From assembly GCA_030704615.1 (NCBI GenBank), contig CM060733.1, positions 28,334,001 through 28,398,000 on the forward strand: a stretch of 64,000 nt of DNA, given 5' to 3'. The notes under the pieces are model-generated. The model saw nothing but the letters and a program-made list of their open reading frames with translations. It made no database searches and was not told the origin of the DNA. This DNA comes from Takakia lepidozioides (lineage: Eukaryota > Plantae > Bryophyta). This document shows positions 1 to 64,000 of this stretch, piece by piece. Position 1 is the first letter of the stretch. Every line of letters starts with the position of its first letter. Position numbers and translations under genes: made by a program.

Positions 1-1213
1 CTTGAGCATTGGTGCCACTATGTTGGTTCCAACCCGGTGAAGGTGTTCACGGACAATTCCCAAAACAACTTAGGTGGCAAGATACTTTGGCAGTGTTCGA
101 CGTGGATATCCAGTATAAACCGGGACGGGACAATGTGGTGGCCGATGCTTTAAGTAGAAAGCAGCAGCTCATACTGGTGTACAGGGGCGAGACGGCGCTC
201 CAAAGGAAGATCCGGAAAGCTTACCGGAAGGATAAGATGGCGAAGTCCGTGATGCGGGACTTGAGGATGGGGGTTAAATCGCAGTTCCACTTGCAAAATG
301 GACTACTCCGGTATAAGCAGAAACGTCTCTACGTGCCGAAGGGAGGGATCAGATATAGTCTCTTGAGAGAATGTCATGATGGCCCGCTTGCGGGCCACGG
401 CGGAGCCAAACGCACCGCGACACTCTTGAAGAAAGAGTATTTCTGGCCCAAACTGAGGGAGGAGGTCGAGGAGTATGTCAAGACATGCACCACATGCCAA
501 CAAAACCGGAGCGAGTACAAAAACAAGCGGGGCTGTTACAACCCTTGCCGATTCCAGAGGGGTCTTGAAAAACTGTCTCGATGGATTTCATGACTGTTAT
601 GCCGCTGTCAAAAGGATTCGATGCGATCATGGTAGTAGTGGATAGGTTCAGTAAAATGGGCCATTTCATCCCCACCAAGGAGACGGCAACGGCACATGAG
701 ACGGGGCGACTTTACTTCGCCCACGTCTTCAAGCATCATGGACTCCCGAAGGATATTATCTCGGACCGAGATCCAAAGTTTATGAGTAAATTTTGGAGGG
801 CACTTTGGAAGAAGATGGGGACGAGGCTCAAGATGAGCACCGCCTTCCGACCTACGACGGACGGCCAAACGGAAAGAGTGAATTCCGTGGTGAAGCAGAT
901 CTTGCGGAATTACGTGTCGGCAGACCAATCAGACTGGGTGGAGCATTTTTGGACGCGGCAGAGTTATGTTATAATAACACAAAACACTCCACAACGGGAG
1001 TTTCCCCTTTCGTGTTGGTCTATGGAAAAGCACCTCTGGTGCCGACAAGTTGGGCCGCCTAGGACGTTGAGGAACCGGCAGCAGCGGCGGCACTGGAAGA
1101 ACACGAGCGTTTGTTGAAGCTCGCAAAGTACAACATTGCCAAAGCTAGGAAACGGTATGAACGGCAGGCGAATCGGAAGCGGAGGAAAGTTAAGTTTGAG
1201 GTAGGCATGGAGG
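1..1213 (+). mobile_element. Ty3/Gypsy pol fragment (RNase H end, integrase), same family as 21534-27199
   Basis: NVVADALSR, an HHCC zinc finger and the MDF..VVVDRFSK..SDRDPKF..TDGQTERVN integrase core. Nucleotide match to about 25181-26433; frameshifted. Confidence 0.92.
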
Positions 1214-1780
1214 CAGGCTACTCATCTTGCTACGATTCACAAGGAGCTTACATCCCACCTCGCAGAAACTCAAAAACAATACAAATAGTATGCAGATCAA
1301 CATCGCCAATTCCAACCCCAGTTCAAGGTCGGAGAACGTGTGTGGCTTCTTCGACGGGACATACAAACCTCGCGACCATCAAGGAAATTGGATTATCAAC
1401 GCCTGGGACCATTCAAAATTATTCGATAAATAAATCCAGTCAGTTTTCGGCTTGAACTCCCACGAAGTATACGCATCCATCCAGTCTTTCATGTTTCATT
1501 ATTGGAGTTGTATCATCTATCGAATATTCCAGGGAGAGTTTCCGTACTACCTCTACCAATCGAAGTCAATCAGGAAATTGAGTATGAAGTCGACGAAGTC
1601 CTAGACTCTCGCATCAAGTATAAACGTCTTGAGTATTTTGTACATTGGAAAGGCTACGACATCAGCGAATGAACGTGGGAACCTTCATCCAACCTCGCCA
1701 ATGCCTCTGACAAAGTCCAAGAGTTTCATCAACGATATCCAGCTAAGCCCCGAGCTACACGTCAATGAGACGTCACAACA
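1214..1780 (+). mobile_element. Fragment of a second chromovirus (Tcn1-like): integrase C-terminus and chromodomain
   Basis: Reads FKVGERVWL..RPSRKLDYQRLGPFKI..IHPVFHVSLLE..EYEVDEVLDSR..EYFVHWKGY. It is not a nucleotide match to the resident Gypsy. The clade call is from recognition of the sequence style. Confidence 0.8.
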
Positions 1781-4768
1781 ACGTCGAGTTTTGGACAACT
1801 GCAAAAGGCATGGTGGGGGCCTCTGGCAGTGTAGTTGTTCGAGCTAAGCTACTGGCAGGAGCCGATGGAATGTGGTCAAGGGTGCGGAAAATCATGGTGC
1901 CAGAAGATGCTCCCCGTTACTTGAACTACCTCAATTGGAACGCAGTTGTCTACAACCCTAATGGAGAGTGAGTCATCATCTTTCGTCTCAGGATTCCTCA
2001 ACTCTAGGCCCCAAAAGGCCCTTGTTGATGTCCATACCCAGCAGGTGACCCTTGATCCAAGGGGACGTTGACTCTCATGGGATAAAACTTAAGTGAACTG
2101 AATGTGATGGAACTGAACATGTAATGGAATAGAATCTGACTAGAATGGAAACCTGAATATAATGGAAATATAGCACTCAACATAGGAATGAAAGGGTGGA
2201 AGTAGACACTAAATTCTAAACATATGAGGGAGCCCTCCACTGCAAATGGGTATTAGCTGGTGAAGCTAAGATCTTCTCATGCAGTATTGACTGGGGGAAA
2301 GGTACATCAGGAGAAAAGAACCGATGGGTGTTCTCTCCTTCAGTGGACAATGGAGCTCTTGACCAAAGAAATCCTTATAAGCTTGCTTTATTTATTAAAC
2401 CTCTTTGAAGCTTCATGAAAGACCTAAATGAGACTGTAAGCTTTGAAGATGTGACTAAAGCACACAGCCAGCCTGCCAGGAGGGATATATCAATTGACTA
2501 GTTGTTATGAACTCGTATGGAATCTGATATCATGGCAGAGTATTTGCCTATTGCAAAGATGAGGTTCAAATGCTACATGCAGCCAGTGGTCGGGAGGTGG
2601 CCTATATCAGTGATCAAGGTACAATCCCAGTGTGGCTCCTTCATTCTATTCTTTGAAGGCAGTTATATCCCAGCTTGTTTGTAACACTGCTTGGGTCTCA
2701 TAACCATGACTATCAACTTGAAACAGGGCGTGGCAACGTACTATGGCACTTGCGTATTCTGGATAAAACTGGTGAGCTGCAAAAGGACTTCCTTGAAAGG
2801 TCAGTAAAATTTAACAAAAGTGAATCCAAAGCACGGGCATTGCAGCAATTGGCCGACCTTGAAGGCTGGGAGGATTTGATTTCAGCAATCAAGGCAACCG
2901 ATGACAGTCTCATATATGAGCGGAGGTCTATGGACCGCTTGCCTTTGAAGAAATGGAGCGATGCTACTGGCCATGTGTTGCTCATTGGGGATGGTAAGTG
3001 TCACCTTCTTTCTAAAGTTTCCTTTGATCTTGATAGCTTCCAGACATGAGCTGGTGCTCTATGATTACAATGTCTTACACTACATTCAACCTAATGCTTT
3101 GTAATACAGTACCCCAAGGCCTGCAAACAAATGAACTCTCATTTAGCTACATGCCTGCTTGCTACTTCGGTGCTTAGTCCCAGGTGACCTGGTGGAGTGG
3201 ATCCATTGAGTAAGAGAAGAATGAATTCCCCAGGTGAATAATATACCCAAGGGTTCGAGTCAGCCCACTGCAGGAAGAGAGTGGCTAGGCAAGAGCTGGA
3301 TGAAGTCCGGAAATTAGCACATCTCACAACCCCACCCCCGAGGAAGCAGTAGGTCTTTGTTACACAGGCTTCGGACGGAGTCTTCTCTCTCACAGTCTTC
3401 AAGTCAATTGCTAGTTTGCGCCTCTCTCTCCAGGCATTCTATTGGAAACAACGTCTCTTGAGTGTACATTTTCTCTAGGTGTTTGGATGATTGATGGATG
3501 TCTCACTTAGCCTGAGGATAGAGACTGGGGGATAACCTGCAGTGAATACCTTTGTGTTGATTGTGCTAAATAAGATAGGCTACAGGCAGCTCAATGTTCT
3601 TCCAAGGATCCGAGATGCCTTGCAGCATATCTCAACGAGGCTTTCCACCATAGCATATCTCTGAAAGTTGAATTGCAGTTTTCTGGTTGTGTGGGGTGGG
3701 GGACGGGGGGGTGTGCGCATGGTTGCCAGGGGTGCCACTTTTCCTTTTGATTGATCTCATTCTAATTTTCCTACAGCCTTGAACTTCCCGCAGTTGACGT
3801 TGTGAAGTTTCTTTAGGTCTACTGCTTTCTTTCTTTCTCTCTGTTCTCCATTGATAAGCTGTTTGGGCTCTCCGGGGCTGGATGTTATGATCTGTTTCCT
3901 TTCTTTCCCTCTGAATACTTGCAGGCAATTTACCTCTGTTCTTGCACTTGCTGTGAGAACAGCTGCGCATGGTATGTACACATCGTTGGGGATGGGGGCA
4001 CGCCTAGCATTTGAAGATGCACATCAGCTCACCCTCCTTCTGGAGAAGGCTTTTGAGTCACAGGAAGAGGTCAACATTCCAGCAGTTGTCCACAAGTAAG
4101 GAGATCACTTTGAACATCCTGTTGTCATAGTGTCACCAGATTAAATATCTTTTGTGCACTCACTCATTAGTGCTAGACTTTTATGCAAATTGCTACTCTG
4201 GTATACAACGCTTATATAACTAGTACCTTCATGGACATATTCTGGTTATACGATACTTATGTACCTGGGTCCATCTTAGAGTAAACTGGTCGCTTGCACA
4301 GGCCTGCATGTCACAGATTCTGCTAACGTTTGCGTCCATTTGACATTAGTTCACTTGAACATTGATTGATGGGGCTGCATCGAATTTTGCACATGTTGTA
4401 TCAGGTTTGAGGAGATCAGAATGCCAAGGATTAGCTGCCTTCATCAGTATGCAACGGAAATGACAGAGCAACCTGAGTTTGTTCCAGAGTGGGTCTCCAA
4501 GCTTTCACCAGAGCAGCAGATGCAGCGCCTCAGTGAGACCTTAAGCTGGACCGGCAAGTACCCAAACTTCACTTTCCGAATTTCCAGAAGAACCAACTCC
4601 CCTCTACAACGATTCCCAATTCCTACCAGTGACAGTTCTAAATCTGACTCAGTTTATCAACAGATCTGTCTGCTTCATCTATACTGGCCTTGTCACTGTG
4701 ATCTAAGCTTCAGTTCAGGATTAGACATGCAACTCATGGATGAGAAGAGAAAGAAATGCAGAAACTAG
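1781..4768 (+). pseudogene. FAD monooxygenase 3' part (partial exon 3, exons 4-7), fused to a retrotransposon fragment
   Basis: Homologous to 15263-18693. Exons about 1781-1967, 2539-2618, 2727-2993, 3963-4095 and 4405 onward. The native stop is removed by a deletion equivalent to 18418-18496. Confidence 0.85.
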
Positions 4769-5315
4769 AGTTGTACATGAATGATAGTATCTGGAACTTC
4801 TTTCTCTTTTGAATCCATGTGAAGTTCGTGCCAGAGTGTGACCTTTAGCTTACTAAATAGGGGAAGGGCCTGCAACGAACCTCCCCCACCCCCTTCATTT
4901 CGTTCATATGAATGAAAGTATCTGGAACTTCTTTCTCTTGAATCCATGTGAAGTTTGTGCCAGAGTGTGACTTTTAGCTTACTAAATAGGGGAAGAGCAA
5001 TGAACCTCCCCCACCACCTTCATTTCGTTCGAGTAACGATGCAGTAGAGTACTTGGCGATCATAAGATCCTTTCTCAAACGTGGATATAGTATCTGGAGT
5101 TTTTTTTGGGTGCGCACATAAATGTCCTTGCTCTGCCCAACTCAGTGTCCCCAGATGCACTTGAGTTTGTGAATTGTGTATGTTTGTTTGAACGCACAAC
5201 TCCACATTGGAATGGGGCATGCGTCGCGATTGCGTGATGGAATTGCACATACATCCCTCCTGAAGTTTGCTCGGCACAAGGCAATATGCCTTCTATCCAG
5301 TCATGCCGTAGTGGG

Positions 5316-5717
5316 TGTTAGAGAGTTTGTTCACTTCAGTGTAAGGGATGCTCCTTGAATAGCAAGATGGATATTGTTAGATACTTTTGCTATTCATGTC
5401 ATGGCACACAGAGAAAAGGCAGAGGAGTGCAGATAGGAATAGCACTAGGACTTCAAATAGAAATATCTAAAGTTGAGGTTTGTGTATTTAAGTAGGCACT
5501 TCAAGCCATTGAATCAATCTCTTTCAAGGAATAAAGTGTGTCTCTCTAGAAACCCGTCTTTGTCTCTGTTTCTATATAGTTAGCATAGTTGTATGCTAGA
5601 GTACTCATCGTCTTTCCTATGAAAATCCTTACTTCTAGTGCAACCACCAGCTCTAAGAAGAATTCAGGTCAACAGGTTATGGGCCCACAGGGTTGAGATG
5701 AGTTAGTGTCAAAGCTC
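5316..5717 (+). mobile_element. Copia 5' LTR and PBS remnant (duplicate of 19242-19658; mirror at about 39458-39875)
   Basis: TGTTAG (5316 or 5375) to TCAACA (5674), followed by GGTTATGGGCCCA; interrupted at 5718. Confidence 0.7.
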
Positions 5718-7597
5718 TGTCATGGTTTTAGTCATGGTTATCTAGAATTACCTACTTCTAGTTAACTAGGACATTTTAGATATTTATATTTAAATTTTGT
5801 GTGTTGGGACTTCATTTGGTCTCACATGCCAAGTGAGGTGTCGAGCCTCACTTGAGACATGGAGATAGGTTTTCCCCTTGTGAGTGTTGAGGAGGCTCAT
5901 CTTCTTGTAGTTGAACCTCCATGAGCTTCTCTCACCTCCATAGCTCTAGGTATTGAGAGGGAGTGTGTTGAGGGCTTTGTAGGGTGGATTCCTTTAGCAA
6001 AGGTGCCCTTGGCTTGACTTAGTTTATGTGATAGAATGGATTTCACTTGGAAAGGACTAGGGCTTGTTCTTCATGTGATTGCTTCATGCTTTGAGAGCTT
6101 TCATTGTCTTCTACTTCTCTCATTTCTCATCTCTTATCACTACAAGAAGATCACCTTATGCTTGTGAGTGCGGAGTGTAAGGATTAGTTTTGCACTTGTA
6201 TTTTAAAGAGGTTGAGAGCTAGGAGAATTTAGCTCTTGTATCACAAGGCTTGCAAGGGGTTGCAATGAAAGGTGCTCGAGTATTGCATGCACCAAGGAGT
6301 TGGAGAGCTTGAGAAGAAAGCTCTTGAGTCACAAGATTTTGCAAGGATTGTAAGGAGGAAGTCTTGTGTGTGTGGAAGCATGGATTCTAGGGTTTGATAA
6401 TCCTTTGTATGCATTATGGAGTCGATGGTGTACGCCATGGCTTGTGGAGAGTGACTAAAGGCTTGTTAGTGCTCATTTCACTATCAAGCTAGGGTTAAGC
6501 AAGTTCAAAGTGTGGATGTTGTGGAAGAGAAGCCAAAGAGCTATATATGCTTGGGCTTGAAGACAACAAGGGCAAGCACTTGGAGAGCACTAAGAAGCTC
6601 AAGAGGTTTTGAAAGGGAGCATGTGAAGAAATCTTCCAATCATGGTGGTGTGGAGCCAAGCTTAGGGTGCCATTGGAAGGGCTTGGAGAACATGTGGTGG
6701 GAAATCCTTGAAGGGAAATCATCATTCAATGTATGCATAGCTTCACCCTAACTATGTAATGTGACAAGAGGGGGAGGCAATACTTGGCTATTCATGCTCT
6801 TGGTAATGTGACCTTTGTGGTGGATAGTTGACCAAGCAAGTGGTGCATGTATGGAGCATGCTCGCTTGAGTTTGTAAGTTCAAGTTTGAGAATGGGAGCT
6901 CTTGAACTAGCAAGAGGTGAAGGCCTTTGAGATCCATTTGTGTGTGAAGTGGAGAGGTGTTGATTCATGTTATGATGAAGGAGAGCAACACATAGGCCAA
7001 GAGGCCATGAAACATACATTCAAATGACCACGGGGAGCACATGGATGATGGATTGGTGCAAGACCCCAAATGAGGCATATGGCGTGAGAGTGGGATCCAA
7101 GGCGGATTGCTTGGGAGCATTATTGTAAGTGACAAGCATTGCTCCTACACATTGAGATAATTTGTGTTGATTTGGAGCAATTGTCAAGTGATGAGGAGAC
7201 AAATGCATGATTGTTCGGCAATGGAGATATGGTAGTTTGCAATCAAATCCCAAGGACTAGAAGGGGGATTGATTTGGTGGACAATGACTTGCAAGTTGAG
7301 TTGGACCACTCTTGGTTGCACATTGGGGTGGAAGAGAGCAAGAAGATGCCTCTTATGACCACCTAGAGACCATATTTTTGCTTGAGTAGAAGCATAGAAG
7401 TCAATGACTTGCATTCTAGCTCTTCATTACAAACCCTAGTAGTGTATGCTCAGACTATACCTCTGTTAGTATACCAAACATGAGCTTGTCCCTTTTACTA
7501 TACCTCTGTTGAGGTATCACCATATGTGGTCCCTAATCAGCTCAGACTATACCTCTGTTAGTATACCAAACAGAACCCTCATTTTCAGACTATATCT
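5718..7597. mobile_element. Unclassified LTR-like insertion (mirror at 37510-39457)
   Basis: Starts TGTCA exactly where homology to the Copia leader at about 19658 ends. Non-coding, and absent from the intact locus. No TSD pair found. Confidence 0.55.
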
Positions 7598-8271
7598 TGT
7601 CGTGCGGCTTCTACTCACCCATCCCTTCGCTATCCGAGGCGGAAACTCCAAGATAGAAGAGTTAAAAATCTCTAAGTACTCAGCCCGCGCACAACAATCA
7701 GTCATGACCTACAGCTAGTGTATCATGGGGGTGTTTCCTATTTGTTTCCCTTTTGGCATTCATGTTAGCTACCTTACCATTGATAATTAAGTATCAGTTT
7801 GCTTCATCAATCTATCGGATTCCATCAACTCATCCATTCATTCCACAGCTTCACTCAGATCTCTCTACACAGTGTGATTGTATCGTATAAGTATCAGATT
7901 ATGATTTATCAGGTATCAGGCCGAAGCCATTGTGTCTCTAATCTGCTCTACAATATCACTACAGCTTTGCATATAACAAGCATCTACTAATCTTCTTTCC
8001 TCCTTCACCGTGCTCTCCATCTTTGTTTCCGATCTTGCTCTCCGCCCGATCTCCTCTCATGCATGACAAAGAAGTCCTCCCCCGTGAAGTGCTTCCAAGA
8101 TTCATCCAAAATTAATGCCTTCTCAGTCCTTGCTTCTCCCTTTAGCTTCCTACCCGTGGCTCTAACCGTTTCCCTCATTAACCGTCGTCCGTGAACTAAC
8201 ATGTTCCATTTGCAGGTGTTGTTCCCCACAGTCGTTCCCTGTCCTGCTCTCCGTTCCCTATGGTCGTGACA
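7598..8271. mobile_element. Putative solo LTR
   Basis: TGTCG...TGACA termini, starting exactly at the end of inverted arm 1. Flanks (TATCT / GCTGT) do not match. Confidence 0.45.
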
Positions 8272-8480
8272 GCTGTGTCAAGCTGTGACTGGTTGTGTGA
8301 AACTGTGACGGGCTTTGACTGGCTGTGTCGACTGTGACGGGCTGTGTTGGCTGTGATGGGCTGTGTCGACTGTGACGGGCTGTGTTGGCTGTGATGGGTT
8401 GTGTCGACTGTGTTGGCTGTGACGACTGTGTTGGCTGTGACGGGCTGTGTAACCCCCCTCTACAGTGCGCTGCTGTCACC
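8272..8480. repeat. Short tandem array of about 9-10 bp (GGCTGTGAC / GACTGTGTT variants)
   Basis: Directly visible repeated CTGTG(A/T) units. Confidence 0.8.
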
Positions 8481-8948
8481 TCTAAGGCTCCTGTTGGTCT
8501 CAGTCTGTACAAAAATTAAGGGTACCCTACAGATCCCGTATAAGTGTCTAAGTCCCAGACAGTCCTCTAACATTACCCCTTCCCCTCTCAAAAAGCCGTG
8601 TCCTCATGGTTTACTGATTGCGATTAGCAAACCTTTGTGAGTGAGCACCTTTCTGACGTTGAGAGTTTCGTGGCGGACTGTGTGTACGAGCCCGAGGTCT
8701 GTCATTGGTTGACGGAGATGTTTGAACACTACCTGGATAAGTGAGGCCCTCTGGAGGCTGATATCGAGGTAATCTTTCAGGCATATGAGACCCCCGTCGC
8801 TTCTTCTCTGCCATCTGAATTGCATAGTCTTCTCCCATGTCAAAAGAATCCGCTGAAGAAACAGTTGTATCAGAATCCTCATCGCCTCTCAGGTGTTTTA
8901 ATTTTCGAACTTTTTGTGGAATCCTCTGGGGCATACAATGTTGTCCTA

Positions 8949-9688
8949 CCAAACCATGAACGAAGAGCAAAAGGAAAACGATAAAGATGGTAGATTAGGG
9001 TTTCGACGATATGTAAATTAAAATTCCAGCTGCTAGATCATTGGCACATAACAGATCAGGTGCATTGGGGCTACATTCGTGGGGTTAGATTAGCCGGATT
9101 CACACTTAATGGGATTGAACGGGCTGGAGTCACAGAGGAGGGGTGACATGAGATGGGGTATATGGTCTGTGGTGAGATTACGTGGTCTGGGGTGACACGG
9201 GATGGGGTTACATAGGGCAAATAACAGAGACATGGGGTGGGGTGACCCGATCAGGAGTGGGGCTACATGGGCTGGGATGACACGAGATAAGGTTTCAATC
9301 ATAACCTGGAGTGACACAGAAGGAGGTACATGGGTCGAGAGGAGATGGGGCTACATGGTCTGAGGTGACACGATTGGTAATGACATGAGATGGGATTAGG
9401 AGATGGAGTTACATGGGGTGGGGTGACACAAGATGGGAATACATGGGCCGGGGTGACACGAGATGGGGTTACATGGGGCGGGGATGGAGAACTGGGCCAA
9501 TTTCACAGGCGGGACGTCGCAAGGCTACACGATGCAGGGGCAACGACACTGATTGCACGAGAGCGTGGGTGGGGAGGATTTGACCGGCCCGCCGCCTACT
9601 TCATATGCACGCATAAGTCCTTACATTACTCCTATTGTTTAAATAAAGCCCACAATTGGATGGGGATTTAACCCGGGGGTCAACACTG
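8949..9688 (-). mobile_element. Terminus of a DNA-transposon-like element with GGGTGACA/GGGTTACA subterminal array
   Basis: Shares CTTACATTACTCCTA and GGGTGGGGAGGATTTGACCG motifs with 53244, 58930-59050 and 61375-61570. Confidence 0.6.
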
Positions 9689-9970
9689 GGCCAGCAAAGC
9701 AAAACTAGAAGACGAGCTGCCTCACAGTAGAAGGCTGCAGTGATAGCAAACAGAGAAGCAGCTGCAATGAGATCGTTACAAAAACTGCAGCAAGGGTGCT
9801 GATAAGTCGAAGCAAGGGTAATCAGAAGAGATCTACAAGATGCGAAGATGGCAGAGAAGAACATGCAGATTTTTATTATGATCGTATATCTGTAGTAAAT
9901 CTAACAACATCATCAACACCAACAATCTCATTTTATTCGTTTGTGTAGTGCGGTTGGATTTGTGGTGTTC

Positions 9971-11659
9971 CTATCCAAGTGTGACAGCCGTGACAGATGA
10001 TATACAAGACATGAAGTCTGCATCTTCCTGCAGTCTCGTTGCAGCATCCTGAGGAAGTTTGAACTGTATTTCTATTGTGCCGTCGTTGTGCTTTGCTGCA
10101 AAAACGATCGCAGAAGGAGGAGTGAACTTCAGTAATATAGCAATATTGGCAAACGGCGGACCCCATCCGAAGTCGAAATGTTCAAGACCTGGGAAATGAG
10201 TGGAACCACCTGCACTCACGTCAGCAAAAGGTCGGAAATCAAAGAGAAAGTAGGATTCCTTTTTCTCTTTCTCCATAATGGTAAGCTGAGATTTGATGTG
10301 GTGAGCGGTGAAATCTGCAATCGTCTTGTGCAGCAGGTTTGCAGCATAAGAGATTCCATTTCCCAGAAGCTCTCTCACGGTAGTTACTGCCACAGCGTCA
10401 AGAACTGCGTTTCCAAAATAATTGGGAGGGAGCTCTAGCCAGCGTTTCCTGCAATCGATGCTATTGAAGTATCGAGTTTCCTCCGTATATGCAAGCAATC
10501 GAGCCCGGGTAATGGCCCTCCAGACATGTGCACTGATCACTACGTAAGCGCTGAACGTAGGCCCATGTGGTGGATCCTGCAATACTTTCTCTTTGAGCTT
10601 CTTTTGCATCGGTACATCAAACAAAATGTGCAAAGTTGTTGAGTTCAGGGCAGTCGCAGGAGGACCCTTCGAATCCCCGGAGGAAGGAAAAGGATTACCC
10701 GACAACGATAATCTCTTCATATAAGCCTTTGGAAGGGAATACTTTATCCAATCTGAGTTGTCTGACTCCGACTCTGATGCCAAGTTGATGACATTCTCTC
10801 GCGAGCTGAAATTGGGAAGAAGGGAGATGCGTTCTCCACGGGCGACCTCTGCCCATGACTTGATAAATTGCCACAGCGTTATTCCATCTACGAGTCCATG
10901 GAAGTAGACAAAACCAACTGCATAGCCGCCACACTTGAGATGAGTGACCTGCGTAATTCAAAGAGAAATGATATCACTCAGAAGGTCGGATTGGGTCACA
11001 CCGAAGTGTACTCGTAAGGTGCTCCGGTACTTTTGCAATGACATACATGTGACCATCACCTTCACACCATAGAAGCACCACAGAAACATAGGTAGCTGAC
11101 CTGGGCGCCAAAAAGAGGGCCGCGGGTATGCCAGGTACCAAAGTCCTGAAGAGTGCAGGGGATTGGTTGCGCAAAGTGTTGATACAGGTCAGCCATGTTG
11201 TAGTTTCTGAGCTCCCGCACAGTGATGGGAGCTGAAGCCTCAACAAACTCCACCCCTGCGTCGTTACAGTCCACGGTTGCCAGCCCGCCTTCGTCTTGTA
11301 CAAACCGACCTGCATGACATATCATGGTCTCCCAATGTCGTTAGCATTCTCTAATAATCGCGTATAGTACTGTAGTCACCATGTCGTCAGAGCTACTGAA
11401 GGGTGGGTTGTTTACCTGCAAATGGGTAGTAGTCTGTCAGCGCTCTTGAGAGACTTTCCCTTAGTCTTTCATTGAACTGATTCACGATGAGGTTTTCTTG
11501 AGCGCTGGCGTCGTACAAGAGCAGGACTCTGAAGGGAGGAAATTTTATCAAGCGGAGATCGAAGCCGGTAAGTTGGAGCCGCAGCAACTCCCGGCTCTCG
11601 TCGGGACGTGGCGTGGGAACCACCATGGATTTTGATAGGACAGTCACTTCCACTCCCAT
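9971..11659 (-). CDS. BAHD acyltransferase (transferase family), copy 1a; 3 exons, about 476 aa
   Basis: Exons 11659-11416, 11309-11101 and 10948-9971 have GT-AG borders and splice in frame. The product has YYPFAGRF, an intron after the conserved Q (GAQ|VT), the catalytic HGLVDG (HXXXD) and a C-terminal DFGWG. Confidence 0.93.
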
Positions 11660-13481
11660 CTTGAATAATGCCGACTTCGCCCGGACTCTCGCTCCAGCCC
11701 TCGAAAGTTTGTGAATTCAGTGAGCTACGTGCAAGCTGGATAGGAATCCAGAGTCAAAGAGTAAGAGATTGATTGAAGGTCAATCATGTCAATCACAAGT
11801 CAGAAAGGAGAAGTTAGAGGTGGAATCCACGAACCGTAGGTGGAAATGGATAGCTCACGCCGACCTGTGAACATCAGAGGAACTTTGAACTGGAATGGAC
11901 ACACCTGTGAGGTCTCCACAGCCCTCGCATATGCGCATCGCGGCCTCTTTAGTTCCAATTGCAACATTACCATGCATGATCCGTTAGGGATGCAACGTAC
12001 ATTGTGGAGGCTGAAGTGCGTGCAGGCTGAAACGGATATAGTTGAGTTGTGATGTAAGGGGCTGTATCGTCCTACCTCAAAAGCAGGCCGACTGCGTAAG
12101 CAGCGCAGATGCAGGGGTGCTGTTGGCCTGTAGTAGGAGCACGCGGCGAGAGGATCGCCGCGGGAGGTTGGCCCTGTCCAACTCCACCAGCTGCCTGCAG
12201 CTCACGAGCAAAGAGAAATAAGAAATTGGACACTCACATCACGGCCAGACCTGAAAGTGCTTTAGGACAAACAACTCGTGGGAGATACGTAAGGATGAGA
12301 CACAAGGAGGAAGTGATCGAATTCAACTGAGCCGCTGGAATATGTCAAGCATCCCATGCTCATGCAAAACACGAAAACACCAAGCTTCGAGTAGTTAGAT
12401 TGAATCCGGTCGCATCACTTTCACCTTACCAAAGACACACGGTGAAGTGCAGATTACAGTTTTCAACCCTCTCTACTTTAAACTGTGCATGATGTGCATC
12501 CGTAACGCTTGCCACCTTCTTACTTCGATGTGAGGTTTAAGGTTTAAAGTCTGACGCTGGGCCCATACGGATCATAAATTCACGGCAGCATCCCAGCTAT
12601 GCATTCCACATATGCAAGTGGGATTTGACACCGTTTATTTAAAGGGACTTAGTGCAGTCCACTTAACTGCCATTGCTGCTAAACATGCTCAAAACTACAT
12701 GCTCAAGAGTGCAAAGAATAAGGAAATGTCGCTGGTCTGGTCACAGGTATAGACACGTCCGCGTCTGTAGGTGCGGTCTGTGTCCAACATACCCAACTCG
12801 GGTGTGCTCACGGGTCCCACTCATCCACTGCAGGCAGCACACCCCACTCGTCACTTGGACTATATGCATAATGTCGAGCTAACTCAGTAATAAGTACATG
12901 TAGCTATAGTTAATGTGAATTAATATCGCCACTTTAATAATGTAAAGTGGTAGATGATGAGTCATGACGCCTTGTCCTCGGAGATGTAACTGGTTATGGA
13001 CTTCAAAGTTCACGAGATCTCTGCCTGCTCCACACTGCGTTGTCGTCATCATGTATACAACTTTGTAGTGACCATGAATACAGTAATGATGAAGGAGGTG
13101 TGAAATATTGTTCAGCAATACGGCAGGAGCCTGGTGCAGGTGTGGAAGCAGGGATGCCAACAGGGCATCAGAAGCTGGTGGCGCTGCTTGGGATTGATGA
13201 GTGGTGCAAGACCCCGGTCTGCTGCTGGGTCTTTCTCTACACGGCCAGAACTGTGGAGGCAGGCACTCGTTACAACTCCAGAGGGTCGACATTGCAAGTA
13301 CGGCTTCGAGGGGGGGAAATAACCTACCCGCCGTCACCACCGTCATTGTTACTTCCCCCAAGTTCCGCTTTGGTAGTGACCTCGTCTTCGGGATTCAAAG
13401 TGAAAACGAAAGCGATCTCTCTCGACTGTATAGGATTCTCTCCCCGCTACTTTCTAAACAGCTAAGACGGAGTGTAGATCC
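11660..13481. promoter_or_regulatory. Divergent intergenic region shared by BAHD and monooxygenase (duplicated at 49398-51218)
   Basis: Head-to-head start codons 1.82 kb apart. The BAHD-proximal 270 bp is conserved with the paralog 2 upstream region (59151-59408). Confidence 0.55.
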
Positions 13482-16400
13482 ATGAAACAGGAGATGGAGT
13501 CACAGAGGAGAACGGTCGATCCAGCAACTGAAAACGGGCATTTGGAACTCGCGGACGATCGTGAATGGGGACCTGTGGAGATGGAAGTGGACGTTGCCAT
13601 AGTCGGAGGGGGACTCGGCGGTCTAGCGCTGGCGTTGGGCCTCCAGACTAGAGGCATACAGGCTCATGTGTTCGAAAAAGCTCCTGCTCTTCGCACTGAC
13701 TCTGCCACTGGCATTAACCTGGCTCTCAACGGTATGTGCCATCGGATGGACACTCTTTAAGGATTCAAGTGATATCAGTAGAAGAACTCCTGAACACTAG
13801 GGACTTGAGCTCTAGAGGGTCTTGCAGTTCTGATCTCGCTAAGGTTCATGTATTCGACTCATCAGCAAGCTAGACCTGTGTGGTAACAAACATCGCCCAT
13901 GAAGGAGGAATAAAACCAGACATGCAAATTGTGGATATAGGAGAGGTGAATTGGGCAGAATCATTCAGTCCAGTTCGCTCGAATTTAAGTTCGCACCCAA
14001 TTTCGACTCGAGAAGTTGGAACTGACCGGAATCATGACTTCATAATGCACATGTGTACGCTGCAATGTTGGCCAGCAACATGTGAGGTGCCTTGAATATC
14101 TAAGTGCAAGAGCAGAACGCAGTTGTAGGGTCCTCGCAGGAGAGTGTAGCTTAACCGATCCACTAGCAGCAGAAGCTCAAGTCTCCCCCACACAAGACCG
14201 GATCTACAGGAATACAGTCCTCATCGTTCACTTTATCGCTAGTGAACAGTGCAAAGCAACGACACTGGAGTACTTCAACGAACTACATAATTGTGTGCAC
14301 TGTCACCTGAAAACTAAGATGTAAACATACAGGTCTGGAGAAATCATTTACCATGTGGGCAACATTTGGTCCAGGTATAATGACCTCGGTGATCCAAGGT
14401 CCAATGAAAGGTCCATACTTTGCAAGGTAAAATTATATATGGCCCAAGTCTAGCAGATAGTCCTATGGACATCGGAATTCTCTTCCGAAAGGTAGGAAAT
14501 TTGATCTGGCATTCGAAGATCGTGTAGCATAACCTGCCCTTGGAGTACATCGCTTGCAGGTATAACGGCACTGAACGGGATGTATCCTGGACTAGCACAG
14601 CAGATGATGGACTATGGCAATAAAAATGTGCGCATCAAGAAAATTATAAGAAGAAGCGGCGAGAAGGACCTCGTCATCCCTATGACACACAAGGTCGGTG
14701 AGTTTGTCACGATTGGCTGGCGCTTCTCGCAGGAGCTCTTGGCAAACCTTGTGGACAAGTCGAGCATTCACTGCGATCATCGCTTCGTTCGTTACAGACC
14801 TGCTCCTGTAAGTTCTTCCTCTCGCAGGAATGTGGAACAATATAAGATTCCCATTCAGTTATTTAACCATGATCGGAATTTGCGGGTCCAACTCTTGTCT
14901 TTCTCACCACCCAACTTTCTTTCTCGCCTCCCATAATCATATGAAACTCCTGGGATCTCGAGCATTATTGAACTATAATTATAACCTGATAACGCAGATT
15001 GCGCACGCAACTCAATCTCATTCAACTAAATATAATCCGATCTTGACATTTCTATTCTTACTCAAACCTCGTTTGCCCCAGGCTCCAAATGCCATGTACG
15101 AAAACTCAGTGTGAATTGCTCAATCCTTAGCACTGGTTTGACCACTCACTACTCCCATGGACCCTTATATGGCATTGTTTTCACAGCTAGGGGGGGATCC
15201 CAGAGGCGACCCCAGAGCCTGGAAAGCGCTCATTAGCTTGCACATTTTGCAGGGAGGTGTGGACGTCGAGTTTCGGACAACTGCAAAAGGCATGGTGGGG
15301 GCCTCTGGCAGTGTAGTTGTTCGAGCTAAGCTACTGGCAGGAGCCGATGGAATGTGGTCAGGGGTGCGGAAAATCATGGTGCCAGAAGATGCTCCCCGTT
15401 ACTTGAACTACCTCAATTGGAACGCAGTTGTCTACAACCCTAATGGAGAGTGAGTCATCATCTTTCGTCTCAGGATTCTTCAACTCTAGGCCCCAACAGG
15501 CCCTTGTTGATGTCCATACCCAGCAGGTGACCCTTGATCCAAGGGGACGTTGACTCTCATGTCACGCGATAAAACTTAAGTGAACTGAATGTGATGGAAC
15601 TGAATATGTAATGGAATAGAATCTGACTAGAATGGAAACCTGAATATAATGGAAATATAGCACTCATCATAGGAATGAAAGGGTGGAAGTAGACACTAAA
15701 TTCTAACATATGAGGGAGCCCTCCACTGCAAATGGGTATTAGCTGGTGAAGCTAAGATCTTCTCATGCAGTATTGACAGGGGGAAAGGTACATCAGGAGA
15801 AAAGAACCGATGGGTGTTCTCTCCTTCAGTGGACAATGGAGCTCTTGACCAAAGAAATCCATATAAGCTTGCTTTATTTATTAAACCTCTGTGAAGCTTC
15901 ATGAAAGACCTAAACGAGACTGTAAGCTTTGAACATGTGACTAAAGCACACAGCCAGCCTGCCAGGAGGGATATATCAATTGACTAGTTGTTATGAACTC
16001 GTATGGAATCTGATATCTGGTTCGTCATGGCAGAGTATTTCCCTATTGCAAAGATGAGGTTCAAATGCTACATGCAGCCAGTGGTCGGGAGGTGGCCTAT
16101 ATCAGTGATCAAGGTACAATCCCAGTGTGGCTCCTTCATTCTATTCTTTGAAGGCAGTTATATCCCAGCTTGTTTGTAACACTGCTTGGGTCTCATAACC
16201 ATGACTATCAACTTGAAACAGGGCGTGGCAACGTACTATGGCACTTGCGTGTTCTGGATAAAACTGGTGAGCTGCAAAAGGACTTCCTTGAAAGGTCAGT
16301 AAAATTTAACAAAAGTGAATCCAAAGCACGGGCATTGCAGCAATTGGCCGACCTTGAAGGCTGGGAGGATTTGATTTCAGCAATCAAGGCAACCGCTGAC

Positions 16401-18452
16401 AGTCTCATATATGAGCGGAGGTCTATGGACCGCTTGCCTTTGAAGAAATGGAGCGATGCTACTGGCCATGTGTTGCTCATTGGGGATGGTAAGTGTCACC
16501 TTCTTTCTAAAGTTTCCTTTGATCTTGACAGCTTCCAGACATGAGCTGGTGCTCTATGAGTACAATGTCTTACACTACATTCAACCTAATGCTTTGTGAT
16601 ACAGTACCCCAAGGCCTGCAAACAAATGAACTCTCATTTAGCTACATGCCCGCTTGCTACTTCGGTGCTTAGTCCCATGTGACCTGGTGGAGTGGATCCA
16701 TTGAGTAAGAGAAGAATGAATTCCCCAGGGGAATAATATACCCAAGGGTTCGAGTCAGCCCACTGCAGGAAGAGAGTGGCTAGGCAAGAGCTGGATGAAG
16801 TCCGGAAATTAGCACATCTCACAACCCCACCCCCGAGAGGAAGCAGTAGGTCTTTGTTACACAGGCTTCGGATGGAGTCTTCTCTCGCACAGTCTTCAAG
16901 TCAATTGCTAGTTTGCGCCTCTCTCTCCAGGCATTCTATGGCAAACAACTTCTCTTGAGTGTACATTTTCTCTAGGTGTTTGGATGATTGATGGATGTCT
17001 CACTTAGCCTGAGGATAGAGACTGGGGGATAACCTGCAGTGAATACCTTTGTGTTGATTGTGCTAAATAAGATAGGCTACAGACAGCTCAGTGTTCTTCC
17101 AAGGATCCGAGATGCCTTGCAGCATATCTCAACGAGGCTTTCCACCATAGCATATCTTTGAAAGTTGAATTGCAGTTTTCTGGTTGTGTGGGGTGGGGGA
17201 CGGGGGGGTGTGCGCATGGTTGCCAGGGGTGCCACTTTTCCTTTTGATTGATCTCATTCTAATTTTCCTACAGCCTTGAACTTCCCGCAGTTGACGTTGT
17301 GAAGTTTCTTTAGGTCTACTGCTTTCTTTCTTTCTCTCTGTTGTCCATTGATTTCTCTCTCACCAAAGAGACGCTCTCTTCAATTCTATCAAGGGAATTG
17401 TGCCTGTACCCCTGTTTACCAACTTTGAAAGTCTCGAGGCTGAGCCAAAAGCCCAGGCCCTCCTGAGGCCTAGTTTTTGGGCAAATCACACACAACAGAT
17501 TGATGCTTGTGTGAAGGGTTTTCTAGAGGATATCTGGAAAACCCGGATTAATTCTTTATATGAAGGTAAGTCTTACTACCAACGTCAGCCCCTGACGGAG
17601 GTAGGTTCTGTTCCTTTTGTTCCCGCTCAAACTGGGCGCGGGGTCAATGGCCACAAGGCTACGGCAAACAACGTCTTATGAGTACAATCTGTTGTCCATT
17701 GATAAGCTGTTTGGGCTCTCCGGGGCTGGATGTTATGATTTGTTTCCTTTCTTTCCCTCTGAATACTTGCAGGCAATTTACTCTGTTCTGCACTTGCTGT
17801 GAGAACAGCTGCGCATGGTATGTACACATCGTTGGGGATGGGGGCACGCCTAGCATTTGAAGATGCACATCAGCTCACCCTCCTTCTGGAGAAGGCTTTT
17901 GAGTCACAGGAAGAGGTCAACATTCCAGTAGCTGTCCACAAGTAAGGAGATCACTTTGAACATCCTGTTGTCATAGTATCACCAGATTAAATATCTTTTG
18001 TGCACTCACTCATTAGTGCTAGACTTTTATGCAAATTGCTACTCTGGTATACAGCGCTTATATAACTAGTACCCTCATGGACATATTCTGGTTATACGAT
18101 ACTTATGTACCTGGGCCCATCTTAGAGTAAACTGGTCGCTTGCACAGGCCTGCATGTCACAGATTCTGCTAACGTTTGCGTCCATTTGACATTAGTTCAC
18201 TTGAACATTGCTTGATGGGGCTGCATCGAATTTTGCACATGTGGTATCAGGTTTGAGGAGATCAGAATGCCAAGGATTAGCCGCCTTCATCAGTATGCAA
18301 CGGAAATGACAGAGCAACCTGAGTTTGTTCCAGAATGGGTCTCCAATCTTTCACCAGAGCAGCAGATGCAGCGCCTCAGTGAGACCTTAAGCTGGACCGG
18401 CAAGTACCCAGACTGCATGGATGGTGACCCCAGCTCAACTTACTGGAAATAG
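13482..18452 (+). CDS. FAD-dependent monooxygenase (group A flavoprotein, FAD_binding_3 type), intact; 7 exons, about 458 aa
   Basis: Exons 13482-13731, 14560-14807, 15253-15449, 16034-16113, 16222-16488, 17809-17941 and 18251-18452 are all GT-AG with compatible phases (1377 nt). Motifs: VAIVGGGLGG (GxGxxG), AGADGMWS (DG), LIGD|AAH (GD), GMGARLAFEDA. Confidence 0.92.
17353..17687 (+). mobile_element. Intronic 335-bp insertion, probable 5'-truncated non-LTR retrotransposon (mirror at about 45187-45521)
   Basis: 16-bp direct repeat TCTGTTGTCCATTGAT at 17337-17352 and 17688-17703. The empty site is seen at about 3840 and 41340. The insert carries an ORF C-terminus (..GFLEDIWKTR..). Confidence 0.75.
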
Positions 18453-18710
18453 TGGACTACCAAATGTTAGCCTTCTATTTTACGCATGGGAGCATGCTTT
18501 CCGAATTTCCAGAAGAACCAACTCCCCTCTACAACGACTCCCAATTCCTACCAGTGACAGTTCTAAATCTGACTCATTTTATCAACAGATCTGTCTGCTT
18601 CATCTATACTGGCCATGTCACTGTGATCTAAGCTTCAGTTCAGGATTAGACATGCAACTCATGGATGAGAAGAGAAAGAAATGCAGAAACTAGAGTTGTA
18701 CATGAATGAT

Positions 18711-18960
18711 AGTATCTGGAACTTCTTTCTCTTTTGAATCCATGTGAAGTTCGCGCCAGAGTGTGACCTTTAGCTTACTAAATAGGGGAAGGGCCTGCAA
18801 CGAACCTCCCCCACCCCCTTCATTTCGTTCATATGAATGAAAGTATCTGGATTTTCTTTCTCTTGAATCCATGTGAAGTTTGTGCCAGAGTGTGACTTTT
18901 AGCTTACTAAATAGGGGAAGAGCAATGAACCTCCCCCACCACCTTCATTTCATTTGAGTA
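18711..18960. repeat. Tandem duplication of about 130 bp downstream of the monooxygenase (also about 4786-5030 and 40160-40410)
   Basis: AGTATCTGGA..GAATCCATGTGAAGTT..TTAGCTTACTAAATAGGGGAAG..CCTCCCCCACC occurs twice. Confidence 0.8.
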
Positions 18961-19241
18961 ACGATGCAGTAGAGTACTTGGCGATCATAAGATCCTTTCT
19001 CAAACGTGGATATAGTATCTGGAGTTTTTTTTGGGTGCGCACATAAATGTCCTTGCTCTGCCCAACTACAGTGTCCCCAGATGCACTCGGGTTTGTGAAT
19101 TGTGTATGTTTGTTTGAACGCACAACTCCACATTGGAATGGGGCATGCGTCACGATTGCGTGATGGAATTGCACATACATCCCTCCTGAAGTTTGCTCGG
19201 CACAAGGCAATATGCCTTCTATCCAGTCATGCCGTAGTGGG

Positions 19242-20302
19242 TGTTAGAGAGTTTGTTCACTTCAGTGTAACGGATGCTCCCTGAATAGCAAGTTGGATAT
19301 TGTTAGATACTTTTGCTATTCATGTCATGACAGACAGAGAAAAGGCAGAGGAGTGCAGATAGGAATAGCACTAGGACTTCAAATAGAAATATCTAAAGTT
19401 GAGGTTTGTGTATTTAAGTAGGCACTTCAAGCCATTGAATCAATCTCTTTCAAGGAATAAAGTGTGTCTCTCCAGAAACATGTCTTTGTCTATGTTTCTA
19501 TATAGTTAGCATAGTTGTATGCTAGAGTACTCATCGTCTTTCCTATGAAAATCCTGAAGTTAAGTTATAATGACTTCTAGTGCAACCACCAGCTCTAAGA
19601 AGAATTCAGGTCAACAGGTTATGGGCCCACAGGGTTGAGATGAGTTAGTGTCAAAGCTCCTATAGACGTCACTCCCAAAATTTGGTGGTGAGAACTTCCA
19701 TCTATGGAAGTTCAAGATGTCCATGGTGTTGAAAGAGAGAAAGCTTTGGAACATGGTAAATGGCACTGAGCGTAGACCTTCAGAAAGTGATGTTGTAAAT
19801 AGGTTGCAGTATGATGAGAGGGATCAGAGGGCACATGCCTTAGTTGTTCTAAGTTTACAGGACTTTGAATTGATGCATATGCGTACAGCTACAACTACTA
19901 AAGAGACATGAGATAAGTTGGAGGCTCAATATGAGCAGAAGGCATTAGCAAACAAACTATACCTTCTAAGACAACTGATGAACATACAGATGCAGTCAGG
20001 AGAACACCATGACAAGTCACATCAATAAGCTTAGAGAATTGTCACTACAGCTAGATGCAGTGGGAGAGTCAGTGAGTGATGGCATGTTAGTAATGATTTT
20101 GTTGTTAGCTTGTCAGAGAACTATCACAACCTCATTACTGCTCTAGAGACTAGGACAGATGCTCTGACGTTGGAACTTGTAAGTAGGAGGTTGCTGCATG
20201 AGAAGTTGGAATTAAAGATGAAGATAGAAGGGACATCTTCAAGTGATGAAAAAGCTTTTTATGTACAGAAGTTGAAGGGAAACCCAAACAAGAGTCATAT
20301 GG
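19242..20302 (+). mobile_element. Ty1/Copia 5' remnant: LTR, PBS and degenerate gag
   Basis: LTR TGTTAG (19242 or 19301) to TCAACA (19616); copia-type PBS GGTTATGGGCCCA at 19617-19629. Gag reads FGGENFHLWKFKMSMVLKERKLW..LSENYHNLITALE, with a stop and frameshift; truncated at about 20302. Confidence 0.85.
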
Positions 20303-23300
20303 ACCCTAGTTATCATTCCTGACGTGACGTGGCGCTGACACGTCGGCCGTCACGTCACATCGAATCCGGCCGTTTGCCCATGTATTTTTTTTTACATTTA
20401 ACTTTTATAATTTACTTCTATCCTTTGTAATGACATGGCAGCCACGGTATAAAACAAACGTGGTCAATTATTAATATTTATTAATTCTTCTTAAAAAATA
20501 TGTCCGTCTATATTGGCGGTCGCATGTAATTTAATATTTTGTTAAATTAAGCGACCGCCTATATTGGCGGTCGGTTGAAGTTTATTATGTTTTAAATGAA
20601 CCGACCGCCCAGATTGGCGGTCGCTCGCACTTTATTATATTATTATTATATCTTTGATATATTCTGTAAAAATACAGCGACCGCCATGTGGCGGTCGCTA
20701 TATATATATTTTGAATTTAGCGACCGCCATTTAGCAGCGGTCGCTTATTTTTATTTGTATTCTTAAATAAAACGACCGCCGTTTGGCGGCCATCGCTATT
20801 TTTGTTAATAAAGAATACAGCGACCGCCATATAGAGGCGGTCTCTTACTTAGGACTTCAGTGCTTGGCACTGCCAACGGGAGGTGCAAAGGTGATTATTT
20901 GGGGAGGGAGGTTTTGTCGGTTTTCTATTGGTCAGTCCCACACACTTGTTCACGGTTCAATCATCGTATCACCATTTTGCCGTTTTCGGATCTCCGGCGG
21001 CCTGTTTTTTTGCAAAAAGCTACGAAGACACCATCCACACGCGTTCATTGCCGTTTTCTGAGGTTTTGGACCCTGTAGTGGGCAAAGGTTTATACAATGT
21101 CGGGGGTTGTGAATTCAAGTTCTGGGGCGGGGTCGTCTGGGGGTCGAAGGAAGAGAAAACGTGCCCATGAGCGGGATAGCCAGGTCAACAAGCCAGACTA
21201 CCCGAGACCGGATGCCTTGGATAGGGTGAAAGAAGTGGTAGTGGATTATTTCAAGGGTAATGACACGATGAGGCTGGAGAGTGCTTATGTCAGGCATGGA
21301 TGGGAAGGGTTTCAGTTTTTCCAGCAAAATATGGAGAGGAAAATGACAAACGCTTTGGCGGGGGCTAAGTGGACGGCGGACAGGGACAAACCGAAGTTCA
21401 ATCGGTGGATCCAAAGCAGGGCAAAAGACGCCACGTGGAATTTGAGGCAGCTAATGAAGACATGGAAGGGTAGAGCAACCGAGGTTGAGTGCCCTCCGCC
21501 GAAGCTGAGTTAATGCGGCGTGTTGGCTTGCTCTGTCGTGGTCCTTTGCCTTGAAAGCAGGGGGTCGGGACACGAGAGGGGATGCCCCTGTGGTGGGGGC
21601 AGTGGCAACAATAAATGCGGGGGCTGAAGCACCTTGAGTGCCCAAGGCACTCAAGGAGGCGGAGGCGCTCACTAGGTGGAGCCCCGCACACCGGGTTGCG
21701 GTGGGGGTGGTTCCACGAGGGGTGGAGGTAGCTTAGTGGGACTTAGTGGGGGTGGCATAGGACTCACCATGGGGCGGAGATCTTGTGGTGGGAGTCGTGG
21801 GGAGTCTTGGGACTTATCACGGTCCAATGGGGCCGTGGTGGGTGGGCCAAGACTCACCGCGACTCATCACCGGGAATCGAGGGTCTTCGTGGTGGTTCGC
21901 CATAAAAAGATGGTAATATTTGTGAAACCCCTGCGGACAGTCACAGAAGTATATATAGGGAGTAGTAACCCCGAGAACGGTGCAAGCCTGTTGGTGACCA
22001 AAAACTAATGAGTAAGCAAGCGAGCCGGAAAGCGATTAAGGAGTGGGGAGCTATTCCGGACTGCCATCTACCAAAGGGAATTCCCACTAGGCCCAAATTG
22101 GCGGAGGGTTTCTTGGAGAGTAAAAGGGGGACCGTTATGTCCCGGTGAGCGGTTGAAAGCTCCGAGTTGGCCCGGCGGCCAGTTTGGGAGTTAGGCGCGT
22201 GCATCAAAGCGAATAACTATGACTTGAAGGGGAGCTTACCGAAGGGAGGTGTGCGACACTTGGTATCAGAGCCTAGAGTTCAGTACGCGATCGTCCTTGG
22301 GATCGGCCTCATCATGGGGTCGGGCAAACCAAAGCGAAAGCGGAACGACCCGAAAGATGATGATCCTGGCGAGCCCGATGGGGGCGACGTGTCACCAAAG
22401 CGGCCATTTGAGGAAGCGATACATGCTTTTGAAAATGAGGCCACTCAAGAACGGGAGGAATTTGAGGAGTCGGAGCCCGACGAATTCCTGAGAGCTCCGA
22501 CATACCAACAGATGCCTCCCATGCCAGCAGTTTTTTGGGAAGGGTTGTTGGCGCAGTTTGGCGGGACGTTGAAAGACGTGTTGAAGGCGGCTAATGCCAC
22601 TTCCACTAAGGCAAAGTTTAAGGTGAAGCCTAAGGAACCCGACACCTTCGAGGGTGTCCGAAATCGGAAGGCACTCAACACCTGGCTCTTGGAGCTAGAG
22701 CAGTACTTCCGGGCGGCCAAGTTGAGTGACGAGGATCAGGTGGAAGTGGCTCCCATCTATTTGAGGGGTTACGCTCAACAATGGTGGCAAAAACGCCTTC
22801 ACGACCGAGGTCCAAACTCGGAAACCTTGAACTGGAGTGGATTCAAGGAACTGATGAAAAGATAATTTGTACCCCTCAACGCGTCCTGGCTCGCCCGGGA
22901 CAAGATGAGGAATTTGAAGCAAACGGATGACATTCGGGGATATGTTCAAGTTTTCAATGTGCTGTTGCTCGAAGTCGCGGACATGGCGGAAGCAGAAATG
23001 ATCTTCAACTTTGTGGCGGGACTGGCCCCATGGGCCAGCCGGAAGTTAGAAGAGAAGCCACCTAAGATTTTGAACGAGGCAATTGAGAGAGCTGAATGCT
23101 TCTCGGATGTCCCTAGGGGCGAAAGACAAGGCCGTACGGAGCTAAACCACAAGAAGACCCGGCGGGAGGGTGACTCCTTTCAACCAGAAAAGAAGTGGGA
23201 TAGGCCACGTGGCGACAATGGCACATGAAAATCGAAGGGAGGGCGTCCACCAAGACGACACCCGGTGCTCCGAAAGGAAAATCAGGTGCGACATCTTATG

Positions 23301-26300
23301 GGGGACAAAATGCGACCTTCGATGGAGTGTGCTTTAATTGCGGGGAGCCCGGGCACATGGCTAAGAAGTGCGCAAAACCCTGACAATTGAACATGACTCG
23401 GGCGACCACAGAGCTGTCGGAAGACTCCATCAGCCACTTGGTGGAAGCGGTGGTCGCCAAGACTTGCAAGGTAGGCAACTACTCTTGTGAATTGTATCAG
23501 GAAACTGGCGCCCTATGTAAAGGGAGTCAATTATTGGATGGGATAATTTCCGGAACTAACGTGTCGTTGTTGGTGGACACAGGAGCGTCGCACTCCTTCA
23601 TGACACCGGCAACGGCGCGAAAGTTGGGGCTCCCGACAAGTGACGTGGGGGCCTCTATTGAAGTGCGTTCTGCCAAGGGAGAACCACAATTGGCGACGAG
23701 GTTGGCGTTCGATGTTCCTCTTCAACTGGGGAGTTGGAAGGGACGTGATAACTTCACCATTTGCGAGATCGATGAAGTGGATCTCATTTTGGGGATGACC
23801 TTTTTGAGCAAATCCGGAGCGGTCATAGATGGCCGCAAGAGAGTAGTCACGCTGTCATGTGGGAATGGTGGCGAAGTTTTACGAGTGTCGGAAATGCCCA
23901 AACTCGTGGGAGGGCGAATAAACCTTCTGTCAGCAAGGGAGTGGACCGTGGAGGAGCCACACGAGCCCAAATTTTTGCTTTACGTAATACAAGTGAAAAG
24001 AGAAGGCGATGGGGAGCCGAGCCCAGATTGGGTCAAGGGGATATTGGAGAAATACCAGGATGTGATGCCGGAGGATTTACCAAGCGGCTTGCCACCGCGA
24101 AGGGTAGTTGACCACAAGATTGAGGTGATATCGGGATCGGAGCCACTTGCCAAGGCGCCCTACCGGTTGAGCCACAGAGAGTTGGTCGAGCTGAAAACTC
24201 AGCTCAAGGATCTAATGTCAAAGGGATACATCCGGCCGAGTAAGTCACCTTACGGAGCCCCGGTGCTATTCGCAGACAAGAAGGATGGGATGCTGCGGAT
24301 GTGTGTCGATTACACGGCTCTGAATAAGGTGACTATAAAAAACCAGTACCCTTTGCCAAGGATCGACGATCTTTTCGATCGGTTGGCAGGAGCGAAGTAT
24401 TTCAACCGGATCGATTTGCGCTCCGGCTATCACCAAATTTGAGTGGCGGAAGAAGATGAAGAGAGGACCACGTGCAGGACAAGGTATGGTTCATATGAGT
24501 TCTTGGTGATGCCTTTTGGGCTCACCAATGCACCCGCGACCTTTAGCACGCTGATGAATAGCCTTTTCCAGGAGTGGCTGGATGACTTTGTGATCGTGTA
24601 CATCGACGACATCTTGGTGTACTCGAAAACAAAGGAAGAGCATCCGGAGTACTTCAAAAGGGTGTTCTAGAAATTGCGGGAATGGAAGCTGTATGCCAAA
24701 GCTTCAAAGTGCGAATTCGGGATCACAAAGGTGGAGTTCCTGGGGCATGTGATTACACAGGATGGGATCAAAATGGATGACAGAAAGGTGAGAGCGATCT
24801 TGGACTGGGAGCCTCCGACTTCGGTCCCGGGAGTGTGATCCTTCCTAGGACTCGCCTCCTATTACCGGAAGTATGTGAGAAATTTTGCCAAGATCGCGGG
24901 GCCGCTGTCAGACCTTCTGTGTAAATCCAAAGTTTGGGTATGGAACACCTTTTGTGGCCAAACTTTTGCCGAGTTGAAGCAGCGGATGGCGGAAGCTCCA
25001 GTCCTCAAAATCCCGGAGTTCGACCGTCCATTTGAGATTCATACGAACACGTCGGACTTCGCAATAGGGGGTGTGCTCATGCAGGATGGATATCCACTGG
25101 CTTACAAAAGTAAGAAACTAAATGAAGTAGAGCGACGGTGACCTACGCATGAGAAGGAAATGAAGGCGGTGGTGCATTGTCTTGAGCTTTGGCGCCACTA
25201 TGTTGATTCCAACCCGGTGAAGGTGTTCACAGACAATGTCACGGTGAAGTATTTTGCCACGCAGCCTAAATTGTCCCCAAAACAACTTAGGTGGCAAGAT
25301 ACTTTGGCATTGTTCGACGTGGATATCCAGTATAAACCGGGACGGGACAATGTGGTGGCCGATGCTTTAAGTAGAAAGCAGCAGCTCATACTAGTGTACA
25401 GGGGCGAGACGGCGCTCCAATGGAAGATCCGGAAGGCTTACCGGAAGGATAAGATGGCGAAGTCCGTGATGCGGGACTTGAGGATGGGGGTTAAATCGCA
25501 GTTCCACTTGCAAAATGGACTACTCCGGTATAAGCAAAAACGTCTCTACGTGCCGAAGTGAGGGATCAGATATAGTCTCTTGAGATAATGCCATGATGGC
25601 CCGCTTGCGGGCACGGCGGAGCCAAACGCACCGCGGCACTCTTGAAGAAAGAGTATTTCTGGCCCAAACTTAGGGAGGAGGCCAAGGAGTATGTCAAGAC
25701 ACATATGTCAAGACCACATGCCAACAAAATCGGAGCGAGTACAAAAACAAGCGGGGCTGTTACAACCCTTGCCGATTCCAGAGGGGTCTTGGGAAAGTGT
25801 CTTGATGGATTTCATGACTGTTATGCCGCTGTCAAAAGGATTCGATGCGATCATGGTGGTAGTGGATAGGTTCAGTAAAATGGGCCATTTCATCCCCACC
25901 AAGGAGACAGCAACGGCGCAGGAGACGGGGCGACTTTACTTCGTCCACGTCTTCAAGCATCATGGACTCCCGAAGGATATTATCTCGGACCGCGATCCAA
26001 AGTTTACAAGTAAATTTTGGAGGGCACTTTGGAAGAAGATGGGGACGAGGCTCAAGATGAGCACCGCCTTCCGACCTACGACGGACAGCCAAACGGAAAG
26101 AGTGAATTCCGTGGTGAAGCAGATCTTGCGGAATTACGTGTCGGCAGACCATTCAGACTGGGTGGAGCACTTGGACGCGGCAGAGTTCTGTTATAATAAC
26201 ACAAAACACTCCACAACGGGAGTTTCCCCTTTCGTGTTGGTCTATGGAAAAGCACCTCTGGTGCCGACAAGTTGGGCCGCCCAGGACGTTGAGGAACCGG

Positions 26301-27741
26301 CAGCAGCGGCGGTACTGGAAAAACATGAGCGTTTGTTGAAGCTCGCAAAGTACAACATTGCCAAAGCTAGGAAACGGTATGAACGGCAGGCGAATCGGAA
26401 ACGGAGGGAAGTTAAGTTTGAGGCAGGCATGGAGGTCTGGTTGAACATCAAGAATTTCCGACTACCTCCGGAAGTGAGTCCGAAATTCGTACCTCCGTAT
26501 GCGGGACCCTTTCCCATCCGGAAGGTTATGAATGAGGACGTGTATGAATTGGAGCTGCCGGCAAATAGCAAGGTGCACCCGGTATTCCACGTCTCTCTTT
26601 TGAAGCCTTACTTCAAAGATGAAGCGCGTCCGAATCGGCATCAAGTGTTGCGTCCGCCACCTGTGCTGTTGGATCATGAAAATGAACCTAAGTACGAGGT
26701 GGAGGCAATGCTTAAGTCGAGGAGGTTCAAGAATCGAGAAACGGAATATCTCGTGAAATGGAAGGGCTATCATCATGTGGAGGCATCTTGGGTGCGTGCC
26801 TCAGAAATGGGAAACGCATCCGAGGCGGTTGCAGCTTTCGAAGGGCGACCTCAAAAGCGGAAGAAACGTTGAGACTCACCATGGGGCGGAGACCTTGTGG
26901 TGGGAGTCGTGGGGAGTCTTGGGACTCATCACGGTCCAATGGGGCCGTGGTGGGTGGGCCAAGACTCACCGTGACTCATCACCGGGAATCGAGGGTCTTC
27001 GTGGTGGTTCGCCAAAGGGAATTTCCACTAGGCCCAAATTGCCGGAGGGTTTCTTGGAGAGTAAAGGGGGGACCGTTATGTCTCGGTGAGCAGCCGAAAG
27101 CTCCGAGTTGGCCCGGCGGCCAGTTTGGGAGTTAGGCGCGCGCATCAAAGCGAGTAACTATGACTTGAAGGGGAGCTTACCGAAGTGAGGTGCGCGACAT
27201 GCTCGGCAAGTCAGAATTCACATCGCCGGACTAGGGTTGTTCTTTGGAAGGCGGGGTCATCGGTCGGGGGAGGCATAACTGGTCTTTATTACCTGAACTC
27301 TACTGCGAAGGTGGTAGAGATTGGCCCTTACAAAGAAGGAGGGTATGCTAAGGTCCGTCAGTGTAGGATTGTTGGCGATTCTAGAATACCAGAGCGTTGG
27401 GAGCTAGCGGGAAAAAAACCCAAGTCCAAAAATCCAAAAAAAGACGTTGAGACAACATAATGACGAGTGTTTGGCAGTGAAGTTCCAGCATTTGGGTGTT
27501 ATCTCATATTTTGCTGTGAATGCACGTGAGGTAGAAGGTTACACTCGCTGGTGGAATGGGAGGACAATACGCGACATGATGAACCTTGATAGAAAATGGG
27601 GCAACGATTCGGACAACATGGTGATTTTGGAACAAAGGGGAATGGAAGCAAAGTTCCAGGAATACGATCGCTTGCTTCGTTTCCGGAAAGTGCGCAGTAA
27701 ACTTACATGGGCACTGGTGTGCATCATGGATATTGTCCACA
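20303..27741 (+). mobile_element. Unclassified DNA-transposon-like element A with GCGACCGCC subterminal array and kinase-like ORF (split by Gypsy, truncated by element B)
   Basis: Abrupt junction with Copia gag; TGACGT-rich terminus; AT-rich palindromic array at 20510-20842; ORF at 21097-21533 continued at 27205-27742. Confidence 0.55.
21534..27199 (+). mobile_element. Near-complete Ty3/Gypsy chromovirus, inactivated
   Basis: TSD TGCTC (21529-21533, 27200-27204); 5' LTR 21534-22258 TGTCG..CGACA; PBS TGGTATCAGAGC at 22261. Gag with CFNCGEPGHMAKKC, protease LVDTGAS, RT YIDD, RNase H, integrase and chromodomain EYLVKWKGY. The 3' LTR (26872-27199) is partly deleted; many in-frame stops. Confidence 0.96.
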
Positions 27742-27742
27742 A
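27205..27742 (+). pseudogene. Protein-kinase-like N-lobe fragment (continuation of ORF 21097)
   Basis: EGGYAKVRQC (Gly loop), ELAGKK (VAIK-like), QHLGVISYFA, LTWALVCIMDIVHN (helix before the catalytic loop). Frameshift near 27445; cut at 27742. Confidence 0.6.
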
Positions 27743-27919
27743 CCCGGTTATGAGCGTCACGTCCGTCCGTCAGCGTCAGGTCACGTCAGACCTGACGTTG
27801 ACGGCGTCAGGTTCGGGGAATATTCTGGTAAAAATAGTAGCAGGTAAAATACTGCCACTTGAGCAATCACGTCGCCAACACGATGGCGGTGGAAAATACA
27901 TTTTGAAAATTAACAAAAT

Positions 27920-28790
27920 GAACGCGACCGCCAATTATGGCGGTCGTTTTATTTTTCGAAATTTAAAAAAAAAATAGCGACCGTCGTATTGGCGGTCATT
28001 CCAATTTTTATTTTTTAAAAGCAAGATTGGCAATCGCACCGGCGGTCACTTTATTTTTGGAAATAGAAAAAGAAATAGCGACCACCATATTGGTGGTCGC
28101 TTCAGAATTGTTTTTTTAAAATCAAGATTGGCGGTCGCACTGGCGGTCGCTTTATTTTCGAATTAAAAAAACAAAAAGCGACCGCTATCTTGGCGGTCGC
28201 CTAATTTAAAAAAAACAAGCGAATGTTGTATTGGCGATCGCACAATTTTGTAAATATGTACAGAACAAGCGACCGCCATATGGCGGTCGGTAAATTTAAA
28301 ATTATTTAAAAAAAACAAGCGACATATGAAAATAAAAGCGACCGCCACACCGGTGGTCGCTTGTATTAAATCAATACAATATTTGCGACCACCAAACCGG
28401 CGGTCGCATTTTTAAATATATATTAAGTTTAAGCGACCGCCAGCCTGGAGGTCACTTAAACTTGAAAATGTAAAGATTAAAAGCAATCGCCTTACTGCCG
28501 GTTGTGTTTTTTTTTTAATATTAAAAATAAAAGCAACCACCATATTGGCGGTCGCTTTATTTTAAATATATTAACAAATGAAGCGACCGCCATACCGGCA
28601 GTCGCATTATATTTTGAAATAAAAAACAATAGCGACCGCCATACGGGCGGTCGCTTAAATTTAAAAATATACAAAATAGAAGTGACCGCAATATTACACA
28701 AAATGAAAGGAAAGAAAGCGACCGCAGTAGTGGCGGTCGCTTGTTTCTCATAAAAAATAAAAATAGCGACCGTAGTATTAGCGGTCGTTT
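27920..28790. repeat. Array of AGCGACCGCC(n)GGCGGTCGCT palindromes in AT-rich spacers
   Basis: More than 15 hairpin-like units are directly visible; the same motif occurs at 20510-20842. Confidence 0.88.
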
Positions 28791-30686
28791 AATTTCAAAA
28801 TTATAACAAATATGGTTGTACAACCTTTTTCGGGTGGGCGCTATTGGTTCGTCAATTATTCAACTTCTTGAAATATGTGAGCAGCCCTGCTGCACGGGTC
28901 TGTGTTGATAGAGGTGGCAGCCTTGGCGCTTTGGAGCTTCCGTAACACAGGGAATATGCAAAAAAAAACCAAGCTCCAAGTGTCTCCGCCGGCGGAGACG
29001 CTTGCAGGAGGTTCCTGAAACCTATGAGCTGAGCAAAAAAGAATGTACTCAATGGGTATGCGCCGGCGGATATGCCAGCGCAGTCCACTCGGAGCATCAG
29101 CAACTTTTGAGTATGCGGAAAAACAAAGGAGATGGAAAATGGGAGAACTTCCTGAAACATTTGAGCAGCCTTGCTGCACAGGTATGCGCCGGCGGATACG
29201 CCAGCCCAACCCGCTCGGAGCATCAGCAACGTATGAGCATGCAAAAAAATAAACGGGATGGGAGTAGATGAGCACTTCCTGAAACATGTGAGCATCCCAG
29301 CTCCAACGGTATGCGCCGGCGGAGGTGGCAGCCCAGCCCTTCCAAGCATCAGAAAAAACCAAGGGGAATGAGCTGTCTCCGCCGGCGGAGACGGTTGTGT
29401 GTATGTGTGGAGATTCGCAAACTTGTGAGAGTTGAAGTGACTTAGGCATCTGCGTCGACGGAGGTGCTAGATTAGGAGCAGCTTGGTGGGGCTTATGCGA
29501 TGGCGCATATGCCTAAGTGCAGGTCATGAAAAAAAACAAAACTACAGCTTACCTTCTCCGTCCGCAGCTTGCCTCTACCACCACCACCACCAACAACGCC
29601 TCCCTCTCGAGTGTCTTTCTTCCTCCCCATCACCGCAACAGCTCGTTGCCTCGGGGTGGTATAGTATAAGGCCGAGATGCGACGCCTCCGTCTCCTCTTC
29701 GCAACGGGAGTCTCCAGGGTGTAGAGACTAGATACGTGTTAAGTACTTGTGTAGTTTGTGTGTGTTTGTTTGGGGGAGTGGCAAGGGATAATGTGCAAGT
29801 ATACTAGACTACTTTAGTGTAGTAATGATACCGGGTTAGTCATGTAGTAATGGAAACAAGTTTAACTGAACAGTTTATTAACAAAAAAGTAGAGGTTGTT
29901 TCATTGAATAGAGCATGGCTTGTTGGTAAGGTTGTGGTGTATTTTCCACAAGGTTGCGGGTTCAAACCTGCCCCCGCCAAGGAGAGCGGGGGGAAAGGGG
30001 GGCGAGAGGGCTAAGGCCTTAAAAAGGCCAAATTGGCCAAATCTGAAATGTGAACCTTTTTTATACACTCTGGCGTTAGTGCTTTGTGGACTACATGGGT
30101 TACACGTGGATCCTCAGAAGATGGTTGTACGATTGACATGTTACTTTGTGGCGGCGCCTTCATAATACAATATAAAGTAAGTGATAAAGTAACTAAATAT
30201 TTTGTTATGGATGTCTTAATCAATTTATTGGTTTTAGAGTCAATTGTCACCACAAATACTTGTACTCATTACTCATACATGAGTAATCAAAGAACAAATC
30301 AACATACATGTCATGGGATTTGATTGTAAATAAATTGTGCCATCTAGTGTGTCAGTTCATAGTTGGACGATTAATCAACGATTGGTTGTAAAATAAATGG
30401 AAACATGCAGAGCATTTATGTTTCATATGCTCATAAGAAGAAGGCAGTACATTGGATTCTAAGATCTCAACAACGGCGCCGTCGTCTTAAAAATAGGGGA
30501 TAGTCCATTTAGTTGTTTCTGTCAGAGAATAATATGGATGGAGCACATGCCTCAAAAAATTTGGACCTTCTGGATTGATGATACACATAAGTAATGTAAG
30601 TCATTTAATGTATTTGCATAAGGTCTTGCAAGATGTGCGCTTTCATTCATTTTGCATCTTCTCTCAAACTTTGAGGGCATTGCTAA

Positions 30687-33600
30687 ATGTCTACACCAAA
30701 ATATGCAGTGCTTTCATGTCCACCTGATGCAAAAGTGGTTTGTTATCCTTGCAATGGAAACAAGTGCATTATCCCAGAACCTTGGTTATGCAATAGATTC
30801 AAACTTGTTCCAGGTTCAGTTTTTTTGGAGGATGATGGAGATGATGATGCCTCCACAGTGTTGCTTCCAGTTTTCAATGACGGCCAAAAGCAATGGGAGT
30901 TGTTTCCAGACACTTTCTCCAAGTACCGTGTCACACGTACGAGCTATATACAGTCACATGATGAGAGACACACTTCTATTGCAAGAAAGAACGATCAAGC
31001 TGCAACAAATGGGAGTTGTAAATTGAAGGAGGAGGTTGCAGATTCGGCGAGCTTGGGGTCTCATAATTCGGATTGTGTTGAGGTTTCTAAGAGTGTATTT
31101 TGTGGATCTCAACCTTCCTCATCTGCTCATACGGTCTTGCTTTACGACATGAAGCCTCGGAAAACTCCATTGGACAACACCACGTCTGATTGTTGCGAAT
31201 CTGCGAGGGGTTTATCTTCATCTCCACGACTAGCAGGGGAGGCTACATCTGCATTTCCTTCTGGTGTGTTGTCCATTTTGAGTATCTTGGCCACTGCTCG
31301 GAGGAATGGATCAAAATGAGAGCTTTCTACCTTGGACTATAGTCACATTCCAGTGCATCGTGTTCGGTGTCTTCCTCGAGCTTTTGATGGAAAAGTGATC
31401 CACGAACTCCCCCACGTGGTCAAACTACGTACGGACCGTGGTTCACAGTCCCTCCAAGGCATGGACCGCAAGTTTGATGGTCATCCTTGGTGCAAGACCA
31501 ATACCTACAATATGTCTGGTGTTCCAGATCATGTGAAATGTAGTAAGGTTCTTTGTGTTGGAAAGCTCATATGTCAAAGCAGCACTTGCCCCTTCTTCAA
31601 GAAAGAAGGAGAACGGAATGACCGCTATTGGGAAGGCAATGCAGACAAGGTGTTCATTGCAGAAGCCCAAGTTCCATTCAACCAGTTCAAGTGTAGTTTC
31701 TGCAAAGAAAGACCTTTCTGTGAGGCGCATTGTGGGGCAAGAATGTACTATGTCACAAGTTCCCTTCCAACATATACACGTGTTGCAGTTCACGTTGGGT
31801 TTCATAACCATCCATGTGCCAAGGGCGAGAATAGAGAGGCTGCGGAAAATGCATCAAGCATGATTCAAGAGCACGTTAAGATGAAGCCATGGTCGACCCC
31901 GGGAGCTATTTCCTTGTCAATGGCCCAAAAGCTCTTGATTGATCGAGTTCTTGTGGCTGATGGCACAGAGACAGTACGTCTTGAGGGAGAGGCTTTGGAA
32001 GATATTCTTGAAGAGTTTGCCCATGTTTGTAGCCCCAATGTGAAAAACAAGGTTGCATCTGCACGTGTCAATTCCATCATGTCCATATTGGAGTTGAAGC
32101 GTCTGAGTACATACCATTTCATTCACAACAATCTCCTTCCAGGCCAGCATACTTCTCATCTCCCATATGTTTTCAAGTTGTCTGTTGTGGTCCCGGGAGT
32201 GGTGTTGATCTTGTGTGTCGCATGAGTGAGGGGGATCTACGCACAAGTTGGGTAGTATTTGACCATGTCAAACGCATCAAGGATTGGACAACTCTTGCAT
32301 GTCATGTCTATGAACCATATGTCAAGCGAATGATGACCATTGCCATTTGCGATATGAAAACAGAGGATGCAGATGCTCAGGTGTTATTCTGGGAGATGAT
32401 CAATGAACAAGCAAAACTTGCTGGCTTGAACAAACCAAATTTTGCTGGCTTTATGGCGGATGCAGCAGGAGCGAATTGGGCTACTGTTCGAAGGGTTTAT
32501 GGATCTGATCCCAATGTCCCAATGGAAGGTAAAGAAAGAACATGTTTATATCATTGGGCTGAAAGCCTCCGAAGACACACCAACGACTATATCTTGGAGG
32601 ACTTCCGTGAAAGGCACACTCAGCTCTGTTATGAATGGAAAGATAGTGCTACCTTGGAGGATGCTACAACCACATACATTGCAATTCGGGCTTGGTGGCT
32701 CTCTTCAGGAGCATGCACAGAAAAGAGTCTGCCAAAACTGGATTCATGGCTTGCATGGTGGCACTATAGATATCGAATGTGGGGCCAATGGATGAGAGAT
32801 GACATGGATGTGGAGGCAGATGCAGATATGCCTACCACTAATTTGTCTGAGGCAGTCCATTCTGCTTGGTGGAAGACAGCAGGCAATGGGAAAAAAATGA
32901 AGGTGGATCTATATGAGGCCACCATGCATGACATGTCACGAGCTCTTTTGCAGCAGGCAACATTTTACAGGCACACCACAAGAAAGACATGGGGGACGGG
33001 CCCGACAAAGAGGAGCTCATGTTGCGTCAAGCAGCTAGATCTAATAGCCTAGCAAAAATGGGTAAGGTTGTACGTGGCATAGTAGCTGGAACACCCATGC
33101 ACACAAGGGGGGTTCAATTGGAGGGAGACAATCGCACTATTCCAGTAAAACGCAAGTTAGGCGATGAGCATGGTGGGCCAAACGAATCTTGGAGGTGTGA
33201 TATGAATGTAAAGACTGTTCCAGTGCGCGCCACTGGGATGCCCAGTCCACACCAGCCATCTAGGTTTGTCAGCTCCAAATCAAGTCATGACATTCCTGGT
33301 TCTTCGACTTTCTGTGAGACAAATCCACATGTTGCTATCCCTCCTCAGCCAATGCAATGGGGAAATCCAGTGAGAGAGACACAAGACTTTTCCGATGCAT
33401 TGTTCAGGATTCAGCAGACAGGTCCTGCTTCCATGGTTCGTTGTTCTGCCTTGGTTGGAGTTTCCAAAGATAAATGCAAAGCGCTCATCAGGAAAAGTAA
33501 AGGAAGTCATGCACCTTGCTTCACTGGCAAGTTACTAGCACCGAACATGAAAGAACCAAAACTGCAAGTTTTTTGGTTTTGCCCCACAGATGTTTTGTCG

Positions 33601-34227
33601 TGTGTTGGAGGGACCGTGCCATCCTATTGCTTGGGAAAACCGGGTATACCTAACGTGTGGCCTGTGAAGGTTGGAACCAACCTTACACAAGAAGAGGTGG
33701 ACAACTTGACCCTTGCAGGTTTTCGACTAGTCCATCCTCCCAACGTTCCTGATCCGAACTTTCCTGTGGGACCACTTCCAATGGAACAACATATTCATCA
33801 AGGTGTTGTCCTTCCTGTGGGTAAGTATCCCACTACACGCTATGGGGTGCGCATTTGGCGTCGGGATCCGACTCCTCGACACTTGAGTCGCCAAGAGTCA
33901 GCGGAGACTCTTATTGCTGAGGTTCGTGGATTCAGAAACGTGCCTCAGCCAGGTTATGGGAGAATTTACCAGCTACAAACAGAGGGATCTACCAGAGCAG
34001 GATTGGTTTACAATGTATACATTGGTCAGTTTCCATCTTGTGATTGTCCCGACTTTGATGAGCTATCTGTCAAGAAGAAAAAACAAACATATCTACCTTG
34101 TAAGCACATGTACTTCATGTACAACGTGCATCTAGGATGCGCCGGGGCTTATGAGATCCACCAACCTTCCCTTAGCCAGTTAGAGGTTAGGGCTATGCTA
34201 AAGAAGGACCCTAGTTCAACTTCTTAG
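30687..34227 (+). pseudogene. MULE-type transposase with C-terminal SWIM zinc finger, about 1180 aa, disrupted
   Basis: In-frame TGA at 31317 and frameshifts near 32200 and 32990. Motifs: C..C/HNH zinc finger, VVFDHVKR, GFMADAAGA, CLYHW (CxxH), TTNLSEAVH and CDCPDF..PCKH (SWIM). Confidence 0.8.
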
Positions 34228-34855
34228 TGACACATGAAATGTACAAAAAAAGAACCTCTAACTCGTGCCGTTCATTTTCATGCATGTGACATGTAATTAT
34301 CTTGTTACTACTTTATTCCAAACATGACACATAACATTTGTTAGTACAGAAGTTCATATTTTGGTTAAAATGGAACTTGTGTACCTGTCATACAAGTTTT
34401 CAAATTATAGAACTGCTTGGCATTACAAACAGACATGCAATGTGGTGGTTCCAAACATGACACATATGCATTTGTTAGTACAAAAGTCCATATTTTGGTT
34501 AATATGAAACTGTTTTCCTTGAATACAAGTTTGCAAACTATTACTTTGGCCAGGGATCTTGTATTCTCTTCAATTTAAGGTGGTGCATTAGTTGGAGTTA
34601 GTGGTCACATGCATCTTTGACCATTGACTACTGATTTTGTTAGCTAAGATTTATTTTTTATTTTTTATTTTTTATTTATTTTTTCTATAGACATATGATG
34701 TAACATTTGCATATGCAATAAATACGTCGTATTCTATGTTATATAACTCCACTGCATACAATCTACAATGTGTGCATACAAATTTGTCACATGCATATAT
34801 AATAAGAGATTTTGTGCATGCATGCACGCAACCTGTGCATATGGAATAGCAACCC

Positions 34856-37508
34856 CCCCCGGCTGCACTAGCCTTGGTAGCAGGTGTCAGTGCTGCACGT
34901 GTAGCTCTCCCCAATGGCATAGTAACCTCCGCCTCGGTAACAGTCGGGCGAGAACTAGATGCCATGGATGGCGTCGACACTGTCTCCGCCAATGTGAATG
35001 ACTGAGGAAGCCTCGCCTGACGGCTTGCCTCCCTACGCTGTGGATCCAATTCCACCTCTGCACCTCGTGGCTTAGGAACTCATGCTGCTCCTCGAGTCAC
35101 GGCTGCATCAAGACTCCACCTGCACTAGTGGTAGTGCTGCTCCACACATGAATCCCATGCCTCCCATATCTCCTCCCTCAGGAGCAGGAGGTGGACCATC
35201 CCGCCTGGGAGCCGGTACCACCTGAGCTGTAGCCATGGCAGCGAGCCTCTGCTCTAGCTGCTGAAGCCGGTTGGCCATGTCTTGGTCAACACCCTGATCT
35301 CCGCGTCCTTGGCCATGTTGAGCTTGCCCTTGGCCTGCACCTCGTGCCCGACCACCTCGTCCTCTCTGGGCTGGTCCACCTCGCCCCCGGCCACCATTGT
35401 TCCCTTGGAACTGGCCTGGGCGCAACTCAGGGTGCAAGTCATAACACTGGGCATCTCCATGCCCATACTTGCCACAATGCCCACACTGCAACTGTGCAGG
35501 CTGTGCTTGTGCCGGCCTTCTGCCACTCTCTAGGAAATCTCTCTTGACATGGGGTCCTCCACATGTCCAACATATCACCCCTGGTTGCTGTTGGCCTGCA
35601 AAAGATGCCACGGGCCTCTGCACCTGAGGTCCCCTGTAAGCTCCATGGAACTTGGGTTGGGCAACTTTGTCCCCCTGACCACGCTGTTGGGCAGTCCCTT
35701 GTACCTGTTGGCTGGCAGCTGCACCTCGTGCAGGCATGTCCTTGCCAAATCCAATGGTAACAACTCGCTCCTCCACCATGTTGAGCTCAATCCGCTCAGC
35801 CAGCAGAAACACATCCGCTAATGTGGGTTGGGCCGCTTGTAACAGGGTTGCATCCCGCACCCTTCTTTTGAGCTCCTTGTCCAAAATTCCATACCAGAAC
35901 TGGACTGCCTGAGCTTCGGTAACCCCTTGGGTCACACTTATCAAGCGCCTCATACGAGTGTAGGCCTCTCGCAAGCTCTCACTGGATTTGCGCTGGAAGT
36001 CTTGCAAACTTCGCAGCTTCTCTGTCCGTACACCTTGGTAGTTCCTCCGCAACTCCTGGAAGAACTCCACCACCGGGTTGAATCTAGGCACATGTGTTGT
36101 AATTGTGGCAGGAGGAGTAGTAGCACCTTTTGAATTGGTACCACCTGCAGAAGTGCCGACACTACTTGTTCCACTACTAGTGCTTGTAGTTGGAGATGTT
36201 TGTATAGCTGCCGGTGTCACCGCTGCCCTTGTGCCTCTAGTGATTGAGACATAGTTAGGTGACCAATACTCTCGCCACTCCTCAATCTCCACTGCATGTC
36301 CCCGCCTAAATTCATGGTAATCATCCATGGGCGGCCCCTCAAGGTGCTGGAATAGCCCCTTCCACGCCATAAAGAGCGTAAACAGTTGTGGATTGCGCAT
36401 TTGCTGCAAATCACACCAACTGTCAAACTCTTGTATAAAGTCATCAAGCTCGATGGTGCCCACAGTTCCAGAGTACCTACGTGGCCCCTTGGTAGCTCCA
36501 TACATCTCTTCCATCGTGTCCCACAACAATGGCACGGAAATGGCTTGCACCCTCGGCGAGAATCCTCCTGACTCCGAGTCTGAACTTTCCTCAGAAGACA
36601 CTGAAGGTGAAAGTGGCCTAAACCGCACACCTTGTCTTGTGTACCCACTAGTATTGCTGGTGCTTGTACCGGCACTCCCCTCAGCAGCTGGTGGCACCTC
36701 CGTGATGAAAACTCACAACCCAACTGGTTGTCAACCTGTCTCTAATCCCCACTTTCTACAAGGTAACCGGATAAAGAACCTGTTGCGGCTATTGGTTCAA
36801 GCAGGAATAATAGGTTTCTAACGTAGACCTGTATCTGCACCTGCATCCACCACAAGCACTCCTATGGTCTACTGGTCATCAACCCAACCTCACCATAGAA
36901 GAAACACCGGTGGTCTTGCTGGTCATCACTCCAGCCTCACCACCGACAGCATACTCTAGGATTGGCCGGTGATCAAATCCAGACCAACCTCCTATGAAAA
37001 CAAGCGCCCACACAAAGCTAACATGGCGCACAGTCAAGCATGCAGGTGTGGAGGGGATCCAAACACAAGAAAATCAAGACAGCAACTCCCCCACACCAAA
37101 AACACTCCACAGTGTCACTCCTGCAAGGACACCCCAGCCCAAACCCGGACTGACTCTTGCCTCCACCTACGGAAAGGTTTTGGCCTACAGAGAGGGTGAA
37201 AGACTATGGAGAAGAGAAACTAAAGCAATTCCTAACCCCAGAATGCTCTCATCCCACCACTCTCCCTCCTATCTCTATCCACTTGCTTGTATGGCCGTGG
37301 CAAGTATCCTTCAATATCCCTCAATCAATCCTTCAAGAGCTCTTCAACATTGTCCACCAAAGCTCCTCGAAGGGTCCTCCAAGGACCCCAAAGATCCTCC
37401 AAACACTCCTCCAAGGACCCCAAAGATCCTCCAAATACTCCTCCAAGGGCCCTCAAATATCTTCCAAACAATCCTCCAAAGGCCCTTAAATTTCACTAAG
37501 TCCTTTCA
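34856..37508 (-). mobile_element. Ty3/Gypsy 5' remnant: LTR (37508-36995) and gag
   Basis: LTR has TGAAA..TTTCA ends and internal repeats of about 33 bp. A tRNA-3'-end-like PBS candidate follows at about 36994-36966. Truncated before pol. Confidence 0.7.
35108..36697 (-). CDS. Retrotransposon Gag-like ORF (529 aa)
   Basis: YSG..LDDFIQEFDSW, an MHR-like LQDFQRKSSESLREAYTRMRRL, and zinc knuckles CWTCGGPHVKRDF (degenerate) and CGHCGKYGHGDAQC. Confidence 0.75.
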   Translation of the reverse strand: MPPAAEGSAGTSTSNTSGYTRQGVRFRPLSPSVSSEESSDSESGGFSPRVQAISVPLLWDTMEEMYGATKGPRRYSGTVGTIELDDFIQEFDSWCDLQQMRNPQLFTLFMAWKGLFQHLEGPPMDDYHEFRRGHAVEIEEWREYWSPNYVSITRGTRAAVTPAAIQTSPTTSTSSGTSSVGTSAGGTNSKGATTPPATITTHVPRFNPVVEFFQELRRNYQGVRTEKLRSLQDFQRKSSESLREAYTRMRRLISVTQGVTEAQAVQFWYGILDKELKRRVRDATLLQAAQPTLADVFLLAERIELNMVEERVVTIGFGKDMPARGAAASQQVQGTAQQRGQGDKVAQPKFHGAYRGPQVQRPVASFAGQQQPGVICWTCGGPHVKRDFLESGRRPAQAQPAQLQCGHCGKYGHGDAQCYDLHPELRPGQFQGNNGGRGRGGPAQRGRGGRARGAGQGQAQHGQGRGDQGVDQDMANRLQQLEQRLAAMATAQVVPAPRRDGPPPAPEGGDMGGMGFMCGAALPLVQVES

Positions 37509-37509
37509 C

Positions 37510-39457
37510 TGTTGATACCTTAACAGAGGTATAGTCTGAGGTTGCTAAGGTCCCTTATGTTGATGATACCTTTACAGAGGTATAGTCTGAAAATGAGGGT
37601 TCTGTTTGGTATACTAACAGAGGTATAGTCTGAGCTGATTAGGGTCCACATATGGTGATACCTCAACAGAGGTATAGTAAAAGGGACAAGCTCCTGTTTG
37701 GTATACTAACAGAGGTATATTCTGAGCATACACTACTAGGGTTTGTAATGAAGAGCTAGAATGCAAGTCCTTGACTTCTATGCTTCTACTCAAGCAAAAA
37801 TATGGTCTCTAGGTGGTCATAAGAGGCATCTTCTTGCTCTCTTCCACCCCAATGTGCAACCAAGAGTGGTCCAACTCAACTTGCAAGTCATTGTTCACCA
37901 AATCAATCCCCCTTCTAGTCCTTGGGATTTGATTGCAAACTACCATATCTCCATTGCCGAACAATCATGCATTTGTCTCCTCATCACTTGACAATTGCTC
38001 CAAATCAACACAAATTATCTCAATGTGTATGAGCAATGCTTGTCACTTACAATAATGCTCCCAAGCAATCCGCCTTGGATCCCACTCTCACGCCATATGC
38101 CTCATTTGGGGTCTTGCACCAATCCATCATCCATGTGCTCCCCGTGGTCATTTGAATGCATGTTTCATGACCTCTTGGCCTATGTGTTGCTCTCCTTCAT
38201 CATAACATGAATCAACACCTCTCCACTTCACACACAAATGGATCTCAAAGGCATTCACCTCTTGCTAGTTCAAGAGCTCCCCTTCTCAAACTTGAACTTA
38301 CAAACTCAAGCGAGCATGCTCCATACATGCACCACTTGCTTGGTCAACTATCCACCACAAAGGTCACACTACCAAGAGCATGAATAGCCAAGTATTGCCT
38401 CCCCCTCTTGTCACATTACATAGTTAGGGTGAAGCTATGCATACATTGAATGATGATTTCCCTTCAAGGATTTCCCACCACATGTTCTCCAAGCCCTTCC
38501 AATGGCACCCTAAGCTTGGCTCCACACCACCATGATTGGAAGATTTCTTCACATGCTCCCTTTCAAAACCTCTTGAGCTTCTTAGTGCTCTCCAAGTGCT
38601 TGCCCTTGTTGTCTTCAAGCCCAAGCATATATAGCTCCTTGGCTTCTCTTCCACAACATCCACACTTTGAACTTGCTTAACCCTAGCTTGATAGTAAAAT
38701 GAGCACTAACAAGCCTTTAGTCACTCTCCACAAGCCATGGCGTACACCATCGACTCCATAATGCATACAAATGATTCTCAAATCCTAGAATCCATGCTTC
38801 CACACACACAAGACTTCCTCCTTACAATCCTTGCAAAATCTTGTGACTCAAGAGCTTTCTTCTCAAGCTCTCCAACTCCTTGGTGCATGCAATACTCGAG
38901 CACCTTTCATTGCAACCCCTTGCAAGCCTTGTGATACAAGAGCTAAATTCTCCTAGCTCTCAACCTCTTTAAAATACAAGTGCAAAACTAATCCTTACAC
39001 TCCGCACTCACAAGCATAAGGTGATCTTCTTGTAGTGATAAAAGATGAGAAATGAGAGAAGTAGAAGACAATGAAAGCTCTCAAAGCATGAAGCAATCAC
39101 ATGAAGAACAAGCCCTAGTCCTTTCCAAGTGAAATCCACTCTATCACATAAACTAAGTCAAGCCAAGGGCACCTTTGCTAAAGGAATCCACCCTACAAAG
39201 CCCTCAACACACTCCCTCTCAATACCTAGAGCTATGGAGGTGAGAGAAACTCATGGAGGCTCAACTACAAGAAGATGAGCCTCCTCAACACTCACAAGGG
39301 GAAAACCTATCTCCATGTCTCAAGTGAGGCTCGACACCTCACTTGGCATGTGAGACCAAATGAAGTCCCAACACACAAAATTTAAATATAAATATCTAAA
39401 ATGTCCTAGTTAACTAGAAGTAGGTAATTCTAGATAACCATGACTAAAACCATGACA
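37510..39457. mobile_element. Unclassified LTR-like insertion, longer copy
   Basis: TG...CA ends (TGTTGATACC...CATGACA); five ACAGAGGTATA motifs at 37520-37725. Confidence 0.55.
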
Positions 39458-42400
39458 GAGCTTTGACACTAACTCATCTCAACCCTGTGGGCCCATAACC
39501 TGTTGACCTGAATTCTTCTTAGAGCTGGTGGTTGCACTAGAAGTCATTATAACTTAGCTTCAGGATTTTCATAGGAAAGACGATGAGTACTCTAGCATAC
39601 AACTATGCTAACTATATAGAAACAGAGACAAAGACGGGTTTCTGGAGAGACACACTTTATTCCTTGAAAGAGATTGATTCAATGGCTTGAAGTGCCTACT
39701 TAAATACACAAACCTCAACTTTAGGTATTTCTATTTGAAGTCCTAGTGCTATTCCTATCTGCACTCCTCTGCCTTTTCTCTGTGTGCCATGACATGAATA
39801 GCAAAAGTATCTAACAATATCCATCTTGCTATTCAAGGAGCATCCCTTACACTGAAGTGAACAAACTCTCTAACACCCACTACGGCATGACTGGATAGAA
39901 GGCATATTGCCTTGTGCCGAGCAAACTTCAGGAGGGATGTATGTGCAATTCCATCACGCAATCGCGACGCATGCCCCATTCCAATGTGGAGTTGTGCGTT
40001 CAAACAAACATACACAATTCACAAACCCGAGTGCATCTGGGGACACTGTAGTTGGGCAGAGCAAGGACATTTATGTGCACACCCAAAAAAAACTCCAGAT
40101 ACTATATCCACGTTTGAGAAAGGATCTTATGATCGCCAAGTACTCTACTGCATCGTTACTCGAACGAAATGAAGGTGGTGGGGGAGGTTCATTGCTCTTT
40201 CCCTATTTAGTAAGCTAAAAGTCACACTCTGGCACAAACTTCACATGGATTCAAAAGAGAAAGAAGTTCCAGATACTTTCATTCATATGAACGAAATGAA
40301 GGGGGTGGGGGAGGTTCGTTGCAGGCCCTTCCCCTATTTAGTAAGCTAAAGGTCACACTCTGGCACGAACTTCACATGGATTCAAAAGAGAAAGAAGTTC
40401 CAGATACTATCATTCATGTACAACTCTAGTTTCTGCATTTCTTTCTCTTCTCATCCATGAGTTGCATGTCTAATCCTGAACTGAAGCTTAGATCACAGTG
40501 ACAAGGCCAGTATAGATGAAGCAGACAGATCTGTTGATAAAATGAGTCAGATTTAGAACTGTCACTGGTAGGAATTGGGAGTCGTTGTAGAGGGGAGTTG
40601 GTTCTTCTGGAAATTCGGAAAGTGCAGTCTGGGTACTTGCCAAGCTTAAGGTCTCACTGAGGCGCTGCATCTGCTGCTCTGGTGAAAGCTTGGAGACCCA
40701 CTCTGGAACAAACTCAGGTTGCTCTGTCATTTCCGTTGCATACTGATGAAGGCGGCTAATCCTTGGCATTCTGATCTCCTCAAACCTGATACCACATGTG
40801 CAAAATTCGATGCAGCCCCATCAAGCAATGTTCAAGTGAACTAATGTCAAATGGACGCAAACGTTAGCAGAATCTGTGACATGCAGGCCTGTGCAAGCGA
40901 CCAGTTTATTCTAAGATGGGCCCAGGTACATAAGTATCGTATAACCAGAATATGTCCATGAAGGTACTAGTTATATAAGCGCTGTATACCAGAGTAGCAA
41001 TTTGCATAAAAGTCTAGCACTAATGAGTGAGTGCACAAAAGATATTTAATCTGGTGATACTATGATAACAGGATGTTCAAAGTGATCTCCTTACTTGTGG
41101 ACAATTGCTGGAATGTTGACCTCTTCCTGTGACTCAAAAGCCTTCTCCAGAAGGAGGGTGAGCTGATGTGCATCTTCAAATGCTAGGCGTGCCCCCATCC
41201 CCAACGATGTGTACATACCATGCGCAGCTGTTCTCACAGCAAGTGCAAGAACAGAGGTAAATTGCCTGCAAGTATTCAGAGGGAAAGAAAGGAAACAAAT
41301 CATAACATCCAGCCCCGGAGAGCCCAAACAGCTTATCAATGGAGAACAAAGAGAAAGAAAGAAAGCAGTAGACCTAAAGAAACTTCATAACGTCAACTGC
41401 GGGAAGTTCAAGGCTGTAGGAAAATTAGAATGAGATCAATCAAAAGGAAAAGTGGCACCCCTGGCAACCCCCCCCTTCCCCCACCCCACACAACCAAAAA
41501 ACTGCAATTCAACTTTCAAAGATATGCTATGGTGGAAAGCCTCGTTGAGATATGCTGCAAGGCATCTCGGATCCTTGGAAGAACACTGAGCTGCCTGTAG
41601 CCTATCTTATTTAGCACAATCAACACAAAGGTATTCACTGCAGGTTATCCCCCAGTCTCTATTCTCAGGCTAAGTGAGACATCCATCAATCATCCAAACA
41701 CCTAGAGAAAATGTACACTCAACAGACGTTGTTTGCCATAGAATGCCTGGAGAGAGAGGCGCAAACTAGCAATTGACTTGAAGACTGTGAGAGAGAAGAC
41801 TCCGTCCGAAGCCTGTGTAACAAAGACCTACTGCTTCCTCGGGGGTGGGGTTGTGAGATGTGCTAATTTCCGGACTTCATCCAGCTCTTGCCTAGCCACT
41901 CTCTTCCTGCAGTGGGCTGACTCGAACCCTTGGGTATATTATTCCCCTGGGGAATTCATTCTTCTCTTACTCAATGGATCCACTCCACCAGGTCACATGG
42001 GACTAAGCACCGAAGTAGCAAGCGGGCATGTAGCTAAATGAGAGTTCATTTGTTTGCAGGCCTTGGGGTACTGTATTACAAAGCATTAGGTTGAATGTAG
42101 TGTAAGACATTGTAATCATAGAGCACCAGCTCATGTCTGGAAGCTGTCAAGATCAAAGGAAACTTTAGAAAGAAGGTGACACTTACCATCCCCAATGAGC
42201 AACACATGGCCAGTAGCATCGCTCCATTTCTTCAAAGGCAAGCGGTCCATAGACCTCCGCTCATATATGAGACTGTCAGCGGTTGCCTTGATTGCTGAAA
42301 TCAAATCCTCCCAGCCTTCAAGGTCGGCCAATTGCTGCAATGCCCGTGCTTTGGATTCACTTTTGTTAAATTTTACTGACCTTTCAAGGAAGTCCTTTTG

Positions 42401-44804
42401 CAGCTCACCAGTTTTATCCAGAACACGCAAGTGCCATAGTACGTTGCCACGCCCTGTTTCAAGTTGATAGTCATGGTTATGAGACCCAAGCAGTGTTACA
42501 AACAAGCTGGGATATAACTGCCTTCAAAGAATAGAATGAAGGAGCCACACTGGGATTGTACCTTGATCACTGATATAGGCCACCTCCCGACCACTGGCTG
42601 CATGTAGCATTTGAACCTCATCTTTGCAATAGGCAAATACTCTGCCATGATATCAGATTCCATACGAGTTCATAACAACTAGTCAATTGATATATCCCTC
42701 CTGGCAGGCTGGCTGTGTGCTTTAGTCACATGTTCAAAGCTTATAGTCTCATTTAGGTCTTTCATGAAGCTTCAAAGAGGTTTAATAAATAAAGCAAGCT
42801 TATAAGGATTTCTTTGGTCAAGAGCTCCATTGTCCTCTGAAGGAGAGAACACCCATCGGTTCTTTTCTCCTGATGTACCTTTCCCCCTGTCAATATTGCA
42901 TGAGAAGATCTTAGCTTCACCAGCTAATACCCATTTGCAGTGGAGGGCTCCCTCATATGTTTAGAATTTAGTGTCTACTTCCACCCTTTCATTCCTATGT
43001 TGAGTGCTATATTTCCATTATATTCAGGTTTCCATTCTAGTCAGATTCTATTCCATTACATGTTCAGTTCCATCACATTCAGTTCACTTAAGTTTTATTC
43101 CATGAGAGTCAACGTCCCCTTGGATCAAGGGTCACCTGCTGGGTATGGACATCAACAAGGGCCTTTTGGGGCCTAGAGTCGAGGAATCCTGAGACGAAAG
43201 ATGATGACTCACTCTCCATTAGGGTTGTAGACAACTGCGTTCCAATTGAGGTAGTTCAAGTAACGGGGAACATCTTCTGACACTATGATTTTCCGCACCC
43301 TTGACCACATTCCATCGGCTCCTGCTAGTAGCTTAGCTCGAACAACTACACTGCCAGAGGCCCCCACCATGCCTTTTGCAGTTGTCCAAAACTCGACATT
43401 GTTGTGACGTCTCATTGACGTGTAGCTCGGGGCTTAGCTGGATATCGTTGATGAAACTCTTGGACTTTGTCAGAGGCATTGACGAGGTTGGATGAAGGTT
43501 CCCACGTTCATTCGCTGATGTCGTAGCCTTTCCAATGTACAAAATACTCAAGACGTTTATATTTGATGCGAGAGTCTAGGACTTCGTCGACTTCATACTC
43601 AATTTCCTGATTGACTTCGATTGGTAGAGGTAGTACGGAAACTCTCCATGGAATATTCGATAGATGATACAACTCCAATAATGAAACATGAAAGACTGGA
43701 TGGATGCGTATACTTCATGGGAGTTCAAGCCGAAAACTGACTGGATTTATTTATCGAATAATTTTGAATGGTCCCAGGCGTTGATAATCTAATTTCCTTG
43801 ATGGTCGCGAGGTTTGTATGTCCCGTCGAAGAAGCCACACACGTTCTCCGACCTTGAACTGGGGTTGGAATTGGCGATGTTGATCTGCATACTTCTTGTA
43901 TTGTTTTTGAGTTTCTGCGAGGTGGGATGTAAGCTCCTTGTGAATCGTAGCAAGATGAGTAGCCTGCCTCCATGCCTGCCTCAAACTTAACTTTCCTCCG
44001 CTTCCGATTCGCCTGCCGTTCATACCGTTTCCTAGCTTTGGCAATGTTGTACTTTGCGAGCTTCAACAAACGCTCGTGTTATTCCAGTGCCGCCGCTGCT
44101 GCCGGTTCCTCAACGTCCTGGGCGGCCCAACTTGTCGGCACCAGAGGTGCTTTTCCATAGACCAACACGAAAGGAGAAACTCCCGTTGTGGAGTGTTTTG
44201 TGTTATTATGACAGAACTCTGCCGCGTCCAAATGCTCCACCCAGTCTGATTGGTCTGCCGACACGTAATTCCGCAAGATCTGCTTCACCACGGAATTCAC
44301 TCTTTCCGTTTGGCCGTCCGTCGTAGGTCGGAAGGCGGTGCTTATCTTGAGCCTCGTCCCCATCTTCTTCCAAAGTGCCCTCCAAAATTTACTCATAAAC
44401 TTTGGATCTCGGTCCGAGATAATATCCTTCGGGAGTCCATCAAGAGACTATATCTGATCCCTCCCTTCGGCACATAGAGACGTTTCTGCTTATACCGGAG
44501 TAGTCCATTTTGCAAGTGGAACTGCGATTTAACCCCATCCTCAAGTCCCGCATCACGGACTTCGCCATCTTATCCTTCCGGTAAGCCTTCCGGATCTTCC
44601 TTTGGAGCGCCGTCTCGCCCCTGTACACCAGTATGAGCTGCTGCTTTCTACTTAAAGCATCGGCCACCACATTGTCCCGTCCCGGTTTATACTGGATATC
44701 CACGTCGAACACTGCCAAAGTATCTTGCCACCTAAGTTGTTTTGGGAATTGTCCGTGAACACCTTCACCGGGTTGGAACCAACATAGTGGCACCAATGCT
44801 CAAG
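37581..44804. repeat. Inverted repeat pair 1, right arm
   Basis: Reverse complement of 1-7594. Confidence 0.92.
40488..43399 (-). pseudogene. FAD monooxygenase 3' part (partial exon 3, exons 4-7), altered C-terminus
   Basis: Mirror of 1781-4768. It lacks the exon 3 acceptor. The last exon has a small indel plus a 79-bp deletion that removes the native stop. Confidence 0.82.
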
Positions 44805-45147
44805 GCAATACACCACCGCCTTCATTTCCTTCTCATGCGTAGGTCACCGTCGCTCCACTTCATTCAATTTCTTACTTTTGTAAGCCAGTGGACGTCCATC
44901 CTGCATGAGCACACCCCCTATTGCGAAGTCCGACGCGTCCGTATGAATCTCAAATGGACGTCGAACTCCGAGATTTTGAGGACTGGAGCTTCCGCCATCC
45001 GCTGCTTCAACTCGGCAAAAGCTTGGCCACAAAAGGTGTTCCATACCCAGACTTTGGATTTACACAGAAGGTCTGACAGCGGCCCCCTGATCTTGGCGAA
45101 ATTTCTCACATATTTCCGGTAATAGGAGGCGAGTCCTAGGAATGATC
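43400..45147 (-). mobile_element. Mirror copy of the chimeric Gypsy + Tcn1-like fragment
   Basis: Reverse complement of 1-1780, extended by about 340 bp of RT/RNase H ([27 protein letters not shown]). Has an extra internal deletion of about 370 bp near 44440. Confidence 0.88.
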
Positions 45148-48100
45148 GCCCCGGAGAGCCCAAACAGCTTATCAATGGACAACAGATTGTACTCATAAGA
45201 CGTTGTTTGCCGTAGCCTTGTGGCCATTGACCCCGCGCCCAGTTTGAGCGGGAACAAAAGGAACAGAACCTACCTCCGTCAGGGGCTGACGTTGGTAGTA
45301 AGACTTACCTTCATATAAAGAATTAATCCGGGTTTTCCAGATATCCTCTAGAAAACCCTTCACACAAGCATCAATCTGTTGTGTGTGATTTGCCCAAAAA
45401 CTAGGCCTCAGGAAGGCCTGGGCTTTTGGCTCAGCCTCGAGACTTTCAAAGTTGGTAAACAGGGGTACAGGCACAATTCCCTTGATAGAATTGAAGAGAG
45501 CGTCTCTTTGGTGAGAGAGAAATCAATGGACAACAGAGAGAAAGAAAGAAAGAAAGCAGTAGACCTAAAGAAACTTCACAACGTCAACTGCGGGAAGTTC
45601 AAGGCTGTAGGAAAATTAGAATGAGATCAATCAAAAGGAAAAGTGGCACCCCTGGCAACCATGCGCACACCCCCCCCGTCCCCCACCCCACACAACCAGA
45701 AAACTGCAATTCAACTTTCAAAGATATGCTATGGTGGAAAGCCTCGTTGAGATATGCTGCAAGGCATCTCGGATCCTTGGAAGAACACTGAGCTGTCTGT
45801 AGCCTATCTTATTTAGCACAATCAACACAAAGGTATTCACTGCAGGTTATCCCCCAGTCTCTATCCTCAGGCTAAGTGAGACATCCATCAATCATCCAAA
45901 CACCTAGAGAAAATGTACACTCAAGAGAAGTTGTTTGCCATAGAATGCCTGGAGAGAGAGGCGCAAACTAGCAATTGACTTGAAGACTGTGTGAGAGAAG
46001 ACTCCATCCGAAGCCTGTGTAACAAAGACCTACTGCTTCCTCTCGGGGGTGGGGTTGTGAGATGTGCTAATTTCCGGACTTCATCCAGCTCTTGCCTAGC
46101 CACTCTCTTCCTGCAGTGGGCTGACTCGAACCCTTGGGTATATTATTCCCCTGGGGAATTCATTCTTCTCTTACTCAATGGATCCACTCCACCAGGTCAC
46201 ATGGGACTAAGCACCGAAGTAGCAAGCGGGCATGTAGCTAAATGAGAGTTCATTTGTTTGCAGGCCTTGGGGTACTGTATCACAAAGCATTAGGTTGAAT
46301 GTAGTGTAAGACATTGTACTCATAGAGCACCAGCTCATGTCTGGAAGCTGTCAAGATCAAAGGAAACTTTAGAAAGAAGGTGACACTTACCATCCCCAAT
46401 GAGCAACACATGGCCAGTAGCATCGCTCCATTTCTTCAAAGGCAAGCGGTCCATAGACCTCCGCTCATATATGAGACTGTCAGCGGTTGCCTTGATTGCT
46501 GAAATCAAATCCTCCCAGCCTTCAAGGTCGGCCAATTGCTGCAATGCCCGTGCTTTGGATTCACTTTTGTTAAATTTTACTGACCTTTCAAGGAAGTCCT
46601 TTTGCAGCTCACCAGTTTTATCCAGAACACGCAAGTGCCATAGTACGTTGCCACGCCCTGTTTCAAGTTGATAGTCATGGTTATGAGACCCAAGCAGTGT
46701 TACAAACAAGCTGGGATATAACTGCCTTCAAAGAATAGAATGAAGGAGCCACACTGGGATTGTACCTTGATCACTGATATAGGCCACCTCCCGACCACTG
46801 GCTGCATGTAGCATTTGAACCTCATCTTTGCAATAGGGAAATACTCTGCCATGACGAACCAGATATCAGATTCCATACGAGTTCATAACAACTAGTCAAT
46901 TGATATATCCCTCCTGGCAGGCTGGCTGTGTGCTTTAGTCACATGTTCAAAGCTTACAGTCTCGTTTAGGTCTTTCATGAAGCTTCACAGAGGTTTAATA
47001 AATAAAGCAAGCTTATATGGATTTCTTTGGTCAAGAGCTCCATTGTCCACTGAAGGAGAGAACACCCATCGGTTCTTTTCTCCTGATGTACCTTTCCCCC
47101 TGTCAATACTGCATGAGAAGATCTTAGCTTCACCAGCTAATACCCATTTGCAGTGGAGGGCTCCCTCATATGTTAGAATTTAGTGTCTACTTCCACCCTT
47201 TCATTCCTATGATGAGTGCTATATTTCCATTATATTCAGGTTTCCATTCTAGTCAGATTCTATTCCATTACATATTCAGTTCCATCACATTCAGTTCACT
47301 TAAGTTTTATCGCGTGACATGAGAGTCAACGTCCCCTTGGATCAAGGGTCACCTGCTGGGTATGGACATCAACAAGGGCCTGTTGGGGCCTAGAGTTGAA
47401 GAATCCTGAGACGAAAGATGATGACTCACTCTCCATTAGGGTTGTAGACAACTGCGTTCCAATTGAGGTAGTTCAAGTAACGGGGAGCATCTTCTGGCAC
47501 CATGATTTTCCGCACCCCTGACCACATTCCATCGGCTCCTGCCAGTAGCTTAGCTCGAACAACTACACTGCCAGAGGCCCCCACCATGCCTTTTGCAGTT
47601 GTCCGAAACTCGACGTCCACACCTCCCTGCAAAATGTGCAAGCTAATGAGCGCTTTCCAGGCTCTGGGGTCGCCTCTGGGATCCCCCCCTAGCTGTGAAA
47701 ACAATGCCATATAAGGGTCCATGGGAGTAGTGAGTGGTCAAACCAGTGCTAAGGATTGAGCAATTCACACTGAGTTTTCGTACATGGCATTTGGAGCCTG
47801 GGGCAAACGAGGTTTGAGTAAGAATAGAAATGTCAAGATCGGATTATATTTAGTTGAATGAGATTGAGTTGCGTGCGCAATCTGCGTTAACAGGTTATAA
47901 TTATAGTTCAATAATGCTCGAGATCCCAGGAGTTTCATATGATTATGGGAGGCGAGAAAGAAAGTTGGGTGGTGAGAAAGACAAGAGTTGGACCCGCAAA
48001 TTCCGATCATGGTTAAATAACTGAATGGGAATCTTATATTGTTCCACATTCCTGCGAGAGGAAGAACTTACAGGAGCAGGTCTGTAACGAACGAAGCGAT

Positions 48101-49397
48101 GATCGCAGTGAATGCTCGACTTGTCCACAAGGTTTGCCAAGAGCTCCTGCGAGAAGCGCCAGCCAATCGTGACAAACTCACCGACCTTGTGTGTCATAGG
48201 GATGACGAGGTCCTTCTCGCCGCTTCTTCTTATAATTTTCTTGATGCGCACATTTTTATTGCCATAGTCCATCATCTGCTGTGCTAGTCCAGGATACATC
48301 CCGTTCAGTGCCGTTATACCTGCAAGCGATGTACTCCAAGGGCAGGTTATGCTACACGATCTTCGAATGCCAGATCAAATTTCCTACCTTTCGGAAGAGA
48401 ATTCCGATGTCCATAGGACTATCTGCTAGACTTGGGCCATATATAATTTTACCTTGCAAAGTATGGACCTTTCATTGGACCTTGGATCACCGAGGTCATT
48501 ATACCTGGACCAAATGTTGCCCACATGGTAAATGATTTCTCCAGACCTGTATGTTTACATCTTAGTTTTCAGGTGACAGTGCACACAATTATGTAGTTCG
48601 TTGAAGTACTCCAGTGTCGTTGCTTTGCACTGTTCACTAGCGATAAAGTGAACGATGAGGACTGTATTCCTGTAGATCCGGTCTTGTGTGGGGGAGACTT
48701 GAGCTTCTGCTGCTAGTGGATCGGTTAAGCTACACTCTCCTGCGAGGACCCTACAACTGCGTTCTGCTCTTGCACTTAGATATTCAAGGCACCTCACATG
48801 TTGCTGGCCAACATTGCAGCGTACACATGTGCATTATGAAGTCATGATTCCGGTCAGTTCCAACTTCTCGAGTCGAAATTGGGTGCGAACTTAAATTCGA
48901 GCGAACTGGACTGAATGATTCTGCCCAATTCACCTCTCCTATATCCACAATTTGCATGTCTGGTTTTATTCCTCCTTCATGGGCGATGTTTGTTACCACA
49001 CAGGTCTAGCTTGCTGATGAGTCGAATACATGAACCTTAGCGAGATCAGAACTGCAAGACCCTCTAGAGCTCAAGTCCCTAGTGTTCAGGAGTTCTTCTA
49101 CTGATATCACTTGAATCCTTAAAGAGTGTCCATCCGATGGCACATACCGTTGAGAGCCAGGTTAATGCCAGTGGCAGAGTCAGTGCGAAGAGCAGGAGCT
49201 TTTTCGAACACATGAGCCTGTATGCCTCTAGTCTGGAGGCCCAACGCCAGCGCTAGACCGCCGAGTCCCCCTCCGACTATGGCAACGTCCACTTCCATCT
49301 CCACAGGTCCCCATTCACGATCGTCCGCGAGTTCCAAATGCCCGTTTTCAGTTGCTGGATCGACCGTTCTCCTCTGTGACTCCATCTCCTGTTTCAT
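45148..49397 (-). pseudogene. FAD monooxygenase 5' part (exons 1-5, broken in intron 5 by a Gypsy fragment)
   Basis: Near-identical reverse complement of 13482-17726. Homology stops at 45148, where Gypsy RT/RNase H sequence begins. It might still splice to exons 6-7 at 41227-40488. Confidence 0.8.
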
Positions 49398-51218
49398 GGA
49401 TCTACACTCCGTCTTAGCTGTTTAGAAAGTAGCGGGGAGAGAATCCTATACAGTCGAGAGAGATCGCTTTCGTTTTCACTTTGAATCCCGAAGACGAGGT
49501 CACTACCAAAGCGGAACTTGGGGGAAGTAACAATGACGGTGGTGACGGCGGGTAGGTTATTTCCCCCCTCGAAGCCGTACTTGCAATGTCGACCCTCTGG
49601 AGTTGTAACGAGTGCCTGCCTCCACAGTTCTGGCCGTGTAGAGAAAGACCCAGCAGCAGACCGGGGTCTTGCACCACTCATCAATCCCAAGCAGCGCCAC
49701 CAGCTTCTGATGCCCTGTTGGCATCCCTGCTTCCACACCTGCACCAGGCTCCTGCCGTATTGCTGAACAATATTTCACACCTCCTTCATCATTACTGTAT
49801 TCATGGTCACTACAAAGTTGTATACATGATGACGACAACGCAGTGTGGAGCAGGCAGAGATCTCGTGAACTTTGAAGTCCATAACCAGTTACATCTCCGA
49901 GGACAAGGCGTCATGACTCATCATCTACCACTTTACATTATTAAAGTGGCGATATTAATTCACATTAACTATAGCTACATGTACTTATTACTGAGTTAGC
50001 TCGACATTATGCATATAGTCCAAGTGACGAGTGGGGTGTGCTGCCTGCAGTGGATGAGTGGGACCCGTGAGCACACCCGAGTTGGGTATGTTGGACACAG
50101 ACCGCACCTACAGACGCGGACGTGTCTATACCTGTGACCAGACCAGCGACATTTCCTTATTCTTTGCACTCTTGAGCATGTAGTTTTGAGCATGTTTAGC
50201 AGCAATGGCAGTTAAGTGGACTGCACTAAGTCCCTTTAAATAAACGGTGTCAAATCCCACTTGCATATGTGGAATGCATAGCTGGGATGCTGCCGTGAAT
50301 TTATGATCCGTATGGGCCCAGCGTCAGACTTTAAACCTTAAACCTCACATCGAAGTAAGAAGGTGGCAAGCGTTACGGATGCACATCATGCACAGTTTAA
50401 AGTAGAGAGGGTTGAAAACTGTAATCTGCACTTCACCGTGTGTCTTTGGTAAGGTGAAAGTGATGCGACCGGATTCAATCTAACTACTCGAAGCTTGGTG
50501 TTTTCGTGTTTTGCATGAGCATGGGATGCTTGACATATTCCAGCGGCTCAGTTGAATTCGATCACTTCCTCCTTGTGTCTCATCCTTACGTATCTCCCAC
50601 GAGTTGTTTGTCCTAAAGCACTTTCAGGTCTGGCCGTGATGTGAGTGTCCAATTTCTTATTTCTCTTTGCTCGTGAGCTGCAGGCAGCTGGTGGAGTTGG
50701 ACAGGGCCAACCTCCCGCGGCGATCCTCTCGCCGCGTGCTCCTACTACAGGCCAACAGCACCCCTGCATCTGCGCTGCTTACGCAGTCGGCCTGCTTTTG
50801 AGGTAGGACGATACAGCCCCTTACATCACAACTCAACTATATCCGTTTCAGCCTGCACGCACTTCAGCCTCCACAATGTACGTTGCATCCCTAACGGATC
50901 ATGCATGGTAATGTTGCAATTGGAACTAAAGAGGCCGCGATGCGCATATGCGAGGGCTGTGGAGACCTCACAGGTGTGTCCATTCCAGTTCAAAGTTCCT
51001 CTGATGTTCACAGGTCGGCGTGAGCTATCCATTTCCACCTACGGTTCGTGGATTCCACCTCTAACTTCTCCTTTCTGACTTGTGATTGACATGATTGACC
51101 TTCAATCAATCTCTTACTCTTTGACTCTGGATTCCTATCCAGCTTGCACGTAGCTCACTGAATTCACAAACTTTCGAGGGCTGGAGCGAGAGTCCGGGCG
51201 AAGTCGGCATTATTCAAG

Positions 51219-52907
51219 ATGGGAGTGGAAGTGACTGTCCTATCAAAATCCATGGTGGTTCCCACGCCACGTCCCGACGAGAGCCGGGAGTTGCTGCGGC
51301 TCCAACTTACCGGCTTCGATCTCCGCTTGATAAAATTTCCTCCCTTCAGAGTCCTGCTCTTGTACGACGCCAGCGCTCAAGAAAACCTCATCGTGAATCA
51401 GTTCAATGAAAGACTAAGGGAAAGTCTCTCAAGAGCGCTGACAGACTACTACCCATTTGCAGGTAAACAACCCACCCTTCAGTAGCTCTGACGACATGGT
51501 GACTACAGTACTATACGCGATTATTAGAGAATGCTAACGACATTGGGAGACCATGATATGTCATGCAGGTCGGTTTGTACAAGACGAAGGCGGGCTGGCA
51601 ACCGTGGACTGTAACGACGCAGGGGTGGAGTTTGTTGAGGCTTCAGCTCCCATCACTGTGCGGGAGCTCAGAAACTACAACATGGCTGACCTGTATCAAC
51701 ACTTTGCGCAACCAATCCCCTGCACTCTTCAGGACTTTGGTACCTGGCATACCCGCGGCCCTCTTTTTGGCGCCCAGGTCAGCTACCTATGTTTCTGTGG
51801 TGCTTCTATGGTGTGAAGGTGATGGTCACATGTATGTCATTGCAAAAGTACCGGAGCACCTTACGAGTACACTTCGGTGTGACCCAATCCGACCTTCTGA
51901 GTGATATCATTTCTCTTTGAATTACGCAGGTCACTCATCTCAAGTGTGGCGGCTATGCAGTTGGTTTTGTCTACTTCCATGGACTCGTAGATGGAATAAC
52001 GCTGTGGCAATTTATCAAGTCATGGGCAGAGGTCGCCCGTGGAGAACGCATCTCCCTTCTTCCCAATTTCAGCTCGCGAGAGAATGTCATCAACTTGGCA
52101 TCAGAGTCGGAGTCAGACAACTCAGATTGGATAAAGTATTCCCTTCCAAAGGCTTATATGAAGAGATTATCGTTGTCGGGTAATCCTTTTCCTTCCTCCG
52201 GGGATTCGAAGGGTCCTCCTGCGACTGCCCTGAACTCAACAACTTTGCACATTTTGTTTGATGTACCGATGCAAAAGAAGCTCAAAGAGAAAGTATTGCA
52301 GGATCCACCACATGGGCCTACGTTCAGCGCTTACGTAGTGATCAGTGCACATGTCTGGAGGGCCATTACCCGGGCTCGATTGCTTGCATATACGGAGGAA
52401 ACTCGATACTTCAATAGCATCGATTGCAGGAAACGCTGGCTAGAGCTCCCTCCCAATTATTTTGGAAACGCAGTTCTTGACGCTGTGGCAGTAACTACCG
52501 TGAGAGAGCTTCTGGGAAATGGAATCTCTTATGCTGCAAACCTGCTGCACAAGACGATTGCAGATTTCACCGCTCACCACATCAAATCTCAGCTTACCAT
52601 TATGGAGAAAGAGAAAAAGGAATCCTACTTTCTCTTTGATTTCCGACCTTTTGCTGACGTGAGTGCAGGTGGTTCCACTCATTTCCCAGGTCTTGAACAT
52701 TTCGACTTCGGATGGGGTCCGCCGTTTGCCAATATTGCTATATTACTGAAGTTCACTCCTCCTTCTGCGATCGTTTTTGCAGCAAAGCACAACGACGGCA
52801 CAATAGAAATACAGTTCAAACTTCCTCAGGATGCTGCAACGAGACTGCAGGAAGATGCAGACTTCATGTCTTGTATATCATCTGTCACGGCTGTCACACT
52901 TGGATAG
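51219..52907 (+). CDS. BAHD acyltransferase, copy 1b (inverted duplicate of 9971-11659)
   Basis: Exons 51219-51462, 51569-51777 and 51930-52907. ORF translations are identical to copy 1a, with HGLVDG and DFGWG. Confidence 0.93.
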
Positions 52908-54976
52908 GAACACCACAAATCCAACCGCACTACACAAACGAATAAAATGAGATTGTTGGTGTTGATGATGTTGTTAGATTTACTACAGATATACGATCAT
53001 AATAAAAATCTGCATGTTCTTCTCTGCCATCTTCGCATCTTGTAGATCTCTTCTGATTACCCTTGCTTCGACTTATCAGCACCCTTGCTGCAGTTTTTGT
53101 AACGATCTCATTGCAGCTGCTTCTCTGTTTGCTATCACTGCAGCCTTCTACTGTGAGGCAGCTCGTCTTCTAGTTTTGCTTTGCTGGCCCAGTGTTGACC
53201 CCCGGGTTAAATCCCCATCCAATTGTGGGCTTTATTTAAACAATAGGAGTAATGTAAGGACTTATGCGTGCATATGAAGTAGGCGGCGGGCCGGTCAAAT
53301 CCTCCCCACCCACGCTCTCGTGCAATCAGTGTCGTTGCCCCTGCATCGTGTAGCCTTGCGACGTCCCGCCTGTGAAATTGGCCCAGTTCTCCATCCCCGC
53401 CCCATGTAACCCCATCTCGTGTCACCCCGGCCCATGTATTCCCATCTTGTGTCACCCCACCCCATGTAACTCCATCTCCTAATCCCATCTCATGTCATTA
53501 CCAATCGTGTCACCTCAGACCATGTAGCCCCATCTCCTCTCGACCCATGTAACTCCTTCTGTGTCATTCCAGGTTATGAATGAAACCTTATCTCATGTCA
53601 TCCCAGGCCACGTAGCCCCTTCTAGGGTCATTCCTGATCGGGTCACCCCACCCCATGTCTCTGTTATTTGCCCCATGTAACCCCATCCCGTGTCACCCCA
53701 GACCTATACCCCATCTCATGTCAACCCTTCTCTGTCACTCCAGCCCATTCAATCTCATAAAGTGTCACACCCCCAAATGGTGTGAAGTGTGACTCCGGCT
53801 AATCTAACCCCACGAATGTAACCCCAATGCACCTGATCTGTTTTATGTGCCAATGATCTAGCAGCTGGAATTTAATTTACATATCGTCGAAACCCTAATC
53901 TACTATCTTTATCGTTTTCCTTTTGCTCTTTGTTCATGGTTTGGAGCCTCAATTTCTTGTGATTATGAGTTTTCTGTGGCGTCTACAATGTACTGCTTTC
54001 AAAAACCAAATCAAAGGGGACAGAAAATTATTGAGTTCCATTGCAGGACAACATCTTACTCCCAGCAATCCAAAAAATGGTTTGTTGGCCGTAGTACCAC
54101 GTTTCATTCGGTTGTCTCTATCCTTTCTCAATGTCATTCTTGTTGTTTTGTTGCTCTCCCTCCTGCAACCATAGCACCTACCATATGCCTATTTAATCTA
54201 CAGTTGTTTGTCTTTTGGTCCCTCCCACGAGAGTTTCATTGACGACTGCTGTTGTTGTTCACAAAGTGATACATATCCACTTGTTATGTTCTACATGTTT
54301 TTTTTCTTAACAGGGAAATTGAAAGTGAAGAACAATTCTTCTTTCACTGGACTACCTTAGTGAGGGGCTACAGACATGGGAGAGAGAGAAAGAGGAAATG
54401 AGAGTGATGGAAGGGCTCCTTCACGGCATGGTTCCAAAGAGCGAGAAAGTAACAGACATTATAATGACCACAAAAAGCTCAAAGAGCTTATGGGAGAGAG
54501 AGAATGAAAAAGACAGGATGCTTCTAACTTACAGGAAAAGCCCAAGCCCAAAGAGCTTTTGTGACAACAATGAGCCTTGACAGCCATAAGAGAAATGAAA
54601 TGAAATGGTACTTTACAACGTCTGCGGGAAGCTCAAAAGCTAAAGAGGGATAGTAGCCTCAGAAGCTTTACATAGAGGTCCAAAAAAGACCGAAGACTAC
54701 ATTTTAAAACAAAAAAAAAAAAATCTGAGAAAGAAATGTGGTGATAATTGTACCCCGCCGGCGGATTGACACGAGGAATGAGGGCACTCCAGAGGTAGAT
54801 GATCTTATGGTTTCGTTTTATCAATGCAAAGGGTGATAGGATGGGATGACACGATCTAGGGTTACATCAGGTGGGGTGACACGAGATGGAGTTACGTGTG
54901 TTGGGGTTACAAGGAACTGGTGGAATGGGGGACTCAATGAACGGGAAGAACCGGCAGCCAGTTACATGCCAGCCGA

Positions 54977-57900
54977 GTGCCATCCTGGAATTTCCGGGTA
55001 TGACATGAAACCTCCGGAAAATGAACCGACGGGAAAAATGGCCCAAGAGGAAATCATCCGAGTGCCTGACTCAGAGGACGGATTTTTGCCTTTCCGTATC
55101 AGTAAATGCCGGAAATATGCCTTAGTTGGCACGCCTGGACGGATTCCAGCCGTTCTTATCTTATAAGAAAACGGAAAATGGCCGTTGAATACTGCCACGT
55201 GCCGGAAATCCAGCATGCAGGGCCCAGGCCTGGTTACATCCAACGGACGGGGTCAGGGTGGTTGGGGGCAAACCCTAGAAGAGACTAGAAGAGCCTTGCC
55301 ACGTGGCGGAAATCCAGCATGCCAGGGCCCACGCCTGGTTACATCCAACGGACGGAGCCAGGGTGGTTGGGGGCAAACCCTAGAAGAGCCTTGCACTCGT
55401 TCTTTACTAAGTCCTTTGCTCACCTACCGGGCCCGCACTTACCACTGGCTGTATGTTGATGTGCTGCCGACGCTCCCGCCTGCTTGTACTCGCTGCGTGC
55501 TACCACACTTCAAGGCCCAGGCATGTTTTCAGCCTTGCATTCGTTCTTTGCTAAGTCCTTTGCTCACCTGCCGGCCCGCACTTACCACTGGCTATATGTT
55601 GATGTGCTGCCGACGCTCCCGCCTGCTTGTACTCGCTGCGTGCTACCACACTTCAAGGCCCAGGCATGAGTCTTTGTTTCATTTGGTTATGTCCTTGCTT
55701 TTCCTAGTGAGAGGTTATGACTTTTGCCTTTCGAAGTCTACAGCTACATGACTTTCTGCATACTTTGTGCTCGTCATGCAGTAAAAAACAAGGGCATTGG
55801 TAGGCCTCCCCCTTCGGTTCTTCTACCGTTCTTTCGACCACGGTTTCTATTGTTTTGCAGCAGGCACAAAGCCGTGTCTATTTTGTGTCGGGCAAAGGCG
55901 GCTGGGAGGGCTGCATCTCACCTCCCACCGATTTCTGACCCACCTCCCCTTCTATTTTCTGATTTGCTTCAGGCAGTTGGCAGGCCTTGCACTCGTTCTT
56001 TGCTAAGTCCACATCTCACCTGCCGGGGCCCGCACTTACCACTGGCTGTATGTTGATGTGTTGCCGACGCTCCCGCCTGCTTGCACTCGCTGGCCCTTCC
56101 TTGTTGCAATTTCCGTGCTATAAATTTGTATTTTTGTAAGGTCTTGGCTATGGCCAAGCGCCAAAGGAATCTAAGAAATATGTTATTTAGGGCTGGTCAC
56201 ACTGGTGATTGTGATGAGGAGTCTCCTTCCGCTGTCCCCCTGCCTCATCTTCAAGTGGTATGGACAAGCCATCGAATAGTGTAGAGGCAGCCCAGAAAGC
56301 ATGGAAAGATGTTTGGTACACTCAATTTGATTGGATTGAGTTTAACCATGATCTAGGTAGGATTTTTTTGTAAAGTTTGTAGAGGGAAAGGAGGGAGGAC
56401 AGTCTTTGCAAATGCTGGTTGTGTCAATGTCAAGGTGAGTTCATTCCAAGACCATGCTAGGTCAGAAGAGCATCGTAAGTTCTCTTGGGCCCTACAATCT
56501 GGTAAGAAAGCCATGGAGAAAGCCATAGCTAGTGCTAATCGAGCTTGTGATGATGCTGTTTTGGCTCTTTTCCAAGTTGCTTACTACATTGGTTTGGAGG
56601 CCTTGCCATTTAGCAAATTTCCAGGTTTGTGTCAACTTTTGGTTACTCTCAAAGCTTGTATTACCCAGAAACTGTACCATGATGAGAAGTCATGTGCTGA
56701 TATATTGTATTGTATCTCATGTGTTGTTCAGAAAAAGGTGTTGGATAGAGTGAAGGATTCCAAGTACTATGGAATCATGATAGATGAGTCAACTAACATT
56801 TCAGTGACCGGTCATCTTGTTGTTTTTGCTTCTTTTGTTGAAGAGGGTTTGCCAGTCACTCTGTTTTGGGATTACTTCAGATTATTGATGGCAAGAAGGA
56901 TGCCGCAATGATATATGAGTGTTTACTAACTAGTTTGAAAGAGTGGGGTTTGGATGTAGATAAGTTTTTGGGGTTTGGTTCGGATGGGGCAGCAACCATG
57001 GTGGGGGCTCGATCCGGCGTGGCTGCTCGTCTTAAGCAAAAGGTAAACCCCTTTATGTTGGCCGTCCATTGCGTAGCACATAGGACCAACTTGGCAGCAT
57101 TAGAAGCTGCCAAGACATCAGCATGCATCTTATTTCAAATGAGGTTGACACACTTTTGAACTCTTGCTGGTCATTTTCGCAAATCATCTAAGCGTAAGGC
57201 AACCTTGCAAGCTTTGCAGACCGAGCTTAATGATGCTCAGAAGTGCCTCAAAAGGTTTCACAAGATTCGTTGGTTATCTAGGTGGCAGGCCGTGACATCG
57301 CTTTGTGACAGTCTTGAGAGTGTTGTCACGTATTTTAGAGATGTGCCGGTTGCCAATGATGATGGATCAGCCTCTCTTTTGTATAACAAGCTTAGGTCAT
57401 TCAAAATGATTTATGTCTTGTATTTTTTGGCTGATATGTTGCACGGTCTATCTCTACTCTCACGTGTGTTCCAATGGAAGTTTGTGGATGTAACTAGCAT
57501 TGGGTCCATAGTTAAGACAAAGATTGCACAAATACGAATGTTTTTCATTGAGGATAGCACGGATTTGAACCAATCCACCTTCAATGAGGAAATGGGTTAT
57601 CACATCATCCCGGAATTTGGTCCTCCTGGTGGGTATTTGAGGCGGCTAGCCTCTGAGATTAGGGGATCCAATTTTCATGGTGTACAAATGACACGAGAGA
57701 GGATGGGGGGTGATTTGGAGGCAGCACTTACCTTCCAAAAGCTTTATGCAGAGGCTGTTTGCAATGCTTTGGATGCCAGATTTGAGGACAACGGAGTTGT
57801 AAGTGCATTCAAAATATTGAGTCCATGTAACCTACCAACTAGACAAGTGGGGTTAGCAAGTTGGGGTGTAGTAGAGTTGGAAATATTATGTGCGCACTAT

Positions 57901-58788
57901 GGTGTCGAAAGACATATTGCAGGAAGGACATTGCCTGCCCTTGTTGACATAGCAGCGGTGAAACGAGAGTTCTTTGCTTTCAAACTACAGGCAAGTACCG
58001 AGTGGATGGAGAAAACTTTCAAGGATCTTTGGGGCATGGTGACTTGGAACCCTTCTCTAACGATGAAGTATGAAAACTTGCTTGTGCTTTCTGAAATTGC
58101 TCGAGTTCAATGTGTAAGCACTGCCGCATGTGAGAGGGCATTCTCAGTTCAAAACTCAATCAAAACTAAATTTCGAAACAAGTTGAAAACAAAGAACTTG
58201 GAAAGTGTGCTTCGTGTTGCTTTGGAAGGGCCAAGTGTGCAGGCATGTCAACCTGTTTTGATTGAGGCCATATCTTTGTGGAAGAACTCCACAAACTTCA
58301 GACATTTGTTCTCTCATCCTGAGCTATATTTAGCTGGACAGCCAATAGCTGGACAACCAGAAGGTGGGCCATCATATGCAGAAGGTACGAATGATGATTT
58401 GCAGTTTTGAATTTATGTTTGTTTGTTTGTTTAGATAGGTAACGTTTCTAAAATTCAAGGCCCATCAACTTTTGGTTGAGGTCATTGCATTTTAGAAGGG
58501 TTCGATCCTTGGCCTCCAACTGGTGGAGGGCATTGACAGGTTCAACTCCTGCCAAGGATACTTTTCTGCACTTGTTTGAATTGCTTAAAATTGGTTGTGA
58601 TTATTTATTGTTGTTCATTTGTTGAATTTGTATGCAGCCGAATTTAATTTTCATTTGCAGGAAATGAACCGGTTGATATGTACAATGGCCGGATTTATAG
58701 CCGAACACACCCAAAAAAAAAAGGAATATTACCGGTTGTAAAACAATATGTAGGAAATTGACCGCCTGAAGTTACCACTAAGGGGCAG
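54977..58788 (+). mobile_element. hAT-superfamily element (boundaries tentative)
   Basis: Flanked by the direct repeat CAGCCGA (54970-54976, 58789-58795). Carries internal tandem repeats of about 103 bp and 143 bp (55197-56090) and a transposase. Confidence 0.6.
56150..58410 (+). pseudogene. hAT transposase (ZNF862/ZMYM-like), frameshifted
   Basis: W..QFDWI..CKVC zinc finger, IMIDEST, GFGSDGAATMVG..GVAARL, HCVAH, RWLSR and the hATC dimerisation motif VSTAACERAFS..IKTKFRNKL. Frameshifts near 56370, 56866 and 57130-57165. Confidence 0.88.
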
Positions 58789-59408
58789 CAGCCGACCCCC
58801 CAACCCACTTAGCCGGTTGGTGTTGAAAATGAGCGGCCACTGGCTGGTTCAACTCAAAAATTTTCCCGGACACTGGGGGGACTGGTGTCGCAGGGCGACG
58901 AAGCGAGGGGTTGACAACGCCTATTGGATGAGAGCGGGGTGGGGAGAATTTGACCGAGCCCGTGGCGTGCCAATCGCCGGAGGCGGAAAACCGGTGGTAC
59001 TGGGTGTTAGACCCGCCAACGCCTCGCATTAAGTTCTTACATTATTCCCATTTATTTTCCTGAATCCGTAGTCCCTGGGCCAATAAATCATAAATCCGCG
59101 GGAAGCCCCACGAGCTTCAGGTGAGCCTGTCAGTGAGTGCAGTACGTAGGTGCGAGGGCTGTGGAGGAGACGTTACACAAGTGCCCACTTCCCGTTCTAT
59201 TCCTCACTTTCACCTGAGGTTCGTGTCCAGTTCTAGCTACTCCCTCCTGACTCGTAATCGATTGGCATTGACATTGATGGAGCTTTGAACAATCATTTTC
59301 TTTATTTGACTCTGGATTCCTATTCAGTTGGCACCTAGCTCAGTACTAAGCCCACAACTTTCGAGGGCTGCAGTGAGCTGAGTCCCGGTGAAGTCGACAT
59401 TATTCAAA

Positions 59409-61094
59409 ATGGGAGTGGAAGTGATTGTCGTATCGAGAACCATGGTGGTTCCCACGCCATATCCTCACCAGAGCCGGGAGTTGCAGCGGCTCCCACTGAC
59501 AAGCTTCGATATACGCATGATAAGATGTCCTCCTGTCACATGCATGCTCCTGTTCGATGCCAGCGCTAAAAAAGAATTCAGTGTGGAGCAGTTCAATGAA
59601 AGATTACGGGAGAGTCTTTCAGGAGCGTTGGCAACCTACTACCCATTTGCAGGTAAATCATACACCCTTCTGTAGCACCGATTACCAAAGTCTGTCGTGC
59701 CAGTTTTGGTATCTAGGCTTCCGGGAAACTAGATAACGACGTTGAGAGACCATGACATGTCATACAGGCCGGTTTGTACAAGATGACGACGGGCAGACAG
59801 CCGTGGACTGTAACGACGCAGGGGTTGCGTTTGTTGAGGCTTCAGCTCCCATCACGGTGCGGGAGCTAAGTAATTACAACATGGCTGACATGTATCAACA
59901 GTTTACCCAAGCAATCCCCTTCCATTGGAAGGACTTTGGTATCTGGCATACCCGCGGCCCTCTTTTTGGCGCCCAGGTGAGCTTCCTATATCTCTGTGTC
60001 CTTAAATGGCTTCTATTTCCGGCGTGAAGATGATGATCACACGTCTTTGGGAAGTAGTAGATTAGCAGTTTTGGGTGACCCACTTTGAGTTTTGGTTTGA
60101 TATCGATTCTCTTTGAAATACGCAGATCACTCATCTCAAGTGTGGCGGCTATGTAGTTGGTTATGCCTACTTCCATGGAATCGCAGATGGAATAACAATG
60201 TGGCAATTTTTGAAGTCGTGGGCAGAGGTCGGCCGTGGGGAACGCATCTCCCTTCCTCCCAATTTTAGTTCGCGCGCGAATGTTATGAAATTGGCATCAG
60301 AGTCAGAAAACTCAGATTGGACGGAAACCTTTCGAAATGCTTTTGCTAAGAGACTACCGTTGTCGGGTAACGGTTACGTCAAGGATTCAAAGGGTCCTCC
60401 TACGACTCGTGCCCCAGACCCAACAACTTTGCACATTTTCTTTGATCTACCGATGCAAAAGAAGCTCAAAGGCAAAGCAGTGGACAATTCACCAGGTGGA
60501 TCTACGTACAGTGCTTATGTAGTGATCAGTGCACATGTCTGGCGGGCCATTACCCGAGCTCGATTGCTTGCAGATACGGAGGAAACTCGATTCTTCAATA
60601 TCGTGGATTGCAGGAACCGGTGGCCAGAGCTCCCTGAGAATTATTTTGGAAATGCAATTCTTGACGCAGTGGCAAGCACCACCGCGGGAGAGCTTTCGGG
60701 AAATGGAATCTCATACGCGGCAAACCTGCTGCAGAAGACGATTGCAGATCTCACAGCTCAACACATCAAGTCTTTTTTTACCATGACGGAGAAAGAAAAG
60801 AAGGAATGGCTCATTGTCAAAGATTTTCGACCTTTGACTGATGTGCTTACAGCATGTTCGACTCGGTTCCCAATTCTTGAACATTGTGACTTCGGATGGG
60901 GTCCGGCTTTTGCCTATACTGCCTTCTACAACAATAAGTCTCCCGTCAACCCCATGATCACTTATACACCACAGCATAGCAATGGCACAATAGAAATAAA
61001 CTTCAATCTGCCGCCCGATGCTGCGACGAGACTGCAGGAAGATGCAGACTTCATGTCTTGTGTATCGTCTGTCACGCCTGTCACACTTGGATAG
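59409..61094 (+). CDS. BAHD acyltransferase paralog 2; 3 exons, about 473 aa
   Basis: Exons 59409-59652, 59768-59976 and 60126-61094, with the same intron positions as copy 1. Motifs YYPFAGRF, HGIADG and DFGWG; clearly diverged from copy 1. Confidence 0.92.
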
Positions 61095-61619
61095 GGACAC
61101 CGCAAATTGCAACTTCGTTATATTTGTTTCTGAATTGATGTTTTGATCTTCACAATGGAACAGTATTGTTACAGTAGAGCAGTGACCAGCCCAGTCAGGT
61201 TTCTACCAGTATTGGGTTTCAATATACCCTTAGGGTATAAGTAAATTATTTTTGTCAAATCATTTACCCTCCGGGTATGGGTAAATTAACTTTTCAGATT
61301 TCTATATAACCCCCTGGTATGGATAGATATGCCAAAATATACCCTGAGGGTATGAATAGTTTCCCGGAGAAGATAATAGGAATAATGTAAGAACTTAATA
61401 CGAGCGCATCAGGACGGTCCAGCCCTGACACACCGGATTCTTCGGATTCTTCGCCTCCGGCAGACATCGAAAGGCAGCCGGCTGGGCTCGGTCAATCCCT
61501 CCCCACCCCCGCCCTCATCCCATCGGTGTCATCGCCCCTGCGTCGTCATTCTGCGACACCAGTCCGCCGCTTCCAGCAGTCCGCCAGTTCCCAGTAACCC
61601 CCTGCACGTCAGCCCCCTT

Positions 61620-63290
61620 AACCCCCGCTCCGGGTTCAACCCTCACCCCCATGTAACCCTCTGTAACTTTGCCGAGTGTAACCCACACCACCATGTGACC
61701 CTCTGTAACCCATGTAACCCTCTATAACACCGCAGAGTGTCACCCCCACCCCTATGTAACCCTCACTATATGTTACCCTCTGTAACACTTTGCAACCCAT
61801 GTAACCCTATGTAACCCTCTGTAACACCGCAGAGTGTAACCCTCTGTAACCCTTTGTAACCCATGTAATCCTCTGTGACCCATTGTAACCCATGTAACCC
61901 TCTGTGACCCTTTGTAACCCTCACCACCATGTAACCCTCTGTAACACCGCAGAGTGTCACCCTCACCCATATGTAACCCTCATTCCATGTAACCCTCTCT
62001 GACCCTCTGTAACCTCTGTAACACCGCAGAGTGTCACCCTCACCCATATGTAACCCTCATTCCATGTAACCCTCTCTGACCCTCTGTAACCCTCTATAAT
62101 CCATGTAACCCTCTGTGACCCTCTATATCCCTCACCATGTGTAACCCTTACCACCACGTAACTCTCTGTAACACTGCAGAGTGTCACCCTCGCCACCATG
62201 TAACCCTCCGTAACCCTCACAAACCCTCTGTGACACCGCAGAGTGTTACCCTCATCGCCATGTAACCCTCACTCCATGTAACCCTCTGTGACCCTCTGTG
62301 GCTCTGTAACCCATGTAACCCTCTGTAACACCGCAGAGTGTCACCCTCACCCCTTATGTAACCCTCACTCCATGTAACCCTCTGTAACCCTTTGTAACCC
62401 TCACCACCATGTAACCCTCTATAACACCGCAGAGTGTCATCCTCACCCCTATGTACATGTAACCCTCTGTGACCCTCTATAACCCTCACCAGGTGTAACC
62501 CTCACCACCATGTAACCCTCTGTAACCCATGTAACGCAGAGTGTCACCCCCATCCCTATGCATCCCTCACTCCTTGTAACCCTTTGTAACCCTCTGTGAC
62601 CCTCTGTAACCCGTGTAACCCTCTGTGACCCTCTGTAACCCATATAACCCTCTATAACCCTCACCAGGTATAACCCTCACTCCATATAACCCTCTCTGAC
62701 CCTCTGTAACCCATGTAACCCTCTGTGACCCTCTATAACCCTCACTAGGTGTAACCTTCATCACCATGTAACCCTCTGTAACACCGCAGAGTGTCACCCT
62801 CACCCCTATGTAACCTCACTCCATGTAACCCTCTGTGACCCTCTGTAACCCATGTAACCCTCTCTGACCCTCTGTAACCCTCACCACCATGTAACCCTCC
62901 CATGTAACCCTCTGTCACCCTCTGTAACCCATGTAACCCCATGACCCTCTGTAACCTTTTGTAACCCATGTAACCATCTGTTACTCCGCGGGGTGTAACC
63001 CTCACTCCATGTTATCCTGCATCGTGTAACCCCAATGCAAGCTTGTATCATGTTATCCCATGTACCCCTCTCCGTGTAACTCCAGTTCCTCGTGTAACCC
63101 CATCATCCTTGTAACCCTTTGCACGTCAGCCCTTGTAGCTCCGCCTCGTGTAACCCTCATTGTGTAACTCTCACATTGTAACCCCACTATGTAACCCCGA
63201 TACTGTATCAATCCCCTCCGTGTAACCCCCGATTATGTCACTCCTAGCTTGTGTCACCCCGGATCCTTTATCCCCAACGCATGTCACCCC
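61620..63290. repeat. TGTAACCC(TC)-based minisatellite of about 1.65 kb with higher-order unit GTAACACCGCAGAGTGTCACCCTCAC
   Basis: Directly visible; it explains the spurious low-complexity ORFs at 61766-63005. Confidence 0.93.
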
Positions 63291-63522
63291 TGTTCGTGTA
63301 GCCCCTTGGTGCCCAACAAAAATTGGCGGGCTCCAAGAGGTGTTAGATATTTTGAATTCAAACCTGGGTTACACGATTCGGTGACATCAAAACCCACGTG
63401 TAATTCCATCATCGCTCGTCATTTTCACCAAGTGCATAGACGTCGTGCAGTCCCGAGGGCTCCGCTGCATTGCCTGCGTGTGTTCTGCGATTTGTACTGT
63501 ACTGGTGGTACTGTTGCCGCTA

Positions 63523-63896
63523 ATGGCATGTGCTGCCGCGAAGGTGCTAGACGAGGAACGCAAAGCAGCATTGGAATCAAATGGTTTGAAAGATGAGGCG
63601 GGAGAACTCTGTCATTTGCAGCATTTGGTATCTCATTTGAAATGTATCCTACAGCTGCCCATAGACGGGCTTTTCAATCACACAAACCTCCGTTGGATAC
63701 GCCACGTTTCCCAGGGAAAAGGGAAACGGATATCCATCGAAGTAGCTGTCGTTCCATGGTCTCGCATTCCTGATTTTCTGGAGGGAGAAAGGAGTAGAGT
63801 GGATGAGAAGACCCAATTTTATGTTCAAGATCGAAGGTACCGTGAGTTGCTAGATCTGACAACACCGGGTGCAAACAGTTATCGTCAGTGGCATAA
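63523..63896 (+). CDS. First exon of a probable SWIM-zinc-finger/MULE-related protein (partial)
   Basis: L.W..IEVAVVPWSRIPDFLEGERSR....QFYVQ resembles, from recall, the N-terminus of plant SWIM-type MULE-related proteins. GTAAGT donor at 63897; the start codon is uncertain. Confidence 0.45.
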
Positions 63897-64000
63897 GTAA
63901 GTCACTTACGAGGGTTGCATAACATTCCCAGCCCCACTTCTTTCTGCTGGCCTAGTTAAGAGAAAACAAATATTCGACACTTCACTGCCGGATCAGCCTG

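What the first reader, a model, noticed from the sequence alone, without database searches (positions are those of the whole stretch)
9971..61094. Candidate specialised-metabolism gene cluster: head-to-head BAHD acyltransferase + FAD monooxygenase, amplified
Seen: the only host genes in 64 kb are two non-homologous enzyme types. There are three BAHDs with intact HXXXD and DFGWG motifs, and one intact plus three partial group A flavoprotein monooxygenases. BAHD and monooxygenase are divergent across 1.8 kb and were duplicated as a unit. Known: BAHDs make acyl-CoA-derived esters and amides, and group A monooxygenases hydroxylate or epoxidise mostly aromatic substrates. Plant biosynthetic clusters often arise in TE-rich regions. 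Inference: an oxidise-and-acylate module, possibly part of an undescribed non-seed-plant pathway. No scaffold-forming enzyme is in the window, so the substrate is unknown.
Basis: partly seen in the sequence, partly recalled or inferred. Interest (0 to 1): 0.8.

Follow-up and report, generated by a model that had tools for sequence, protein, structure and literature searches.

The report
Duplicated moss acyltransferase–flavin monooxygenase gene pair
A moss genome region holds one complete, transcribed head-to-head pair of an acyl-transferring enzyme gene and a flavin oxidase gene, plus a nearly identical mirror copy and broken leftovers; it is a plausible but unproven two-gene metabolic module, not yet a gene cluster.

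Summary
There are three intact BAHD genes (476, 476 and 473 aa, each with HXXXD and DFGWG). There is one intact seven-exon group A flavin monooxygenase (MO1, 453 aa) and three partial copies. The BAHD1 and MO1 start codons lie 1,822 bp apart on opposite strands. An 8.8 kb block carrying BAHD plus MO exons 1-5 recurs inverted, about 99.95% identical across the genes.

Spliced contigs in two public runs show both gene types are transcribed. A BAHD 5'UTR exon narrows the shared promoter to about 0.8 kb or less.

The "amplification" is mostly debris. Only one pair is complete. The second MO is interrupted after exon 5 by a gypsy fragment. Two fragments lack exons 1-2 and the conserved C-terminus and evolve neutrally.

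There are only two enzyme types, so this is an expanded gene pair, not a cluster in the strict sense. No BAHD lies beside the MO homologues examined in Ceratodon, Sphagnum, Diphasiastrum and an unidentified plant contig, but most belong to another MO subclade. An unidentified plant in metagenomes has a different BAHD directly upstream of a different MO subclade member.

Functional coupling is untested; I put it at about 0.3. The scan had flagged other BAHD-containing candidate clusters in this genome, but not this pair.

The parts
9971..11659 (-). BAHD1 coding region: exons 11416-11659, 11101-11309 and 9971-10948; 476 aa; HGLVD and DFGWG intact
   Evidence: PF02458 hits; splice joints in RNA contigs; frames and motifs
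12076..12458 (-). BAHD1 5'UTR exon, joined to exon 1 across the intron 11736-12075
   Evidence: X1 contig spans 12076-12458 and 11415-11735 with a CT..AC (GT..AG on the minus strand) joint
12459..13255 (.). Shared divergent promoter region, at most ~800 bp between the outermost transcribed bases seen for the two genes
   Evidence: BAHD contig reaches 12458 and the MO contig starts at 13256. These are contig ends, not mapped transcription starts
13482..18452 (+). MO1, intact group A flavin monooxygenase, 453 aa; exons 13482-13731, 14560-14807, 15253-15449, 16034-16113, 16222-16488, 17809-17941, 18266-18452
   Evidence: GT..AG joints for introns 1, 3 and 4; RNA loose ends that continue into exon 6; intron 2 only inferred, from a paralogue contig with 61 unaligned letters plus GT/AG sites and frame. 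Exon 6/7 junction by frame and homology only. PF01494/FAD motifs
8949..17726 (+). Duplicated block B (BAHD1, promoter, MO1 exons 1-5)
   Evidence: Self-BLAST 99.17% to 53944-45148; differences pile up in a minisatellite at 8949-9330
45148..53944 (-). Inverted copy B' (BAHD2, promoter, MO2 exons 1-5)
51219..52907 (+). BAHD2, coding sequence identical to BAHD1
   Evidence: Exact matches of all three exons
46391..49397 (-). MO2, exons 1-5 only; interrupted in intron 5
   Evidence: tblastn of MO1 exon peptides; exact exon matches
43967..45147 (-). Gypsy integrase fragment joining B' to A'. Its counterpart at window 1-1213 carries integrase domains
   Evidence: Self-BLAST to 24837-26435; PF17921 and PF00665 on 9-593 and 581-1117
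40635..43400 (-). MO fragment in block A' (exon 3 cut at residue 4, through exon 7); conserved C-terminus lost
1780..4567 (+). MO fragment in block A (exon 3 cut at residue 4, through exon 7); C-terminal 12 codons and the stop codon deleted
738..7600 (+). Block A, paralogous to A' (37574-44440, inverted); 85 substitutions (ts:tv 2:1) and 7 indels
59409..61094 (+). BAHD3, an older solo paralogue: 473 aa, 69.8% aa identity to BAHD1, no MO beside it
55185..58410 (+). hAT transposase remnant upstream of BAHD3
   Evidence: PF05699
23387..26872 (+). Ty3/gypsy element (protease, RT, integrase, chromodomain) in the spacer between the inverted blocks

Best explanation
This is an expanded gene pair in a TE-rich region of a non-seed land plant. 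Earlier scan notes call it a moss; I did not check that. BAHD1 and MO1 form the single complete unit: two intact, unrelated enzyme genes transcribed outward from a shared promoter region of at most ~0.8 kb. The other copies come from rearrangement in two phases. An older phase (about 1.3-1.6% divergence) made a partial MO copy (exon 3 to exon 7) fused to a gypsy integrase fragment, and then duplicated it. In a very recent event, duplication or gene conversion, the 8.8 kb BAHD plus MO 5' block became present twice in inverted orientation. The second MO is interrupted after exon 5, and the two fragments are pseudogenes. BAHD3 is an older solo duplicate. Inferred mechanism: MO1 has no obvious transit peptide and would use FAD and NAD(P)H to hydroxylate or epoxidise a small molecule. 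BAHD1 would transfer an acyl group from an acyl-CoA to a hydroxyl or amine. The shared promoter would couple their expression. Whether they act on consecutive steps of one pathway is not shown; I put that at about 0.3.
For: Gene models and motifs. Family membership. Transcription and splicing of both genes in run X1, and of MO in X2. Independent DNA contigs from SRR327418 and SRR327456 cover 7544-15304, i.e. the A-B junction region, BAHD, promoter and MO 5' end. Duplication structure. A vs A' shows a natural mutation spectrum (57 transitions, 28 transversions, 7 indels). Site patterns give 17 sites grouping (A,A') against (B,B'), 12 private to A and 15 private to A'. B vs B' differ by 1 substitution in 2,090 bp. 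The fragments lack exons 1-2 and the C-terminal motif, with dN/dS of at least 1. The category 'gene pair with an expansion' and its bidirectional-promoter precedent: PMC9298681.
Against: Expression evidence comes from assembled contigs only. It gives no levels, no strand and no copy assignment. The BAHD contigs carry the variants of the SRR327418 copy, not those of the window copy. BAHD dN/dS is high (0.66 between BAHD1 and BAHD3; 0.58 against the SRR327418 copy). That fits either relaxed constraint or diversifying selection. The near-identity of B and B' could also be an assembly duplication, and no DNA reads were laid on the junctions. The exon 6/7 junction of MO1 has no RNA support.
Confidence: 0.6

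Rival explanations
1. True two-step metabolic module. MO1 oxidises a substrate and BAHD1 acylates the product or a neighbouring group. The head-to-head layout is kept by selection for co-inheritance and co-expression, and the locus seeds an undescribed bryophyte pathway.
For: A shared promoter of at most 0.8 kb, with both genes transcribed in the same run. Both genes sit on lineage-restricted, divergent branches: BAHD is at most ~30% identical to named proteins, and MO1 is ~50% identical to its nearest full-length relative. A second BAHD-MO adjacency exists in another organism, in contigs L012 and L013. I estimate chance at roughly 1-2% over the ~9 homologue loci inspected.
Against: There is no scaffold-forming gene and only two enzyme types. 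The second adjacency involves a different BAHD clade (23% identity to BAHD1), a different MO subclade and a different orientation. It is therefore not conserved synteny. Ceratodon, which has the closest annotated homologue of that MO, has no BAHD there. The extra copies in the window decay instead of being maintained. Other BAHD-containing candidate clusters are flagged on the same genome piece, so BAHDs may be numerous here, which would raise chance adjacency.
Confidence: 0.3
2. Chance neighbours. Two unrelated genes were brought together by TE-driven rearrangement in a gene-poor region, with no shared pathway. Any co-expression is a by-product of promoter sharing.
For: The region is dominated by gypsy, MULE-like and hAT remnants. 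Duplication junctions carry TE fragments. No BAHD lies within 10 kb of the MO homologues in Sphagnum, Diphasiastrum, Ceratodon (two loci) or the 234 kb contig behind L011. BAHD3 exists without an MO.
Against: A second BAHD-MO adjacency in another organism is unlikely by chance alone. The negative synteny loci belong mostly to the other MO subclade. The two contigs of the MO1 subclade have under 600 bp of upstream flank.
Confidence: 0.5
3. The inverted near-identical block B' is an assembly artefact, so there are two BAHDs in the window, not three, and MO2 would not exist as a separate interrupted copy.
For: B and B' differ by only 3 substitutions and 4 small indels over 8.4 kb. An earlier follow-up on the same genome piece reported a mirror-image assembly fold-back elsewhere.
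Against: B' is not error-ridden and its coding sequences are identical. Its two flanks differ from those of B. It is separated from B by 27 kb of distinct TEs, not by a hairpin tip. Its partner block A' differs from A by 1.3% with a natural ts:tv of 2:1. The order is A-B versus A'-B', each inverted, which is not a simple palindrome.
Confidence: 0.1

Closest known systems
Expanded specialised-metabolism gene pairs, e.g. the Capsicum EAS-EAH pairs driven by a bidirectional promoter (as reviewed in PMC9298681)
   Same: Two non-homologous enzyme genes lie head to head, share a short promoter region, and are repeated locally in a TE-rich region.
   Different: The enzyme types differ: BAHD plus group A flavin monooxygenase here, terpene synthase plus P450 there. 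No product is known, only one of the repeated pairs is intact, and a shared pathway is unproven.
BAHD acyltransferases, nearest solved structures being HCT-type hydroxycinnamoyl transferases (PDB 6dd2, 4g22, 5kjt)
   Same: PF02458 domain, HXXXD and DFGWG motifs, length of ~475 aa, and the intron placed just before the VT.L.CGG block.
   Different: Only ~25-30% identity to any named BAHD. The only near relative found is the same species' own copy (P0001). The acyl donor and acceptor cannot be assigned.
ZEP-like ~435-aa group A flavin monooxygenase clade, auto-named 'zeaxanthin epoxidase' in Cryptomeria and Klebsormidium
   Same: GXGXXG, GADG and GDAAH motifs, PF01494 across the homologues, and a shared C-terminal YP..M.GDP.STYWK(P). 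MO1 is ~49% identical to Cryptomeria P0039.
   Different: This is not true ZEP. These proteins are ~435-480 aa and Pfam finds only FAD-binding domains in them, whereas ZEP is, from general knowledge, ~660 aa with an FHA domain. MO1 also has an acidic N-terminus unlike a transit peptide. I found no described function for the clade. MO1 belongs to a subclade I did not find in Ceratodon or Sphagnum.
Fungal and bacterial tailoring flavin monooxygenases (CtdE, MAK1-like monooxygenase, TropB, salicylate hydroxylase)
   Same: Same fold family by sequence. These are the best solved matches to the family (E about 1e-12 to 1e-14 for P0039).
   Different: The similarity is remote and gives no substrate-level inference. 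The plant clade spans streptophytes, with introns, so recent transfer is unlikely.

Membership tests
BAHD acyltransferase (PF02458) | Match to the Transferase family profile above the curated cut-off | tested here: met
   Exon 3 ORFs score 76-96.5 bits against a cut-off of 22.7. Exons 1 and 2 score 32-37 bits each.
BAHD acyltransferase (PF02458) | Catalytic HXXXD motif and structural DFGWG motif | tested here: met
   HGLVD (BAHD1/2) and HGIAD (BAHD3); DFGWG in all three.
BAHD acyltransferase (PF02458) | Uninterrupted full-length reading frame of ~430-480 aa | tested here: met
   476, 476 and 473 aa, with GT..AG introns. Two introns of BAHD1 are confirmed by RNA joints.
BAHD acyltransferase (PF02458) | Acyl-CoA-dependent acyl transfer activity | not testable with these tools
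   Needs an enzyme assay.
Group A flavoprotein monooxygenase (PF01494, FAD_binding_3) | Profile match | tested here: met
   The exon 1 ORF scores 27.2 bits against a cut-off of 22. Full-length homologues at ~49% identity match PF01494 end to end, e.g. P0039 at 3.2e-24. The spliced MO1 protein itself was not scanned, because the joined step was left out.
Group A flavoprotein monooxygenase (PF01494, FAD_binding_3) | GXGXXG dinucleotide fold, DG motif and GD motif in one polypeptide, with no separate NAD(P)H domain | tested here: met
   GGGLGG (exon 1), GADGMWS (exon 3), IGD|AAHG (exons 5/6); 453 aa in total.
Zeaxanthin epoxidase proper | ~660-aa plastid protein with a C-terminal FHA domain (from general knowledge) | tested here: not met
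   MO1 is 453 aa and ends in the short-clade motif. No FHA domain was found in its exons or in the homologues scanned against Pfam.
Plant biosynthetic gene cluster, strict definition (PMC9298681) | [quoted passage not shown] | tested here: not met
   Only BAHD and MO were found among the ORFs scanned; everything else is transposon-derived.
Plant biosynthetic gene cluster, strict definition (PMC9298681) | The genes contribute to one pathway | not testable with these tools
   Needs metabolite and enzyme data.
Gene pair with expansion (PMC9298681) | Adjacent metabolic genes of distinct origin, with local duplication | tested here: met
Gene pair with expansion (PMC9298681) | Linkage conserved in related genomes | tested here: inconclusive
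   No BAHD lies within 10 kb of the homologues in Sphagnum, Diphasiastrum, Ceratodon (two loci) and L011, or anywhere on the 14.3 kb contig L014. Most of these belong to the other subclade. The MO1-subclade contigs L010 and L017 have only 576 and 359 bp upstream. A non-orthologous BAHD-MO adjacency exists in L012/L013.

The most novel reading that the evidence does not exclude
BAHD genes have become neighbours of this ZEP-like monooxygenase family more than once in bryophyte-grade plants: head to head in this window, and tail to head with other family members in an unidentified metagenome plant. No angiosperm member of the monooxygenase family turned up in my search. If so, the family would carry out an oxidation whose product is habitually acylated, marking an undescribed pathway outside flowering plants.
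Probability: 0.15. Interest if true: 0.7.

Novelty: new member of a known kind. Interest (0 to 1): 0.35.

Why it matters
Characterised biosynthetic gene clusters outside flowering plants are very few. The review read here names momilactone in the moss Calohypnum and taxol in Taxus (PMC9298681). A transcribed, promoter-sharing BAHD/flavin monooxygenase pair would therefore be a cheap, concrete target for knockout and metabolite profiling in a moss. It would also give a first functional handle on a streptophyte-wide monooxygenase clade with no described role. The locus is also a clean example of how TE-associated rearrangement makes and breaks copies of such pairs. As it stands it is one candidate among many such neighbour pairs in plant genomes, and the evidence does not lift it above that.

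Tried and rejected
1. PDB search with MO exon 3 alone gave only chance matches.
2. A paper search for SRR327418, to name the species, found nothing. The species remains unidentified by me.
3. A metagenome scan with the MO family alignment used a peptide pattern that spans an exon boundary in plants. It returned only intronless bacterial relatives at 21-30% (short segments up to 41%), no plant-type MO exons and no BAHD. It gave no further plant loci.
4. I looked for the protein kinase ORF that another first-stage note places at 20303-27742.
5. Literature searches for a described BAHD plus flavin monooxygenase pairing, or for a description of this MO clade, found none.
6. Recent horizontal transfer of MO1 is rejected. 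The clade runs from Klebsormidium to conifers, the genes have introns, and the next hits are bacterial at about 1e-33.
7. An error-ridden assembly fold-back is rejected for A/A' because the mutation spectrum is natural. It is not excluded for B/B'.
8. The spliced MO1 and BAHD proteins were never joined for a search, fold or tree. All searches went exon by exon by reference, so there is no full-length phylogeny or structure of the window's own proteins.


Full report
**What is in the window**

Self-comparison shows that much of the window consists of a few blocks that recur, separated by transposon remnants.
- Block B (8949-17726) recurs inverted as B' (53944-45148) at 99.17% identity.
- Block A (738-7600) recurs inverted as A' (44440-37574) at 98.26%.
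- A ~2.1 kb piece occurs four times: 1781-3855, 15263-17352, 41335-43397 and 45522-47616.
- The region 59290-61107 is 79% identical to 9958-11775.

The transposon remnants between the blocks are:
- a Ty3/gypsy element with protease, RT, integrase and chromodomain (23387-26872);
- a MULE-like ORF set with a SWIM finger (30687-34227);
- a gag ORF (35108-36697, minus strand);
- a hAT remnant (55185-58410);
- gypsy integrase fragments at 1-1213 and 43967-45147.

Among about 50 ORFs scanned against Pfam, nothing but BAHD, FAD-binding and transposon domains appeared.

**The BAHD genes**

All three loci hit PF02458. Spliced contigs from run X1, together with reading frames, give the following models:

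| Gene | Strand | Coding exons | Protein | Motifs |
|---|---|---|---|---|
| BAHD1 | - | 11416-11659, 11101-11309, 9971-10948 | 476 aa | HGLVD, DFGWG |
| BAHD2 | + | 51219-51462, 51569-51777, 51930-52907 | identical to BAHD1 | HGLVD, DFGWG |
| BAHD3 | + | 59409-59652, 59768-59976, 60126-61094 | 473 aa | HGIAD, DFGWG |

- BAHD1 also has a 5'UTR exon at 12076-12458.
- BAHD1 and BAHD3 are 69.8% identical in protein, with dN/dS 0.66.
- BAHD1 against the copy in an independent DNA run (L001, SRR327418) gives 96.6% identity and dN/dS 0.58. Constraint is therefore weak, or selection is diversifying.
- The only close relative in 5.8 billion proteins is that same species' copy (P0001). Named proteins reach only about 30% identity.
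- The nearest solved structures are HCT-type hydroxycinnamoyl transferases, for example Selaginella 6dd2 at 3.9e-24.
- No donor or acceptor can be assigned.

**The monooxygenase**

RNA joints with GT..AG ends fix introns 1, 3 and 4. Loose ends of contigs read straight into exon 6. Intron 2 is inferred from a paralogue contig with 61 unaligned letters plus matching GT/AG sites and frame. With frames checked exon by exon, MO1 has seven exons:
- 13482-13731
- 14560-14807
- 15253-15449
- 16034-16113
- 16222-16488
- 17809-17941
- 18266-18452

This gives 453 aa with GGGLGG, GADGMWS and IGD|AAHG motifs. The exon 6/7 junction rests on frame and homology only.

An exhaustive HMMER search with exon 5 found only 32 relatives. 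Their names and an alignment-based search define a distinct clade of ~435-aa proteins:
- It occurs in Klebsormidium, Edaphochlamys, mosses (Ceratodon with two members, Sphagnum), lycophytes (Diphasiastrum, Selaginella) and conifers (Cryptomeria, Taxus, Pinus).
- Some members are auto-named 'zeaxanthin epoxidase'.
- No angiosperm member was listed.
- The next hits are bacterial salicylate-hydroxylase-like proteins at about 1e-33.
- Homologues match PF01494 end to end.
- Their best solved relatives are tailoring monooxygenases such as CtdE and TropB, at about 1e-12 to 1e-14.
- MO1 ends in the clade's conserved C-terminal motif.

Exon by exon, MO1 is closest to P0099 (a Logan transcript), Cryptomeria P0039 and Diphasiastrum. 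For exon 5 these are 58-63% identical, against 38-40% for Ceratodon and Sphagnum. MO1 therefore belongs to a subclade that I did not find in those annotated mosses.

**The copies**

tblastn of the seven exon peptides against the window gives four copies:
- MO1, complete.
- MO2, exons 1-5 (49397-46391, minus strand), identical to MO1.
- Two fragments that start inside exon 3 and run to exon 7 (1780-4567 and 43400-40635).

In the inverted copy, MO2's intron 5 runs into a gypsy integrase fragment (45147-43967). About 570 bp of sequence I could not match to anything else follows, and then the A' fragment.

The A-type fragments:
- lack exons 1-2;
- have lost the last 12 codons and the stop codon through an 82 bp deletion;
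- show dN/dS of at least 1.

They are pseudogene pieces.

**Age and reality of the duplicates**

From 9330 to 17726, B and B' differ by 3 substitutions and 4 small indels. The remaining differences lie in a minisatellite at 8949-9330. A and A' differ by 85 substitutions (57 transitions, 28 transversions) and only 7 indels, spread evenly. That is a natural spectrum, not the signature of an error-ridden fold-back.

In the four-copy segment:
- A, A' and the B lineage are almost equidistant (1.3-1.6%);
- B and B' differ at 1 site in 2,090;
- 17 sites group (A,A') against (B,B'), 12 are private to A and 15 are private to A'.

So there was an older round of rearrangement and then a very recent duplication or gene conversion of B.

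Independent Logan contigs from SRR327418 and SRR327456 reproduce 7544-12167 and 12162-15304, so the pair and the A-B junction region exist outside this assembly. The contigs break where the four-copy repeat begins. The B' junctions were not checked with DNA reads, so an assembly duplication of B remains possible at about 0.1.

**Expression**

Both runs hold intron-less contigs with canonical joints, so they are RNA.
- X1 covers BAHD exons 1-3 and the 5'UTR exon, plus MO exons 1-5.
- X2 covers MO only, at roughly tenfold lower depth. The absence of BAHD there is therefore uninformative.
- The BAHD contig reaches 12458 and the MO contig starts at 13256, so the untranscribed gap is at most about 800 bp.
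- The low-depth BAHD contigs carry the SRR327418-type variants.
- Other contigs are 5-9% divergent, so more expressed paralogues of both families exist elsewhere in the genome.

Contigs cannot give levels, strand or copy assignment.

**Linkage elsewhere**

I fetched the surroundings of MO homologues in the following loci:
- Sphagnum troendelagicum (L002);
- Diphasiastrum (L003, L004);
- Ceratodon (L006, L007);
- a 234 kb ENA contig (L011);
- ENA and Logan contigs L014-L016;
- MO1-subclade contigs L010 and L017.

None has a BAHD, either by gene calls or by tblastn with BAHD1, BAHD3 and L012 BAHD peptides. However, L010 and L017 have only 576 and 359 bp of upstream flank, and the well-flanked loci are mostly of the other subclade. 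Conservation among true orthologues is therefore untested.

One look-up was positive. Contigs from three JGI metagenomes and one Logan run (L012 and L013) carry an intact BAHD (HLLWD, DFGWG) ending about 350 bp upstream of a co-oriented MO homologue.
- That MO is closest to Ceratodon P0097, at 70%.
- That BAHD is nearer to feruloyl- and benzoyl-transferase-like proteins (36%) than to BAHD1 (23%).
- Ceratodon's own P0097 locus has no BAHD.

It is thus a second, non-orthologous adjacency. As a rough estimate, with some tens of BAHD genes per genome, chance adjacency is about 0.1-0.2% per locus. That gives about 1-2% over the roughly nine loci examined. This is suggestive, not decisive. Earlier scan notes also list several other BAHD-containing candidate clusters on the same genome piece. 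That hints at a large BAHD family here, which would raise the chance rate.

**Classification**

[quoted passage not shown] It names 'gene pairs' and 'pairs and arrays' (gene pairs with an expansion) as separate categories, and cites Capsicum EAS-EAH pairs under a bidirectional promoter. This locus fits the second category. I found no description of a BAHD plus group A flavin monooxygenase pairing in plants, nor of this monooxygenase clade's function.

**Verdict**

There is a real, transcribed, promoter-sharing pair of specialised-metabolism-type enzymes. But it is a two-type gene pair, its 'amplification' is mainly broken copies, its linkage is not shown to be conserved, and no substrate is known.

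I put the probability that the two enzymes act in one pathway at about 0.3.

Noticed in passing
L012:4153-6987 and L013:206-4122: In an unidentified plant from JGI metagenomes (also present in one Logan run), an intact BAHD ends ~350 bp upstream of a co-oriented homologue of the monooxygenase. Both genes belong to different subclades from those in the window.
   Followed up: partly
MO family (proteins P0039-P0105): The ~435-aa ZEP-like monooxygenase clade appears in a streptophyte alga, a chlorophyte, mosses, lycophytes and conifers. No angiosperm member was listed, and I found no paper describing it. The absence rests on a word-limited search.
   Followed up: partly
window 8949-9483 and 53395-53944 (also 8266-8450): A minisatellite at the outer edge of the duplicated block holds nearly all the differences between B and B' (indels of 10-25 bp). 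It may mark the duplication breakpoint.
   Followed up: no
window 10650-16649 (run X1): Besides near-identical contigs, X1 holds contigs of both BAHD and MO that differ by 5-9% and have higher depth. More-diverged, expressed paralogues of both families therefore exist elsewhere in the genome. Whether they are also paired is unknown.
   Followed up: no
window 1213-1780 and 43400-43967: About 570 bp of sequence with no match outside A/A' joins a truncated gypsy integrase fragment to a monooxygenase copy cut inside exon 3. It looks like filler at a repaired break.
   Followed up: no
window 20110-21513 and 27185-27977: Another first-stage note places an intronless protein kinase ORF in 20303-27742. 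Pfam scans of ORFs in and beside that stretch gave no kinase hit at E <= 0.01, only protease, RT, integrase and chromodomain hits from the gypsy element plus a weak copia-type gag hit.
   Followed up: partly
protein P0006: One BAHD hit is annotated from the whitefly Bemisia tabaci, an insect. This fits my recollection of a reported plant-to-whitefly BAHD transfer, not checked here, and is unrelated to this locus.
   Followed up: no
window 61638-63032: A degenerate tandem array (~73-80% identity between copies) lies downstream of BAHD3. Other findings of the scan already cover it.
   Followed up: no
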